Shown: positions 1 through 64,000 of the stretch, piece after piece
How the letters are laid out: the number at the start of each line of letters is the position of its first letter
Numbering within the stretch: the first letter of the stretch is position 1
Source of the DNA: Tubulanus polymorphus
Taxonomy: Eukaryota > Animalia > Nemertea
NCBI RefSeq assembly: GCF_964204645.1
Contig: NC_134033.1
Location: 7,262,655-7,326,654 of the forward strand
DNA: 64,000 nucleotides
Reading direction: 5' to 3'
Notes under the pieces: generated by a model
Told to the model about the DNA's origin: nothing
The model's database searches: none
Seen by the model: only the letters and a program-made list of their open reading frames with translations
Program-made: the position numbers and the translations under genes

Positions 1-629
1 TATCTCTAACTTCAACTCTAACCCTATTCCGCTCGGTTTTGTCTTATCTGTCTCAAAAATGTTCATTAGATATTCATAAATGATGACTAGAGTTGACATA
101 AGCAAAATTTGACATAAACAAACTGATATGTGAGAGGGTGTCAAACTTACAATTTATTATTCAGAACTATGACGATATTAATTATCTTTCGCTAAAGTTG
201 GAAATGATACCTTGTTTCTCATTTATTATGGAAAACTGTATGCCAAAAGTGAACCAGGCGGCATTTTATTTTTATTTATTCCATAAAAAAGTATGAAGTA
301 TGATATATTTCCATCAGGCATATATTTCCATTTTTATGTTTTTATTCAAAAACAATTTTCCACTGAAAATTATAGGATATGGTACGAAGTTCTTACTGTT
401 TGTCAAATACTATTCAAGTACGCCTGTAGGTCTAGTTTGATTGCCAGATGTTACATCATTCCCACCTTCCTGTTTTTCCCAATTTTCATGGGTACATCAA
501 CTATTCAACTATTTAAAAAAGGCTCCAAGGCACTTACAAAGAAATACATTAAAAAGATTAAAGCCATACATAAAATCGTGCGAGAACCCAATTAAAGTAC
601 GAATCAACGACATTGTAAAATTAACAACT

Positions 630-1260
630 AAAAGTCTGCTTAAAAAAGTGTGTTTTCAATGATCTTTTAAAACATTTAACCTTTTCAATCGATCTAAGAG
701 AACTTGGTAAAATATTCCACACATCAGGAGCATTAACTCCTAAAACTTAGTAAAAGATCTATCACCAAATCTGTTAAAAGTACGTGGCACTACAAGTAAA
801 TTGTGACTTATAGATGATCTTCAGGACTGGTAGGTTGGTATATCTGAAGCATGTTTACGAGATAGTTTGGAGCCTGGTTATGTAAAGCACGGAAAACGAA
901 TAAAGCTATTCTGTACACTATACAGTATCTAATTGGTAACCAATGCAAATCTTTAACACAGGAGTAATGTGTTACCTATGTTTCCTCCTAGTAATGATTC
1001 TAGCTGCTGAATTTTGAACTCTTTGTAAACGTAATTGATGATCTGGAATTCCAAACAGTAACGCATTACAGTAGTCTAACCTTGAGGTAACTAGAGAATG
1101 AACAATTAACCGAGCAGCATCTTTAGACAGGTAACTCCTAATGCGACAAATATTCCGCAAGTGATAATTACATAATTTAGTGACAACTGTAACATGCGAA
1201 GCCATAGCTAGTGACTTGACTTGTCGAAAAACACGCCTAGATTGCGAACAACATGTTCAG
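630..1260 (-). mobile_element. L2-clade LINE 3' fragment (RT C-terminal region), degenerate
   Basis: Translation gives LVTSRLDYCNALLFG...LQRVQNSAARII, then HITPVLKDLHWLP and FKRSLKTHF in other frames, which is typical of the L2 ORF2 C-terminus. Boundaries are approximate. Confidence 0.85.
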
Positions 1261-1632
1261 GATAATTCCTAACTAGCGTGGCTTAAAATAAGCTTCAGTA
1301 AATATCAAAGAAACGCCATTAGAATGGGAAGTAATGATTCAATCACGTGAAAATACTAATTAAGTGCTTTGAATTAAAAATCTTAAATAAATGAAAATAT
1401 ATTCTCTAAATCCAAGACAAAATTAATATCATCTGCATGAACAAAATCTAAATTACCATATATCTACAGACTAATTCTGATTCAATTTCAAAAATAAAGG
1501 ACCAATGGTCCAGTGGCTCATTAAACTTGTGTGAAGCAAAAAATCTGTCACGTAGGCTACCGGTATGCAAAAATTCATTTCATTGAAAATTAAACAAGAA
1601 AAAAAATATAAATAAAGGTCCAATGGCCCTGT

Positions 1633-1765
1633 GGTTCACTATTAAATCATTGAGTGCATATATTGTCAAAAATATTATACTAAATATAGATTAATTTGGG
1701 CTCACCATTAAATCATTGAGTGCATATATTGTCAAAAATATTATACTAAATATAGATTAATTTGG
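1633..1765. repeat. Tandem duplication, 66-bp period, 2 copies
   Basis: ATTAAATCATTGAGTGCATATATTGTCAAAAATATTATACTAAATATAGATTAATTTGG occurs at 1641 and again at 1707. Confidence 0.9.
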
Positions 1766-2540
1766 ATTGAAGATGTATGAGGCTGACAATTATGCACCTG
1801 CGATTGTGTGAGAGTGCTGTGTATACTATCATTGCCGAGTCACTGTGCTATACATAGTCTCGCTCAGGTGATTGCTAACAAGCGCAGCCATATACTGTAA
1901 CCTATATTCGAAACACACACGGCTGACTGCTTACGAGCGTATATACAAATGTACTAGCGACGCAGTATTAGATTGACCGAAATTTCACAAGTCAGAATCC
2001 ATCCATCCACAAAATGTCAAAAAATACAAACATATACAGACTTTTTTTTTCTAGAAATCTAAACAAATACCGGCTATGATTTTTTTCTTAAATATACAAA
2101 TAAATACCGACTTGGAAGACCCCCGCCATCGGTATAGTCATACTTGCTAGTTCAGATACTGAATTAAATAGCCTACTCGCTTATATTCGTGACAACGAAC
2201 AAATTATAAGCAAACGAACGATACCTGTCGAATAAAAATGCTCGCCATTTTGTTTTGGGTTTCACATTAGGCTTTCCCAATGGGCTTTCCCAATTACATC
2301 AGAAACGCTGAAATCCCCGGAATTTCCCGTACATCCCACAAACAGCCAATCACATTCATTGTAGTTCAGGTTACAAGGTCAACTCAAATAAATAGAAGCG
2401 AGGAAATTTAGGGGGTTTATTAAGTGAGGGCTTGTAGGTTGAAAAGTACATTGAGATCAGTCGAACTAAAAATGGCGACACTTCCAGGAAGGATTGAGGT
2501 TTTATATATTTCAATTCCAAGCATGCAAATTGTCATACGT

Positions 2541-2970
2541 AACAAGGGGTCCAGGGACACCATGCCCACTTGGGAAGTGGTTTCCAATGCTCAACAATCT
2601 AACAATTTCAATATTCAACACCCCCTGGTGACCATATACAAAAACCAATGACCTTGAAACTCACTACAATCATAGAACATGTCAACTGCTACAATTTTGT
2701 AATTGATTGTGATAACAAAATATGCCTCGTTACCAATCTAATATGGAAATACTAAGTAATTCTACTATTCAATGCCCCCTGGTGACCATATGCAAACCCA
2801 ATGACCTTGAAACTCACCACAATAATAGAACATGTCATAAACTACAACTTTGCAATTGATCATGGTAACAAAATATGCATAGGTACCAATCTAATAAGGA
2901 AAAACTAAGTTATTCTACTATTCAACGCCCCCTGGTGACCATACAGTATAACTAATGTCCTTAAAACTCA
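2541..2970 (-). mobile_element. Truncated Helentron-associated non-autonomous element (HINE-like) with ~154-bp internal tandem repeats
   Basis: It has the same end (GGGGTCCA.GGACACCATGCCCACTTGGGAAG) and the same CCCCCTGGTGACC ~154-bp units as the full copy at 16977-18235. Confidence 0.75.
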
Positions 2971-5900
2971 TTGAGTTAACTCATTGAAAATGAACTAATT
3001 TTAACTCAGAGTTAACTTTAACTCACAACTGTGGAACTGGATCATGGTTTTTAATAATTTTACGATAGGATTTAAGTAGTTTACATTTTCACTCAGACAA
3101 ATTGTCTGAGGTGATATTGCCTTAAGGTGATATTGCCTACGCGACTGTACACGACTGTTTCCAACACTGTGCCACAGTTAACATACTAATACAAATAATC
3201 AGGCTCCAAAATGTATTGCTAATGCGAACATCAATAAAATGATTTCAATTAGTGATGATAAACCAAGTATTCCAGTCGTATAAATATCAGACTCATCTCT
3301 AAAAATTTGATGCTATCACCAGTAAATCAGCCGTGTGGCGAACACGGAAGTAAATTTCCGCATTTTGAAACCAGAATTTTGTCAGATATCTTGATGCAAC
3401 ATTTCCTTATGCACAGGATATCAAAACTAGATGAATCATTGAACACATCGCACACAATAAATCGTCATATCATACACCTTGAATATCAGTATTCGCCCTA
3501 GAAATGATGATATCAACCTATTTAATTGTTCACCATTTTGTTTGTGAAATAACGCGCACCAGCTGACCCACCTCATTCAATGTTATGACGTCATGGAAAT
3601 CAAAACTGAGTAAACACAAATTTTATATAACCAAGATTTTGAGGGGTTACGTCTTTGAAAGCCCATAACTACCGAACAAAGCGTCGTATCTTGGCGATAT
3701 AAAGTTCTTCCGACGCAAATAGCATTGAATTTTCACATGTGTAATTTTGGACCGTTAAAGATGCTGCATAAAATAACGTGCTCAAATAAATCGATTATTG
3801 GAAACTTTTTGGTAAATTTCTCAAATAAATTGCCCATGGGCAAAGTGTGGTTTACCTTGAAAGCTAGAGGTTGTTTGGAGTAAGGGCATTGCTTGAAAAA
3901 ATCTTTTTAATTCGTGATTTCAAAGTTCTAGAAGTTTATGTTGTATTTTATCTTTCTTAAAGAATTATTTTGTAGTCAAATAAGACCAAAGATAAACATT
4001 TGTATATGGTCTACGTCCAAAATTTCGTAGGGTACAGGTAGGCGCGGCATTGGAAACTATTTTATATTTTCAAAAAACTATTTTTCACAATATGAAAAAA
4101 TATTCAAATAAAATTCATATAATGTCTTAGGATCAGAGGGTGGCTGAATATTGAGTCTTGGAAACGAAACCTCTCCCAATATATGGCCGCTGAAGCTAAA
4201 ACATCGGGGTGTAGTATTAGATGGTTTTAAATCCTGGAATTTACCACTACAATATTCAGACCTCGACCTAAACCTAAAGTTTGCTGCTTAGTATTTTCGG
4301 GTCACAAGAAATTACAATTTATTCCAAATTCTATCAAACAGAAAACACAGCGCTCATCTTCTGCTACGACGATTATTCAGCCTGTTATCATACCAAACGT
4401 GCATGCGCCAAGCAGCGTTACAGCAGCTCCATATAGTAGTCTGTATGAGCGTGTGTTTAAGTGTGCAACAGTCTAATGTTTAGCAGTCCCGTCCTGCGCA
4501 CGTGGAGGCCTTGTGTAGTGAACGCTAGCTTCACTTCAATCTCAATGAACACAATCATCGGGTATCAAAACGAAACAATACCTATGGCGATAGGCCTATG
4601 TGAAATAATTATATTCTCACCAGCAATGAGCATTTAAAATTCGCACCTAGTCCAATGAAACGTTTGCCATAAATGGCTTGCCCATAATTATTTTAGTAGC
4701 GCCGGAATTCCCAGTATAAAAACAGCCAATCACATTCGCTCATAGAGACGACGCCCCCCAATCGAGGTCATTGCAATTTTATACGCAAGTTGACCATGTC
4801 ATCCACAGAGGTTCGTCATGTCTTCAATCGCATCGATTATACGTCGTTTAACCCGAGAACCAATGAAAGAAATGCTCACATAAAAAAACGTACCGCGATT
4901 TTACGTGAATTGGCTCAATGCCAACCTCATACTGCTGACAAAGGTAAACCAAAAATATGAAACCCACGGCTTTCAACTTTGCGCACCATAACGAAAACCA
5001 ATTACGAAATATATTTTTGCTTATTCTGTTCAAGAAAAAAGGGTTAAAGTTATAATTTTTTAGCCCTCTACGCCTACAGAAATATAGCCTACACAATCAT
5101 TTCGACGATGCACATGGAGTAAACTAGCTATGGGTACCGGAACTTCAGTAGATACAAGACAAGAGCAGCGATCACACAAGCATTTTTGGCCAGGAACAAC
5201 TGTTCACACCGGTGCCAAATGGGCCCTAACCTGTTTGGCCCGGGCCAAATTTGGCCCGACCAAAAACGTTAACGGAATCTATCATCATGCTGATAATTGC
5301 TAGATTACTTATCAGATTGTGTTGAAATGATTATGCATAGAAAGATTTACAGCTCAAAGAAAAAACGTGACTAACTTGAGTGACTTCAGGTGAAGAACAC
5401 GAAAATAGATAGGAGCCAGGATTTTTTTTTTTTTAATAATAAAGACAATTAGCAAGAATAAGTTGCATTTCCTTCAAATCACAATCCACTACGATCATCC
5501 GATAAAGTTTATTGCCACCATAGACTACCGCCCCCTGGCTCTTTGAAGAAGAGACAGGGAACCAGTCTTCAATTCAATTCAGAATTTATTTTACAGAAAA
5601 GCGGTTTTAAGTTTTATTAGATATAAAAACTGAAAAATATAAATGTTCATACAGAGATTTTTCAAATGCCCACTCACGCAAGCACCCAATGAAAGTAAAA
5701 GAAAATTAACCTAATTTTTTAAAAACGTGAAAGTAAATGTTTTATTGTGAAATTTTGTGTCAATAAAGAATGGCTTGAATTGTCGGCAGCACTATGCTGC
5801 GCATGAATACCAATTTCAAGACTGATCACGCACACTCAACAAAGGTTGGTATGCGCTGCTAAAATAACAAAAACAATTAAACAAAATCATAAAACAATGA

Positions 5901-6552
5901 AAACGACAACCGATATAGCCAATATACGAAAGGAACCTAGATTTTATTACTGCATTAAATGCGTGTGAATATCAGAGCCCAATAAAGTTTCTAACGAAAG
6001 TTATCGACTCCCCAAGCAAGTTATCAATCCGTGTGATAGCAATATGGGCTTGCAAGCATGCAAGCCCATGCAAAGAAGGTATTAACTTTAGGCCCACCCG
6101 GCAGCAACTTATTTCTTAAATTCATACCGTTACTTTATCTGACCTGGCCAGGGAATGAATAACAAGGTAGGCCTATCATTTTGTGGATTACAAATGTTAT
6201 TTTACTGATAATCATGAGATATACATTTTCACATTGAAACTATGCTGAAAAACCCTCATTTCATAACATATCTGGAAGTGTGGATTGAGCTTTCTATCTA
6301 AACTTTGAAGATTCTATCTAAACTTTGAAGAGCCTGGTGTAGAATTAATACAAGATGAGGCGTTCTTTATAGGTTTTCTATCTTATTGAACGCACATGCG
6401 TGTGACCAGTTGTCCCGGGCCAAAATTGCTTGTTCTAACTATGGGTTCCAAACGGGTTCCTACCTGCAACGGGCCAAATTTGGAATGGACCAAATAATCA
6501 GTGTGTGTTCATACATTCATTGCTAAATAGGCTGTCCTGCAATATATGTTTT

Positions 6553-9500
6553 TAAATGATAGGCTTATGAGTCCCTGGCAGTTATTCATTCTTCAAAATT
6601 TGATGACTACAGTTTATCATTATATCTGGACACATCAATCCATGATAGATTCTAGGTAATTTCCAAAATAATCAAAACGGCTATCTGCTCATTTGTTCAC
6701 TTAATTATTAATTAATGAATCCTTGCTCAGACATCCTTGCTTGCCACTAATGGATTAAAAAACAACCAGTTTGTCACCTGGCATGCAGTCTGTCACATGT
6801 CTGTCTGTTCTAATTGTAATCGTGACTCAGACTCACAGCAGTATAAGTCAGCTTTCAAGGCAAAATCAAATTCAGACATACACCAAGTGTGTCCCGAATG
6901 AAATCATCTTCAACTAAATCTTCATCATGTAGCCTATATCCAAGGTTCTAATTTCGGGATTTGTCATCCATAGCAAATTGCTTTTACAATTGCGAATCCA
7001 ACAAATCTCGCCACACCATGGCGGCTAACTTCGTTGCGAGCGGGTTTTCCGAATCGGATTTTGAAAATCTTTCGATGTCAGAGGACGATGGGCCAGATTG
7101 TAACGACATTTATTGTAAATGCAACTCAGACGATCTGGATATAATTCTGTGTGAATCGCAGACCTGCCGTATTGTATGGTACCATAAAACGTGTGTGCCA
7201 AATCTGAACAAGATATTGACGGAAAATGCCAGGGTTTTTCTCTGCAATGATTGTAAGAAAGGTAGGTAGGCCTAGGCCCAATCGAAAATTGTGTGGTCTA
7301 TATCGTAAAATATCGAAGGTAATCTATGATTTGTCTCGATTTAAATAGGTCAAGAGAAAACAGTTCTCAATGATAGAACGAATAAGTCGTCGAATCTTAG
7401 AGTTACTCCAACAAGGTCGAATAGTGATCCAGAAAAATCGAGCAAAGTAAAACGTACGTCGACAAATGACAAGAAAAAACCTCAAAGACAGCAGAAGTAT
7501 GAAAGTAAGTTTTTTAATGTTTTTATCTATTGTATAATGTAAAATATGATTTTTTTCACATAATTGTAAATATATATAATTTTAATTTTTTTTTCAGGCA
7601 ATGCAAACTATACACATGAGGAATTTCAACTTCAGGAGTGTTCACCTAAAAGCCAAAATAAAAAATATATATTAGCAAAACATTTTTGCAATATTAAAAT
7701 GTATTTCCAGTATAAAAATAATTTAGTTTAAGTGTACTAACCATCTGTAACATTCATTTCCAGTCTGTGAATATCCGCGTCTACGTATTTCCAAAAACCA
7801 ATATATTCTGAAAAAATACACAATTAATATGTCTTTTGAAAAAGAAAACCATTATTTAGCAGTACAATTATACTACTACAGGCTGAACACATACAAATAG
7901 GCCTATTTGCTTAAATATTAAAATAGCATAATAAGGCTGGGGGTTTTGTAATGATAAGTCTTCAATGAAGTAAAGACACCCTGCAATTATCATCATCTAG
8001 GTGGTATCTAAGCATTTTCAAGTGCTCGAAATTTTTTTGCGAAGCAATGCAACACGTAACAAATCATAGATTTGTAAAGATCAAAACATCGACTTTAAGA
8101 TGGTATATTCGTTGTTGGCCGCAACGACCGGCTTTTTTACGTATGCTTTTTAAATAAACTTACCGATGTAGAGCACTGATATGAATGATAAGTTCGTCAA
8201 TCGTCGGTAAATCGGGTAATTTTTGGTCGATTTTCACAAAATTTGTATCAAAACGGGAAGAAATTTGCGCTTATCACGAATCAGCCCACTGCGCATGTCT
8301 AAACTAGGGCATATTCGATGAGACGACGGTGCGCATGTTGGATTGCTCCGAGAAAAAAGCTTCCGCCAGAATGACGCTGTCTACGAAGCGAAGGCGTTGC
8401 TAACCGAATCGCACTCAATGATCGACACAGCGCGTTTAGTGCATTTGAATAGCGCGAGCGACCTCCATTCAATGACTCCAAGCTTAAACTATCATCAGTC
8501 TTCTATGCAATGTGCTAGTGACGTCGTCTATTGAAATGGGGGCTGAACACGCATAAATGCGCATATTTTCTGCAAAGCACCCCTTCTGCACTGGTGATTG
8601 CTGCAGATTTTATCACTCTTAGAAGAAATACTGCTTATTTTACATGAAAAAGCAGGACCAGATGAACAAAATAAACCAAATTTGATGAAGAAATCTCTTC
8701 TAGTTGTTGTTTTTTGAATCTCTGAAAAACACAGAAATCCTGGCAAAGTGCAACATTTCCTGAAAAATAGGGCCTCGTAGGCAAAGAGTAAAGCTTCTAT
8801 AATTTCTAACACCAAGTACTAACTACTGATATGAAATTCAGCAGATCAAGATTTTTTTGTTAGATGCAAGCACAGAACAATAAAATGGTGTTAAATAAAT
8901 TTTTAGGCCCGTAAGAAGCAATTTTTCATTGCGGAGGCCACCTCCCTAAAAACCCCCAAAAATACCAGATGCAAATATTAAAAAGAGTCACAAAGTCTGT
9001 ATTCTCAGATCATTTATGGCTATATTTCATGAACTATTTCATAAACAGATATGACCTACGATCCCTATTGCGTGACTTTTCCAAAACTGGTACCTAAAAA
9101 AGTTAGCAAATTGTTCAAGATGAAACTAGTTTATACCCTTTTACGATATTAATGGTTGATGTGGCTCTATTGCTGGTATATTGTCCAATACATATATTTA
9201 TCTACATGTTAAATCATTTTTAGAGCGTTATTTTTATCATACGTATAATCTACGCACTGGTGTAGAATGAGAATGATAATGTGCGTTATTTGGCCCGGTC
9301 CCACTTGGACCAGATCAAGCGTTCACACACGTTAAGAATCGGTTCCAAAATCGCTAAATCCAACTATCGTGTGTGTGTGTGCGTGCGTGTGCACACCGTG
9401 GACAGACAAGGTGTGTTCTAGATCGTACATACTCTTCAGTATGAATTCAATTGTATTAAACTAAACACCAATTCGTCATCAAACTGATTAATACAGTATT

Positions 9501-9710
9501 CACATTTCATACTTTGTCTAAATTAATGTATAGACTAATGCATTCATTATTTATCTGAGTCTGTGTTGCTCATTGTTGTATGTGTTTTCATTGTTATGAA
9601 TATTACCTAGAATCTATCATAGATTGATGTGTCCAGATAAGTGATAAACTGCGCTTCATCAAAATTTTTCAAATAAAAAGCAGTCAGGGACTCATAAGTC
9701 TATCATTTAG
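6553..9710. repeat. Diverged inverted repeat pair (6553-6660 vs 9601-9710); the adjacent 6680-6920 also has a direct homolog at ~15714-15995
   Basis: TTATGAGTCCCTG...ATCTGGACACATCAATC.ATGATAGATTCTAGGTAAT appears reverse-complemented at 9601-9710. This looks like a dispersed repeat family; no TSD was found. Confidence 0.6.
7018..7731 (+). CDS. Spliced PHD-finger protein gene (exons ~7018-7261, 7349-7504, 7598-...), probably a truncated transposon accessory gene
   Basis: Start context is CACCATGG. The translation has a YCKC...LCESQTC...WYHKTC...FLCNDC (C4HC3) pattern. Two GT-AG introns are phase-compatible and keep the frame open. The 3' end is uncertain. Confidence 0.65.
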
Positions 9711-12700
9711 CCTAAATGGAAATTTCGCGGAAAATACTTATTATCTAATAATGGCCAGCATGGCTACAAATGATCGTTGAATGGCAAAATTTATTTGCAG
9801 ATCATCAAGTCAATTTTTGTTAAATTCATCTCCCCATAGAACTTTGCCGCGGCGGAAACTCAAAAAATTTAATGTTACATAAAAAACGTAACTCAGTAAA
9901 ATATCTGGGCGCGGCGCCGCGGCTGCCGCTATGGCTCCTACTGCCCTGATTTTGTAGGATGTCAGCACAGTACACAGAACATTGGTTTTTAAGACATGAA
10001 CCGCTGGAACTTTATACTTGGTGACAAACTGTTGAAGATTGTTGAAAAATCTTAATTAAAATCTGGTTGATTGAAATTGTGTTTTACAGAGAATTTATGC
10101 ATGGATTCGAACCTGATGTCATCGTGACTGCCAGCGCTTGTTCAGCTTACATGTCATTAACAACCGATCTAAAGCTACTTATTTTAGTTATTTGAGATTA
10201 TCCCATCTAAGGTTATCCATGGAAACTGCCTCAGTAATTAAACAACTACCTGATTGGCGCCGCACATTTCATATGGCTTACCTCCACCTTCACACAAAGG
10301 CTAATCAGACAGGGTTTCATCGCATGGCTGAGTGTTGTGATGCATCAGGTTCAACACCAGTTTTTAAAAGAATTTATGATTAAATATTGGGGTGCTGGGA
10401 TCTTGCTCTTAAAATAGATAGGTTGATTGAAACGTTTTGATAGTGAGACCATCTCTTCACTCAACCATTAAATCAACTGAATCTCACACCAATGTGTGTG
10501 GTGCGTGTGTATTATTGTTGCTATAGTAACAGGGATTCTCTTCTCAGTCTCATCAGGTGACTGTGGTAGACCAGCAACATATACTACCCTATATTTCATT
10601 GTCATCTAGTGTTCATATACTGAAGATTGAAAAATAATATCAACACATGAAAAGATAAATCTTATGTAACACACACCATACCAGTAAAAGCCCCTCCCGG
10701 GATAAAATACAATGTCAAAAAAGTCCTACCATTCCTGAGAATAAGGATGCGCCCCTGTGAAAGAAACCCCCCCCCAAAAGTTGTTCATTAGTCTACCATG
10801 GTAGCGCTTCCTTCCAAAGATGGGTGCAGTGAATCCGGTTCATAATGCTGGGTAACAAAAGGCCCATGGGCCTTGAAGCTTCAGTTATGATTTTATGCAT
10901 TTATATATCAGTGTTCTCGCTGGGTTAAATAAAAACATGGCAGTCCTCAGTAATAAAACGCCGAAAGAGCGAGTCCACATCAGGAACAGGGGTCAATCTC
11001 ATGGAAATATTTTATATTTGTAGGTGCCAAGATACGGTTTCCCAGCATTTTTGGGGCCATAATCAACTGGTTTTAAAAAAGCTGTTAATTTACCTTTTTA
11101 ATGATTATTGCCGTTTCACCGGGTGTTACCCCTTAACACAAGCTCTGGATCCACTCCTGCAGACAGCTATGCATGTGCCTGCGCACTCAGGCTTAAATAA
11201 TACATAGTTTCGTGCTGAGAACGCTAAGCCTCTTATAGGTACTACCAAAAATACATGTATTACTGGTGCTATGTTTTGAAGCATCCTATACGCTTTTAAG
11301 ATAAGCCATTTGGACACCGAAGGCGAAGATTTGAAACCAATTCGTGGTTCTGTTAGGCCTACCAATCAGGAAACCTTGTCTCTACCAGGCCTCTAGGCCT
11401 TCACGAATAGCCTCATTTTCTGATATGTTTTACAGTTGTTCATGTAGTTATGAAGTAACTATGCACTGAAGCCAACTGGGATAGACGAGAACAGTCCATC
11501 AAGCATACTACCACTATTCCAGCAGGATAAAAACAGTTCTACATACAACGGTGAAATAGAGTGTAGTTCAAGGGATGCAGCAATGAAGCAACTCTGGCAA
11601 TCAGCAGGTCTAAAATACAGGTCGTTTGCTTAGTTATTGATCATGGAACACCTACATAACCATGGAACACCTACACCATGGCAATTGAAACTTCCACTGG
11701 AAGGTAGAGATCCCCAGGGTTTTATGAAGCCTGGGCTCACTCAGATAGAGGAATAGTCCGTACATAGATAAATAAGTTGCAGCTGAAAACATGGATAAGG
11801 ATGGCATGCCATGGCTGCAGTTCCAACCAACTATACATTCTGAGCCAATAATATATAAACAAAAAGCTTTAAATCATAGAATGGCATGGCATTGTTGCTA
11901 CTATTATCATTATTATAAGACGTTTGTCCCACAACCATCTGCAATCACATTACAAAATGAATGGTAAATACAGCAAATTTTATTTAGGCCTACTTCCACG
12001 TTCAAACACATGGTTTATATACAAGTCTTATGAACCCAAAAAATTTGGGTTAGAGATAGAAATGCAACAAATGATGAAACAAAATTCTTTTATCTAATTT
12101 TCAAGGGGGATTTAAATTCTGATGACTATGAATACGAAGGCAGTAATAGCAATTGCCAGGATAAAAAAATCTTTTTGGCATCACATTTTCAGGGTTTGAA
12201 TTATCTGATTTTTAGAAGCTTTAAAGACCTGATAACACTATGGCAATCATGCATCCTAATTTACTTGAAGGAACCAACAACTACACCGAAACAGCCTTAA
12301 CAGTTAGCTTTTCAAAAATTAAAAAACAATGCTTTTAACTGATGTACCTACTTCTAACTAGAAAATGAATCTCAAATTTTTTAAAAACTTGCTAAGACAC
12401 GGACTAGAGCATGAAAATTAACATACCTGGTAGCGTTGAATTCAGAATGATTATTGCACTGTACCAAAGTCGTTTTAATAGATTTAATTTTTGTTTGCAT
12501 TTGTATCGAAACTTCCTTCTTCGGTTTTTTCTGAATGTTCTCAGCACTGGGATCTTTCATAGCATCAACAGCCGCAACATCGCGCTCATTAACCCCCTCG
12601 CTTATAGTTTCAATCTTACTCATCATAAATCAAAAAATGTTGCACAAACTAATGAACAATTTTCACGAAAAAAAATTCTCCCAGATTTTCAAATTTCACT

Positions 12701-13419
12701 AAACAATTTACAACAGATTAATATAGGGTGATATTTTTTTCCAATATGATCACCTACTAAAAAAATTGTAACGCAAAAAAAAGAATCCTTTTGTGAGTAT
12801 TAATCTTGACCGAATGATCCTATTCAAAGAATTAAAAATACGATTTCGTTGAAATATATGAATCCAGAAAAATCCCAATCCGTTCGTCTCTGAATCGCAA
12901 AAAGAAAACAGTAAACCCAATGATAACTTTTCCGGGAACGTGATAAGAAATATTCTCTGTCACTATTGTCACAGCTGTCTTTAAATACGTGCGGTGTCTG
13001 TTAATGAAGAGTTTGTTAGACACTGACCGACTGTCGCGTGACAGAAATGATTTTCCTTATATATTGATATGAAAACCACAAATAAAGAGACGGAAACGGG
13101 GAATGGGTGGGGAGGTGAACTGAAGAAGCATTAATTGTATTAATCACCATATCGACTATGGCGCACGAATATATATATATATATCATCAATATTATCTGC
13201 AGAAGAGGATTAGTTGGTGAAGTGGATAATGAACTTTCAGCACATTAAACACAATGTCTCTGCACCTCTCAAAGAGTAGTGATCGTGATTAAAGATCGAT
13301 CAGCTCAAATAACTCTCACAAAGGAGAAACAAGAGGTCCATGGACTTAGAGAGAATTGCCAAATCCAGACAATTTGGGAAAAGAACTAGAGCCCCTAGGG
13401 CAGGCACTGTAGCTGTAAA

Positions 13420-13520
13420 AGCTGCGATCACACTGAGATGATTTGGCCCGGGCCAAATAGGCACGGATCAGGCCCGAGTCAAATTTGGCCCAGGCGAAAA
13501 ACGCTTGTGTGATCGCGGCT
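13420..13520. mobile_element. ~100-bp MITE (PIF/Harbinger-like TIRs)
   Basis: TIRs are AGCTGCGATCACAC ... GTGTGATCGCGGCT. The internal TTTGGCCCGGGCCAAA motif also occurs at ~5235, ~6415 and ~9290. No TSD is preserved. Confidence 0.55.
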
Positions 13521-13738
13521 TACGATAAGATCTTCTTAAGGTCAATAGTTCAGAGACACAATTGCCAATGTTGAGCTATCGGTGCCTGCTCATTAACATA
13601 ACAACATCAGGAAAATATAAAACAATGAAAACAAGAGCATGTGAGAGGCAGTCTTGTAGCCTGATCGTATTAGGCCTGGCTTGTAAGGCAAGCGACGCGA
13701 CGCCTTATGACGTTACTGAGAGCAAACATGATCGCAGC

Positions 13739-14048
13739 CAGGCACACATCTAGGGAGGGGGCCCCGGTGGCCCGGGCCCCCTCCCTCCTTTAAGTGAAGA
13801 TCGTTTTTTTCGACCGACCTCCTGCCACTCGCTTAATATTAACGCTTAATATTCTTGCCTCAGAATGCAGGAAATGGCCTCAAAACAGTTAAATTTCAAA
13901 AATTTTCTGGGGGAGAACCCCCATACCAGCAGGGGCTAGGAAGCGTAGGAAAGCCTCGCGCCTACGCCGCTCGGTGTCAATACAGTATCATCATAGCTAC
14001 ATTTATTAGGTGCCCCCCCCCCTAAATTGGGCTCTAGATCCACCCCTG
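13739..14048. mobile_element. Degenerate hAT-like MITE
   Basis: The right end CTAGATCCACCCCTG and left end CAGGCACACATCTAG form an imperfect IR. The layout resembles the MITE at 26006-26243. Confidence 0.4.
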
Positions 14049-16639
14049 ACAGCCCACCGATTCCCAGCAACTGAAGCCCACTAGTGGGATATGAGATCCC
14101 TTCCGCGCTTATGTCGGTCACAAATACTGACAACTACTCCAACTCAGATGGTCACATGATAAGCATTTTGACAATAAAATCAATTATTTCTAATCATTGT
14201 GAAATTTATTTCCAGTTAAAAAGCTATTTCTTTAGGTTCTTTATCTTCTTGATTCCATTCTGAATATAATGTGCTAGCGACTTCAGAGGGCCACTCATGC
14301 AATAATTAACTACCAATTTCGTTCCTAGATCCTCAGACCCGTCATCTGCAATGCTTAAGGTTTGGTTTGCATATGACACTACAGTAAACTCCGCCTAAGT
14401 CGGATCAATTTGTAACAGATAATTTCGTCCGACATAGCCGACTTGGAAGACCAATCTTTTTTTAATATTTTGGAACTCATTTATTAACGACTACGGTTGC
14501 TAATATAAGGTTTATTCTGTAAAAACTGTTATATGCAGAAAAAACTTAAACAAATAATCAAATGTGTACTATTTGAATAAGTAACCTCAGTTTTGGTTGT
14601 TTGCGGCTTGTATCATCTGTCTGATGTACGATTGTTTGGCCCTATTTAAATCTGTAGCCGGGGAATCCCTTAGTCAGCATTCACATGCCAGGGGCGACCT
14701 TGCATGCCAGCAGTCGTTCCGCAGTCAGCATCATTTATCCAGGATTCGAACCCACCAGCAGAATTCATTTACTGTTCGGAACCCGCCCTTACGAGCATTA
14801 TTGGTCCGGTCATAAAATGTCAGAATTTATATAAGATCTTTATTTACAAAGAAATTATAAGTTATACAGCGGATGTAGATTCAGAATATGAAATGTTATA
14901 ATATCAATTGAGGGGGCCAATGAAGCAAATTGCTTGTTACTTGGTCACCCAGACACTCTCTCACCTCATTCATGCTCACTGACACACAACAGGCATACCG
15001 ATGAAAATGTCGCGATCATAGATAAACATCATTATTAATCATAAATGCTGGTTCTAGATTTTTTGAATTTGCCTTTAAGTGAATAAATCGTTTTGGAAGA
15101 TCTTCAATCTTGTTCCAAATTTTGCCAGTTCATAGAAATTAAGCACAGGAAGCTTTTAAGGAAACAACTTTTATTGTGTAATGGAATCCGAGGGTGGTTA
15201 CCTTGACAAGGATTGTGATTGTTGTCAAAGAATTCTTTTAAAAGACATTCATAATAGGTACCAGTAGCTGATTGTTTGAAAACTAATAGGCCTAGCCATA
15301 TTTAAGCGATTCTAGTTCGATCATATCCTCAAATTTAAGAACGTTGAATTTTTTGAAGATTCGTGTGGCTATTGTATTCAAATTTGGCAATTACTCTGAT
15401 TGATTTTTTTTGTCATCTAACAAGTCTTTGTGTATTAGCTTTAGATATTAGTGGTCCCGTATGATAAGTGGCTATTGATGTAACTTTGATACAATAATTT
15501 AAGAATTAACTGGGGGTTGAATAATTCTGGTTAGACCAATGGTCGTTCAGAATATATGACTTAGAAGCAGTAAGTAACGAAAATGATTGAGACATTGCTA
15601 CGAGATTATCCGACTTGACAGGCTACGGCTTAGGTAAATACGAAAGTATAACAAAGCCTTTTCGACTTTGATATTATTGTATCTTAAGTCATATTATTTT
15701 ATCCATGCTATAACTATCTGCCCATTTGTTTGTTTAGTAATTCGTTAATCCGTGCTCAGACAGATGCCCACTAATGTATTAAACAATGACCAATTTGGCA
15801 CCTGTCACCTGCCTGTCACATGTCTCTCTGTTCTTTTTGTAACCAATATTGTATATAACTTGTAAGATTCAGAAGAATCGACACTCACTCTGACACATTC
15901 ATTCACTCAGACACTTTCGTGAAGTCAGCCTTGGAGTCTGTATCAAATATCAGACACATACCAAGTGCGTCTGGAATAAATATTATCGTCAACTGAAAAA
16001 TCGTAGTCCTCGTCATCTATAATGAGCTAGTTCCGGAAATGACTCGTAAGCGGAAAAATAGCGTTGCTAAAAAAGCATTACTTAGGCCTAATATAGGAAA
16101 ATGAAAATTTTTCTTATATTGCACCGAGTTAAGCAGTTATACAACTTGACCGGATCCGACTTAGGCAGAGTTTACTGTCCTTGAATTTAAAAGTTTGTGT
16201 AAAGATACTAATGACGCCAACCAGCGGTGACTATAATCCCTGCGCTCAGTTCCATTGCAGCTGAGTTTAGGTTGGCATACCTCAGGCGGGAGTAGAATGT
16301 GGGCAACTAGCCGGATACGGCTTGCGACGAATCGGTGGGAGTCGGAAGCCGACTTATGTCGAACGAATATGACGACAACCGGTGGCTTATCATAGGCCAC
16401 TTATTGTCGCTTACCACTGATAAGTCCAGTTTTGTCGGTAAGCATAAAGTCACTTGTGGACAGAAACCAGCCTTAAGCCTTTCGTTACGTGGTAGGGCAT
16501 ACACAGTCTCCGGTGACCCAAACTTTATCAGACCGGGTCTATTTTGATTTCACAGAAACGCATGTAGCCTTGCAAAAATAACGGCAATTTGCTTCAATTT
16601 TGGTAGGCCCCCTATATTTTCGATTATTTCACAAAAACA

Positions 16640-18557
16640 CTAGACGTATCGGCCCCACTCCGCGGGATTTACGCGAAGCAGCAGAACACAAACACGGCCA
16701 TTCTCTCAATTTTCAATGATAGAAATCGTGTGTGTATTTCAATTATTTCGGCTGTTAGGGTTTAAGGGCACAATATAAGTTGATGATGTGATATGGCGAT
16801 GTTAATTAATGATAATTCCGCAGTGAAGCTAGTCACGAACGGTGCCGATTGAGTGTACAGCTGCCAAAAACACTGAAATGTGCGTAGTTGCGTAACTATT
16901 TGCAATGAATTGCAGACGAAACATGAAGCCTTAACGGCCGTTAAAAAAAAAATTATACCAATCGCAATTGTAAAATAACTAGGGGTCCAAGGACACCATG
17001 CCCACTTGGGAAGTGGTTCCAAATGCTCAACAATCTAACAATTTCAATATTCAACACCCCCTGGTGACCAAATACAGAATCCAATGACCTTGAAACTCAC
17101 CACAATCATAGAACATGTCAGCAGCTACGATTTTGTAATTGATTGTGATAACAAAATATGCCTCGTTACCACTTTAATATGGAAACACTAAGTTATTCTA
17201 CTATTCAACACCCCCTGGTGACCGTATTCAAAACCCAATGACCTTGAAACTCACCACAATCATAGAAAATGTCATGAACTATAACTTTGTAATTGATCAT
17301 GGTAACAAAATATGCCTAGGTACCAATATAATAAGGAAATACTAAGTTATTCTACTATTCAACGCCCCCTGGTGACCATATAGAATAACTAATGGCCTTA
17401 ACACTTGCCACAATCGTAGATGATGTCATGAGCTACAACTTTCCAATTGATTGTGGTTACAAAATAAGCATTGATACGAATATAATATAGAAATACTAAG
17501 ATATTGCATTATTCAACGCCCCCTGGTGGCCATATACAAAAACCAATGACCTTGAAACTCACCACAATCATAGAACACGTTATGAGCTACAACTTTCTAA
17601 ATGATTGTGGTAACAAAATACGCTTAGGTATCAATATAATGTGGAAAAACTTTTTCCCACTTACGAATGAGTACTGGTGACACCAAGATGGCCGCCAATT
17701 GCGTCATAATTGGCTGATGAAAAATACCTGTCTCAGGTATAAAACATCCCTTTCCAAAGAATAACCATCACAAATTGCAATGAGAAATGATAAACCAGTA
17801 GGAAGCTACAGGACTCAGAATTTGGGCCAAAATTAACATTTTTGGGCACTAAAAAGGTCATAGGACAGCCATCTTGAGTCCGATCGACCCAATTTTTGTT
17901 ATGCTGATGGGCCCTGGGGGAATTCACATATATCCGAAAGATCAAGGTAATTGATCAATGCGTCTTCAAAATTTCCCTCAAAAAGTTCAAAAATGTGTAA
18001 AAAGTGCTGATTTTGGCGAACAACAATGGCTGCCAGTCGGCCATCTTGAATCTGACAGGGCCAGTTTTTGGGCTGAAGATGTGTCTAGGGTAGATACATG
18101 TGTAACCCAAATATCAAGACATTACCTTGAAGCGTCTTCAAAACTTCCCAAAATAACTGGATTCCGTCTACGAACGGACGGCGGACGAAAAGTGAACGCA
18201 ATAGCCCGCTGGGACTAAAGTCCCAAGTGGGCTAAAAATGAGATAGAACCTAAGTTAAAATTCTGGCCATTTCTAAAATGTTATTGATTATTATTAATAA
18301 TTTTTAGTCAGTGCGGAACGTTTCGTTTTCCAACAATAATGAGGGGTGGTAGGTAGTCATGCAATTCAAGTCATCATTTATTACACGTTACTTCCGTGTT
18401 GTTGAAAATCTCGCGAGTCCTGGACCAAACCCCATTGAACAATGTGATCTGTGTGCTGGCCACAAATGCACACAGATCACACTACACTACCCATTACACA
18501 CTCCAGTACCCACAGCTTTCATATATCCATCCAAATATTTAGTGGCTTTCTTCCTGG
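16640..18557. repeat. ~660-bp repeat (interrupted by a HINE), inverted copy at 54839-55510
   Basis: 16640-16978 plus 18234-18557 match the reverse complement of 54839-55510 at high identity. The ORF-track peptides MQFKSS... appear on opposite strands. Confidence 0.9.
16977..18235 (-). mobile_element. Complete Helentron-associated non-autonomous element (HINE/DINE-like) with 154-bp tandem array
   Basis: Subterminal IRs are GCCCACTTGGGA (~17001) and TCCCAAGTGGGC (~18221). There is a terminal hairpin GCCCGCTGGGACTAAAGTCCCAAGTGGGC and a GGAC microsatellite near 18172-18188. Four or more 154-bp units occur at ~17051/17205/17359/17513. It is inserted in an A/T run without a TSD, and the empty site is visible at ~55160. 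Confidence 0.8.
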
Positions 18558-21500
18558 TTCCGAATTCTATGAAACTTTCAGATTGTAAAATAGATACTAT
18601 ACGCCACCTCTGATGAAAAAATCAGATCTCAGGACCATCTAGATAAAAAGTGTGTCACCAGTTTTACTGAAAATTTTCGCGATAGGCAAATGCATTGGAA
18701 GCATGACGTCATCAGCTAGTGATAGCAAAAGCGAACCATAGGTTCGCTAAAAAGTGAACGCGATTAGTCTGCACTATAAGCTAAGCCCCTAGTAGGCTAA
18801 AAATGGCCTACAAAGTTAGACCCTACTGTCTCACAATTTTTTCTCCTACAATTTTCCTCCAGGTGGCCCTTATCGTTTAATGACTTCTACTTCATACCAG
18901 TCTATAGATACTACCAACCCCACTCATGCTATAATAGGCCTAGGCTTATCAATCAATAATTAAATCAATTATTTATTACCTGGTGCCTTGTTTCTTTTGG
19001 TCACCATCAGAATTAACTTGCTCACTAACCGCCGCTGCGTTATCCCCAGAACTTGCCATTTTCCAGAGTATTTCGAATAATTATTTATCCACAAATATAT
19101 TTCGAAGTAAATCCCAACTCACAAATCACGGAATGAGTCTTTGTTTTATAGTTGTGCTGTAGACAATAGCTTTTCACTAGGCCTAGCCTAGAATACGACA
19201 CTGTTTCCTTCAGAGATTGACCGTATCTTGTCTGACCTTGGACAACTTAGCATTTATCAGTTTTTACCGGGAGGATTCTTATCTAGTTCTAATGATCCAC
19301 AGACTACAAACAAAATTTATTCAGCAAGTTCATCCAGCAGTCAGGACCAAAAAACTATCCATTACTACTCCAATCACAACTCGCCTCCGGCTTAGGCTAC
19401 GTGACAACAACCGTAATGTCAAATCAAATTTAATCAATGTAGGCCATATAGCCTTAATGTAATGTTAGTCAACCACAACAAATCTCAAACCAGGTTCAAA
19501 CTAGAATAGGGCCTGAATATCAGGCTTCTTCGATCTCTGAAAATAATCCTAAATTAAAGGTATAGAGAGATGATGCGTCCTCTAACACTCTCAGTACTAT
19601 AGTTAGTAGGTAAATTCGGCCTACGATCTCACTCCCGCGGGGCTGGGGCGAGTCGAAAAGAGGGTGAGAGCCGTTGTTGGTGATTTCGACAATGATGAGG
19701 AGACAGCTATAATTGTGACGTCGTGTTTCTTCAGGTTTCGGTCGGTTACTCCAGTTCCTTGAATTCACACGGTGGTGAATGGAATCACAGCCGTCCAGCA
19801 GGTCGCACTCCTCGCAGCAGCAAGCTTAACGCACCTCGTCTTGTCTTGCCTTCTTGCACCTTTGATCTGTATCAATTGATATTCTCCGTAGTAATCCACA
19901 AAAAACAATACATGGTTTACTATTAATACTAATCGATATCACTGTATGGCTGCTGTTGATGCTGCTGATGCAGTATAAACTCCTCCCTGAGCTCTACAGA
20001 GGTATGTCACGTGACCCATATACGAAATGACGTAATCAAGACGTCAGGAACCGGAAGAAATCCCCAAGTGAACATATTTGTTAGACTGGTTACCGGTCTC
20101 TATCTTCAATTAGAATTAGACTGGTCGCCTGTCCAATTCTGCGCGGTCGTCATTAGTTCCAAGACGAGTTTGTCGATGACGTCATATATAAATAATAACA
20201 TAACCATGTGCGTATACTCCGTGTACCAGATCGTGATCAGATGGTGGCCTAGCTAAGTCAGTTTTGGTGGTACATACATAATAAAAGTCTTATTAGGACC
20301 ACAAAGCACAGGCAGTTGAATAAAAACATCCTTTTTCAATCCATTCTTCCCTGTATTGCAAAAGACGGTGCGGGTGAGCTCTTGGAGTAATCAGTCGGAT
20401 TACTCCAAGGTGGTCTCAATCGAATTCTATGACTGTAATAAGGCTTCAAGAAGAAAAATAAAAAATGTTTTGTTTCGTCTTTTATGTTTTTTTCCTGAAA
20501 TCTCGATGTTGGTTCATAATACTAAAATAGGACAGGGTTTCGAATTGATATTTTTCTTAAGCAGATTTGGAGCTAAAGTTTCACGTATCATACTAAATTT
20601 AAGACGAATTGAAGAACTTTCGATCATTTTGGAGTTCAACTGTGTTGAACTGGTATGACTGTAATAACAAAACACGTCTTCATTCATCCTTCAATTTGAT
20701 GATTGGATCCCAGGAGAAAGGCTCCATATAATTAGATCACTAGCTTACTAGAGTTGTATTTGATTTTATCGTTATAAGTCGACCTTGCAAGAAAGTTATG
20801 TAAGTAAATAATTCATTTTGTTTATTTACATACCAGTGGATGTTCCTTTTTAAATAATGTTGAACAAAGAATCACCAAAAGATGATAACGGAAGAAGATT
20901 GCGGCAATTTGTTTATGATTATGCAATTCGGCGCACAGAATTGGTTAAATAAAGTCTTTGTATTTGAATTTGTTCCCCTCATCATGCACGCATGTGGTTA
21001 TGTTATTATTTACGTATGACGTCATCGACAAACTCGTCTTGGAGCTAAAGACGACCATTCTGCGCCACCTGCATTCGCAGAACCCGTCCGCCATCTTCCG
21101 CGGAATATACGGATCCAATCAGAATTCAGTATTTCATCACGTGAACAATGTAACATGGCCGCCTCCAGAGTGTCTCGATTTACGTTACGATTTACGTGGA
21201 CATCTTAATAGCAAAAGGTTGAAAGCCTGTTTTGGTCGATGGCTAGTGACGTCACTAGTACAAATTCCGAGCGGTTCGAATCCCACAATACGCCAAAATC
21301 ACTACGGCCGCTCTGAGCGCATATCTATAATAATAACTTTTATTTTCCCTCGAATTACAACACGATTATACATACAAAGTTATATAAAAGAATACAAGGG
21401 TACTGGAATACCAAGGGCCATACGACTTGCGAGTTACGTTTTACGAGTTACGATTTACGTTTTGCAAGTTACGATTTACGTTTTACGAGTTACTAATACA

Positions 21501-22346
21501 TTTCCTACAATACGTTACGACTTACGATTTACGACTTACGTTTTACGAATTACACGTTTTTCACTAATTGGCTTCGGGTATCCGAAGCGCGTAATTCAAA
21601 GAACGGGTTTCAAAATGAAGTCGAATTGTCATTTCAAACAGCATAATAAGAGTAATTTATTGTAAATAGTGAATCAATCTCGACTGCAGTGGTCTATTAC
21701 AGGGCAGAAAATCTGCGCGTTGGCCATCTGGTGCGAACCTTCTCAAAATCTATTAAATGCTGACAATACATTTCACACTGACTGATGACTGCCCCGTTAC
21801 GTGCACGATGATTTTAATAGACGATATTTCAATAGATCTTAGCTGGAAATGATTTTGATAATTAGAACAAGATTCATCAATTTAGAAAAAATGTATTTAT
21901 TTTTTGAAAACACTGGGCTGCATACAGCCATCCATCATCGTTACAGTTATTCGTCTAATAATTACACCCACACAGTGAAATGCCTGCCACGTGGCCACTG
22001 TCCTTGAACTCTTGCGAACCGAAACTCCAACACTTAACTCGTAAATCGTAACTCGTAATTCGTAAAACGTATTTACGTCAGTAATAGGGGTTTAGTTGTT
22101 TCATACCAAAGGTCGAGAGGTCGAGCTCGTAAAAAATGAAAAACATGAAAATAATAACAATTTCTACTTGAATTAGTCGCGAAACTCATAAAAAATGAAA
22201 AATAATTCTCACACGCCCGAATTTATTTTTCATTTTTACTCGCTAGAAAAAAGTGTGAGTAAAGTGTGAGTGAAATAATTCATAAATCATTGAATATTTA
22301 TATTTATATGCGTTGGATTCATTTTAATAAAAGTTTTGTTATTAAA

Positions 22347-22967
22347 ATGAAGACAGAAGAAGAACCCAACTTTAAAATCGAAATAAAAGAAACCAATAAA
22401 TCATTATCACAGTTTAACATTAAAAATTATATTTCAGCAACAAATTTAGTGTCCGCAAAGTATTATAAAATTGATAACATAACTATGATTAATCAAATAT
22501 TATCAAATGAAACATATTTAATGACTGAACTAGTAGATACTTTTGATAATGGAATAAAAAATCCTAAAATATTCAATACAGTTTTAAATTTTAAAGGAAC
22601 TTTAGATGAAAACATAATAAATATTCTTGAAACTCCTTTCAATGAAAGAAATGATGATATAATACTTTCAAAAGATTATAATGATTTGATTAACTTAAGA
22701 ATTGAAAAAAGACAATTATATTATTTCAATTTTGATAATAAACAAATTATCTATAATGAAAATTCATCAAATATTGGAATTCAATGTGAATTAGATAATG
22801 AAAATCATTATTGCAAGATATTGCAGTTCAATGTAATTTAGATGATGAATTAAGAAAATTCAATCCTAATGAAAAAAATTCATTGTTATTGCGGAGGTAA
22901 ATATTCAAAATCACATAAATCAAAGCATTATGAAACAATTAAACATAAAAACTGGCGTAAAGAGTAA
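22347..22967 (+). pseudogene. Unknown protein with C-terminal CxCG...H...H zinc finger (two frameshifts)
   Basis: ORF 22347-22841 (MKTEEEPNF...) continues in shifted frames as QDIAVQCNLDDELRK and IHCYCGGKYSKSHKSKHYETIKH (22869-22967). Confidence 0.6.
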
Positions 22968-23019
22968 CAATTCTACATTATAATTATTGAATTGAGTTAA
23001 ATGATTTAAATATCTAATA

Positions 23020-24890
23020 GACTGTTAAAATGATAAATTGTTTGACAGTTGAAATGATAAATTGTTTGACAGTTGAAATGATAAATTGTTTGGCAGTTGA
23101 AATGATAAGACAGCTGAAATGATAAATTGTTTGACAGTTGAAATGATAAATTGTTTGACAGTTGAAATGATAAATTGTTTGACAGTTGAAATGATAAATT
23201 GTTCGACTGTTGAAATGATAAGACAGTTGAAATGATAAATTGTTTGACAGTTGAAATGATAAATTGTTTGACAGTTGAAATGATAAATTGTTTGACGGTT
23301 GAAATGATAAATTGTTTGGCAGTTGAAATGATAAATTGTTTGACGGTTGAAATGATAAATTGTTTGACGGTTGAAATGATAAATTGTTTGACGGTTGAAA
23401 TGATAAATTGTTTGACGGTTGAAATGATAAATTGTTTGACGGTTGAAATGATAAATTGTTTGACGGTTGAAATGATAAATTGTTTGACAGTTGAAATGAT
23501 AAATTGTTTTGCAGTTGAAATGATAAGACAGCTGAAATGATAAATTGTTTGACAGTTGAAATGATAAATTGTTTGACAGTTGAAATGATAAATTGTTTGA
23601 CAGTTGAAATGATAAATTGTTTGACAGTTGAAATGATAAATTGTTCGACTGTTGAAATGATAAGACAGTTGAAATGATAAATTGTTTGACAGTTGAAATG
23701 ATAAATTGTTTGACAGTTGAAATGATAAATTGTTTGACAGTTGAAATGATAAATTGTTTGGCAGTTGAAATGATAAATTGTTCGACTGTTGAAATGATAA
23801 ATTGTTTGACAGTTGAAATGATAAATTGTTTGACAGTTGAAATGATAAATTGTTTGACAGTTGAAATTATAAATTGTTTTGCAGTTGAAATGATAAGACA
23901 GCTGAAATGATAAATTGTTTGACAGTTGAAATGATAAATTGTTTGACAGTTGAAATGATAAATTGTTTGACAGTTGAAATGAGAAATTGTTTTGCAGTTG
24001 AAATGATAAGACAGCTGAAATGATAAATTGTTTGACAGTTGAAATGATAAATTGTTCGACTGTTGAAATGATAAGACAGTTGAAATGATAAATTGTTTGA
24101 CAGTTGAAATGATAAATTGTTTGACAGTTGAAATGATAAATTGTTTGACAGTTGAAATGATAAATTGTTTTGCAGTTGAAATGATAAGACAGCTGAAATG
24201 ATAAATTGTTTGACAGTTGAAATGATAAATTGTTTGACAGTTGAAATGATAAATTGTTTGACAGTTGAAATGAGAAATTGTTTTGCAGTTGAAATGATAA
24301 GACAGCTGAAATGATAAATTGTTTGACAGTTGAAATGATAAATTGTTTGACAGTTGAAATGATAAATTGTTTGACAGTTGAAATGATAAATTGTTCGACT
24401 GTTGAAATGATAAATTGTTTGACAGTTGAAATGAGAAATTGTTTTGCAGTTGAAATGATAAGACAGCTGAAATGATAAATTGTTTGACAGTTGAAATGAT
24501 AAATTGTTTGACAGTTGAAATGATAAATTGTTTGACAGTTGAAATGATAAATTGTTTGACAGTTGAAATGATAAATTGTTTGACAGTTGAAATGATAAAT
24601 TGTTTGACAGTTGAAATGATAAATTGTTTGACAGTTGAAATGATAAATTGTTTGACAGTTGAAATGATAAATTGTTTGGCAGTTGAAATGATAAATTGTT
24701 CGACTGTTGAAATGATAAGACAGTTGAAATGATAAATTGTTCGACTGTTGAAATGATAAGACAGTTGAAATGATAAATTGTTTGACAGTTGAAATGATAA
24801 ATTGTTTGACAGTTGAAATGATAAATTGTTCGACTGTTGAAATGATAAATTGTTTGACAGTTGAAATGATAAATTGTTTGACAGTTGAAT
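23020..24890. repeat. Tandem array, 24-bp unit TTGAAATGATAAATTGTTTGACAG with interspersed 17-bp variant TTGAAATGATAAGACAG (~80 units)
   Basis: Read directly from the sequence. There are no unique spacers. Confidence 0.97.
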
Positions 24891-26005
24891 TGTTAACACT
24901 TGGACACTAAATTTGTTGCTGAAATATAATTTTTAATGTTAAACTGTGAAAATGATTTATTGATTTCTTTTATTTCGATTTTAAAGTTGGGTTCTTCTTC
25001 TGTCTTCATTTTAATAACAAAACTTTTATTAAAATGAATCCAACGCATATAAATATCCAATGATTTATGAATTATTTCACTCACACTTTACTCACCCTTT
25101 TTTCTAGCGAGTAAAAATGAAAAATAAATTCGGGCGTGTGAGAATTATTTTTCATTTTTTATGAGTTTCGCGACTAATTCAAGTAGAAATTGTTATTATT
25201 TTCATGTTTTTCATTTTTTACGAGCTCGACCTCTCGACCTTTGGTATGAAACAACTAAACCCCTATCACTTACGTCGTAATTCGTAACTCATAAAACGGA
25301 AGTCGTAACGAATATTCAATGAAATGTATAAGTAACTCGTAAAACGTAAATCGTAACTCGTAAAACGTAACTCGTAAAACGTAACTCGTATGGCCCTTGA
25401 GGTATTCCACACATATCGCATTTCAACGTTTCCGTTTAATAATTGTAAAATAACTAATAATAGCTTTATAAGGGTTAGAAGTACATTGTATTTACTCCTA
25501 GTGTATGTATATATCATGTACGGTTGCGAGAAAACTTAACCCCTGCCCTGGTTAAAATGAGTCCACTAAACCTTTAAGTTTTAAATTGTTTAATGACACT
25601 ATTAAGTTTTAAATTGTTAAAACTGCAAACTATGGTTGTCACAGATGCACCTTCTTCACATCCTTTGAAATCCTGGATACCATCGCTGGCGGCAAAGACC
25701 TTCAGGTCTGTCTTCAACGGCACATCGCTTTGGAACAAGTGACTACCGTGTCATCAAATCAGAACTAGGTAAAAAAATGTACCCCAAAAATAAATACAAG
25801 TTAACGGAATGTTTTGAGGTTTGAATTTTTTTGTTTATTTGTTGGTTCAAATCGAACCCTCGTCATCATCCTGATCTCCATAAATCTAGGAAAAATATTC
25901 GCACACTTAAAACAATAAAATACGAGCAATAAGCAATAACATCAGACTGGAGTAAGTAACTTTACTTAAATCACAGATACAATCCTACACAAAACAATGG
26001 CTATT

Positions 26006-26243
26006 CAGTGGCGGATCCACCCCTCTTTTTTACCGATGTAGCCACAAATCTGCGTTACTGAGTAAAACCGAATGAAATCATTCTATTAAGTAATGCTCCG
26101 AATGCACCTGATTGCATCTATTTTTCCAAAATTTGTTTAGGGAGGGTCTTCGCGTTATAGGTGCTTGCTCTGGAATGGCTTATAGCCATCCTGTTGTTGC
26201 TTTCATTTGCCCCCCCCCCTTCAAAATGCAGGATCCGCCCCTG
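26006..26243. mobile_element. hAT-like MITE
   Basis: TIRs are CAGTGGCGGATCC ... GGATCCGCCCCTG. An 8-bp TSD is not recognisable. Confidence 0.55.
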
Positions 26244-26386
26244 AGTGTAGGTAAAACGATCGACAAAGACGTACAGAACTCTTAAACAACAGTTAACAAT
26301 TTAAGCAACGATAGACACAACAGACAGCTGATTACTTTACAAACCAGTTGTCAGAACCTTAATTATTTTTACATGTACATACAGAG

Positions 26387-26521
26387 TGTTAGATCCTCGA
26401 GTTGTCCTAGAGCTCAAAGTACAATTACAACAAGGAAGCCATGTTGGAGATAAAATCTAACTTATATTGTTACCACCAGATGTCATCACTGTACAGATTA
26501 TACAATATCAAATACATAACA
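26387..26521 (-). repeat. 3' LTR (135 bp, TGTTA...TAACA) with adjacent polypurine tract
   Basis: TG...CA ends. The PPT AAAAAAGAAGA (minus strand) at 26522-26532 abuts the LTR. Confidence 0.9.
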
Positions 26522-26826
26522 TCTTCTTTTTTAACAAAAATTAAAGAAAAGTAATATCCTAAAATAACAATGATCAGTAACCATATGAAAATTACATGAA
26601 TCAACTTAAACACTAACGTACACTAAAATAGGTTGGGATACTCAAAAATAGTAAAACCAGCCTGTTAACTGAACTAGTTACAAGTACAAACTGTCTGATA
26701 TAGAAAATAAGCATAATAACACTTTACGACAATTACTTATCAGTAATAGGAAGATGTGGGTTTCATACCAGAGGACGAGAGGACGAGACACCACTCATCA
26801 CCACAAGTAATTTTTTTTCCTTATAA

Positions 26827-29800
26827 ATGGGAGAGAATGAACACCAACCAGAAAATAATAATGTTAATAAAAATCAATATTATTGCCAATATTGTAAAAA
26901 ATACGTCGATACATCTAATAAAACACGACATGAAAAAACTGCAAATCATATAAAAAATGTAATAGATTTTGAAACTCCAGAAAATTCCAATGAAAGAAAA
27001 GAAAGATTAGAAAATATGAATGTAGATGAAAATAAAATGTGAAGTTTGTAATGAATTTATAGTAAAAAGGAATTATAATAGACATCTCGAATCACAAAAA
27101 CACCATCAAAATTTGAGTAATAATGTTTTAGGAAAAGATTATTTTGATGATAAACCTCAAAAAGTAAAAGACCAACTTCAAAAACTAAATCCATTTCAAA
27201 TAAACCTTACATGGAAAATGTTAGAAATTATATTGATTCACTAGAAATAAAAGATACAATTGAAATATTAGAAACATTACGTAGTAAAATTGGTCCTGCA
27301 GCTATTATATTTAGATTTTTTAAAGGTACAACAATAGAAGATTATAGTAAATTTAATGAAATAATAGAAAAAATACTAGATTTGATAACAGATGTTGAAT
27401 ATCCAAAAATTAGTATCTCTGGGAAAGTAAGTTTTTTAAAGTCAGAAGATAAAATGGATTATAATATTCAAACACTCTCTGAAGAAATAATTTCAAAAAC
27501 ACAAATAAAAGAGAAGTTAGAAAAAATATTTAATGAATTTAAACGTCATATTGAAGAAAGATATTTTGAGGGTTCTGGCTTAACATTGAATGAAATTATA
27601 TTTTTAGATTTAAATGTTTATAATACAAAAAGAAAAGAAATAAAACATCAAAAAGTAATAAAATGTTTAAAAATGATTCAAACTTTACAACAGAAAAGGA
27701 GGATATAAAAGGATCATCTTATATTAAATTACCATTTACAACAAAAGCAGTAATAAATGTTCAAAATGAAGATAATAAATGTTTTCTGTGGGCAATTATT
27801 AGTTGCTTACATCCAACAGAAGATATTACATATAGTTTTAGAATAACAAATTACCGGAAATATGAAACATTATATAAAATTGATCAATATCCAGTAACTA
27901 TAAAAATGATTTCTAAAATAGAAAAAGTTAATAATTTAAAAATAAATGTATTCGAATTAATGCAATTACCAACGACAAAAGGTGAAAATATTAAAGATTA
28001 TACATTGGAAGCTTTTTATTTAACAGAATATTATGATGATGAAAATGCTATAGATTTGTTATATTACAAAAAAGATGAAAATGAACATTATATGTGGTTA
28101 AAACAAATTGATTTATTCTTTAGAACAGAAAGTGATCATCATCGTAAAATTTATCTATGTAGAAAATGTTTATCTAAATTTATGACTGAGAATACATTAT
28201 TAAAACATAAAGAATTATGTGATAATAAAGATTTTTGTAAATTAATAATGCCAACAGAAAAAGATTATAAATTTAAATTTACTAATCATAAATTTAAAAA
28301 TATTGTTCCATTTATAATTTATGGGGATTTTGAATCGTTGAATAAAGAATTAACTGATCAAGATAGAAAAGAAATATATAACAAAAAGCAATTATTAAAA
28401 TCAATGGATAAAGGAAATGAATTAAATGAAGACACAATACAAGACCCACCAACTATAAATACAATTGAAAAAGTTCATCAAAGAGCTGCTGCTTATGGAA
28501 TTTATATAAAATCAAATTATCCTGAATTATATGAAAGTCAATATATTTCGTTTAGAGGTGAAAAAGTAGTTAATGATTTTTGTGACAAAATGATTGAATT
28601 AGAAAGTGATTTTGCAAAATTATTAAACAAAAATAAAAGAATAGTAATGACAAAAGAAGATGAAATTGAAAAATTTAAAAGAATTATTGTGAAAAACGTT
28701 TTTATTCATTTGATAAAAAAGTTAGAGATCATGATCATTTAAATTCAAAATATCGTGGAGCTGCTCATGAAGATTGCAATTTACAAGCTAAGAAAGTTAA
28801 TTTCGTACCAATATTATTTCATAATTTATCAGGCTATGATACCCATCTATTTATAAAACAATTATCGGGAAAATTGGGCGCAATTAATCAAGAAATAGAA
28901 GAATATAATGCTATGAATGGTGTAAATGTAAGAAAATATGATTTTAAATTATTAGCTAAAACATCTGAAAATTATATTTCATTTCAATTTGGTTGCATTA
29001 GATTTTTAGATTCTTATAGATTTCTAGCAAGTTCATTAGATTATTTATCAAAAAGTTTAGTTGATAATGATTTTGTTATAACTCGATATTATTATCCAAA
29101 TGAACAAGATTTTAAATTATTGAGATATAAAGGCGCAATTCCTTGTTCATTTTATAAAACACACAATGATTTTAATGTAACAGAATTATTAAAAGATCAA
29201 TTTTATGATCAATTAAAAGACGAGTATGTGAAAGACGAAGTGTTTAATAGAACATTAAATATTTGGAACCATTTTAAGATGAAAAATCATGGCGAATTAG
29301 TTGATTTATATTTAAAATCAGATGTTATGATATTGGCTGACATATTTGAAAAATTTAGAGAAGTTAATTTGAATCATTTTAATGTTGATCCTTGTTATTG
29401 CTACTCTAGTCCTGGTTTAACCTGGCAATAATGTGGTTTAAAATATACTAATGTAGTGTTAGATTTATTAAAAGAACCAGACATGGTTTTATTATTTGAA
29501 AAATCAATTAGAGGTGGAATTAGTGGTGTTATGGGAGATATTTTAAAGCAAATGATGAATATAAATTATTATATATTGATGCCAATAATTTATATGGTTG
29601 GGCAATGATGCAACCTCAACCATATAAAAATTTTATATTAACAGAAGTTGAAAATGATGATAAAACTGATCGGGAAAGCGCAATTATGAGTTTAAAAGAT
29701 GAAGCACCAATTTGTTATTTCTTTGTAGTTGATTTAGAATATCCTGAAAATATAAAGTTTAAAACAAGAAACTTACCTTATTGCCCAGAACATTTAACTG

Positions 29801-31893
29801 TAGATGATATTTATTTAAGTGATTACCAGAAGAAAATAAAACCGAAAGATCATGTTTTTACAGAAAAATTAATACTTACTCAAAATAATAAATACAATTA
29901 TATTGTTCATTATAGAATGTTAAAATTTTATCTAAAACAAGATATGAAATTAAAGAAAGTACATAGATATATTGAATTTAATCAATCGAAGTGGTTAGAG
30001 AAATATATAGATTTCAATACTCAACAGAGAACAATATCAAAAACAGATTTTGAAAAAGATTTCTTCAAATTAATGAATAATAGTTTTTATGGTAAAACAT
30101 GCAAAAATATTAGAAATAGAAATGATATTGAATTAGTAAATAATTCTGAAAGATTAACACATTTACAATCAAGTCCTAGACATTTAGGAAATAAAAGATT
30201 TGAAGATTATTTAACAGCAGTTAAATTAAAAAGAACGTCAATGAAATTTAATAAACCTATATTCATTGGTTCAACTATTTTAGAAGTATCAAAATTATTA
30301 ATGTATGATTTCTATTATAATGTTTTACAACCACTTTTTGGGGAAAAGCATATTGAAATATTATATTTTGATTCTGTAACAGCTGACACCCCAATATTAT
30401 TAAAATGTAATGATAAAATATTGATAAGAAGAATTTCAGAAATAATTCCAAAACAAAATGAATGTTATATTTCATATGGTGAAAAAGAATTAATACAAAT
30501 AAATGGATTAATGGATGTTTGGACAAGAAATAGATGGAAAAAATTAAAGAATATTATTAGACATAAAACAAATAAGAAAATCTATAGAGTTAGAACTAAA
30601 TTAGGGTTTGTAGATGTTACAGAAGATCATAGTTTAATTAAACGAAATGGCGATGAAATAAAACCAACTGATATAAAAATTGGAGATGAATTATTACATA
30701 AAAGATTTTTCCAAAGAATGAATCATATGTCATTTGATGAAATAATTGATAATATTTATAATATAGAACCCGAAACATTAGAAGAAAAAGAATATTTTAT
30801 CAAAGGATTTTTTATGGGTGATGGTTCAGCAGGTGTGTATAATTATGTTTGGGGTAATAAATATTGTTGGTATTTATGCAATCAAGACTTAAAATTATTA
30901 GAAAGAATTAAGAAATTCTGTGAAGAAGTTTATTCACATAAAACATTCAGAATCATGGATGTTATGAAATCATCAGCAGTTTATAGAATACTTGTAAATA
31001 ATCCTAAAGATTTTGCTATAAAATATAATGATGAATTCTATATTCATGCAATAGCGGAAAGTAATACTTCAACAAAAGAAAAGATAGTTCCAGATTATGT
31101 ATTAAATGCAAAAAATAATTTAAGAAAATGGTTCTTCATTGGGTTCTATGCTGCAGATGGTTCAAAAAGTTTCAAAAAATGCAAAACGATATCTTTAGCT
31201 CAAAAAGGAAAAGTTGCTATATCAGGATTGAATATATTATGCAATTCATTAGGTTTTAATATGAATATTGGATTGATTAAATCTAAACCAAATTGCTTTA
31301 ATTTAAGCCATGTAGAAAATGAGTTAACAGAATAAGTTAAAGATTTATTTGAAATATATAACCCAACAGATTATGTTTATGATTTATCAACTGAAGATGG
31401 TACATTTAACTGTGGATTTCCATTAATAGCGGTCAATACTGATGCGTACATACTAAAAATCAAGACAAATGACATAACAAAAGACTTAAAAACATTAAAA
31501 CATCATTTTGATTTTAGCAATTATCCTAAAGATCATGAACTATTTAGCAATGATAATAAAAAGATTCCTGGTAAATTTAAAGGTGAATTAGGGGGTGATG
31601 AAATGATTGAATTTGTTGGGATAAGAAGTAAAATGTATAGTTACAGAACAAAAGATCATGAAGCTAAAAAGTTAAAAGGAATAACAAAACACGCGGTTGA
31701 TAAACATATAGAATTTCAAGATTATATAAAGTATTTATATAACTCAATTGTAATGAAACATAAAATGAATTGTTTAAGATCAGAAAATCACGAGATGTAC
31801 ATTAATGAAGTTGAAAAAACTAGTTTGAATCCATTTGATGATAAAAGGCATATTTTAGATGATGGTATAAAAACATTACCTTATGGCCATTAA
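26827..31893 (+). pseudogene. polB: Protein-primed family B DNA polymerase (group-2 type) with N-terminal Zn fingers/terminal-protein region, OTU-like protease motif, EndoVII/HNH insert and intein
   Basis: Motifs across the frameshifts include GSG, NEDNKCFLWA...HY, ExoI YGDFES, VRDHDH..YRGAAH..CN, ExoII FHNLSGYD and ExoIII YLKSDV. They continue with IRGG, motif A YIDANNLYG, motif B KLMNNSFYGK, motif C YFD/TD, KMYS and KLKG. There are about 5 frameshifts and 2 in-frame stops. Confidence 0.95.
30373..31437 (+). mobile_element. Intein with LAGLIDADG homing endonuclease (355 codons, one in-frame TAA at 31333)
   Basis: Block A is SVTADTP after YFD and block B is VTEDH. The LAGLIDADG motifs are KGFFMGDGS and IGFYAADGS. 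Block F is YVYDLSTEDGTF and block G is IAVN followed by extein TDAY. Confidence 0.95.
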
Positions 31894-33726
31894 AACAGAA
31901 AATCAATATCATCATACTCTATCATCATACTCTATATACTATTGGCTTCATTATTTTCATTTAATTGTTCTTGTATAATTTGTTTAGGTTCTTCCATTTC
32001 AATTTTTCCTTGTTAATTCGTCAGATGGAATTATAATATCGATGTTTAAATAATTTACAATCTTATTTAAAAAGAATTCCTAACTAATTGAATCTGTTAT
32101 TCTATTTTCCAAATGATACATTAATAGTTGTTTGAATGTTTTTTATATTTTCCATATCTTCTTCTGTTAATTTAGGTTTTTCATAATAATCGTTAAATAA
32201 TAAATATAAATACATTTTCTTTTGTTTTGTGTTAAATGTTGATGGAATAAATGTTTTTATAATATCTTTTTTAGTTATTTCACCATTTTTATTTTCTATC
32301 ATTTTCATTTTTTCAAGCCATTGCATATATTCTGGTGTATGATCTTCTATAGAAAATATTTTAAAAATTTCATCTAGATAATTTAATTATGGTTCTATGA
32401 GAAAATCTCTAGTTTTTTCTTCACCCCATAAATTCTTTTGCCATCCACATTCATTACAAAATAACACAGTACCTTCTTGTCTTAAGGTCGCATAACTACA
32501 TTGTGGGCATTTTTGTTTATAATTTATTGGTAATAGGTCTTCATTAAGCTCCTGGTATTTTCTTACGTTTTCTTTATGTTTTATTGTTCTATTATGTAGA
32601 TTTGAATTACTTGTTGTAATAATCAATTTACAATATTTACAATAATATGTTTTTCTTGTTAATTCATTATATCGTTTTTCTAATTTTTCAACTGTTTCTT
32701 TATTATCTGGTAACGTTTTCTCATATTTTATTTTTTCTAAACTATTTTTTCTTTCATTGAATTCTGCTTCAAATGTATTAGAAATTTTATCTATATGTAT
32801 TTTACGAAATTGATGATTCTCCCAATCTTCTATATTTTCAGGGCTATATTTTATTCGACAAGGCTCACAGAAATGATCTTTTATATTATCCTTATCATAG
32901 AATAAGAAAGGTCTTTTCCAAATAATTTCAGGTTCAACTTCAACAGAATTACTATTACTTTCATAACTATCAACATTAGCTGTTGCGCCATTAATTTTAC
33001 ACTTCTCTGAATGTTTTTTAACATAATTTCTTGAGAATAATTTATTACATTTTGGGCAATTTATTTTAGGGGGTTTATAATTTTCATCATGTTTTTTCAT
33101 ATGTGTATTCTTTTAATTCTACCATTTTTTATAACATAAAAAAATTACCGCTCATCACTAAAAATTAATTTTAATAAAATTTTTCCTTAATAAATGGATG
33201 AGAAGATACCATGCGAAATTTGTGGTGAACTTCTAAGAAAAAGTAATATGGCTCGACATATGAAAAAACATGATGAAAATTATAAACCCCCTAAAATAAA
33301 TTGCCCAAAATGTAATAAATTATTCTCAAGAAATTATGTTAAAAAACATTCAGAGAAGTGTAAAATTAATGGCGCAACAGCTAATGTTGATAGTTATGAA
33401 AGTAATAGTAATTCTGTTGAAGGCTCACAGAAATGATCTTTTATATTATCCTTATCATAGAATAAGAAAGGTCTTTTCCAAATAATTTCAGGTTCAACTT
33501 CAACAGAATTACTATTACTTTCATAACTATCAACATTAGCTGTTGCGCCATTAATTTTACACTTCTCTGAATGTTTTTTAACATAATTTCTTGAGAATAA
33601 TTTATTACATTTTGGGCAATTTATTTTAGGGGGTTTATAATTTTCATCATGTTTTTTCATATGTCTAGCCATATTACTTTTTCTTAGAAGTTCACCACAA
33701 ATTTCGCATGGTATCTTCTCATCCAT
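31891..33726 (-). pseudogene. Multi-zinc-finger protein (C2H2/U1-like fingers plus a C-terminal Zn ribbon), disrupted by stops and an inverted triplication
   Basis: Motifs are CEIC..H..H, CPKC, CEPC, CKYC and CPQC..CNEC. ORFs 33726-33394, 33100-32387 and 32326-32102 are pieces of one gene; the last two are in frame across a TAA. Confidence 0.7.
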
Positions 33727-33794
33727 TTATTAAGGAAAAATCTTATTTAAATTAATTTTTAGTGATGAGCGGTAATTTTTTTATGTTATAAATA

Positions 33795-34552
33795 ATGGTA
33801 GAATTAAAAGAATACAGAATATTTGTTGATTCTAGAAAACTTACAAATTATAAATCACATAATTTAATAGTTCAATTAGATAGAGAATTTAAGAATTGTG
33901 TTGATTTAAAATTAGTAAATATAAGTTTATGTAACTCATTTTACAATATATCGGATAAAAGTCTAGAACATTTAATTTTTTCAATCTTTTACAAAAAAGG
34001 AATAAATGGTTTTTTATATATTTAAAACCAGGATTATATAATTTAGATACATTAGCACAAGAAATTAATAGAAAAGCTCGAGCTAAATTAGGCAGTGATT
34101 CCGGATTTAGTATTAGAATTCTAAAAAGTGATAGTTCTAATAAAATAAAGATTAGGTTAGCTAATGACGAACAATTTAAATTTACAGTAAGAAAACCTTT
34201 AGGTAAACTGTCAGGAATTAACCCAGATATTGTTACAGCATACGCAGAAGGTAGATCAAACTTAATACCTTTTACACACTTGTATATTTATTGCAATTTA
34301 ATTGATCCTACAAAAACATTCGAAGCAACTAAAGATACAATTTGTAATTCTAGTATATTAAATATTTTACCATTAAAGAATGTTAAACAATTTGGAACGC
34401 AAATAAATTATACTTTAACTGAATGTGATTTTAAACCTTGTATTCCTCAATTTAATAATTTTAAATTAGAAATAAGAAATCATAATGGTTATTTAATTGA
34501 TTTGAATAACTTTCCTGTGATATATGAATTAGTTATAAGATGTAGAGAGTAA
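33795..34552 (+). pseudogene. Minor capsid (penton-like, single jelly-roll) protein, one frameshift ~34020
   Basis: The pattern IFVDSR...NSFYNI...PGLY...LYIYCNLI...IL..LP...LEIRNHNGYLIDL is typical of Polinton/virophage minor capsid proteins. Length is ~250 aa. Confidence 0.75.
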
Positions 34553-34568
34553 TTTTTTCACTATATAA

Positions 34569-34925
34569 ATGAATATAACTGTTGGACCGATTATATGTTT
34601 TGGGTTTGATTTTAAATGTGAGAAAGAAATGAAATTTAACATTAATGATGTAATTACACATATTAGAAATATTGCATTTTCTAATGAAACAACAGTTGAG
34701 TATGAAACAACAATAGATAAAGAAACTTTTAATGTAGAAAAGATAACTAATTTAATTAGAGAATCTTTAATATTTTATGAATTAGATGAAGATTTTATCA
34801 TCGATGATATTAAAAAAATAATAATTGAAATATATACAAATGAAACTAGTAATGAAATAAATGTTGAATTAATCGTAAATAAGTTAACTAAATATTTTGA
34901 TGATAGTAATATTTTTGATAAATAA
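34569..34925 (+). CDS. Hypothetical Polinton protein, 118 aa
   Basis: Intact ORF with an ATAAATG start, in a compact gene array. Confidence 0.7.
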   Translation: MNITVGPIICFGFDFKCEKEMKFNINDVITHIRNIAFSNETTVEYETTIDKETFNVEKITNLIRESLIFYELDEDFIIDDIKKIIIEIYTNETSNEINVELIVNKLTKYFDDSNIFDK

Positions 34926-35147
34926 ATGAGTGATAATAAGTGGATAATAACTGGATTATATAATGGAGCATTACTATCAGTTGGAACTGTTGGTTATTCA
35001 ATGGTATTAAAAAAAGTATTTAAAATGGGAAGTGTTACTGTTGATAGATTTGATATAAATGATATCTTAAAACTAACGTTAGCAATTACTTTATCTAATT
35101 TAACTATTGATTATTTAGAAAAACAAAAATATATTCCTCCCATATAA
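34926..35147 (+). CDS. Small hydrophobic protein, 73 aa
   Basis: Intact ORF with an ATAAATG start and two hydrophobic segments. Confidence 0.7.
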   Translation: MSDNKWIITGLYNGALLSVGTVGYSMVLKKVFKMGSVTVDRFDINDILKLTLAITLSNLTIDYLEKQKYIPPI

Positions 35148-35171
35148 ATACATAATTATTTTGCTAAATAA

Positions 35172-35591
35172 ATGGCTTCTGCAGTTATAACTATTATGGG
35201 ATCGGCAATTGTTAACGCTTTAGCATTTACTGGTGGCGGTTATTTATTTAAGCATATTGATAAAAATAGTTCATTAGGAGAACAAAGAAGACATAACTTA
35301 GCATTAGAGAAATACAATAAAGCAGCAGAAGAATATAGAGAAAAGAGGCAAAACTATATGGATTATATTAACAAGGAATTATATGATCAGAAGATTTCAC
35401 ATAGAGATTTTCAATCAGTCGATGATGCAATATATAACGCGGTAACCAATAAAGAAAAATTACAACTATAAAAACCTAAATTATCAGATTATTATACCCC
35501 AAGTAAAGAACAACAGAAATATGAAATAATTTGGATTTTAGGTTGAACAGTTATTGTTATATTTGTTGCTTATAAGTTTACTAATCAGTAA
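35172..35591 (+). pseudogene. Small protein with N-terminal amphipathic/hydrophobic helix, coiled coil and C-terminal TM
   Basis: MASAVITIMGSAIVNALAFTGGGYLF... A frameshift at ~35470 continues as KPKLSDYYTPS...IIWILG*TVIVIFVAYKF. Confidence 0.7.
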
Positions 35592-35607
35592 TTTTTTTTC
35601 TAAATAA

Positions 35608-36042
35608 ATGGAAGATAAAGTTGATAATATTGATATTATTCCTCATGATATAAATAAAACTAAATTAAAAATATATTTAGAAAAACAAATATTAAAATTT
35701 GAAAGTGACTTAAAAGTTAAAAAGAAAAAATATTTAAAAAGTAGAATTATATATTATCTTATTATCAGTGGTTCGGTTAGAATTAGTTCTGTAATAACAT
35801 TTCTAGCAAAATTCAGCCCATTAACACCTTTAGCTATATCAATTGGTGTGTTAGGATTAAGTTCAAGTGTTTTAACTGGTATAAGTTCAAAATTAAATAT
35901 AAAAAGTAATAAAGAAAAAATTAAAACTAATATAAAAGAAATTAATAAATTAAAGAATACACTAGATTATATAATAAGTTTAAATGGCCATATAACAGTT
36001 GAAGAACAAGATAAATTATTAAAAGAATTAATAAATTATTAA
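35608..36042 (+). CDS. Two-TM coiled-coil protein, 144 aa
   Basis: Intact ORF with an ATAAATG start. A hydrophobic hairpin is flanked by Lys-rich coils. Confidence 0.7.
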   Translation: MEDKVDNIDIIPHDINKTKLKIYLEKQILKFESDLKVKKKKYLKSRIIYYLIISGSVRISSVITFLAKFSPLTPLAISIGVLGLSSSVLTGISSKLNIKSNKEKIKTNIKEINKLKNTLDYIISLNGHITVEEQDKLLKELINY

Positions 36043-36058
36043 TTTTTTAATTATATAA

Positions 36059-37447
36059 ATGGCAGATAGTTTTCCAAAAGCTTTCCAATATAATAAATCA
36101 ATTAAATATAATATTCCAGCAATAGATTTTGATAAAGATATTACATATAGAAATGAAGTTTTAGATTCATTAACTAATTTAGAAATTTATGTTACTGAAA
36201 CTAATAATTTTAATGCAAAGATGGAAAATATATTTCATGTATATTTAATTAATTTTAAAAAATTGAAAGATGAAAAACAATGGTTATTAAAATCTAATAT
36301 GAAGTATTGGCAGAACCAATTAAATTTTGCTGTTTATTGTGCAACAACAGGATGTGGAATTAGTTGGAATGATCATTTGAATAATTCTAAATATAAATTA
36401 ATTCAAAGTTTATTTTGATTTCATACATACTTTCAAATCAGAATAATATTAAATGAATTAGAGTGCGCTTTACCAGGATCTAGATATTTTAAAGAATTAG
36501 ATAATAATATTAATTTATCAAAGTTTTATAAAATTTGTAATGAATTTAATATAGATATAAATAATTCTGATTTTAGAACAAAAATTGGAACAATAAGATC
36601 ACTTCCTTACCCTAAAAAGATTGCAGAATATTGTGCACTTCCCATACCATCTAATAGTTATTATAATATCTATAATAATAAATTAGGTTATGGTAAAATA
36701 GAAACTAAGGATTTAGAAACATTAAATTTCAATAAATTACCGAAATTTTATGATCATTTAAAACAAGAAAACAATAATGGTTGGGTTTATTTTATTTTAG
36801 AAAATAGTGAAGGTTTTACTAAATCAGGTATAGAAAGAATAAATCAATTTATTAGAACTTATTTGATATGTATTTTAGGTGCACAAGTTGAAACAAGATC
36901 CCCAATAATTGGAAATTTAAATACATCATTTGATACACAGAAACAATTCAAAGTATTATTTGAAGATTCTGTTCGTAATGATAAAAATAGATCGATTCCA
37001 GAAAACATTGTAAGATATCAAAATTATTTAGATAAATCACATATTAGATTAAACTATTGTATAGGCCCTAATCTATTTATTATTTCTAATGATTTAGTAT
37101 TAAAGATGGGAAATATGATTGGTTATAATAATCTAATTAAAACTGCAACAAAAAATAATTCATTTGGATTGAATGATATAAATAAAAAGATTATTACTGC
37201 ACCAAAATTAATGGAAGGTGAAAAAAATAAAAAACACATTCAATCAACAGAAACTAAAACTAAAAATATTAAATTGGATAATGATTCCAAAATAAAAGAT
37301 TATAATACATCAGAAAATATTAAAACTGATAATATTCAACATGATATAATTAAAACTGATAATGATAATAAATCCCATGAAAATACTAAATTAGCTTTAA
37401 CTTGTATAGGAATTGTTATAGGAGGAATATTATATTTTAAATTTTAA
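36059..37447 (+). pseudogene. Unknown ~460-aa protein with C-terminal TM anchor (one in-frame TGA at 36416)
   Basis: The frame continues across the stop into ORF 36863-37447. It includes WQNQLNFAVYCATTGCG and ends LALTCIGIVIGGILYFKF. Confidence 0.7.
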
Positions 37448-37463
37448 TTTTTTTATTATATAA

Positions 37464-38944
37464 ATGGATGTAGAAGGTGGAGAAGATATTGGAATGGATA
37501 CTTTTTATGAACCTGGTATAAGTGATGAACAACCACCCGATTTTAGTGAAACAAGTTTTAGTAATGATAATAAAATAGAATATAATACTAATTTACCAGA
37601 AGTTCTTCCTGGTTCTAAAAACCCGTCAACAGATGAATTCATTAGAGGAGCTAAATCGAGAATAGATATTCAAAATGAAGTACCAGAATTAGAAAAAAAA
37701 ATTAAATTTTAATGAAATTATTCGTGATTTTAAACCAATATTAAAAAGATCTGGTTTCAATATAACGAATAAAGGTATGGATTATTTAGTAGAAGATTTA
37801 AAATATTTAAATGGCGATTATTATTGGCATTTGAAAGATGACTATTATTTTAAGATTTCAAATCTTAAAAGTAACGATAAAATAATAACACAATCAACTT
37901 TTAATTTATTAAAAGCAGATAGAATTAAGAAAATCGTTAATGATCTTATAACTGATGTTACAGAAAAAGAGATAATTGATAATAGAAGAGAATTTAAACA
38001 TAGAAATGCTAAATTTTTGAAGATAATTAATGAAAATTTAAGACAAAAAAAAATTCATAAAGAAGCTATTAATTCCAAAACTAGTAAACTTAAATCAACC
38101 GAAGTTCAAACTGAAAAACTTTTACCGAATGGATTAATTGATGCAACAGATCAAGAATTAGAAGATTTAAATAATATATTTTCTGATGAAGCAATTAGAG
38201 AAATTAAAAGTATAACCCTTGCATCTGATAAAATTGCGCATGATAAAAGTATGAGATTTTAAAATTAGAACTTTAGAAAACGAATTAACTGATAAAAATA
38301 AAGAAATAGAACAATTAAAGTCTGATTTAGATCATCAAGTAATTGATGAAATAGAATATAGGAAAAAAGAATTACGTTTAGAAAAAGAAAAAGATGATTT
38401 AGAATATAACGTAGAATTACAAAAAGAAGAAATTAAATTATTGTTAAAATCATATGATTATAATATTAATAGATTAACAGTTATTTTCAAAGATTTGTTG
38501 ATAAAACCAAATTCTGAAATATCATTAAAAGATAGAATAAAGTTATTATTTAAATTAGAAGGAATAACAATTCTTTCAATTCTAACAGCTGTAACTATGT
38601 TATTTACAACAATAGGTTTAGCAATATCAAATGCTTTGAAATCTACGCCTACTCCCAATAAACCAGATAAACCCCCAGATAATAATTCTATACAAGATAA
38701 AGTTAAAGATGGTTTAAAGAAATTAGCAAAATATTTATGGGAACTATCTAAAAAATCTGCTGCAGCATTACCAGGAATTATTGCATCAATTGTTGGTTTT
38801 ATATTGAAATCTGCAGGTAATATTCTTAACTTTGCTGCGGAACATATTATTTTATTTTTAATTACAGTTGTAAGTGCTATTATTTTTGGGTTAGTGTATA
38901 TGATATCAAAAAGATATCAAGAAAAAATAATAAAAAATAAATAA
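37464..38944 (+). pseudogene. Long coiled-coil protein with C-terminal TM helices (fragmented)
   Basis: Collinear ORFs 37464-37712, 37777-38262 and 38441-38944. Hydrophobic segments are GITILSILTAVTMLFTTIGLAI and ALPGIIASIVGFIL...IILFLITVVSAIIFGLVY. Confidence 0.7.
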
Positions 38945-38964
38945 TTAATTTTTTCGTTAAATAA

Positions 38965-40243
38965 ACGAGTGGGAGTTATATAAGTCCTTCTAAGATTTCT
39001 AGAATATCTAATGCCATTAAAGCGGAAAGATCACGTCATATAATTACACATAATCCTTCAAATATTAATCCCGATGAAACTTTATATGTTAGAATTCCTA
39101 GATTAACACAAAATACTTTTTATGTTCCAAATAGTATTTATTTATCGGCTGATATAAAAGTAATTGGTCATGATAATAATTATGTTGTTGATAATGTTGG
39201 GAGATATTTGATTAAAAAATTAACTATAAAGATTGGTCCAGAAACAGTTTTCTCATTAGATGATTATAATTTATTTATGCATTATAAAGATTTATGGTTA
39301 ACTAAAGAAAATAGAAATAATATGATATTTCAGGGTATTCAATCGGAAAACCATAATAAATTAAGATCTGCGGCCAATAATGCAGTAGTAACTAATGCTG
39401 TAGATAATTTGATAAAAAAGATTTATGGAAGCAAATATAAAATTCCATTAGACTTTGAATTGATAAATAATAATGCACCTTTATATAAATATATATTATA
39501 TAAATATGTAATTCAAGAAGATATTATATTTGAGATAACATTTGCTCCTGTAAATGAAATTGTATTATCTAGCATTGTTAAAGATATGGGATATAAATTA
39601 TCGAATATATGCTTAGAATATGATACAGTAACTAATGAAAATATTGCATTAAGTATTATATTATAACACAATTCAAACTCAATACAATCAAGGATTTTCA
39701 TTATTATATGATTATATTGATAAATTTAAAACTGTAACTATTAATGCAAATGATGAAATAATTAATGAGAATATTAACTTCCCAAGAAGATCTATTAAAG
39801 GTATATTAATATTTTTTACCATTGCAACATATTCTAATGGCGCAATAAAGGTAGATAATTATTATAATCCTGAAATAACAAAAGTAGAAATAAATATCGA
39901 AGGAATAGCAAATAAAATATTTTGTCAAGGAATGAGAATGATTGATCAATGGCCAAAAATTAGAAAACATTTTATGAATGAAAAAGTAAAATCATTTGAA
40001 AATTGTAATATTAATCAAATTGATTATTATACCGGCAATAAATATGCATTATGGTTAGATTTTAGAACAACAGAGGATAATTCATTACATGGTTCTGGGA
40101 AAAAACTACAGAACACAAAAGATGGAATACAATTATTCATGGCAAAGAAAAAAGGAATCAAAAATTTTAAAATGCACATTTATATTATATCTGACGCACA
40201 ATTAAATATTGTAAATTCACAATTAGATAGTATTCAATATTAG
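38965..40243 (+). pseudogene. Probable major capsid protein (double jelly-roll); start codon mutated to ACG, frameshift ~39660
   Basis: The frame is open from ATAA-ACG at 38965 (HNPSNINPDETLYVRIP...), ~420 codons and beta-rich, ending ALWLDFRTTEDNSLHGSG...HIYIISDAQLNI. Size and position fit an MCP. The fold is inferred. Confidence 0.7.
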
Positions 40244-40273
40244 AAATATAAAGTTAAAATTAAGGATATATAA

Positions 40274-41393
40274 ATGGGTGGTAAAAAAACTCCTAATACT
40301 AAAGAACAATATTTAAGAAATTTATATTACAACCCTGAGAGTTCGGTTGCTTATTCTTCTACCAAAAATATACGGCGTCAAGTAAAACAAGATAAATTAG
40401 ATAAGATAATCCCACAAAATTTAGTTAAATATAAAGATATAAATGAATTTATGTTAGAACAACCAAGATACACAACACATAAAAAAATTGTTAGAAAATA
40501 TAAAACACGTAAAACTATGGTAAGTTATGTAGATCAACGGTGGCAAGGAGATTTAATTGATATGAAAAATGTTAAGAAAGATAATGATGATTATTGGTGG
40601 TTATTGAATATAATTGATATTTTTAGTCGTTATGTATGGAGTTTCCCACTTTATAGAAAAGATGCTGTACAAACATCAAATGTTTTAAGAAAATTTCTTT
40701 CGGATGATAAACTAAAACCAGAAAAAATACAATTTGATGATGGAAAAGAATTTGATAATTCACTTGTTCATGAACTCTTAGACAATCATAATATTAAATA
40801 TTTTTCAACAAAATCGGATAAAAAAGCAGCAGTTGTTGAACGATTTAATAGAACATTAAGAACAAGAATGTGGAAATATTTTACAGCAAATAATACTTTT
40901 AAATGGATTGATGTTTTACCAAAATTGATAGAAGGATATAATAATTCTTATCATTCTTCTATTGGAATGAAACCTATTGATGCTAGAAAACCTAAAAATT
41001 CTGAAATTGTTTGGAATAATTTATATGGAGCATTTCTTGTAGATGATTTTGGTGAACCTAAATTTAAAGTTGGTCAAAATGTTAGAATTTTGTTAGATAT
41101 GTTAGATATTTGACAAGGGATACGATCGAAATTTTACTAGGGAAATATATAAAAATAAAAAAGGTAATAAAAACAAAACCATATGTCTAGATTTAGATGG
41201 TGAAGAAGTTGATGGCTACTTCTACGAAGAAGAATTAAGTTTAACTACTGAAAATCTAGAACAAGAATATAAAATTGAAAAAGTATTAAAAACAAAAACT
41301 ATTAAAAGAAAAAAATATTCTTTAGTAAAATGGGTTGGATGGCCAGATAAATTCAATGAATGGATATTATCAAGTAAAATTAAAAATATATAA
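40274..41393 (+). pseudogene. int: Retroviral-like (rve) DDE integrase with C-terminal chromodomain
   Basis: The DDE triad is WQGDLID, QFDDGKEF and VVERFNRTL. After frameshifts the sequence reads FDKGYDRNFTREIY and YKIEKVLK...LVKWVGWPDKFNEWI (chromo-like). Confidence 0.93.
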
Positions 41394-42002
41394 ATGAATA
41401 AGGAATTATCTATATTTGAGCCTCATAATATGTTAATTTCTGGTGTAACAAATTGTGGAAAAACTTATTTTATATTAAATTTATTAGAAACTGTTTATAA
41501 AAAATATTTTGATAAGATAGTATTATTTTGTCCAACATATGAATTTAATCAAACTTATGATAGAAATATTACTAGAAATAATAAATTTATTATATTAGAT
41601 CCTAAAACAGTAAAAGAAAATTTAGATAATTGCATTAAAATAGCAATTGATATTTATAAAGGATCAAATACATTATTCATTATAGATGATTGTGCTAATC
41701 TACATGATTCAAAAGTTAGAGAGAGTGAGTTATGCTATTTAGCTTTTTCTGGCAGACATTTTGGGATAACAACTTGGCTTTTAAATCAAAAATATAATTC
41801 AATTGTTAAAGACTTTAGAGAAAACATTCGATTTCTAGTTTTATTCTACAATAAAGATAGAAAATCGATGAAAAATGCACTTGAGGAAAATGATATTATT
41901 CCACATGATTTACATAATGAATATATGGATAAATTGAAAAATATCAAAAGATCAAAATTACTATTTAGATTACAACACCCATTTAAATATGAATTTATTT
42001 AA
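41394..42002 (+). CDS. A32-like/FtsK-HerA DNA packaging ATPase, 202 aa
   Basis: Walker A is GVTNCGKT and Walker B is LFIIDD. The Arg-finger motif GRH and the conserved Q are present. The ORF is intact. Confidence 0.92.
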   Translation: MNKELSIFEPHNMLISGVTNCGKTYFILNLLETVYKKYFDKIVLFCPTYEFNQTYDRNITRNNKFIILDPKTVKENLDNCIKIAIDIYKGSNTLFIIDDCANLHDSKVRESELCYLAFSGRHFGITTWLLNQKYNSIVKDFRENIRFLVLFYNKDRKSMKNALEENDIIPHDLHNEYMDKLKNIKRSKLLFRLQHPFKYEFI

Positions 42003-42003
42003 A

Positions 42004-42177
42004 TTCAACTAGCTTGTTAATCTAGTTTAATTCTAGTTACATTCTAGTTGAATTCTAGTTGTTAGTAGTTGGAACAAAATCAACTAGATTTAACAAGAAA
42101 TAAACAAAAACAACAATATTTCAACTAGCTTGTTAATCTAGTTGAATTCTAGTTACATTCTAGTTGAATTCTAGTTG
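42004..42177. repeat. Intergenic CTAGTT-rich direct repeat (2 x ~58 bp) with an inverted partial copy between
   Basis: TTCAACTAGCTTGTTAATCTAGTT...CTAGTTG occurs at ~42004 and ~42120. CAACTAGATTTAACAAG lies at ~42081. Confidence 0.75.
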
Positions 42178-42661
42178 CAACATCACAAATAATTTTTTTG
42201 TTATATAAATGGTAGGTGAAAAGAAAATAAAATCTAAAAATGGTGATGTTCCAATTGAAAAAACTTTAGATGATTTAGGAATAACAGAAAACAAATTAAT
42301 TCCAGATGATGGTGCTTTAAATAATGTTACAACAAATAATAGTTATGAATATTATCTTTATTGTTAACATCAATTAGAAATATTAATAGCATCTGGAAAA
42401 TGTAAAAATTTTATCGGTAAAAATTTAACTTATAATGAAATTGGTGAATGAATGAATGAATATATTTTTCTCAAATGTATAATACATAATATAATAGTAT
42501 AATAATTGTTGTACATGATTATTGAATATATACATTCAAGCAGGACAGCCCCAAGCCCTAAGGGCTGTACCTAATTGGGGGGATGCCCTGGTATGATTTG
42601 ATACCATGATACAATTAATGAGAATACAATAATAATTAATGACAACATAATTGACATCAAA

Positions 42662-42900
<239 letters not shown>

Positions 42901-42965
42901 TATATAAATATTTTCGAAAACAAATGAAGGTAGGCAACACAAAAAAGGTTTCATTTTAGAATTAA

Positions 42966-45900
42966 TTAATAGTTCAAGAGTGTAGTTTTTTTTAATCGTG
43001 AGATAAAAGAATTTATGGTAGCAGCTTTGCGAAGATGATCATCAGTGTTCTGCCAAAGAATTGGAGTTCTACTTAAAAAAGAATCGTGAAAGAGTTTCGT
43101 GGTATGAAATTGGACTCTGGCATTATTCCTGTTTCTAGTGTTATAATTGTGGAATTTTGAATTTAAATCTAGTAAATTGTAGATAGACAAAGGGAGCTTT
43201 TTATGAGAATGATTAAATCCAAATTTAAGAATTTCTAATTTGACAAGATCGGCAAATTTTAAAATTTTGTATTTTTTGAAAATAGGGGATGTTGGTGCAT
43301 TGAAGGCAGCATTATCTATGAGTCGTACAGTTTTTTTCTGGATTTTGAAAATACTATTAGTTTGCTCAGAGGAAAGCAGTGGACCCCAGACAACCAGTGC
43401 ATAAATAAGATGACAGTGAATATATGAATTGTAAATAGTTTTTTTCAAAAAACCTGGGAACATATTCTTAACAGTCCTTAGCAGGTACACATTTTTATTC
43501 ATTTTATTGATAAGCTGTTTAATATGCAAATTCCAATTGAGATCAGCATCAATATTTAATCCTAGAAATTTACAGTCAGTAGATAATTCTATATTTAAAT
43601 TTTCTAATTCTATTTTTAAGTTGTCTGATCTCAATAGATGCCTTTTTGGTTTGAATAGAAAGTATTTAGTTTTTTCAATGTTCAGGGTAAGTTGATTGGC
43701 ATGGAACCAGGAGGTTAATAATTTTAAATCATTTTTAGCATTTTGAAACAGTTCAGAAATATTCTTTTCAGTACATAGAAGGTTTGTATCATCGGCAAAT
43801 TAGATGGCTTTAGAATGTTTGAGATTATTATTTAGATCGTTAATGTAAACAAGAAAGAGAAGCGGACCTAAGACTGAGCCTTGTGGTACTCCATGCGTAA
43901 GCATGTTGAAAGTCGAGTCAGCATTATTGTAGTGAACATAAATTTTTCTATCTTTGAGATAACTATGAAACCAGTTGAATACGTGTCCCCTAATTCCATA
44001 GTGATATAATTTATAGAGTAGTTTGTCAATATTTAACGAGTCAAATGCCTTAGATAGGTCAAGACATATACCCAAAGAAAAATTTCTTTTTTCTAAATTA
44101 GCGATAATGTTACCAATAAAATCAGCTATGGCATGAGTTGTAGAATGATTTGGTCTGAAGCCATATTGCGTAGTATTTAGAATTTCAAATTTAAACAAGA
44201 AATGATATAGTCGCTTATGAACAAGTTTTTCCAAGATCTTGGATAAGACTGGTAGTAGGGAAATTGGACGGTAATTGTTTAGAGTCTGTTTGCTTCCAGT
44301 TTTATGAAGAGGAATAACCTTTGCTATTTTCATTTTATCTGGGAATTTGCCTTCTTGAAGAGATTTATTACAAAGAATAGTCATAGGATTAATAATTGAG
44401 GGAGCAATAAATTTCAATAGTTTATTGCTTAAAATATCTGGACCCGTACTTTGTTTAGGCGAAAGCTGGTTGATCATTTTAAATATTTCCTCACTATTTG
44501 TAGGTTGCAGGAACATAACATTGTCATTTTTATTGGGAAGAAATGCCATAAAATTAGTAGTAGTGTTAGGTATTTTTTCTGAATACTTTCTGCCAACCGA
44601 AGAAAAGAAATCATTAAATGCAAGACTAATTTCGGAATTATCAGTAACCGTTTTTCCATCAATCTTAAAATTTGTCGTAATTGATGTTTTATCATTAGTC
44701 TTGCCAATTAGTTCTTTAATGAATTGCCACATTTTACGACAGTTTTTTCCAGAGGAATTAATTTTGTAATTATAAAAATCTATTTTTTGACGTCTTTTAA
44801 CATAGCTGAGCCGATTATGATAATTTATATAGTTTTTATAACGTTGGTCTGATTTATCTAACCCAATAACTTTTTTGTATAGATTATCACATTTCTTTGA
44901 GGATCTCAGAATAGAGTTAGTCATCCACGGCTCAATTAATTTGTTTTTCTTTTTTTAATTTCTGGAGCTATACTATTAATAGTATTAGTAATATTTGTCA
45001 TAATAAAGTCATACGATTCACTACAATTCATATTATCCAAATTTGACCAGTTAACATTTAAAAGGGTGTTATTTATTGATTGTATATTTTTAGCATTAAG
45101 GTTACGGGAGAAGAATTCATTTGTTGTTGGTCTAACATTATATACAATAGAAACGAAACAAGGCAAGTGATCCGAAATATCAGTTAGTAGTATTGCACTA
45201 GTGTGATTACTATTTAGTTCGGGAGAGAGGTATATGTTATCAATTAGAGTAGCAGTGGACTTTGTGATTCTTGTAGGTCGCAGTATTGTAGGGCATAGAC
45301 TATTGTTTAGGTTGATTTCTAAGAATTTTGATGTATTTTTATGACTATTGATCTTAATGTAGTCTAAATTCTGATCCATACCAAGAACTATCTCTGATTT
45401 TTCGTTATTAATTTTTGTAATTAAAGTTCTGTATTTTTCAAGAAACATTAGATCGCTATTGCCAGGTACTCTATATAATTCACCAATAATAATTTTCTTT
45501 TTAGATTGAGTTTTAGGATAAATTTCTATGAAACAAAATTCAAATTTACCTTCTTCAAAAATGTCCAAATCAGTTCTCGGGTTGTACGATATATTATCAT
45601 TAACGTAGATGGCGACTCCTCCTTGAGATAAATTCAGTCTATGATTTTCAATTAAATGATAGTTAGATAATTTACAAAGAGGTGCATTTTTATCTGTTAG
45701 AAAGGTTTCACATATCATTATGACATCTATAATAATACTTTGATTTTTAAAGATTTCTATCATAATTTTGAGTTTATCAATTTTTGAATAGAGACTACGT
45801 ACATTCAGTTGTAAGATATTAAGGTTGTTGGTAGTATTGAAATTATATACATCTTTCAGGTCACTGGGTTTAGTATATGGACATTGATTACTATCTAAAA

Positions 45901-45994
45901 TCAGATCATCATCAATGATTGAATTTAAATAATAATTTTTATCATTAGCTTTTTGTTTGAATAATTTAAAAAAATCTGTGTTGCCAAGACACAT
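42966..45994 (-). pseudogene. LINE ORF2: AP endonuclease + reverse transcriptase
   Basis: APE motifs are QLNVRSL, ICETF, GGVAIY, TLIDNIY and SDH. RT motifs are YRPISLL, DLSKAFD, GVPQGSVLGP and FADD. There is one frameshift (~44930) and one TAA (43800). Confidence 0.95.
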
Positions 45995-46793
45995 AATAAT
46001 TTAGAACAAATACGTAAAACCAAAAAGAAGAAAATTTGATAAGGAAAAAAAAGAAAAAAAAAAGAGTTTGTAATAAACAAAAAAAAAAATGCACAAAAAG
46101 ATGCTGACCTTTGACCGCCGTATACGGCAATAGTCAGCTAGTACTTGGTAGGTAGTTGATTAAATCAACTATGAGGCCAAGGCATATGTGTCAAGGTTAC
46201 AAATGAATCTTATATTTTAGTCAAACAGATTTAGAGATAAGCACTGTAGTTTGTGTTTATAATATTGACTACGTACTTTGAAATAATATGATCATCAATA
46301 GGAAAAATAAATCAAAATAAAATAAAGTAAATACTCTGTTGAAACCACGCTATCAACTGAGTTAAAAATAGTTGACAATTTACATACTTAGCTTCTTTAC
46401 TTTAAACTATCGAGTAATAGTGTCACCGAGTAACTTAAGAATATGCCAAGTCTTAGAAAAGGCAGACATACAAAAGTAAGAAACAGTATACAATATACAG
46501 TTCACCAGTATAGATGTGTCCTAGGTCATACCGGTAATACTAAATAAGTGTGTTTGAGCTTTTAGGTAATTTAGTTATAAATATTCATACTTTTTGGCTA
46601 TCATGACACTTGAGGGAAAACCAATTCAGCTTTAACGGTGTCACTCTTGAAATAGATGCTTACTTATTGAATGATTAAGTTATGTACAGATATTATGTTA
46701 GGTCATTAATCGAAAAAGATTATCCGCAAGAATTAATTACACCGGTATATGAATCATTTAAAAAGTCACCTTTTGGATCATATCTCTAGTCCT

Positions 46794-47678
46794 TTATGGA
46801 AGATTCTCAAATAACTTCAGTCTAATTATCTGTCCATTTTTAATTGCAAGCACCTTGCCATGAGATACAAACACAGTCTCGTATTTACCACTTTTGGAAG
46901 CATCATCCCTAAGTTTGGATACTTCAGGCGCTAAGTCCTCCTGTATAACAAATCCGGTTCCTTTAAGTTTTTTCCTGTTTTGTAGAACACGATCTCTAAT
47001 TCCACGAAATTTAAAACGCACAATTATGCCCGGTGGCTTTGGCTTAACAGAATTATTCGGTTGGTGACGCTGTATCAATCTATGTGCAACTTCAATATCA
47101 TCCTGTGATACTTTTTCGCCCTGTGGTAGTTGCAGCTTTTTAATCACTTTGTCAATTACAATTTTGGAACAATTTTCATTGTCTTTTACCGCTGGTAAAG
47201 AGGGACCATATATTCGTAAATTGTTTCTACGCGAGTATTGGTTATTCTCTACTACTCCGATTTTGAGTTTTTTTATATCCAATTTAAGAGAATTATTTTC
47301 AGTTGTTAGTTCAGTTACTTTTATTTCGTAGTCTTTGATTGTTTTTTCCATCATGCCAATTCGGTCAGTTAGAGATTTAATTTCAGTCTGAACAATTGTC
47401 GTTATTTCTGCAGTCAAAGTTTTTTTGAACTGATCCATATATGTTTCCATGTAGGTTATCGTAAGTGTTTCAGCTGATTCACTTGAATTAGATGAAGCCG
47501 GCCTAGGACGTTTATTACAGCGATTGTTTGTACTGGTATTAGAGTCTTCCATGAGATTATCTGCATCGCTGAACACTTCATCTGCCGTTGGTTCTTTATT
47601 CTGGCCTTGTTCTATAGACGGATCTTTTGTGAAGGCTGTTATAGTAGTCTGAGTCTGAGACGCCATGTCATCTGTCAA
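46794..47678 (-). CDS. LINE ORF1 (coiled coil + RRM-like RNA-binding domain), 294 aa
   Basis: A coiled coil is followed by NQYSRRNNLRIYG, IEVAHRL, IIVRF and IQEDL. The ORF is intact. Confidence 0.9.
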   Translation of the reverse strand: MTDDMASQTQTTITAFTKDPSIEQGQNKEPTADEVFSDADNLMEDSNTSTNNRCNKRPRPASSNSSESAETLTITYMETYMDQFKKTLTAEITTIVQTEIKSLTDRIGMMEKTIKDYEIKVTELTTENNSLKLDIKKLKIGVVENNQYSRRNNLRIYGPSLPAVKDNENCSKIVIDKVIKKLQLPQGEKVSQDDIEVAHRLIQRHQPNNSVKPKPPGIIVRFKFRGIRDRVLQNRKKLKGTGFVIQEDLAPEVSKLRDDASKSGKYETVFVSHGKVLAIKNGQIIRLKLFENLP

Positions 47679-48309
47679 TCAGCTGTCACTCAGTCACAAC
47701 ACAAATAGATATATGTTTAATCCTTTATAGACCAACGACGAAAATAAGTGAGTGAGTAGAGTAGTCCATGACACCTGTCACTGTTGATATTTTTCGCATT
47801 GATATTCACAAAATATTCACAAATTCACTCAAACGGCACATATCCGATCAGAAAAATTTCAAGACATCTCTAGATCCGACCGAGATAATTTAGCTTTTCG
47901 CAATGATACAAAAATCTCTAAATTATTTCCGACACATACCCCCGAAAAAGGCAGTTTTCAGGAGCTAAGTGCGCACACGACTGACCAGGTCGGCCATATT
48001 TTGTTGATACAATGAAATCAGATGAAATTATTAGATTATTTAAGATTCATGAAACCGCGAGAACAGCTAGAATTAATGACGCGATATCAGAAAATGTAGT
48101 AAAAGGTTACAGTAAATTATGTAATTATATGCTGCTAATTCAAGATGAAAATAGATTATATGCTGATTTAAAAAATGATTATTTAGTTATGACCGAATTA
48201 AATAAATGGATTGGATATTTATCATTTCAATTAGGTGGATTTATGACATTATTATCAACTGGAGTTATAACATTTTCAAATATTGAAAGTAAAAATATTT
48301 CTATAATAA

Positions 48310-48663
48310 ATGAACAAGGTGGAAGAAGTGAAGAAAAAACCGAGATCACAGAAACAAATTGAATGGTCTCGGCAATTAGGAATTAAATCACAAGAATATA
48401 AAAAAGCTGTAAAAGAAAAAATAAGTAATAAAAATGTTAATAAAAATGGTGAAAATATTGTTATTTCTACTCCTTCTAATGATAGAATATTTGATAAATG
48501 TCTATATTTTACAGTTGGATTTGTAATTGTATTCATTTTGATTGGGTGTAATTGGTATAAGAAATCAAATAAAATTCATGATATTAATAATTCTGAAACA
48601 ACTGCTATCAAAAATGAAAATACTTCTGAAATTCCAAAATTGATAATAAAAAAAATGGATTAA
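48310..48663 (+). CDS. Single-TM Polinton protein, 117 aa
   Basis: ATAAATG start, a basic N-terminus and the TM segment LYFTVGFVIVFILIGCNW. Confidence 0.7.
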   Translation: MNKVEEVKKKPRSQKQIEWSRQLGIKSQEYKKAVKEKISNKNVNKNGENIVISTPSNDRIFDKCLYFTVGFVIVFILIGCNWYKKSNKIHDINNSETTAIKNENTSEIPKLIIKKMD

Positions 48664-49602
48664 TATTTAGAAAAAAAGCAAAAAAAAATAATTGAATATC
48701 TCACTACTTTTGTCTATCTATGCGGAGCAATTAAATTGTCCAGATAAGTCATTTCGGATTCTAGATATTCATCATTTTTATTAATTTATTTTGTTTTTAC
48801 TTGAATATTGTATTACAGTCGTTTCTTATTATTAGTTTTTTCTTAAATTGAAAGATGGCAGCACTGGGTGTGATGCTAAAATGAATATTTGAATTTGAAT
48901 TTGTTAATCAATTAACATGGTAATTGATTACTAATTTGATTAAAAATTATATCATAATTAAGTTAAAAATTTATAATTCATTTATCAGTTTTCATTCTTA
49001 TATTCTTTTCATTCGGAATAATTTATAATTTCAAATTTCACATATTTTTTTAGCACCAGCAACATTTACTTAGGTGTTTTAGCTAAGTATATTCACTTCA
49101 TTCGACCCCTGGAGTGCCGCCGGGCTTGGCTTGCATTGCAGGGGCATTTCGAAAATGCACCTTTGTCCACCCTCCGTGGTTCTCCTTCAGTTTCGACTTT
49201 GAAGGAGAATTGGTGAGGTGTGGGTCACAGGGGTGTAATTAGAAATGCTTGGGGATAGGTATCTCGTGGCGCCTCTCAATAACGGGATGCTTATCCCCTA
49301 AAAACTCTTTGAGTCAAGTCGGGTGGTTTTGCTAAAACTTACCGTAAAAACATTGAAATATTCCTTTTAATCACGAGAGAGAGAATGTATCCTGTCCTGT
49401 GTGTGTTGTATGTACTGCGTGCTTATTATATAACTGCTATAACAACAACGTTGAATTGCAACACCTGTTTGACCAATCAATATTCAAATGAAGCACTCTC
49501 TTATAATAACATGTAACAGATGTTTGGCTGTATGATTGTAGTTGTTTGTAAAACGACTAAGGTCATTTTGGATTCTAGATATTAATTATTTTTATTTTTT
49601 AT

Positions 49603-49928
49603 TTAATCAACAATTTCTAAATCATGATGACCGTCTTCATTTTTCCCATGGTAGATTATTTTAAATCCTTCTAAATCTTTTAATTCCTCTGTACTCAATG
49701 AAACCCATTTATCGGGTAAAAATACTTTAAATTCTCGCGATGTACTAACATTACAGTAGCTTAAATTAGCTGATACTTTCTCTCCATATTTAGTTTTTAT
49801 CTTTTCTATTTTCAATATTTTATGTTCAATTTCTTTTGTAACATCAACTAACTTTTTTATTTCAAATTGTTTTTTGCTGGTTTTATTCTGTTATTTATTG
49901 TTGCTAAGAATGCTTTTCTATCTCCCAT
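49603..49928 (-). pseudogene. Small beta-rich protein starting in the right TIR (possible OB-fold/SSB), one frameshift
   Basis: ATAAATG at 49928 gives MGDRKAF..., which shifts into ...KTKYGEKVSANL...FKVFLPDKW. The function is inferred only. Confidence 0.5.
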
Positions 49929-50005
49929 TTATTAGGAAAAAAAATTACTTGTGGTGATGAGTGGTGTCTCGTCCTCCGGTATGAAACCCACATCTTCCTA
50001 TTACT

Positions 50006-53000
50006 CTTATCAGGGGGTTCCAATTTTACCAAAATAGTGTTTAGATACCTAGCGGGTTGTTTGACTACACGACCTGACCTAGTAGTATTTTGACCATTTT
50101 CTGCTTTGACAGAGATAGGACTAGCTTGAACACTAGGTGAAGGGAAATTATCTGCTAACATAGGAATAGGACTGTGCCGCATAGGAGGCTGAATATCAGG
50201 AGTTCTGGCTTCAGGAGTCACAGGAACCCGATCGGTGTTTTTGGAGCATTTTGTTTTGGAACATTTAGTACCCTGTGGTCTGATATGTCCTGAGGGTCAA
50301 CCTCTTGAGCGTCGTTGTCAGTCTGTATCCTCTCTGCCCTATCAAAAATAGTCTGCTCTTCCTTCGTCTTCAGCAAATCTTTCCGGTTTCTTCTAAGTAC
50401 ATTCCCATTAGGGGTTAATACTGCATATGATCTGGGTTTCCGGGGTTGTCTGGTAACATCAGTGCTGGAGTCCAAGTTTTACCAGTTCTAATCCTGACTG
50501 TGTCATCAGTATTCAGCCTATCGAGAGGTCTTGTTCCTTTGTCGTAGTAGGCTTTAGCCTTAGCCCTGCGACGTTCCATATGGGCTCTCACAGCTTCAGG
50601 TTCTCGAATCTCAGGCTGTAATCTAGCGGGTGCTGTTGGCAAGTGAGTTTTCGTACGCCTACTGAACATTCGCTGTGCAGATGAACCCACAATATTGTCA
50701 CGAGGTGTATTTCTGATAACCAGTTAAGCCAAATAGGGGTCTTGGTTAGTTTGTGCACATTTTTTCAGCATTGATTTAGCTATGCCTACCGCTTTCCCAG
50801 CGAGACCATTCCCTTGCGGATGTTTCGGTGAAGATGGGTCATGCTTGAATCCATATCGTTCAGCAAATCTCCCAAACTCAAAACTATCAAATGGTGGGCC
50901 ATTGTCCGACGTGACTGTATCTGGTATACCATGTGTCGAAAACCATTTTCTCAGCTGTTTGACGACTCTTGGACCAGTAGCATCTGGACATAATTTCTCT
51001 ATCTCAAAGTACTCGCTATAGTAATCAACACATATCAACCATTTCTCACTTTCAAAATCAAATAGGTCTAAAGCCACATGTTTCCATGGTAACGTTGGTA
51101 CTAGAGATGCAATCATAGGCTCCTTTTCTTGCTGTCTTCTGTTCTCCTGACAACGTTCACATTTTGCTACCATGTCTTCTACCTGTTTGGTAATTCCAGG
51201 CCAGAAAAACAATTCTCTCGCAAAGTTCTTGTTTTTAACAATACCCTGGTGGCTACTATGAATGTCCGATAATACTTTATGTCTTAATGTGGAGGGAATG
51301 ATAATTCTTTCCCCTTTAAACAAAATACCATCTGTATAACAAATTTCCTCTCTATACTCATAGTAATTTCTAATTCTAGAATCAAGGCTCTGCTTACTTG
51401 CAGGCCAATCAGATACTACATACTTAATCAATTCTTGTAATGAGTCGTCTTTCCCAGTTTCTAATCTAACCTTATCTAACTTTTGAAAATTCAAATAGTA
51501 CACCGCCTTTACTTCGTTACTCGATATAGAAAATATGTGACTGAAGTCATTAAGAGCTGGACCTGTTTCGGGTAAATATGCCCTACTTAAGGCATCTGCA
51601 GCTGGAATAACTTTTCCGCTTTTAAGAACAATTTTGAAATCATACTGCTGCAATTTCAACCGCATTCTTTGTAACCTAAGAGGTACCTGGTTAAGAGGTT
51701 TTTGAAAAATTCTTTTAAGTGGCAGATGATCGGTGTCGACAATTATATCCTGTCTACCATATACATACGTATGGAATTTTCTAAACGCAAACACAATAGC
51801 TAAAAGCTCTTTTTCTATTCGGGCATATGCGTATTCGGCATCAGTAAGAGCCTTAATCGGTAATATCGGATCGGTTACACTATAAAATTTTAACACAGGT
51901 GCACTGGTCATCGCCTGCTTAATATTATTAACAGCGTCACTGTGGATTTATCAAAGTACCACATGAAATCCTCTTTATGGGATTCTTTTATTAACTGCCT
52001 TTAGCGGTTCTGTGATGTGTGACAGGTGAGGTAGAAATTTACAGACGTACGTTGCCATGCCTAGCAACCGTTGAATTTCGCCTACTGAACTGAACATAGG
52101 CATTTCTGTGACCGCTTTTACCTTCTCGGGGTCAATCTTACAACCTACATCAGATAAAATATGACCTGAATATTTAACTGAGCTCGCACAAGCTGCCAGT
52201 TTCCGTAATGAGAATTTAACATTCTTTTCTCTCGCTCTCTGAAGAACACTTTTTAATACGCGGTAATGTTCAATAGTATCTTTAGAGTCTAACAACATAT
52301 CATCAACTATAATGTTCACGTTTGGCAAATCACCAAAAATATCAACCATTCGGCGTTGAAATAATTCCGGTGCCGATTTTATACCCATTGGCAACCTTTT
52401 ATATCGGAAACGGCCAAAAGGTGTGTTAAAACTAGTTAGAGCCTTTGACTCATCATCCAATTCCAGCTGATAAAACCCTGAGTTAGCATCTAGAACCGTA
52501 AATAGTTTGCTGCCATGAACCTTGGTGAGCACTTCATCAACAGTAGTCATAGGAAAAACTTCCCTTATTAAGGCTTCATTTAAATCTTTAGGGTCGATAG
52601 TAACTCTAACATCGACATTGTCTTTCTTTAATAAAACGTGAACACTACTTAACCATGGTGTTTCTTCACCATCAGGTACTCTCTCAAGTATGTCCAGCCC
52701 CACTAGTTCCTCTAACTTCCGTTTTAAGGGAAGGCGCAATGGCGCAAGAACGCCTCGAGGAGGGTGTGAAACGGGTGTGGCGTGCTGGTCATACCTGAGC
52801 GATACTTTACCGGGAATCTTACCGATTCCATCAAATACATCAATATATTCATACAAGAGTTCTTTTATCTTCGGATCCGTACATTTTTCGATATTTTCAT
52901 GTTTCTGTTGATTCTGAATTTCGTTAGAGTTTTTTAATACTGGACCTTGGTGCTTCTTGTTAGTACCGGAATAGATACGTTTCACCAGATTTAATTTATT

Positions 53001-53825
53001 ACTACTGTTTAAACACAAAATGTTCGGTACTTCGCCATCTATAATTTCGCATCGTAAAGTTTCTCCTTTATTTTTGTACACTACAGGAATCTTCACACAT
53101 CCAACCGGTTTCACTGTTCGTTGACCAAAGCCGTAAATTATCGTTTCGCTGTACATAATCGGGGGTTTAATTCTCATACTGTTGTAACAACCTTTTGAAA
53201 TAGCGTTGATCTCAGCCCCAGTATCGATTTTAAAGTTGACGTAGCCACAACCAGGAGTGTGCAGTTTAACGCTCCAGTTGTTCGGTTCTCGGTTGTTGTC
53301 TCTCTGTACGGACGCTTGCCATACTGCAGACTGCAGTTGATCAGCTGCGACGTACTGATCAGCATTATAATCGTACAAATCGGATTGTTCGTTTATGTGA
53401 GCGTAATTTTCGTACACACGATTTTTAGTTCTGCAGCATTTTTCGAAATGGTTGTATTTGTGACAGTGTCTGCAGGTCTTACCATACGCAGGGCATCGTG
53501 CAGGTGGATGGCGACCACCACACTGGACACACGCGTTATTAAAATTACCACTATTATTATTATAGCCAGCTCGGTGCTGCCATCTACCACGTCCACGTGG
53601 TGAAAACTGAATCCGGTTATCAAAACTAGTAGTCGTACCATTTCCCCGACCACGTTGGGACGGTGCGTGTGAGCGTGCACCACCACTACGCCCGCGATAG
53701 CCTCTCAACGTGCTGCGTCCACGACTATAGGCATGTATGTCTGCGCTAGGAGGGTTCGACCTATCGTATAGTGGTCTCATAAACTGTTGTTGTTCGAATT
53801 GTATCGCTTTTCGTATAACAGAGAC
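50006..53825 (-). pseudogene. Gypsy gag-pol (truncated gag, Zn knuckles, protease, RT, RNase H, integrase)
   Basis: Motifs are CVQCGGRH..C/CRHCHKYNH..C, IDTGA, LDANSGFYQ, IVDD, IEKELLAIV, H..H..CERC, ALDLF and SDNGP. The catalytic E is mutated (GLAGKAV), the RNase H DAS motif is deleted, and there are several frameshifts. Confidence 0.95.
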
Positions 53826-53946
53826 CCTAGAGCTCAAAATACAATTACAAGGCAACAAGGGAGCCATGTTGGAGATAAAATCTAACTTATATTGTTACCA
53901 CCAGATGTCATCCCTGTACAGAGTATACAATATCAAATACATAACA
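53826..53946 (-). repeat. 5' LTR, partially deleted together with the PBS and gag N-terminus
   Basis: It matches 26406-26521 with 4 substitutions and one 5-bp indel. It is fused directly to gag sequence. Confidence 0.88.
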
Positions 53947-53951
53947 CAGAG

Positions 53952-54750
53952 GACTGTTAACAATTCAACCAATGAAATTGCGATAGAGATACAGAACATA
54001 GAGCATTAACAGTAAACAATGCAACCAATGAATTGCGATTAACTAAGACATACAGGACATACAGGACTAACTTAATTGCGATAGACATACAGAATATACA
54101 GGACTAACAGTAAACAATGCAACCAATGAATTGCGATTTACTAAGACATACAGGACTAAACCACAGGACATACAGGACTAACAGTAAACAATTCAACCAA
54201 CGAATTGCGATTAACTAAGACATACAGGACATACAGGACTAACTTAATTGCGATAGACATACAGAATATACAGGACTAACAGTAGACAATGCAACCAATG
54301 AATTGCGATTAACTAAGACATACAGGACATACAGGACTAAACCAAAGGACATACAGGACTAACAGTAGACAATTCAGTAGATAGTAGACAATTCAACCAT
54401 GTCAAGTGTCTTTCTTAGTGCAATGGGCCCTGGTTTCCACGTTTATATATCACATATAAAATTCTACAGAAACAATCAATGAATAAATGAAAATTTACGA
54501 ATAAGAAACAAGACATTAGACACAACAGACAGCTGATTACTTTACAAACCTGTTGTCAGAACCTTCATTATTTTTACATGTACATACAGAGGACTGTTAA
54601 CAATTCAACCAATGAAATTGCGATAGAGATACAGAACATACAGCATTAACAGTAAACATTGCAACCAATGAATTGCGATTAACTAAGACATACAGGACAT
54701 ACAGAAATAAACCATAGTAAATTGCGATAAAAAAGACATACAGGACTAAC
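53952..54750. repeat. Complex minisatellite (GACATACAGGACT / AACCAATGAATTGCGAT modules) plus local duplications
   Basis: Modules are repeated across 53952-54398 and 54592-54750. 54399-54517 is duplicated at 55582-55700. Confidence 0.85.
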
Positions 54751-54838
54751 TGCAGTAAATATATAGGGCCTTAGGAATGCAAAATACATTCATTTTGAGG
54801 AATTTAAACATTCAGCAACTTATTTCATCATGTCACAT

Positions 54839-55510
54839 CCAGGAAGAAAGCCACTAAATATTTGGATGGATATATGAAAGCTGTGGGTACTGGAGTGTGT
54901 AATGGGTAGTGTAGTGTGATCTGTGTGCATTTTGGTGGCCAGCACACAGATCACATTGTTCATTGGGGTTTAGTCCAGGACTCGCGAGATTTTCAACAAC
55001 ACGGAAGTAACGTGTAATATATGATGACTTGAATTGCATGACTACCTACCACCCCTCATTATTGTTGGAAAACTAAACGTTCCGCACTGACTAAAAATTA
55101 GTAATATTAATCAATAACATTTTAGAAATGGCCAGAATTTTAACTTAGGTTCTATTTCATTTTTATTTTACAATTGCGATTGGTATAATTTTTCTTTAAA
55201 CGGCCGTTAAGGCTTCATGTTTCGTCTGCAATTCACTGCAAATAGTTACGCAACTACGCACATTTCAGTGTTTTTGGCAGCTGTACACTCAATCGGCACC
55301 GTTCGTGACTAGCTTCACTGCGGAATTATCATTAATTAACATCGCCATATCACATCATCAACTTATATTGTTCTTTAAAACCCTAACAGCCGAAATAATT
55401 GAAATACACAATAATTGAAAATTGAGAGAATGGCCGTGTTTGTGTTCTGCTGCTTCGCGTAAATCCCGCGGGGTGGCGCCACCGCGCGGAGTGGGGCCGA
55501 TACGTCCAGT
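54839..55510. repeat. Inverted copy of 16640-18557 (without the HINE)
   Basis: Direct comparison; see the left copy. Confidence 0.9.
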
Positions 55511-56198
55511 TTTCAAAGGGAATTTTCTTAACTTCAGATGCCTCGAGGACATAAACATATAGAATGATCTGTCCCAAAAAAATGTCAAGTGTCTTTCTTA
55601 GTGCAATGGGCCCTGGCTTCCACGTTTATATATCACATATAAAATTCCAAAGAAAAAATCAATGAATAAGTGAAAATATACGAATAAGAAACAAGACATT
55701 CAAGCAGTTGAGTTAGTTAAAATGGGACCAATCTATATATATTATATATGGATTATACAATTTAATCAGGGACAGCTTTGAACCGAGCTTGATGTGTCCA
55801 TACACTCTATTCATACACTCTCTGAACATGCATTTATGTGTACCGCTGCCAATTGATGATAAGTCAACAATGTTGAAGTTGTAGACATGGTCAGAATCAT
55901 CCAGAGACATCGGCACCCATCACAATAACTGATGATTTTACAGTAACCTGTAACATAAAAAATCAAGCGGTAATCTATTCACAAAATACATTTTCCTGAA
56001 AGAAAAAACCTGAAATAGAGCATTATAAACACCAGTATAAACACCATATACATTGCTTCTTAACCTTATATATAATCGAGTAAATATATACTATAAGTGA
56101 CGGTCATTATAGGCTTCTACGTTCACCATGGGAAATGAAAATATTTCTAACGTCAGGGATTCATTCGAACCTGATCAAAAATATTCAATACAAACTAT

Positions 56199-59100
56199 TC
56201 AGGAAATCGGGTCACAATGAAAACAAAACCACCTGATATGTTCAGGAGGAGCCTCATTGATTGGAGCACATTTCCAATGATACCATCTATGGCAATTATC
56301 ACATTCAATTGAGAATGTGGACTTTTTCTTAGGATTAGCATTGCAGTTTTTCTGGCAGACAGGGCAGGTTTCAGCAACTAACTGAGAAGGGTTTTTTCAA
56401 CTTTTGATGACAAAAGGTTATCAAGTCTCAATTTTGCTAGGTTTTGGAGGCCTGCATTTCCAGGTTGATCTATAAGAATTTCTAATTCTTTTTCAGAATT
56501 GGAATTATTGATTTCTGTAATAGGAGAACTGTTGGGATAATCATCTCTATCATTATTTTCGATTACAATAGATTTTTTCTTATGATGATTATGTTCAATA
56601 CGAATGTGCTTTTGAAGGAATGTTTCACTTGCATATGAATTAATAACCCCATCTGCCCGACAAATAGCACATGAGATAGGTTTCAAATATGAATGAGAAG
56701 TGGATATGTGCCTATCTAGTTCCCTGCGACATGAACACAGATATGGAGGATTTATTTTGTCTTTAATACAAAAGGAACAGACCATACTTTTTTCAAATAA
56801 AACAGACTTCGAGTCATTTTTAACAACTGGTATTGACTTAATATCTTTTGGTTTGGTATCTTTTGGTTTTTTCGGTAAGGATGATTTATTCTGACTTAAG
56901 ATATCTGCTGAAAATTCGATATCATTGCCAGGATCTGGATCAGTGGAGTCTGTGGTTTCAATTTCTGATATTTTAGCTTCTTTACCTAGTTTGATAGCAG
57001 CATTTTCAACCATAGCAGAAAAGGATACACCTCTGTTAGCAGGTCTTATTATTTTTCGCCCTCCGTGTCTTACATTCTCAGCATCTTTAGGCATTGTAAC
57101 CTTAGGGCAGTCAGGGTCTATCACTTCAAGTTCAGGAAGGTTTATGGCAACCTGATTGTCCTTGATTGGACCCTCAGCACGCCTATGAGCCATATTGTGA
57201 GGTTGTCGTTTGGCAGGTCGTCCGCTTATTAACTTAATTCCACAGTGGCTTTCATTATGTAAAATACTAAGAATGTGCCCTTTCCGAGCAGCATTGATAT
57301 CATTCGAGCTAGCAATGTGGGAATGATCTTTTAACTTATCAATGAGGGTAGATGAAACAGTACTATTTTGGCGAGTAAAATTATAAGTTGGCAGAGGCTC
57401 CACAGTGTGGAATTTATATGAATCAATTAAAGCCTTCGTTGAGGTTATATTGTTTTTTTGGGCAAAACAGGCAAAACGATGTTTGCAAAAATATGGTTGT
57501 CCAATGATTATAAAAGCTTCACAAGTACATATACCTAGTTTCAAATTGATCAAATGGCAATTACCATTTAGATATGAAAGACAATTTTCAGGAACGATTG
57601 TAATAACGTAATTGAATAAGATACGACTGGATATTGAATCTAAATTTCCTATGTACCTTCGGCATTTTTTTGAAATGTCATATGAATGTTCCTCGGATAT
57701 TGATACTTTATCGGGGAATCTTTCTTCTAAAACATCAAGCTGATTGAATGTATATTGAGTATCGCCATTGAAAAAATTATCATTATCTTCTAACCTATTC
57801 AAGTTCTTTCGTGAAGAAATCTTCACAACAAACCAACTAGTTTCTTCATCATATTTTAAAATCTCATTATTCTGTAATAAATCAAAGGCTCTTTTGGAAA
57901 ACTTTTCTATCTTTTCTAGGTGACGTATATTCTTAACTCGTTGGTCAAGTTGCTTAAATTGGAGATTGTTCATATTTTTTGCTTTTACCTCATCATTAAA
58001 AACATTTTCAAACAGTAATCGTACAAAAGATGATATCAATTTATTTAGGTGTCCACTTAAGTAGTCATCATCTATTTGTTTGAACTTAAATAATAATATA
58101 ACTCAGTAATATTATCAGTTAATAGCAAAGGGTTATTTCTGTTAGATTGGTCTGACTGATAAATTGATTCAGCATTGAATGCATCAGACCAAATTTGGGA
58201 ATTAAACCAATTCTTCTTTAGGTAATCAATAAATAATGTTTTGGTATCTTGCGACATAAGGTCTAAAGAAATATCATTCTCAATAAAACTAATAAATGAA
58301 TTGGCTATATCAGTTCTAGAGGAAGCATCCCATGATCTCATAATGCATTTGAAACCAGTTTCTAAAGGCTTGCAAAATAAGCGAAGTTCTTGATTTTCAT
58401 TCATGAAGCGACGAATACAGTGCAGGACATGAAAATCACATAGTACTGATTCAAGATTATTGTTAGATGCTCCTTGCTTTAGACTTGCGTCTTTATCATG
58501 CTGTACAAAAGGACAAAATCTAGATGTTGATGGACATGGCTTGATTCTGAAAAAACCATTGCCATCATTAAATATATAGAATTCAGATGGATGATTACAT
58601 TTTTCGTCTGTACATGGTGTATTGGCTAGAACTAACTGGATGGTAGTTGCATGAGTAGCCCCCCCCCTTCATCACTACTAATTGATGCAGCAGCAATACG
58701 TCCTTCATTTTTGTTGTCTGCAAAAGTTACAAATGAAGTTTTGAATTTCCACGAATTGAAATCATGTTTCATGTCAATACCAATGACAGATTGTCCAAAG
58801 TTGGATAAATGTTCCAGAGAACGAGGATCAGAGAGAATAATGTGATAATTACGTTTGAGTGTGGCATCCCCTCGTTGAAATAAAAGGACAGATTCATAGT
58901 TACCCTCTAATAATTTTTCAGTATTTCAATCAGAACTTAGAATAGGTATTTCGTCTTGAGATTTCATATCTAATTTTATCGAAGATTTATCAATATATTT
59001 CAATCTATTTGAAATTTGATCTAGGGTATGGTCATGGTCGGCGACATCATTTACATTTGATACATGAAGGTTATTGCGAGCATTGGTGGCAGAAAGAACC

Positions 59101-59990
59101 TTCATTGCTGTGGCTTTCATCATGACTATTATCATCCCATCTATCTATAGATAAATTAGGTCGCTTTTTAATTTGTAAAGGAATATTGTCATGATATTGA
59201 CCATTAAGTGGAATTGCTGAAGATTTTCCACTTGGATAAATCAGTACTAAATAATACAAGTTTCGTTGCCCAATAACACATAAAATGAGGGTGAATTAGT
59301 TTTTTTTGCTCAAACTGCTGCCTTAACTTCACAGGACGATCACGTTTATTCTTCAGCTTATAGTTGTAACAGTTTGAACAAAGTGTTTCACCATCAGAAT
59401 TTTTCCTCCATTTGTTAGACATGGTAATGGAGCAATGAAAACATTGTTTATCATTTAAAACAACGTCAATTTGACATGAGGGACAATTAGTGATGTTACT
59501 GGACATATTCAACTTTGAGAGATAATATCCACATGATAATTTACAAACTAAAGACTTTGACGAACATTTTATGAGCATTTCTGCAGCCAAAAATTGAGAA
59601 GTATCCTCAACAATTGGCTCAATAAATTCAAATTTATTATCTAATCTATGGGTTTGCCAATTCTTTTTTAATGTCAAGGAAGCTTTCATCGTTGTCTGGT
59701 TACCAACAAATGAAGGCCGCACATTCTAATGCAGACGAACTGTTTTTGTAAAAACAGTGAATCTATCGAAATAATATTTTGTGTCAGCACCAGTCATTAC
59801 TTACCCATTTTCAACCCATTCATCACTAAGTGGATTCTGGTAGTTAAGGTATTTCTTGATAGTGTCAATGGCTACCTGGTCATTTGTACCTTGGTGTGTA
59901 CAATGAAAACTTTTATACTTCGTCTTACTGTCAGTTGAATGAAAAGCAACTTCAAGAATATAGCTGCCAAGCAGCGATGACGGGTTTTCT
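56199..59990 (-). pseudogene. Mutator/MULE-like transposase with N-terminal GATA zinc finger and C-terminal SWIM, C2H2 and PHD fingers
   Basis: The GATA finger is CFHC-X17-CSNC with WRK (59340-59445). The DDE region is VIGIDMKH...QHDKD...LCDFHV (CxxH). SWIM is CTC..F.....CKH, and there are two C2H2 fingers. The PHD CPVC...CDNC..WYH..C...WFCFHC ends at 56199. It is frameshifted, and the 5' boundary is uncertain. Confidence 0.8.
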
Positions 59991-62067
59991 GCAAAGCCAT
60001 TCAGAATGATGGGAATTGTAGTAAATTGAAATATCGATACATAGAATAAAATGCATTGACAGATTCGAACCTAATATGCTGTGTAAACGTCAAATATGAT
60101 TCAGCTTTGAAACCGAACATACGCGGACGTACAATCACAAATATTAATTTATTTGACCAGGCATTTATTTTGGCATTCAAACATCATGATACTGTATTAT
60201 CACCATCCTTAAAAATGGATCTGTCCTATTAAGAACTCATCTTAAGCACCTGCTGAGTCGATAGATTGAGTGAATTTACAGATAAGAACGTACTATGATT
60301 TAGAATAGATTTAAGAAGTTAATGTTTTTATTGAAATATTTGAATAAATACATATATTGTAGTGTAGATTCAATCAATAAATTATAAATTGATCTGGTCT
60401 GGGGTTCCGGCTGATGTTGATTTTGGCTTTTGTGGATTACAAATTCTACAGTGATAAACAATTGATACCTGCAACATGTGTGTAAATCAAACCTATTCCA
60501 CTAGTTGCGTGTGTTTCCTAATAAACAGGAGAGTCACTCTTGATCCGAGTTATTAGAAAATTAATGTTCATTTAGTTATAGAAATTCATTGCCTTTTTGG
60601 AAATTCTGTAATAATATTTGTTCTGTCCTGATTTTTATTACTGTATGAACCAATTATATGCTTTGTAAAGATGATGTAATAAAATAAATTTGAATTTGAA
60701 TTAAATTTGAACATGAGAATCAAGCATAACTTCTGTTTTTTCAACTTGTCTTTTGTTAACAGTTCCAGAGTTTCAATTAGGCCTACAATCAAATCCAAAT
60801 TGGCTAAAAAGTACATAGGACTAAATGAAATGAACCGTTAGTTACTGCAAACCTATTCCAGTGTTATGTCGATCGTGTTGAATCACTTTCCTTGAGTTGA
60901 AAGAATCAGATCTTCTATGGTGCAACACCGGTCGAAGAAAGATATCTTGGTGTTGACTGTCATTGACCATCTAACTTCATGCGTTTGACATTGGAATCAG
61001 CATCATACCCATTTGAACTGCAAAATATTCATACAACATGAAAACCTACAGTACATGTATACAGTAATCAAACTTTCAACGATGTTGGATATTTGAATGA
61101 ACGTTGGGCTTATTTCAGTATTCTAAAGCAGGAAATAATAAGCCCAATAAATAGGCCCTATTCCCATTGGAACAATTGTATAATGCGTACAGCAGCACTT
61201 ATCAGTCAAGTATGGAGAAATCGGTATACCAAACCTACGAACAGCAAAATGTACAGGCCTACAATGATTTCTGGTATACAAGCCGTGACCACATGAACGT
61301 TTTGGTTTGACTATTAATGTCAGCAGGTCAGAGAAGGCCTGGCCAAATTTAATCACATGGCTCAAATCAATTAGCCTTTCTGCGTGTGAATACTTCACTG
61401 TATTGTTTTAAAAATAGGCCTATCGAGTGAATTAGTACAAAGACTGAATTAGACTTTAGGCTAGTCCTGACCAAATCCTATCCATGTTATAATTGCACCA
61501 GTTATAGTAACATCACTGTAGGGCCAACGAGAGGGAAAAAGTTGTGTTTGTAGTACATAGGCATGGTAGGCTTGTCGTACTCACTTAATACTTAAAATGC
61601 TATTGTTACCTGTACGTGACTGGTCGGTGATTTCTACGAGAGAATATCGATAAGAAAAACACTTCTTTGAAGATTTACTTCGTCGTCGCCTGTCATTGGT
61701 TCTTCCGCTATAGATGGGGGACGACAATCGTGAATCATCTGACGTTCGTTGACGACCGTGGATGCGGAAAACCATTAAGCATTATCGGCATTTTACAGGT
61801 TTCGCCTGGGAGAGATCACCGTCCAATTTCACCGAGACAAAGTTGGAAAAACCATCGTTGTGCGCAGGTTAGCCGTATGTGAGTACGTTGACGCTCAGAC
61901 TTGCAATATTGGGATTCGAAACAAAACGAAAAAAAATCCAGTTGTAGTCCAGTGATTTACCCACCACGGTGCCACAGAACGTAACTGCAGGGTGGATGAA
62001 ATTTGATTTACAAATAGCCTAGCCTCACCTAACCCAAACTCTATTCTTTGCGCGTTTGCAGATTATA

Positions 62068-62130
62068 GGAACTCCCGTACAGCGTTTTTAGGGAACTCAC
62101 GTACGGCGTTTTTAGGGAACTCACGTACGG
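62068..62130. repeat. Short tandem repeat (TTTTTAGGGAACTCACGTACGGCG, ~24 bp x 2.6)
   Basis: Read directly. It may be a subterminal repeat of the MULE. Confidence 0.7.
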
Positions 62131-63475
62131 TTAACCTGTGGATATCACCGTACAGTCACGTACGCGTAACAACTTCGTACTTAAAAAATGGTATTGGCTA
62201 CTATATAATAGGCCTAGAAACAAATAAATACCGGTAGGCTTTCTTAGCTTCCACACTTCACAACCGAACCAACTGACCAACCCACAGGGGCTTGTCACAA
62301 TTTGATAATGAATGGATGATACCAGTATCCCTGTATAAAAAAGAAAAGGGAGCTAACTAAATCGACTATCTGTACATTACCTTCTCAATTCAATCGACTG
62401 TCAACGACGCACAACAGTCTTATCCTTCAACTCGATGGTGATTTCAGGATATTTCTAAACATTCGGAGGCGTTACGAGCACAAATTCTCGAGAGAATTGA
62501 AACAATGTCGACCACCGGCTTTCGATCTGTTTACGTTCATCGCAAGTCGAGTCACGTGACAGCAGTCACGATTTGCAGGCCGCTGATAGGTCCAAAATAA
62601 ATATAATTTAAAAAAATAAGTTTAAAAATGCGTGCCAAAAAATAAATCAGCAAATCACTCAACCATAGTAAGGTGCGTAGTTGTTTTTTGAGATCTGTGT
62701 ATAAGTAAATTAAGCGGTGAAATTATTTTTTAATGATCGGATGTTCCCGGAAATTTCCGTGCTAAGTTGCCGACCGCGGGGAATTTGAAATTTGATTTGA
62801 CAGCTGGTAAAGTGAAACCACGCTGAAAGATGACTGGGCTTCTGATATCCATGGCTGTTTCCTGGTTAGTATCGATAATAGTCGGATTGTGTAGGCTTAC
62901 GTACGGAGCATCTTCCAGACTTTATCTTTTCAAACCAAAAATTCCTCAAAGAGGGGCGATTTCTATTTTAGTGATTGTTTTACACAGGTCACAGGTTTTA
63001 TCACTTGGCAGAGGAGGTCCTCGACAAGGATATGTTACAGCTTATGTTGGAGTTCAAAGTAAGTTTTTTATTTCAATAATTCAATAGGCCTGTGCATTTT
63101 TTAAGTAAGCACAATCGATATAACACATGAGTAATAGGGATAATGGGCTTTCAGATCAAAGGTCGAACGGTCGAGCTCGTAAAAAATGAAAAACATAAAA
63201 ATAATAACAATTTATACTTGAATTACTCGCAAAACTCATAAAAATGAAAAATAAATTCTCACACGCTCGAATTTATTTTTCATTTTATGAGTTTCACTCC
63301 TAATTCAAGTATAAATTGTTATTATTTTTATGTTTTTCATTTTTACTCACCCGCCCGTTCAACCTTTAACCCGAAAGCCCATTATCCCTATTACTCTTAA
63401 AATATTCACATAAATGAATAACATTTAAATCATTGAACTTCTAAAATCAATTTTAATAAAAAATTTAGTATTAAA

Positions 63476-63802
63476 ATGGAAGCAAATAAGTACTACTGCC
63501 CAACATGTAATATCAATATAGATAAATCTCAAAAAGCAAGACACAATAAAACTAAAACACATTTAGAGAATAAATTGAAACTAGAATATTTACAGTTATA
63601 TTCAGAACAGTTAACAAAAGGAAAGAAATTTATTGAATTATGGAATAATGATCCAAATAATGAACAATACGTTGAGGAATTTGATATCAAGGAATCGAAA
63701 CAATTTATCAAAAGCAACGAAGAATGAAAAAGGATGACGTTGGTCGAAGAAATGGAAGAGGATTATAAAATATTAACCAATTTAGTAAAAAAATACGTAT
63801 AA
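63476..63802 (+). pseudogene. U1-like C2H2 zinc-finger protein (in-frame TGA at 63725)
   Basis: YYCPTCN...KARHNKTKTH resembles the N-terminal fingers of the Polinton pPolB ORF. The frame continues to a TAA at 63800. Confidence 0.65.
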
Positions 63803-63805
63803 TAA

Positions 63806-64000
63806 ATGGAACCAGAACAACCACAAACTATCAATATTACAAATAACACTGGCGTTATAAACATATATTACAAAAAGTGTTCTAAATGTGAATTAGATAA
63901 ATCATTAACAGAATTTAGTAAGCGCAAGACTAGCAAAGATGGTTTTCAATATTGCTGCAAAACTTGTTTTAAACTATATACCAAACAATACCGAGAAGAT
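63806..64000 (+). CDS. Zn-ribbon protein (partial)
   Basis: ATAAATG start. KKCSKCELDKSLTEFSK...DGFQYCCKTC is a motif often found N-terminal to viral HNH-type nucleases. It is truncated by the window end. Confidence 0.65.
   Translation, partial: MEPEQPQTINITNNTGVINIYYKKCSKCELDKSLTEFSKRKTSKDGFQYCCKTCFKLYTKQYRED

Follow-up and report, generated by a model that had tools for sequence, protein, structure and literature searches.

How does a short, mostly repetitive piece of DNA without any Polinton gene come to carry Polinton-type ends, and what brought it to its present site? We addressed this for an element in a 64,000-nucleotide stretch of Tubulanus polymorphus DNA (the window; all positions count from its first letter), hereafter referred to as the mini element. 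Polintons are usually seen as large, self-sufficient virus-like elements, and their short riders are Repbase names that have hardly been described in the open literature.

Boundaries, ends and insertion site

The preliminary description of this locus had placed an element at 22080..25270, with terminal inverted repeats (TIRs) of about 370 bp and a perfect 6-bp target site duplication (TSD), TACGTC. All three statements stood up to inspection, the coordinates being exact to the nucleotide:

22080-25270, mini element, 3191 nt, delimited by its ends and the flanking hexamers
22074-22079, no strand, left TSD copy TACGTC, directly outside the left end
25271-25276, no strand, right TSD copy, the identical hexamer directly outside the right end
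22080-22454, plus strand, left TIR, 375 nt
24902-25270, minus strand, right TIR, 369 nt

A repeat search returned the inverted arms in two blocks (22075-22303 with 25047-25275, 229 nt, 98%; 22300-22454 with 24902-25056, 155 nt, 99%), which a global alignment of 22080-22454 against 24902-25270 resolved into one continuous repeat with five mismatches and one 6-nt gap, about 98.7% alike. The left TIR contains the tip AGTAATAGG, a doubled octamer AGGTCGAGAGGTCGAG at 22110-22125 and three AAAAATGAAAAA motifs (direct at 22132 and 22191, inverted at 22226), and it also spans a palindrome at the likely start codon of the element's open frame together with the first 49 codons of that frame. The right TIR has the tip AGTGATAGG and holds a truncated, 51-codon copy of the start of the same frame (24893-25048, minus strand).

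The chance of a 6-bp match is p = 1/4096, and the flank of the mini element, a 7-nt periodic array, would by itself be unable to yield a 6-nt duplication. An older repeat of roughly 0.9 kb received the insertion in its 7-nt repeat arm. When the element is taken away together with one hexamer, the sequence across the junction is collinear with the other arm of this host repeat. One X1 contig departs from the window sequence at 22075, and 75 further letters do not fit the element.

Tips shared with other Polinton-type elements

Two further Polinton-type elements are found in the window:

26742-50005, plus strand, full-size Polinton of ~23 kb, comparator and candidate helper type, 1.5 kb from the mini element
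26736-26741 and 50006-50011, CTTATC duplications of the full-size Polinton
28679-31890, pPolB pieces of the full-size Polinton (DNA_pol_B_2, 34.1 bits, cut-off 25.8)
40274-41113, rve integrase of the full-size Polinton (42 bits, cut-off 32.6)
41394-42002, A32-like ATPase of the full-size Polinton (Pox_A32, 52.3 bits, cut-off 22.8)
63130-64000, plus strand, one end of a third Polinton-like element; the window stops 870 nt into it

The full-size Polinton is interrupted by a LINE at about 43000-48000. The third element shows a 266-nt foldback at 63130-63395, which by itself comes nearer to the description of a MITE than the mini element does.

In the 64 kb, there are six occurrences of the 9-nt tip AGTRATAGG where 0.77 would be expected (none of 100 shuffles had six), and all six are element ends, two of them those of the neighbouring Polinton. 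The subterminal block AGGWCGARMGGWCGAG was counted four times (0.00 expected), as was GTTTCATACCARAGG (0.20 expected), and the tip and subterminal block of the mini element are absent from the rest of the window beyond element ends. The ends had been described as common to the mini element and the Polinton at a distance of 1.5 kb. This applies to the 9-nt tip and to one block of 28 nt (26/28 identical) but not to the remainder, the close match being the end at 63130, to which the first 156 nt of the mini element are 88.5% alike. The tip region of the mini type, in which AGTAATA is followed by GGGGTTTAGTTG, was found on no autonomous element within the window.

The earlier view that the internal sequence is unlike the neighbour's, and that the mini element did not arise from that copy by deletion, was borne out by blastn, which outside the element matched the 63130 end only, and by tblastn, which gave no match with E <0.4. 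GC content amounts to 0.259 in the mini element (0.218 in its frame, 0.270 in its array) and 0.235 in the full-size Polinton, compared to 0.35-0.38 in the host flanks; the inside of the mini element is thus Polinton-like in composition rather than captured host DNA.

These data bear on whether the mini element is related to Polintons at all. It might instead be a foldback or other cut-and-paste element that gives 6-bp duplications by chance, or an assembly artefact around a satellite, since foldback-like elements such as Tetris typically combine long inverted ends with a satellite inside (PMC4079207), and tandem arrays are prone to mis-assembly. However, a gene-complete Polinton close by has this tip and subterminal block as well, and they occur nowhere else in the window, the array occupies the unpaired middle, outside the inverted ends, and reads and contigs of three runs cover the TIR, the frame and the border between frame and array. 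We therefore regard an origin outside the Polintons as highly improbable.

An orphan frame and a satellite array

Between its ends, the mini element holds the following features:

22308-22841, plus strand, sole substantial open frame, an orphan of 177 codons; likely start ATG at 22347
22318-22351, plus strand, 34-nt palindrome TTCATTTTAATAA..TTATTAAAATGAA, which holds the likely start codon
22854-22967, plus strand, same-frame tail behind two in-frame stops, with a C-x-C...H-x5-H pattern (22854-22964)
23020-24896, plus strand, tandem array with a 24-nt unit, 81.7 copies, 86% matches, abutting the right TIR

The stop-free run over the frame comprises 192 codons, a length reached by none of 5000 shuffles of 22080-23019, and the remaining frames of at least 40 codons inside the mini element are either read-outs of the array or the truncated frame copy in the right end. 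The palindrome folds as a hairpin in the centroid fold, and a palindrome-like motif is located upstream of the first gene of the 63130 element (local alignment; score reached by 3/500 shuffles). With respect to the 177-residue product, Pfam returned nothing above cut-off (best DUF4283, 17.3 bits vs a cut-off of 27.2), a homologue search found no relatives among proteins of 97-310 residues, phmmer gave 0 matches among 1.84 billion representatives, and the best score in an Atlas search was 0.82, below lead level. The AlphaFold single-sequence model of the product had a mean pLDDT of 31.9.

The preliminary description had further mentioned one unknown Zn-finger gene. While one orphan frame is indeed present, the zinc finger did not survive closer inspection: the cysteine-histidine pattern lies behind two stops and has no Pfam support, the same-frame tail matching neither zf-U1 (PF06220, cut-off 22 bits) nor any other zinc-finger model (best PCYCGC, 15.7 bits vs a cut-off of 25). 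Against zf-U1, with its cut-off of 22 bits, the first genes of the other two Polinton-type elements scored 30.2 bits (neighbour) and 19.4 bits (63476 gene). Small indels between 22800 and 22875 distinguish the window copy from most reads, and the frame of the window copy is broken near its 3' end. Selection on the frame was not evident among the seven variants listed, five of which fall at third codon positions and only two of which are synonymous.

Genes for replication, integration or a capsid had been reported missing, and we likewise found none among the frames of at least 40 codons, with nothing above the Pfam cut-offs; by the same two approaches, packaging ATPase and protease genes are absent from 22080-25270 as well. 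The region 21000-27000 gave no Rfam match (E up to 0.1) and no tRNA. A non-standard genetic code was considered and rejected: with TGA or TAG read as sense, the neighbour's frames hardly grow longer, and a sense TAA gives open frames on both strands to the same extent, so the standard code was kept.

The previously noted 1.9-kb tandem array was recovered with a period of 24 and makes up 59% of the mini element. It has a higher-order period of 113 nt, from 17-nt short units, and is strongly skewed, with G over C. All 69 matches to the 24-nt unit (at most three mismatches) in the window fall within 23020-24879. When the unit was compared with the TIR of the mini element, the score was reached by 73/300 shuffles. 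Of five regions compared, a single one outscored all shuffles (0/300), namely the final 1 kb of the neighbouring Polinton, by a gapless, A+T-rich 25/32 match, and the second-best match (9/300) is a short A+T-rich string; both were taken as composition. The array likely expanded by local slippage from sequence 3' of the gene.

Copies and rearranged forms in raw reads

Reads and contigs of three runs, the raw reads bearing the same species label, were mapped to the left part of the mini element at 90% likeness, and read depth was used as a rough copy count, with baseline bins at the edge of the stretch. In X3, 231 reads break exactly at 22080 into unrelated flanks (flank-consensus agreement 0.37), and a further 765 reads break at 22099 into the sister tip AGTAATAGGGATAATAGGC. 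Summed depth in X3 stood at 5.7-11.8 for positions 20600-20767, at 152-185 for the flanking repeat and at 1549 for the tip region; the frame had 295-323 where it is unique, and the inner TIR had 169-253. This puts the frame region at ~25-50x the lowest flank depth. Together, the 231 breaks into unrelated flanks and this excess in depth point to a family of tens of copies. The window copy is not a typical representative, in that its letter is found in few reads at three positions (7/245 at 22406, 5/277 at 22459, 7/307 at 22523). One X1 contig represents a still shorter form, which skips 22364-22889, and foldback joints at 22176/22181, linking opposite strands, are present in all three runs. A second complete copy was not found by scanning viral and metagenome contigs for exact 28-nt and 25-nt TIR strings and for one and two array units (0 matches).

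The depth over the inner TIR is not twice that over the frame. Many frame copies thus probably lack the extended ends and may lie in larger, perhaps full-length, elements, and the mini element may have descended, through deletion or rearrangement, from an autonomous family not seen here. One such scenario is that a full-length, 63130-like Polinton inserted at TACGTC and was subsequently emptied of its interior at this locus, with the copies in the reads being its full-length relatives. The depth ratio agrees with this, as most frame copies then need not resemble the window copy, and so do the failure to find a second complete copy in the scanned contigs and the broken 3' end of the frame. Yet a plain deletion would keep the right end of the parent and the length of its TIRs, whereas here the right end is the left end, inverted, through 49 codons of the frame; besides, no further Polinton sequence remains inside, likeness between the two ends still stands at about 98.7%, and the X1 contig skipping 22364-22889 hints at a series of short forms. 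We thus consider decay of a full-length element in place unlikely.

Class membership and proposed origin

A 6-bp TSD is a feature of Polintons/Mavericks (PMC8097293, PMC3014272), and vertebrate Mavericks are described as having duplications of 6 bp, TIRs that measure 402 +/- 276 bp and motifs at their ends, for instance 5'-(AGT)2//(ACT)2-3' or 5'-(AG)3//(CT)3-3', which have been tied to jumping-back in protein-primed replication (PMC8097293). Every Polinton carries, by definition, genes for a family B polymerase of the protein-primed type and for a retrovirus-like integrase (PMC5499653), the defining gene set being laid out in PMC5499653 and PMC4028283. The mini element has a 6-bp TSD, TIRs of hundreds of nucleotides and tips with homology to the tips of a pPolB- and rve-encoding element; its ends, AGTAAT... 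and ...ATCACT (AGTGAT on the other strand), are each one letter off (AGT)2, a motif published for vertebrates. It contains neither pPolB nor an rve integrase, nor genes for capsid, packaging ATPase and protease. Without polymerase and integrase, it can only be a non-autonomous derivative. A TIR element moved in trans should be found at several sites bounded at the same tip, and such sites are seen in the reads breaking at 22080. We therefore think that the mini element is probably a non-autonomous member of the Polintons/Mavericks, likely inserted in trans by the integrase of an autonomous Polinton.

Two other classes were considered for the mini element and set aside. MITEs are well under 1 kb and non-coding, whereas the mini element measures 3191 nt and has a 177-codon frame. 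In a Tetris-type foldback element the array would lie inside the inverted ends, whereas here it is placed between them, on one side only.

Within the preferred reading of a Polinton derivative mobilised in trans, the tip and the doubled octamer 30 nt inside are proposed as the recognition site of the integrase and probably also of the protein-primed polymerase, such that a helper would multiply the mini element by copy and paste. Copying of the left end likely generated the right one, because the TIR continues beyond the promoter-like palindrome to cover 49 codons of the sole gene, and no feature peculiar to the right end of a Polinton is left. The layout by itself would fit strand switching or snap-back in protein-primed replication rather than a plain internal deletion.

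Extending this reasoning, the foldback joints seen in reads, the 63130 foldback of 266 nt and the mini element itself might all be traces of snap-back errors in protein-primed Polinton replication, the mini element then being a helper-dependent satellite genome with a gene of its own that is copied outside the chromosome and re-integrated; we offer this as a speculative and rather unlikely extension. A related proposal goes further and sees a true satellite or defective-interfering polintovirus genome, which the polymerase of the helper replicates extrachromosomally and the capsid of the helper packages, with gene and array serving as a packaging aid, a decoy or stuffer. The presence of left-end sequence at either end, together with the joints at 22176/22181 in all three runs, is what snap-back would give, and the frame is an orphan of intact length. 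The summed word depth of the family relative to the flank contig was also ~20x higher in X1 than the matching raw-read ratio in X3, but summed contig depth is no copy number. Furthermore, Maverick genomes keep to a size of roughly 17 kb (PMC8097293), from which 3.2 kb is far removed, and the array unit lacks significant likeness to the TIR. A packaged satellite genome hence appears improbable to us.

Significance

The mini element is likely of an ordinary parasite-of-a-parasite kind that has seldom been described for Polintons. In the literature searched, we met the phrase 'non-autonomous polintons' only for Tlr1 and did not find 'Polintons' and 'defective interfering' together. With both tips, an orphan gene and ends that look one-sided, the mini element provides a compact substrate for asking which end sequences the integrase and the polymerase need, and it also offers a test of whether Polintons replicate as free linear DNA. 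If the satellite-genome reading were true, polintoviruses would have defective-interfering parasites of their own; otherwise, the mini element adds one more non-autonomous transposon family containing an internal satellite.

Comparison with known systems

The mini element resembles autonomous Polintons/Mavericks in its 6-bp TSD, TIRs of a few hundred nucleotides, ends close to the AGT-type motif, low GC content and a 9-nt tip identical to that of the Polinton in the window. It differs from them in size (3.2 kb vs 15-20 kb), in the lack of Polinton genes and in consisting mostly of satellite. Defective adenovirus genomes carry left-end sequence at both ends and are free viral DNAs in particles. 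Like these, the mini element is a short form in which one end recurs inverted, the outcome that strand switching in protein-primed replication would give; unlike them, it is integrated with a TSD and is known here from chromosomal sequence and reads.

Repbase lists further non-autonomous Polintons, among them Polinton-1N1_DR from zebrafish (PMC9341505) and Polinton-N1A_NV from Nematostella (PMC11296320). Compared by name and description only, these are likewise not self-sufficient, but Polinton-N1A_NV, according to PMC11296320, keeps a capsid gene, whereas the mini element is devoid of one. Finally, Tetris/DAIBAM of Drosophila virilis is a non-autonomous, foldback-type element whose internal tandem repeats are able to seed satellites (PMC4079207). 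The mini element is similar in being non-autonomous, in having internal tandem repeats and in sharing its tips with other elements that were likely moved by one autonomous partner (PMC4079207). In contrast to Tetris, which has 220-bp repeats inside its inverted ends, the mini element has a single-sided array in an unpaired middle, possesses Polinton-type tips and TSD, and has kept a frame of gene length.

Anatomy of the mini element

The mini element, a gene-poor 3.2-kb element with Polinton ends, is abutted on both sides by TACGTC, in line with the perfect 6-bp target site duplication of the preliminary description. The repeat search split the inverted ends into two adjacent pairs, 22075-22303/25047-25275 (229 nt, 98%) and 22300-22454/24902-25056 (155 nt, 99%), which global alignment joined into a single terminal inverted repeat (TIR) of 22080-22454 versus 24902-25270 (five mismatches and one 6-nt gap), so that the claimed ~370-bp TIRs stand. 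The 1.9-kb tandem array reported earlier was also recovered, as an array of 24-nt units.

Features of the mini element
22080-25270, mini element, beginning with AGTAATAGGGG and finishing with CCCCTATCACT
22074-22079 and 25271-25276, target site duplication TACGTC, directly outside both ends
22308-22841, plus strand, 177-codon open frame, the rest of which lies between the ends
up to 22967, tail in the same frame, behind two stops, between the ends
23020-24896, tandem array of the 24-nt unit, 81.7 copies, 86% matches

Scattered 17-nt units give the array a 113-nt higher order, and all 69 matches to the array unit (three mismatches or fewer) lie inside it. The remaining frames of at least 40 codons are read-outs of the array or, at the right end, a truncated copy of 51 codons. 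With a GC content of 0.259 (frame, 0.218; array, 0.270), the mini element is Polinton-like in composition (neighbouring Polinton, 0.235) and not host-like (flanks, 0.35-0.38).

The frame and its product

The frame is no chance product of A+T-rich DNA, since none of 5000 shuffles of 22080-23019 reached its stop-free run of 192 codons. No homology search, Pfam included, found relatives of its product, and a single-sequence structure model was useless (pLDDT 31.9). The Zn-finger label of the preliminary description refers to a C-x-C...H-x5-H pattern that sits in the tail, behind the two stops, and has no Pfam zinc-finger match. In this the tail differs from the first genes of the neighbour, a full-size Polinton, and of the 63130 element, a third Polinton-like element cut off by the window end, which are zf-U1-like (30.2 and 19.4 bits, respectively; cut-off 22). 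Small zf-U1-type proteins are encoded at these two left ends (26827-27042 and 63476-63727) and once more within the neighbour (32387-33100, minus strand; 30 bits). Small indels at 22800-22875 separate the mini-element copy from most reads, and the frame break thus looks private to the copy at 22080-25270.

Relationship to the other Polintons in the window

The A+T-rich block at 26742-50005 is a bona fide Polinton, encoding DNA_pol_B_2 (34.1 bits, cut-off 25.8), rve (42 bits, cut-off 32.6) and a Pox_A32 ATPase (52.3 bits, cut-off 22.8).

Features of the neighbour
26742-50005, ends AGTAATAGGAAG... and ...CTTCCTATTACT, CTTATC at either side
about 43000-48000, minus strand, LINE within the neighbour, with RVT_1 and endonuclease domain at 43800-45994

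Its polymerase gene is spread over at least three frames (28679-29428, 29524-31332 and 31336-31890), the middle piece carrying an intein-like insert (Intein_splicing 27.7 bits, below the cut-off of 35.8; LAGLIDADG_3 25.8 bits, above 22.5). An (AAT)n run occupies 42600-42830. Exact duplications at 32860-33816 (direct, 248 nt, 100%; inverted, 319 nt, 99%, and 167 nt, 100%) overlap a zf-U1 gene; they point to local rearrangement not long ago or else to an error of assembly.

Six copies of the 9-mer AGTRATAGG stand in the window (0.77 expected), and every one is an end: both ends of the mini element, both ends of the neighbour, and those at 63130 and 63395. A second common block, 19-46 nt from the tip, consists of GTTTCATACCARAGG followed by a doubled octamer; 26 of 28 letters there are the same in mini element and neighbour. 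The ends said to be shared with the neighbour are therefore shared in the 9-nt tip and this block; beyond them, the two are unrelated. The claim that the interior is unlike the neighbour held up: of 46 sensitive blastn matches of the mini element to the window, 42 were internal and four fell at 63131-63344, and tblastn with the frame gave nothing at E < 0.4 outside the mini element. Judged by alignment, the close relative of the mini-element end is the end at 63130 (88.5% over 156 nt).

Probable origin and mode of movement

The TIR continues past the tip region, through a 34-nt palindrome (22318-22351) that contains the likely start codon, and then covers 49 codons of the frame, so that a truncated, inward-facing copy of the gene start forms part of the right end. 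A like palindrome stands before the first gene in the 63130 element (score reached by 3/500 shuffles), and the neighbour's inverted repeat of ~95 nt likewise extends to the start of its first gene. No Polinton right-end-specific sequence is left in the mini element. A simple internal deletion would not yield such a right end. Rather, the left end was probably copied onto the other side, with strand switching or snap-back in protein-primed replication as the putative source. Foldback joints at 22176/22181, on opposite strands, occurred in all three runs, and the very end of the 63130 element (63130-63395) is a near-perfect foldback of 266 nt, in which the tip and 133 nt are followed by their inverted copy and a second tip (folded as DNA, -92.5 kcal/mol, z = -23). 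With CACATG on one side and CTTAAA on the other, this foldback lacks a flanking duplication. We infer that both the joints and the foldback fit such an error mode. Foldback joints of the 63130-type family are common in the reads, and A+T-rich genes directly follow the 63130-63395 foldback.

Because the tip is common to the neighbour and a 6-bp duplication is present, the mini element would have been integrated by a helper's rve integrase; given its end motif, the helper's polymerase would replicate it.

Insertion site

The mini element is lodged in an older repeat. The arm that holds it, the right one, is an array of TACGNNN with a period of 7 nt, and the left arm, at 21404-21548, matches 25275-25409 in inverted orientation (80.5% over 149 nt). 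A 7-nt period is by itself no source of a 6-nt duplication. With the mini element and one hexamer removed, the site aligns through the junction with the other arm, which in such periodic sequence is weak support for the insertion. The host repeat (21326-25411, ~0.9 kb, TACGNNN arrays in inverted arms) has CATATC on either side. One X1 and one X2 contig join 21325 directly to 25418, without the whole nest. The match of an X1 contig stops at 22075 and is followed by 75 letters unlike the mini element, which could be an empty site. Besides, inverted copies of one repeat at 16651-18557 and 54839-55480 (70-248-nt pieces, 96-100% alike, 36-39 kb apart) enclose the whole Polinton cluster, and 50724-53894 holds a retroelement of the Gypsy type with RT, RNase H and integrase.

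Copy number and mobility

The analysis drew on contig sets X1 and X2 together with X3, a raw Illumina run of the same species label, and mapped reads to 20600-23100 at 90% likeness. Exactly at 22080, 231 X3 reads leave the mini-element sequence; their loose parts show an agreement of just 0.37, so the flanks are unrelated. A further 765 reads break at 22099 into a sister tip, AGTAATAGGGATAATAGGC, of the 63130 type, from which the read consensus differs by one letter.

Summed depth in X3 (both mate columns together)
20600-20767, 5.7-11.8
flanking repeat, 152-185
22112-22195 (tip region), 1549
22280-22363, 169
22364-22447, 253
22448-22783 (unique frame), 295-323
22784-22951, 170-196

Both depth and the share of reads with the mini element's own letter at three frame positions (7/245, 5/277 and 7/307) give tens of copies of the frame region at 90% likeness or more. 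The family is diverged and not brand new, as most of the 9472 mapped reads fall below 99% likeness (462 at 99% or more, 3505 at 95-99%, 5505 at 90-95%). If all copies had the mini layout, the inner TIR should be covered twice as deeply as the unique frame. Its coverage is in fact the lower of the two, and on the simplest reading many frame copies lack the extended ends and may be parts of larger elements. Some of the shortfall may stem from variability at 22249-22300, where 234 and 188 reads have loose ends and indels occur at 22282 and 22294. One X1 contig represents a still shorter form that skips 22364-22889. Relative to the adjoining flank, family depth over 22080-23100 is ~20 times higher in X1 (about 20000-30000 versus 590) than in X3 (about 300 versus 170); possible causes are the way in which contig depth is summed, variation among individuals, or additional copies.

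Comparison with known elements

Non-autonomous Polintons are already known as a kind, of which the mini element is a further member: Repbase names the families Polinton-1N1_DR (PMC9341505) and Polinton-N1A_NV (PMC11296320). An Anolis survey describes such copies as apparently absent from that genome (PMC3014272). In the full texts searched, the phrase 'non-autonomous polintons' turned up in one paper, on Tlr1, and none combined 'Polintons' with 'defective interfering'. On a bolder reading, the mini element might be a satellite or defective-interfering genome. Vertebrate Mavericks are described as carrying reiterated end motifs, e.g. 5'-(AGT)2//(ACT)2-3', with a presumed role in jumping-back when replication is protein-primed (PMC8097293); AGTAAT/AGTGAT of the mini element is a near match, one letter off (AGT)2, to a motif that is vertebrate and may not be the host's. 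By the same source, the TIRs of intact Mavericks in vertebrates measure 402 +/- 276 bp and the 6-bp duplications are perfect, and the TIR length and 6-bp duplication of the mini element agree with these published definitions.

What the first reader, a model, noticed from the sequence alone, without database searches (positions are those of the whole stretch)
26742..50005. Nearly every Polinton gene starts at ATAAATG preceded by an AATTTTTT run: a poxvirus-like late promoter suggesting a virophage-like lifestyle
Seen: ATAAATG at 13 of 15 starts (26827, 33726-, 34569, 34926, 35172, 35608, 36059, 37464, 40274, 41394, 42209, 48310, 49928-). The MCP has ATAAACG, the minor capsid has TAATG, and 63806 also has ATAAATG. 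In most cases the TAA is not the upstream gene's stop. Most starts have a T6-T8 run ~8-15 nt upstream, and CCRCTCATCAC precedes the TIR genes and 33726. The genes are intronless, very AT-rich and have 0-30-bp gaps. Known: TAAATG is the poxvirus late initiator, and T-runs terminate pox and asfarvirus transcription. Virophages such as mavirus share late promoters with their giant-virus host. Inference: this element may be transcribed by a co-infecting nucleocytovirus RNA polymerase rather than host Pol II, making it an endogenous virophage-like element of an animal, possibly with an antiviral role.
Basis: partly seen in the sequence, partly recalled or inferred. Interest (0 to 1): 0.85.

Follow-up and report, generated by a model that had tools for sequence, protein, structure and literature searches.

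The report
Poxvirus-style gene starts in a Maverick
Nearly every gene of this decayed virus-like transposon, and about half of all genes in its many relatives from environmental DNA, begins at the short signal that poxviruses use for their late genes, so the family is likely switched on by a co-infecting poxvirus-type virus rather than by the cell alone, which remains untested.

Summary
Window 26742-50005 is a decayed Maverick/Polinton with ~93-nt terminal inverted repeats and a 6-bp target duplication (CTTATC). It carries a protein-primed PolB with an intein, an rve-chromodomain integrase, an A32-type ATPase and a double-jelly-roll capsid gene, and a non-LTR retrotransposon splits it.

- **Window:** 13 of 15 gene starts are ATAAATG, against 16 of 691 other ATGs (p 4e-18).
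- **Relatives:** in 75 related metagenome loci, 149 of 310 ORFs start at TAAATG, against 4% of other ATGs (p 9e-109). This includes loci of 36-40% GC.
- **Upstream block:** a T block sits 9-12 nt upstream of TAAAT. That is the published vaccinia late-promoter geometry.
- **Sister clades:** they keep the two-part layout with other initiators (TATAWTATG, TATAGA).
- **Function:** the cassette also heads divergent and terminal genes. It therefore marks gene starts and is not a 3' signal, a coupling site or an AT-rich Kozak context.

Which polymerase reads it is not shown. No RNA data, host genome or helper virus could be examined. A poxvirus-type helper polymerase (a virophage-like lifestyle) is my best reading, at about 0.45. 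Polinton-like viruses packaged with entomopoxviruses were reported in 2024, without any promoter analysis. I rate this a new variant of a known kind, of high interest.

The parts
26736..26741 (.). Left copy of the 6-bp target-site duplication CTTATC
   Evidence: The same hexamer abuts the right end at 50006-50011.
26742..26834 (+). Left terminal inverted repeat. It starts AGTAATAGG and contains CCACTCATCAC (26791-26801) and the first gene-start cassette.
26827..31893 (+). Gene for zinc-finger N-terminus plus protein-primed DNA polymerase B, starting at ATAAATG inside the TIR. It is broken into at least 5 frames, with in-frame TAA at 29429-29431 and 31333-31335.
   Evidence: Pfam zf-U1 3.8e-7 and DNA_pol_B_2 7.2e-6. 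Frames and stops. Cassette ccacaagTAATTTTTTTTccttATAAATG.
30373..31437 (+). Intein (Hint plus LAGLIDADG) inserted in PolB between YFD and TDA. It begins with Ser and ends with Asn, followed by Thr.
   Evidence: Pfam Intein_splicing 2.8e-6 and LAGLIDADG_3 1.3e-5. Boundaries. Reading YFD/TDA as motif C rests on my own recall of PolB motifs.
32102..33726 (-). Minus-strand zinc-finger genes (zf-U1, C2H2, C-terminal zinc ribbon). The gene at 33726 starts at ATAAATG, preceded by CCGCTCATCAC.
   Evidence: tblastn to the L001 zinc-finger gene.
33104..33816 (.). Inverted duplication (319-nt arms, 99% complementary). It copies the 5' end and cassette of the zinc-finger gene, giving the extra ATAAATG start at 33194.
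   Evidence: I1, I3
33795..34552 (+). Penton-like (minor capsid) gene, frameshifted. Its start context is ATAAATAATG after a T7 run.
   Evidence: tblastn to L001 565-1326. The penton role is inferred from position only.
34569..36042 (+). Four small genes (34569-34925, 34926-35147, 35172-35585, 35608-36042). Each starts at ATAAATG, and three are predicted membrane proteins.
   Evidence: The 35172 gene runs through a stop to 35582 by homology.
36059..37447 (+). Homologue of a conserved ~440-aa protein with a C-terminal membrane anchor. It starts at ATAAATG and has an in-frame TGA at 36416-36418. Function unknown.
   Evidence: No Pfam match and no PDB sequence match.
37464..38944 (+). Homologue of the L001 485-aa protein, broken into three frames. 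It starts at ATAAATG.
38965..40243 (+). Major capsid protein gene (double jelly-roll). The start codon is mutated to ACG inside an otherwise intact cassette (TTAATTTTTTcgttaAATAAACG), and there is a frameshift near 39660.
   Evidence: 72-75% identity to the L001 capsid gene. The L001 model has pLDDT 82; Foldseek top hits are iridovirus, PBCV-1 and mavirus capsid proteins, E 5.6e-17..
40274..41393 (+). rve integrase with C-terminal chromodomain. It starts at ATAAATG, has a frameshift near 41100, and its stop is the TAA of the next cassette.
   Evidence: Pfam rve 1.2e-10. Chromo 1.2e-6 in the L001 orthologue..
41394..42002 (+). A32-type packaging ATPase, intact. It starts at ATAAATG; the upstream block is A/T-rich but lies in coding sequence.
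   Evidence: Pfam Pox_A32 7.2e-14. 194 homologues found.
42209..48362 (+). Gene starting at ATAAATG (42209-42442) and continuing at 48003-48362, split by an insertion.
   Evidence: tblastn to L001 9410-10027: residues 1-75 and 75-206.
42443..48002 (-). Inserted non-LTR retrotransposon (ORF1, endonuclease, reverse transcriptase) with a simple-repeat tail. It is not part of the element.
   Evidence: ORFs; boundaries. The domain names are read from the translations and were not run through Pfam.
48310..48663 (+). Gene overlapping the end of the previous one. It starts at ATAAATG inside the upstream coding sequence.
49606..49928 (-). Right-end gene starting at ATAAATG inside the TIR, frameshifted after 23 codons. 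It is the homologue of the 114-aa first gene of L001.
49921..50005 (-). Right terminal inverted repeat
50006..50011 (.). Right copy of the target-site duplication CTTATC

Best explanation
A fixed cassette, a T-rich block about ten bases upstream of TAAATG whose ATG is the start codon, precedes 13 of 15 genes of this integrated Maverick/Polinton and about half of the ORFs in 75 related metagenome loci. It likely acts as a compact promoter-initiator, predicted to be read by a poxvirus-type (nucleocytovirus) late transcription machinery supplied by a co-infecting virus.

**Shown.**
- The cassette is position-specific, family-wide and independent of base composition.
- It heads tandem, divergent and terminal genes alike.
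- The reading frames and conserved N-termini begin at its ATG.
- Sister clades keep the two-part layout with other initiators.
- No RNA polymerase, TBP or poxvirus polymerase subunit was found in the element or in the relatives sampled.

**Inferred.**
- Transcription starts within TAAAT. This would give mRNAs with almost no templated leader, possibly with slipped 5' poly(A) heads as in poxvirus late mRNAs.
- The T run, often fused to the upstream stop codon as TAATTTTTT, would double as upstream promoter element and terminator.
- The integrated copy would stay silent until a helper virus factory supplies polymerase and late factors, as mavirus does with CroV.
For: **Enrichment.**
- Window: 13/15 starts against 16/691 other ATGs, p 4.4e-18.
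- Relatives: 149/310 non-overlapping ORFs of 60 aa or more against 354/8736 other ATGs, odds ratio 21.9, p 9e-109.
- Shuffled loci give 56/1257 (4.5%), against 154/411 for all real ORFs.
- A matrix trained on relatives finds 12 of the 13 window starts and nothing in the flanks.

**Not composition.** TAAATG holds in loci of 36-40% GC (L023 8/8, L027 6/6, L030 6/6, L024 8/9). It is spread over most clades of the ATPase tree.

**Geometry.**
- T frequency is 0.59, 0.82, 0.68 and 0.75 at -15 to -12. This is the 9th to 12th base upstream of TAAAT.
- At gene starts T at -14 is 0.83, against 0.44 at control TAAATG sites.
- The 2025 mBio review describes vaccinia late promoters as TAAAT followed by a G that overlaps the start codon, with a conserved T at the 10th nucleotide upstream surrounded by less-conserved Ts (PMC11980589, passages).
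- TAAATG is also the late start in entomopoxvirus and salmon gill poxvirus (PMC3061580 and PMC4542343, passages).

**Promoter, not a 3' or coupling signal.**
- 38 of the 149 have a divergent upstream neighbour, and 28 have no upstream ORF on the contig.
- In only 13 of the 83 tandem cases is the TAA the upstream gene's stop.
- The median gap is 20 nt.
- The intact relative L001 has the cassette at 15 of 16 starts, including the capsid gene, a deoxynucleoside kinase cargo gene and a 72-nt divergent pair.

**Clade variants.** L016 and allies have AATTT...TATAWTATG. L019/L020, at 49% GC, have ATTTTCT-N8-10-TATAGA-N0-4-ATG. This parallels endogenous mavirus-like elements, whose diverse promoter motifs were taken to imply different giant viruses (PMC8547959, abstract passage).

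**Other support.**
- The element is 22-29% GC against 34-41% in the flanks.
- L019 has no AATAAA on either strand in 10.3 kb.
- T6 runs inside genes number 18, against 56.0 +/- 5.6 expected from synonymous shuffles.
- Polinton-like viruses co-packaged with entomopoxviruses have been described (PMC11296320: abstract, sections 5, 6, 12).
Against: - I have no transcript data of any kind. The start site, poly(A) heads and dependence on infection are all untested.
- No helper virus or nucleocytovirus sequence was seen in the window or the loci.
- The host is unidentified.
- The element has a chromodomain integrase and a target-site duplication, so it has a nuclear phase in which host Pol II could act.
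- The family is abundant in many kinds of metagenomes. This would require equally widespread poxvirus-type helpers.
- The sister-clade initiators (TATAWTATG, TATAGA) are TATA-like and are not poxvirus motifs.
- A-runs are also depleted in genes (225 against 351.7), so part of the T-run depletion is general homopolymer avoidance.
- The only transcription-factor-like hit is below Pfam's cut-off and is not shared by other members: Pox_VLTF3, 19.9 bits against a cut-off of 25, in L019 only.
- Earlier notes of this scan report other Polintons that carry their own TBP with start-proximal TATA-like boxes. That points to a Pol II route in at least some lineages.
Confidence: 0.45

Rival explanations
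1. The cassette is a compact promoter used in the nucleus by host RNA polymerase II. The polymerase would be recruited by a host factor or by an element-encoded factor, for example the zinc-finger or zinc-ribbon proteins at the ends. The element would then be an autonomous nuclear virus-transposon with very short leaders.
For: - The element integrates: rve integrase with chromodomain, and a 6-bp duplication.
- The initiators in all clades are TATA-like.
- The element encodes several zinc-finger and zinc-ribbon proteins of unknown role, next to a separate upstream element, CCRCTCATCAC.
- Earlier notes of this scan describe Polintons with their own TBP or TFIIB and start-proximal non-standard TATA boxes (leads only).
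- The family is very widespread.
Against: - The only conserved blocks lie at -17 to -12 and -6 to +3 relative to the ATG. Nothing is conserved near -30 to -45.
- With the usual 25-30 nt from TATA box to start site (established knowledge), either block would place the start inside the reading frame. Yet the frames and conserved N-termini begin at this ATG.
- T at -3 is a poor Kozak context (established knowledge).
- No TBP or TFIIB was found in 25 window ORFs, 15 L001 ORFs or 89 further ORFs.
- L019 has no AATAAA for per-gene 3' processing.
Confidence: 0.3
2. The helper, or the polymerase, is of another kind. It could be a nuclear large DNA virus of arthropods with its own polymerase and TAAG-type late promoters, an asfarvirus-like virus with TATA-type late initiators, or a polymerase encoded on family members not sampled here.
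For: - The sister-clade initiators TATAWTATG and TATAGA resemble TATA-type late initiators more than TAAAT. The comparison with asfarvirus and baculovirus late promoters is recalled, not taken from a call.
- An earlier scan note reports copies of a similar element carrying a poxvirus polymerase subunit in another genome (e1-8580207; unchecked).
Against: - The dominant motif is exactly TAAATG, with the poxvirus T block.
- No polymerase subunit was found in any ORF scanned.
- The window element's gene set looks complete from end to end and has none.
Confidence: 0.12
3. The cassette works on RNA. It would be a translation re-initiation, coupling or internal-entry signal on polycistronic transcripts, or a polyadenylation signal (A/UAUAAA) for the upstream gene.
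For: - An in-frame TAA abuts every ATG.
- Gene gaps are tiny: the median is 20 nt.
- Some cassettes contain AATAAA.
Against: - The TAA is the upstream gene's stop in only 13 of 83 tandem cases, and in 2 of 13 in the window.
- 38 genes with the cassette are divergent from their neighbour, and the first gene inside each TIR has it too.
- The spacers have no conserved AG for trans-splicing.
Confidence: 0.07
4. The pattern is a by-product of A/T-richness, of an AT-rich Kozak context, or of how ORFs are called.
For: The element is 22-29% GC, so A/T words are common.
Against: - Background rates are 2.3% in the window and 4.05% in the relatives, against 87% and 48% at gene starts.
- Shuffles give 4.5%.
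- The motif persists at 36-49% GC.
- A matrix trained elsewhere picks out the window's gene starts.
Confidence: 0.01

Closest known systems
Poxvirus late promoter (TAAAT(G) initiator)
   Same: TAAAT overlaps the ATG of the gene. A T-rich block is centred about 10 nt upstream of TAAAT, and the surroundings are A/T-rich.
   Different: It is found on a ~18-kb integrating Maverick/Polinton that has no poxvirus core genes. Nearly all genes carry it, not only a late class. Initiation within TAAAT and 5' poly(A) heads are not shown. Sister clades use TATAWTATG or TATAGA.
Virophages and endogenous mavirus-like elements that share promoters with their giant virus (mavirus/CroV, EMALEs of Cafeteria burkhardae)
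   Same: A small integrating capsid-encoding element with pPolB and an rve integrase. One short motif sits before nearly every gene, and the motifs differ between element types (PMC8547959, passages).
   Different: Those hosts are protists, the helpers are mimivirus relatives and the motifs are different. Here the motif is the poxvirus one, the host looks animal-like, and no helper is known.
Entomopoxvirus-associated polinton-like viruses (AHEV_PLV1, AHEV_PLV2, CBEV_PLV1, Ca_PLV1; Barth et al. 2024, PMC11296320)
   Same: They are proposed hyperparasites of poxviruses in animals. They have an A32-type ATPase and a double jelly-roll capsid protein, two of the four have a PolB, and one is integrated in a beetle genome.
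   Different: They are about 12 kb. None has an rve integrase: two carry tyrosine recombinases and two have no detectable integration gene. They have an adenain-type protease and a PLA2-like protein. The paper's main text contains no occurrence of 'promoter', 'TAAAT' or 'motif'. Its supplements were not read. Their sequences are not in the collections on hand, so relatedness and their gene starts were not tested.
Maverick/Polinton elements (Polintoviricetes; adintoviruses)
   Same: TIRs, a 6-bp target duplication, pPolB, an rve integrase, an A32 ATPase and a double jelly-roll capsid protein.
   Different: No adenain-type protease was detected. PolB carries an intein. The element is very A/T-rich. 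I found no described promoter of this kind for the group in the papers searched.

Membership tests
Maverick/Polinton (Polintoviricetes) | Terminal inverted repeats with a 5-6 bp target-site duplication | tested here: met
   TIRs at 26742-26834 and 49921-50005. CTTATC lies on both sides.
Maverick/Polinton (Polintoviricetes) | Protein-primed family B DNA polymerase | tested here: met
   DNA_pol_B_2 E 7.2e-6 on one fragment; its 25.6 bits are just under the 25.8 cut-off. Polymerase-like stretches are read in the other fragments. Relatives L042 and L074 hit the same family. The gene is broken.
Maverick/Polinton (Polintoviricetes) | Retroviral-type (rve) integrase | tested here: met
   rve 1.2e-10. 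A chromodomain is present in the L001 orthologue and in window 41106-41393.
Maverick/Polinton (Polintoviricetes) | Double jelly-roll major capsid protein and A32-type packaging ATPase | tested here: met
   Model of the L001 orthologue: pLDDT 82. Foldseek hits to nucleocytovirus and virophage capsid proteins, E 5.6e-17. Pox_A32 7.2e-14.
Maverick/Polinton (Polintoviricetes) | Adenain-type cysteine protease | tested here: inconclusive
   No Pfam hit in 25 window ORFs or 15 L001 ORFs. Several conserved proteins remain unassigned, and no fold search of them was done.
Poxvirus late promoter | TAAAT(G) overlapping the start codon | tested here: met
   13/15 window genes and 149/310 ORFs of relatives.
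Poxvirus late promoter | Conserved T about 10 nt upstream of TAAAT within a T-rich, A/T-rich stretch | tested here: met
   T 0.59-0.82 at -15 to -12, against 0.39-0.44 at control TAAATG sites. The definition is from PMC11980589.
Poxvirus late promoter | Transcription starts within TAAAT, giving non-templated 5' poly(A) leaders | not testable with these tools
   No RNA data could be obtained.
Poxvirus late promoter | Dependence on the viral multisubunit polymerase and late factors (VLTFs) | not testable with these tools
   This needs infection or in vitro assays. The only VLTF3-like hit is below Pfam's cut-off and is confined to L019.
Virophage lifestyle | Replication or expression only with a co-infecting nucleocytovirus; promoter shared with that helper | not testable with these tools
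   No helper was identified, no genome is held and there are no reads.
Entomopoxvirus-associated polinton-like viruses | Sequence relatedness to KJ683044-KJ683046 or OX421890, and co-packaging in occlusion bodies | not tested
   The records are not in the collections on hand. Three IMG/VR scans found no close relatives.

The most novel reading that the evidence does not exclude
This is a large, previously unrecognised clade of endogenous virophages of poxvirus-type viruses in animals. These Mavericks sit silent in the chromosome and are transcribed gene by gene from poxvirus late promoters in the cytoplasmic factory of a superinfecting virus. The sister clades with TATAWTATG or TATAGA initiators are tuned to other helper lineages. 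On this reading, promoter type would reveal unseen animal nucleocytoviruses and a possible heritable antiviral system.
Probability: 0.4. Interest if true: 0.9.

Novelty: new variant of a known kind. Interest (0 to 1): 0.75.

Why it matters
How Mavericks/Polintons of animals express their genes is unknown. So is whether they are autonomous viruses, transposons or satellites of larger viruses.

A gene-by-gene poxvirus-type late promoter, conserved across a wide family, turns that question into direct experiments: 5' end mapping, co-occurrence with nucleocytovirus reads, and reporter assays.

If the helper model holds:
- virophage biology would extend from protists to animals;
- the 2024 report of polinton-like viruses inside entomopoxvirus occlusion bodies would gain a mechanism;
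- promoter variants could serve as markers for undiscovered helper viruses;
- it would raise the possibility of heritable anti-poxvirus defence.

If host Pol II reads the cassette instead, it would be an unusual promoter geometry for an animal nucleus.

Tried and rejected
- **RNA evidence.** The sequencing-run finder gave no answer, so no reads were laid. Start sites and expression remain open.
- **Whole genome.** None is held. Copy number, intact copies and host-gene start contexts could not be examined.
- **IMG/VR scans.** I scanned with the ATPase, the ATPase alignment and the capsid alignment. Results: none, two marginal hits at 33% identity, and none.
- **Host identity.**
  - The only names attached to homologues are 'Bartonella sp.' on contigs under 2 kb. 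I read these as contamination.
  - The Atlas look-up of the flanking Ty3 pol points to arthropod and nematode clusters, which is weak.
  - The capsid search gave no names, but more distant relatives (35-40% identity) lie on contigs of 0.25-2.8 Mb.
- **Transcription proteins in the family.**
  - No TBP, TFIIB or polymerase subunit was found in 25 + 15 + 89 ORFs.
  - One Pox_VLTF3 hit in L019 scored 19.9 bits, below the cut-off of 25. It was not found in the other proteins scanned, and BLASTP found no similarity to the L001 485-aa protein. I rejected it as evidence.
- **Conserved ~440-aa protein.** A profile against PDB sequences gave nothing.
- **Alternative readings considered and rejected.**
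  - Trans-splice acceptor: the spacers have no conserved AG.
  - Polyadenylation signal or stop-start coupling.
  - Composition or Kozak context.
  - Variant genetic code as the cause of the in-frame stops: they are TAA, TAA and TGA in a copy that also has frameshifts, and L001 is intact.
- **Terminal repeats on contigs.** None were found at the ends of L001, L005, L019 or L024, so they are partial.
- **Literature.** Seven full-text searches found no paper linking Polinton/Maverick genes to TAAAT. In the two papers where I opened such hits the TAAAT was in PCR primers; for the rest I saw only the search listings. Subscription journals are not covered.
- **Accession look-up.** KJ683044 is not in the collections.

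Full report
**What is there.** Window 26742-50005 is A/T-rich: 22-29% GC against 34-41% in the flanks, apart from 34% across the inserted retrotransposon.
- It is bounded by inverted repeats that start AGTAATAGG, at 26742-26834 and 49921-50005. The hexamer CTTATC is duplicated on both sides.
- Pfam finds a protein-primed PolB with an intein, an rve integrase, a Pox_A32-type ATPase and several zinc-finger proteins.
- A metagenome contig, L001 (11.5 kb, 19.6% GC, ATPase 80% identical), is an intact syntenic relative.
- Its 415-aa protein, 72-75% identical to window 38965-40243, folds as a double jelly-roll. The model has pLDDT 82, and the best PDB matches are iridovirus, PBCV-1, mavirus and Sputnik capsid proteins, E 5.6e-17.

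The element is therefore a Maverick/Polinton.

**The window copy is decayed.**
- PolB lies in at least five frames, with two in-frame TAA codons.
- The ~440-aa gene has an in-frame TGA.
- The capsid gene starts with ACG and is frameshifted.
- The integrase is frameshifted.
- A non-LTR retrotransposon (42443-48002) splits one gene.

**The observation.** All 13 ATAAATG starts are real.
- Taking genes as defined by homology to L001 or by Pfam, 13 of 15 starts carry ATAAATG. Only 16 of 691 other ATGs in the element do. Fisher p 4.4e-18.
- The two exceptions are visibly derived. The capsid gene has ATAAACG inside an intact cassette. The penton-like gene has ATAAATAATG.
- Upstream there is a T run that starts at -16 in most cases. 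It is T6-T8 in 7 of the 13, T4-T5 in 3 and absent in 3.
- The run is often written TAATTTTTT, where the TAA is the upstream gene's stop.

**Relatives.** The ATPase has 194 homologues at E 1e-3 or better, almost all on short metagenome contigs. One scan of metagenome contigs returned 75 loci.
- In these, 149 of 310 non-overlapping ORFs of 60 aa or more start at TAAATG. Of all other ATGs, 354 of 8736 (4.05%) do. Odds ratio 21.9, p 9e-109.
- The ORF caller does not create this. In dinucleotide-preserving shuffles 56 of 1257 ORFs (4.5%) have TAA before the first ATG, against 154 of 411 in the real loci.
- L001 has the cassette at 15 of 16 starts.
- The motif holds in loci of 36-40% GC (L023 8/8, L027 6/6, L030 6/6, L024 8/9, L011 2/2) and is spread over most of the ATPase tree.
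- A position matrix from the relatives shows T at -15 to -12 (0.59, 0.82, 0.68, 0.75), A at -17 and -16, A/T at -6 to -4, and G or A after the ATG.
- At control TAAATG sites that are not gene starts, T at -14 is 0.44 against 0.83 at gene starts.
- Scanned over both strands of the window, that matrix finds 16 sites of 12 bits or more. None lies in the host-like flanks.

**What kind of signal.**
- Of the 149 genes, 83 have a same-strand gene upstream, 38 have a divergent neighbour and 28 have no ORF upstream on the contig.
- The TAA is the upstream gene's stop in 13 of the 83. The median gap is 20 nt.
- The first gene inside each TIR of the window, and the 72-nt divergent pair of L001, carry it too.
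- The signal therefore marks gene starts. It is not a 3'-end signal or a stop-start coupling site.
- The spacers have no conserved AG, which argues against a trans-splice acceptor.
- Reading frames and conserved N-termini begin at this ATG. Upstream sequence is usually the previous gene. The mRNA 5' end must therefore lie within about 20 nt of the ATG; this step is inferred.

**Sister clades.** They keep the two-part layout with other initiators.
- L014-L016 and L025 have AATTT followed by TATAWTATG.
- L019/L020, at 49% GC, have ATTTTCT, 8-10 nt, then TATAGA, 0-4 nt before the ATG.

**Comparison with what is known.**
- A 2025 review of vaccinia and mpox gene classes states that late promoters contain TAAAT, typically followed by a G that overlaps the start codon. 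It adds that there is a conserved T at the 10th nucleotide upstream, surrounded by less-conserved Ts (PMC11980589, passages). In this family the T block is the 9th to 12th base upstream of TAAAT.
- TAAATG is also the late start in an entomopoxvirus and in salmon gill poxvirus (PMC3061580 and PMC4542343, passages).
- Inferring a helper from shared promoters is the logic used for endogenous mavirus-like elements (PMC8547959, passages).
- Polinton-like viruses co-sequenced from entomopoxvirus occlusion bodies were proposed in 2024 as the first hyperparasites of poxviruses (PMC11296320: abstract, sections 5, 6, 12, 21). That paper's main text has no occurrence of 'promoter', 'TAAAT' or 'motif', and I did not read its supplements.
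- Two 2026 preprints on polinton-like virus diversity also have no 'promoter' (passages only).
- My full-text searches found no paper that links Polinton or Maverick genes with TAAAT. In the two papers where I opened such hits the TAAAT was in PCR primers; the rest I saw only as search listings.
I treated it as a lead. I found no such subunit in 25 window ORFs, 15 L001 ORFs or 89 further ORFs of relatives.

**Mechanism.** My best reading (0.45) is a compact promoter-initiator read by a poxvirus-type late transcription machinery supplied in trans.
- The conserved blocks lie 10-15 nt apart and abut the ATG. This fits nucleocytovirus promoters. It does not fit the 25-30 nt from TATA box to start site of Pol II; that figure is established knowledge, not tested here.
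- Nearly all genes share one promoter class, as in virophages.
- The element is far more A/T-rich than its surroundings.
- The 49%-GC relative has no AATAAA at all.
- Sense-strand T6 runs are depleted inside genes, 18 against 56.0 +/- 5.6 expected. A-runs are also depleted, 225 against 351.7.

*Against this reading.*
- There are no RNA data and no helper virus.
- The host is unidentified.
- The element has a nuclear integration phase.
- The sister-clade initiators are TATA-like.
- The family is very wide.
- Notes from other windows report Polintons with their own TBP.

*The main rival (0.3)* is host Pol II directed by an unknown host or element factor. The zinc-finger and zinc-ribbon proteins, and the separate CCRCTCATCAC element before the terminal and zinc-finger genes, are candidates.

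*Other readings.* Another kind of helper or polymerase gets 0.12, an RNA-level signal 0.07, and composition 0.01.

**What remains open.**
- The transcript start sites, and whether expression depends on infection.
- The host species.
- Copy number and intact copies in the genome.
- Whether the known entomopoxvirus-associated elements are related or carry the same cassette. Their records are not in the collections on hand.

**Verdict.**
The poxvirus late-promoter resemblance is specific and quantitative. The virophage-like lifestyle is plausible but untested.

Noticed in passing
window 30373-31437: An intein (Hint plus LAGLIDADG homing endonuclease) sits in the element's PolB between YFD and TDA. 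It runs from Ser1 to a final Asn followed by Thr, and now carries an in-frame TAA. A search for 'intein' with 'Polinton' listed 18 papers. I opened one, and its passages did not bear on this.
   Followed up: partly
window 22075-25275; 63130-63395: The element's terminal 9-mer AGTAATAGG also begins two other structures. One is an A/T-rich 3.2-kb unit with 229-nt and 155-nt inverted arms, internal 24-nt tandem repeats and a 177-aa ORF. The other is a 266-bp foldback. Both look like non-autonomous derivatives that use the same ends.
   Followed up: partly
window 63400-64000: An A/T-rich stretch (24-28% GC) lies after the foldback. It holds a zf-U1-like gene (ATG at 63477) and the Cys-rich gene at 63806 that starts at ATAAATG. 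It has no similarity to L001 proteins and runs off the window.
   Followed up: partly
window 42443-48002: A non-LTR retrotransposon on the minus strand, with a simple-repeat tail at 42444, is inserted in an element gene. The insertion happened after the Maverick integrated.
   Followed up: partly
window 36059-37447; L001 2996-4324; alignment A3: A ~440-aa protein with a C-terminal membrane anchor has 71 invariant columns across 12 members (36-45% identity to L001). It has no Pfam hit and no PDB sequence hit. Function unknown.
   Followed up: partly
L019 2448-2858; L001 10343-10981: Relatives carry cargo genes: a Bcl-2 family apoptosis regulator (Pfam 2.3e-18) and a deoxynucleoside kinase (1.7e-31). 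Each sits behind its own clade's gene-start cassette. The Bcl-2 gene argues for an animal host of that relative.
   Followed up: no
L019 (10.3 kb, 49% GC): There is no AATAAA on either strand and only one ATTAAA on the gene strand, although 15 genes are packed with gaps of 0-25 nt.
   Followed up: partly
window 26791, 33148, 33762(-), 49954(-): CCRCTCATCAC lies 25-35 nt upstream of the zinc-finger and terminal gene starts only. It may be a separate control or end-recognition site. These are two independent occurrences, each duplicated, and there are none in 77 related loci.
   Followed up: partly
proteins P0057, P0073, P0182: ATPase and capsid homologues of this family are filed in public databases as proteins of several 'Bartonella sp.' isolates, on contigs under 2 kb. 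This is probably eukaryotic or viral contamination of those assemblies.
   Followed up: no

Follow-up and report, generated by a model that had tools for sequence, protein, structure and literature searches.

Replication and integration of Polintons are currently viewed through a model of terminal inverted repeat (TIR) annealing and protein priming. Polinton/Maverick elements end in (AG)3 or (AGT)2 motifs and are accompanied by target-site duplications (TSDs) of 6 bp, according to the accessible part of a survey of vertebrate Mavericks, in which the words "hairpin" and "palindrom" have 0 occurrences (PMC8097293). Palindromes within TIRs are described in the available parts of a 2026 preprint on the endogenous virophages of Halocafeteria seosinensis (subtypes 1, 2, 5 and 6) and on PLV subtype 4. 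They are found preferentially with non-pPolB replicases, and hairpin priming is proposed for them, with accidental annealing as the alternative (10.64898/2026.07.28.741278). In these parts of the preprint, the proposal of hairpin priming at polinton-type ends has so far rested on the presence of a palindrome. The preprint was the one publication on Polinton hairpins or palindromes in a search of the open literature; subscription papers and bioRxiv supplements could hold earlier descriptions. The accessible parts of PMC11296320, 10.64898/2026.10.13.758929 and PMC6061790 contained nothing on Polinton hairpins, the last of them leading on to the work on Streptomyces telomeres.

The end described here lies in a 64,000-nucleotide stretch of Tubulanus polymorphus DNA (the window), and we file it as a putative Polinton-family end on the basis of TIR and first-ORF homology, with 605 interior bases visible. 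As in the H. seosinensis elements, for which hairpin priming is likewise a proposal, the palindrome is inside the TIR, adjoins the host junction and is common to copies. The figured H. seosinensis subtype differs in length (52 nt there, 266 nt here) and in kind, being a protist virophage or PLV rather than an AGT-ended Polinton. With Polinton/Maverick elements the locus shares an AGT-type terminus, a TIR start and first ORF in common with the full Polinton of the window, and 6-bp TSDs on its sister elements. Unlike their usual TIRs, the TIR of the hairpin element folds on itself back to the terminus.

Terminal palindromes of protist virophages and PLVs were thus already known, and what is new is the covariation of the arms and the bias of mismatches to one strand. 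The parts of the preprint covered here make no mention of covariation, of a strand bias in mismatches or of tandem G.A, and its supplements may show mismatch patterns. Covariation or strand-biased mismatches in Polinton ends were reported in no paper found in a search that covered mainly the open literature. Here, the copies themselves provide evidence for the fold and for the strand, in the form of changes that complement each other, a deletion matched in both arms and mismatches that all involve guanine.

Structure of the fold-back end and its neighbours

An imperfect fold-back of 266 bp had been described at 63130-63395 in an initial annotation, and both its coordinates and its description proved right. 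Aligned over 129 columns, the arms at 63130-63258 (129 nt) and at 63269-63395 (127 nt) show 113 identities, 14 mismatches and 2 one-base gaps. The predicted plus-strand fold has an energy of -92.5 kcal/mol, compared with -18.2 on average for shuffled sequences (z -23.1, with 0 of 200 shuffles equalling it), and the predicted minus-strand fold is better still (-104.2 kcal/mol, z -27.3). The sequence also confirmed that the terminal motif closes both arms, inverted in the inner one, and that the flanks, CACATG on the left and CTTAAA on the right, do not form a TSD. Between the arms lies the 10-nt apex TCACACGCTC. The loop of this length stood up as annotated and can be refined, since on the minus strand it resolves into two G.A and one G.T juxtapositions and a 4-nt loop. 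In the predicted fold, the 3' end of the minus strand is paired to an internal copy, with template beyond, a description that concerns geometry only.

The features are listed by position in the window, with strand where one applies.

22080..25270, related mini-element with TSD TACGTC; both TIRs carry arm 1, loop and a truncated arm 2 (sequence comparison)
26742..50005, plus strand, neighbouring full-length Polinton, decayed, with TSD CTTATC and a short TIR without fold-back (PolB, rve and A32 ATPase matches)
63124..63129, plus strand, putative left 6-bp TSD CACATG, whose partner would lie outside the window (sequence; sister elements show 6-bp TSDs)
63130..63258, outer arm, beginning with AGTAATAGG at the element terminus (arm alignment; 2210 reads with unrelated flanks end here)
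63130..63589, probable full TIR of about 460 bp (drop in depth and switch of reads)
63176..63178, minus strand, bubble 1, partner 63347-63349, tandem G.A adjoining T.G (pairing analysis)
63226..63228, minus strand, bubble 2, partner 63298-63300, tandem G.A adjoining G.G (pairing analysis)
63259..63268, minus strand, apex, in which G.A, A.G and G.T juxtapositions close a 4-nt loop at 63262-63265 (pairing analysis)
63269..63395, inner arm, with inverted terminal motif, then on into the element (arm alignment; read depth)
63476..63727, plus strand, 83-aa ORF, candidate U1-type zinc finger (PF06220 E=9e-4, under the Pfam cut-off; homologue is the first ORF of the neighbouring Polinton)
63806..64000, plus strand, ORF interrupted by the end of the window, matching the Cys-rich N-terminal part of endonuclease VII/HNH-type proteins (phrog_1035 E=1e-9, phrog_2255 E=2e-7)

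The difference between the strands widens with RNA parameters (-166.0 for the minus strand vs -133.7), which would suit a structure that acts in RNA. Transcripts exiting at the right end would carry minus-type sequence and might fold as a G.U/G.A hairpin for 3'-end formation or small RNAs, and most Polinton ORFs in the window run from left to right. However, the end of the stem coincides exactly with the DNA terminus, and Rfam returned two generic miRNA-hairpin matches far under the gathering score, at 28.6 bits against 100 and 27.4 bits against 135. We consider a role in RNA very improbable.

All three elements, the hairpin element, the mini-element and the full Polinton, start with AGTAATAGG, an AGT-type terminus one base off the (AGT)2 motif, and 6-bp TSDs are present on both sister elements. 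In the 3.2-kb mini-element the TSDs are perfect and the TIRs near-identical. Its TIR at 22080 matches arm 1 in 113 of 130 columns and, as annotated initially, retains the loop (with one change) and a shortened second arm; the hairpin ends about 22 nt beyond the loop, with no fold-back to the terminus. A tandem array with a 24-bp unit, including 17-bp variants, makes up most of the interior of the mini-element (22915-24900), and the element is nested in another one composed of inverted 7-bp repeats (21420-21553, 22029-22079, 25271-25390).

The PolB match of the neighbouring Polinton (E=7e-6) is just under the cut-off. At 29605-31335 on the plus strand, this PolB is made up of several ORF pieces, with an intein-like insert (PF14890 E=3e-6, below the cut-off), and the insert holds a LAGLIDADG domain (PF14528 E=1e-5, above the cut-off). 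An inverted duplication in the same Polinton (32860-33816; 319-nt arms, 99% complementary, 75 nt apart) doubles the start of a zinc-finger ORF. Many of the Polinton ORFs between 26806 and 42219 are preceded by a T-tract and a TAAATG motif, which we take to resemble poxvirus late promoters. A presumably LINE-like insertion inside the Polinton at 42966-47666 (minus strand), with what we take, from their motifs, to be ORF1-, endonuclease- and reverse-transcriptase-like ORFs, adjoins long AAT and AC microsatellites. Sequence motifs also lead us to assume a Gypsy-like gag-pol remnant at 50724-53867 and a SWIM/zinc-finger transposase-like region at 56378-59689, both on the minus strand; a GATA finger match (E=1e-4) was obtained in these regions.

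In the interior of the hairpin element, the 83-aa ORF shares 15 of 34 aa with the first ORF of the neighbouring Polinton (E=5e-9). No catalytic domain was visible within the window part (63806..64000) of the endonuclease VII/HNH-type ORF. Because 11 of the 16 listed coding variants in 63476-64000 fall on third codon positions (p=0.004), the small ORFs of this region appear to be under selection.

Copies of the terminus in raw reads

Raw reads were taken from one run, of a study different from that of the contig runs; about 12/100 of the run was read, and the reads were mapped twice. Position 63130 is the true terminus of the element, as 2210 reads leave there into unrelated flanks (agreement 0.34). 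Average depth was 13.8 in the flank, about 356 times this value in the outer arm, 156-173 times at the junction of arm 2 with the interior (about 160 times) and 50 times in the last interior bin, ratios that equal copy numbers only if the flank is single-copy. Depth continued without a break across 63395 (2397 at 63390-63401, 2156 at 63402-63413), and a loose end at this position was not among the best 6 of 189 rows, the smallest of which had 484 reads. Depth at 63395 therefore indicates that most arm-2 copies continue into the element, which argues against both a MITE and a single captured junction.

The hairpin is a real, family-wide terminus with many copies, and it makes up the outer end of the terminal repeat in a Polinton subfamily that is present in many copies. 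The suggestion in the initial annotation of a Polinton subfamily with hairpin-type ends, as opposed to a stand-alone MITE, is supported by the many flanks at 63130 and the depth beyond 63395. Its other suggestion, a replication junction captured once at integration, is not supported, as 2210 reads with unrelated flanks start at 63130.

A stand-alone MITE, a one-off captured junction and an assembly artefact are together extremely unlikely. The unit does have terminal motifs at both ends, as a MITE would, and with 6 of 189 loose-end rows shown, solo copies with fewer than 484 reads are conceivable. Against this, the unit has no TSD between its differing flanks, and no break in depth at its inner end. 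Raw reads of another study also speak against these readings, with many copies (about 160 times the flank depth) and thousands of reads with different left flanks.

The insertion is located about 65 bp downstream of a GTAAGT splice-donor-like site (62989-63129). Contigs of two read runs stop exactly at 63129, which would fit the joint presence of filled and empty alleles.

At 63589 depth drops from 1393-1770 to 824, and 775 reads switch to one other sequence (agreement 0.94). This break fits the inner boundary of the TIR, hence a mirrored hairpin at the right end of the element, and is equally compatible with a second subfamily, which would look alike.

Depth at the end of arm 2 was about half of that in the outer arm (2397 vs 4915), and about half of the terminal read depth comes without a recognisable arm 2. 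The initial annotation had counted copies without a second arm against its reading; such copies were found in part, the mini-element being devoid of the distal second arm. Shorter versions of the hairpin occur with the apex shifted to bubble 2 (joint 63186>63295, 134 reads) or to bubble 1 (joint 63176>63378, 12 reads), and joints 63286>63373-63386 represent a shortened arm 2. All shorter-hairpin joints rejoin arm 2 ahead of the inner terminal motif. An unexplained joint, 63278/63286 (61 reads), links opposite strands.

Flip/flop isomers, which the initial annotation had proposed to look for, would produce a strand switch at 63130/63396. Such a joint was not among the 15 listed of 97 joints (the smallest listed with 14 reads), nor among the 15 listed of 130 in the other mapping. 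A likeness to pox or asfar telomeres is not supported, as no isomer joint is among those listed and the loop is 129 nt inside the host junction.

Variation between the arms and the strand of the mismatches

The variant table was available for 40 of 75 rows, of which 32 fall within the hairpin and were classified; the values are frequencies, not phased molecules. Eight of the 32 variants make four complementary pairs, namely 63140/63385 (read frequencies 0.53/0.57), 63145/63380 (0.43/0.42), 63197/63329 (0.35/0.70) and 63214/63312 (0.96/0.77). Seven variants turn a mismatch of the window into a Watson-Crick pair, 3 give G.T on the minus strand, 2 are without a partner, 63201 gives A.C, and 11 give other mismatches when taken alone. 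The last two groups, 12 rows in all, have no explanation in the variant table itself.

Part of the explanation comes from one subfamily (46 reads), in which the outer arm differs from the window at 5 stem places; by eye, a listed arm-2 variant is complementary to each of them. The arm-2 variants complementary to this subfamily are 63309, 63311 and 63321, all three formerly unexplained, as well as 63318 and 63329. In arm 1 of the same subfamily 8 bases are skipped, and they face a deletion of 8 bases at 63332 (142 reads). Most of the variants still unexplained lie close together, at 63187-63201 and 63245-63246; they probably come from subfamilies of which a single arm aligns. Arm-1 reads misplaced on arm 2 were ruled out as the source of the distal pairs (1098 reads at 63385, 758 at 63380), since they would leave loose ends at 63395, where any are under 484 reads.

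Variation extends to the apex and the bubbles. A variant at 63261 (1726 of 2862 reads) converts the G.T of the apex to a G-C pair, and another at 63265 falls in the unpaired 4 nt. In bubble 2, the G.G is replaced by a Watson-Crick pair in 537 of 1167 reads and one G.A is lost (63228) in 280 of 1163, and so the bubbles are not invariant. Altogether, the paired substitutions, the matched 8-base deletion and the shorter versions show, from unphased frequencies, that the arms of the hairpin co-evolve.

Co-evolution of the arms could also result from a passive fold-back without function, created by template switching at AT-rich internal repeats and forming on single-stranded intermediates, with repair copying arm onto arm except at stable guanine mismatches. 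The matched 8-base deletion and double transversions arise most easily by copying, each arm is built of duplicated A-tract modules with a spacing of 58 nt, the mini-element and the full Polinton manage without the hairpin, and a mild bias in the same direction exists outside it. Nevertheless, we regard a functionless fold-back as unlikely: versions of differing length retain the distal part of arm 2, the pairing partner of the terminus, tandem G.A appears in register at three places, and chromosomes usually lose long palindromes.

The mismatches between the arms are biased to one strand. On the minus strand, which provides the 3' end, G is present in 14 of 14 mismatches (8 G.T, 5 G.A and 1 G.G), and on the plus strand C is present in 14 of 14 (sign test p=1e-4). 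Transitions alone are 8/8 in the same direction (p=0.008), and when the 7 clusters are counted once, p=0.016. Four of the five G.A form two tandem pairs, the apex "loop" supplies a third, and tandem G.A is thus in exact register at 3 places of the hairpin. According to the accessible part of PMC8163305, mismatches with guanine rank as the most stable, those with cytosine as the least, and tandem GA (GA-AG) is especially stable and strongly stacked. Given that G is part of every minus-strand mismatch and that tandem G.A is present three times, it is likely, judging from the modelled pairing, that the minus strand of this Polinton-type end folds into a hairpin.

A mutational share in the strand bias is possible, since sequences outside the hairpin lean the same way. 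As a control, plus-strand counts over 12 other inverted repeats in the window were 27 C and 17 G (p=0.17); in the interior, 12 of 15 listed transitions, unpolarised and mostly at third codon positions, share the direction of the hairpin bias. Deamination-type bias could yield G.T, but not tandem G.A. The trinucleotide GAG occurs 7 times on the minus strand vs 2 times on the plus strand and may be a directional protein-binding motif, a role that may hold together with structure. We favour structure because of the exact dyad register at three places.

Self-priming and comparison with known end structures

Our preferred reading, to which we assign a probability of about 0.5, is that the minus (3'-end) strand forms a hairpin from which the element primes the synthesis of its own DNA. 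In a single-stranded intermediate, the 3' end of this strand would pair with the inner copy of the terminal motif, the 3'-OH would then face the interior template, and extension would lead to a hairpin-closed duplex. DDE integrases normally cut 3' of the terminal motif. A retrovirus-like integrase could nick the base of the stem at the corresponding place, just 3' of the motif, and joining of the nicked end to the host would follow with a 6-bp stagger. Repair by the host would unfold and copy the hairpin, giving the observed layout with one orientation and no flip/flop. The G.T and tandem G.A would hold one strand folded, and the integrated duplex would remain an imperfect palindrome, more stable in this form because it is imperfect.

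Self-priming had been raised in the initial annotation; the geometry allows it, and we infer the mechanism itself from the modelled fold. It is favoured by the true terminus, the continuity at 63395, the many copies, the complementary variation, the guanine-only mismatches of the minus strand and the one listed orientation. Its main weakness is that two elements, the mini-element and the neighbouring Polinton, have moved with no full fold-back, together with the share of terminal depth, about half, that lacks a recognisable arm 2. In addition, 11 of the 32 hairpin variants are without a listed partner and give a non-G.T mismatch alone, 3 of which are explained by the 46-read subfamily.

Self-priming would be redundant if the hairpin subfamily encodes a terminal-protein pPolB, and Polinton pPolBs include their own terminal-protein domain, as stated in the available part of 10.1101/2024.03.18.585575. 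The fold-back could then be a local duplex origin for protein priming, which rebuilds a double-stranded end on the displaced strand and replaces the long-range TIR panhandle, with the pPolB re-initiating there. Under this alternative, too, the same strand would fold and one orientation would be expected, and the terminal motif is common to the PolB-encoding neighbour. In Streptomyces telomeres as well, protein priming goes together with sheared G.A pairs and a fold-back of the 3' end, in the part of PMC4513846 available to us. However, the palindromes of protist elements accompany non-pPolB replicases in the accessible parts of 10.64898/2026.07.28.741278, and the PolB-encoding neighbour is without a hairpin. 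A duplex origin of this kind seems rather improbable to us.

The self-priming reading has a bolder version, which we put forward tentatively and hold to be possible but doubtful. A Polinton lineage may have swapped protein priming for parvovirus-like self-priming, its free form would be a hairpin-closed duplex in which G.T and sheared tandem G.A pairs, confined to one strand, hold the ends, and the integrase would double as a telomere-resolving nickase.

Searches for relatives outside the window were made in viral and metagenome contigs. The loop motif had 0 matches in viral contigs and the TIR-start motif 0 matches in metagenome contigs. Paired terminal motifs 230-260 nt apart gave 30 matches in viral contigs, 0/30 being real hairpins (arm identity 0.47-0.58), and an ATPase query of viral contigs found 0 relatives. 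An integrase query of metagenome contigs returned 44 loci, none with the TIR of the hairpin element (best matches 14-24 nt). One of the 44, L011, plausibly contains the end of another Polinton. Its subterminal hairpin stops short of the terminus and is formed at L011 256-385 by GAG-rich repeats in both orientations.

Among viral ends, mismatches in the vaccinia telomere are essential (PMC8956199, accessible part). The end described here resembles the flip/flop telomeres of poxviruses in being an AT-rich imperfect hairpin in which mismatches may matter. In poxviruses, though, the genome ends in the loop, in two isomers, whereas here the stem meets the host DNA at its base and a single orientation is listed. 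Bubbles are present in parvoviral ends, some of which occur in one form only, in the part of PMC8242256 covered here. As in parvovirus terminal hairpins, a 3' end is paired to an internal copy and mismatches form bubbles, a likeness in geometry only. Unlike those, the hairpin is integrated with a Polinton-type end, has no ears and has no flip/flop listed, and no HUH Rep/NS1 was seen in the 605 interior bases.

In the telomeres of Streptomyces linear replicons, a 3' segment is complementary to an internal palindrome, sheared G.A pairs are present and fold-back extension occurs in vitro (PMC4513846, accessible part). The terminal 3' fold-back with G.A pairs is shared, by analogy only, and the Streptomyces telomeres differ in being bacterial, in having several short palindromes and in using Tap/Tpg proteins. 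By geometry, the hairpin resembles a parvoviral or Streptomyces 3' fold-back and is a member of neither group. If the self-priming reading is true, Polinton ends would be tied to the end structures of parvoviruses and Streptomyces, and it would suggest how a palindrome can work on one strand yet stay tolerable in a chromosome.
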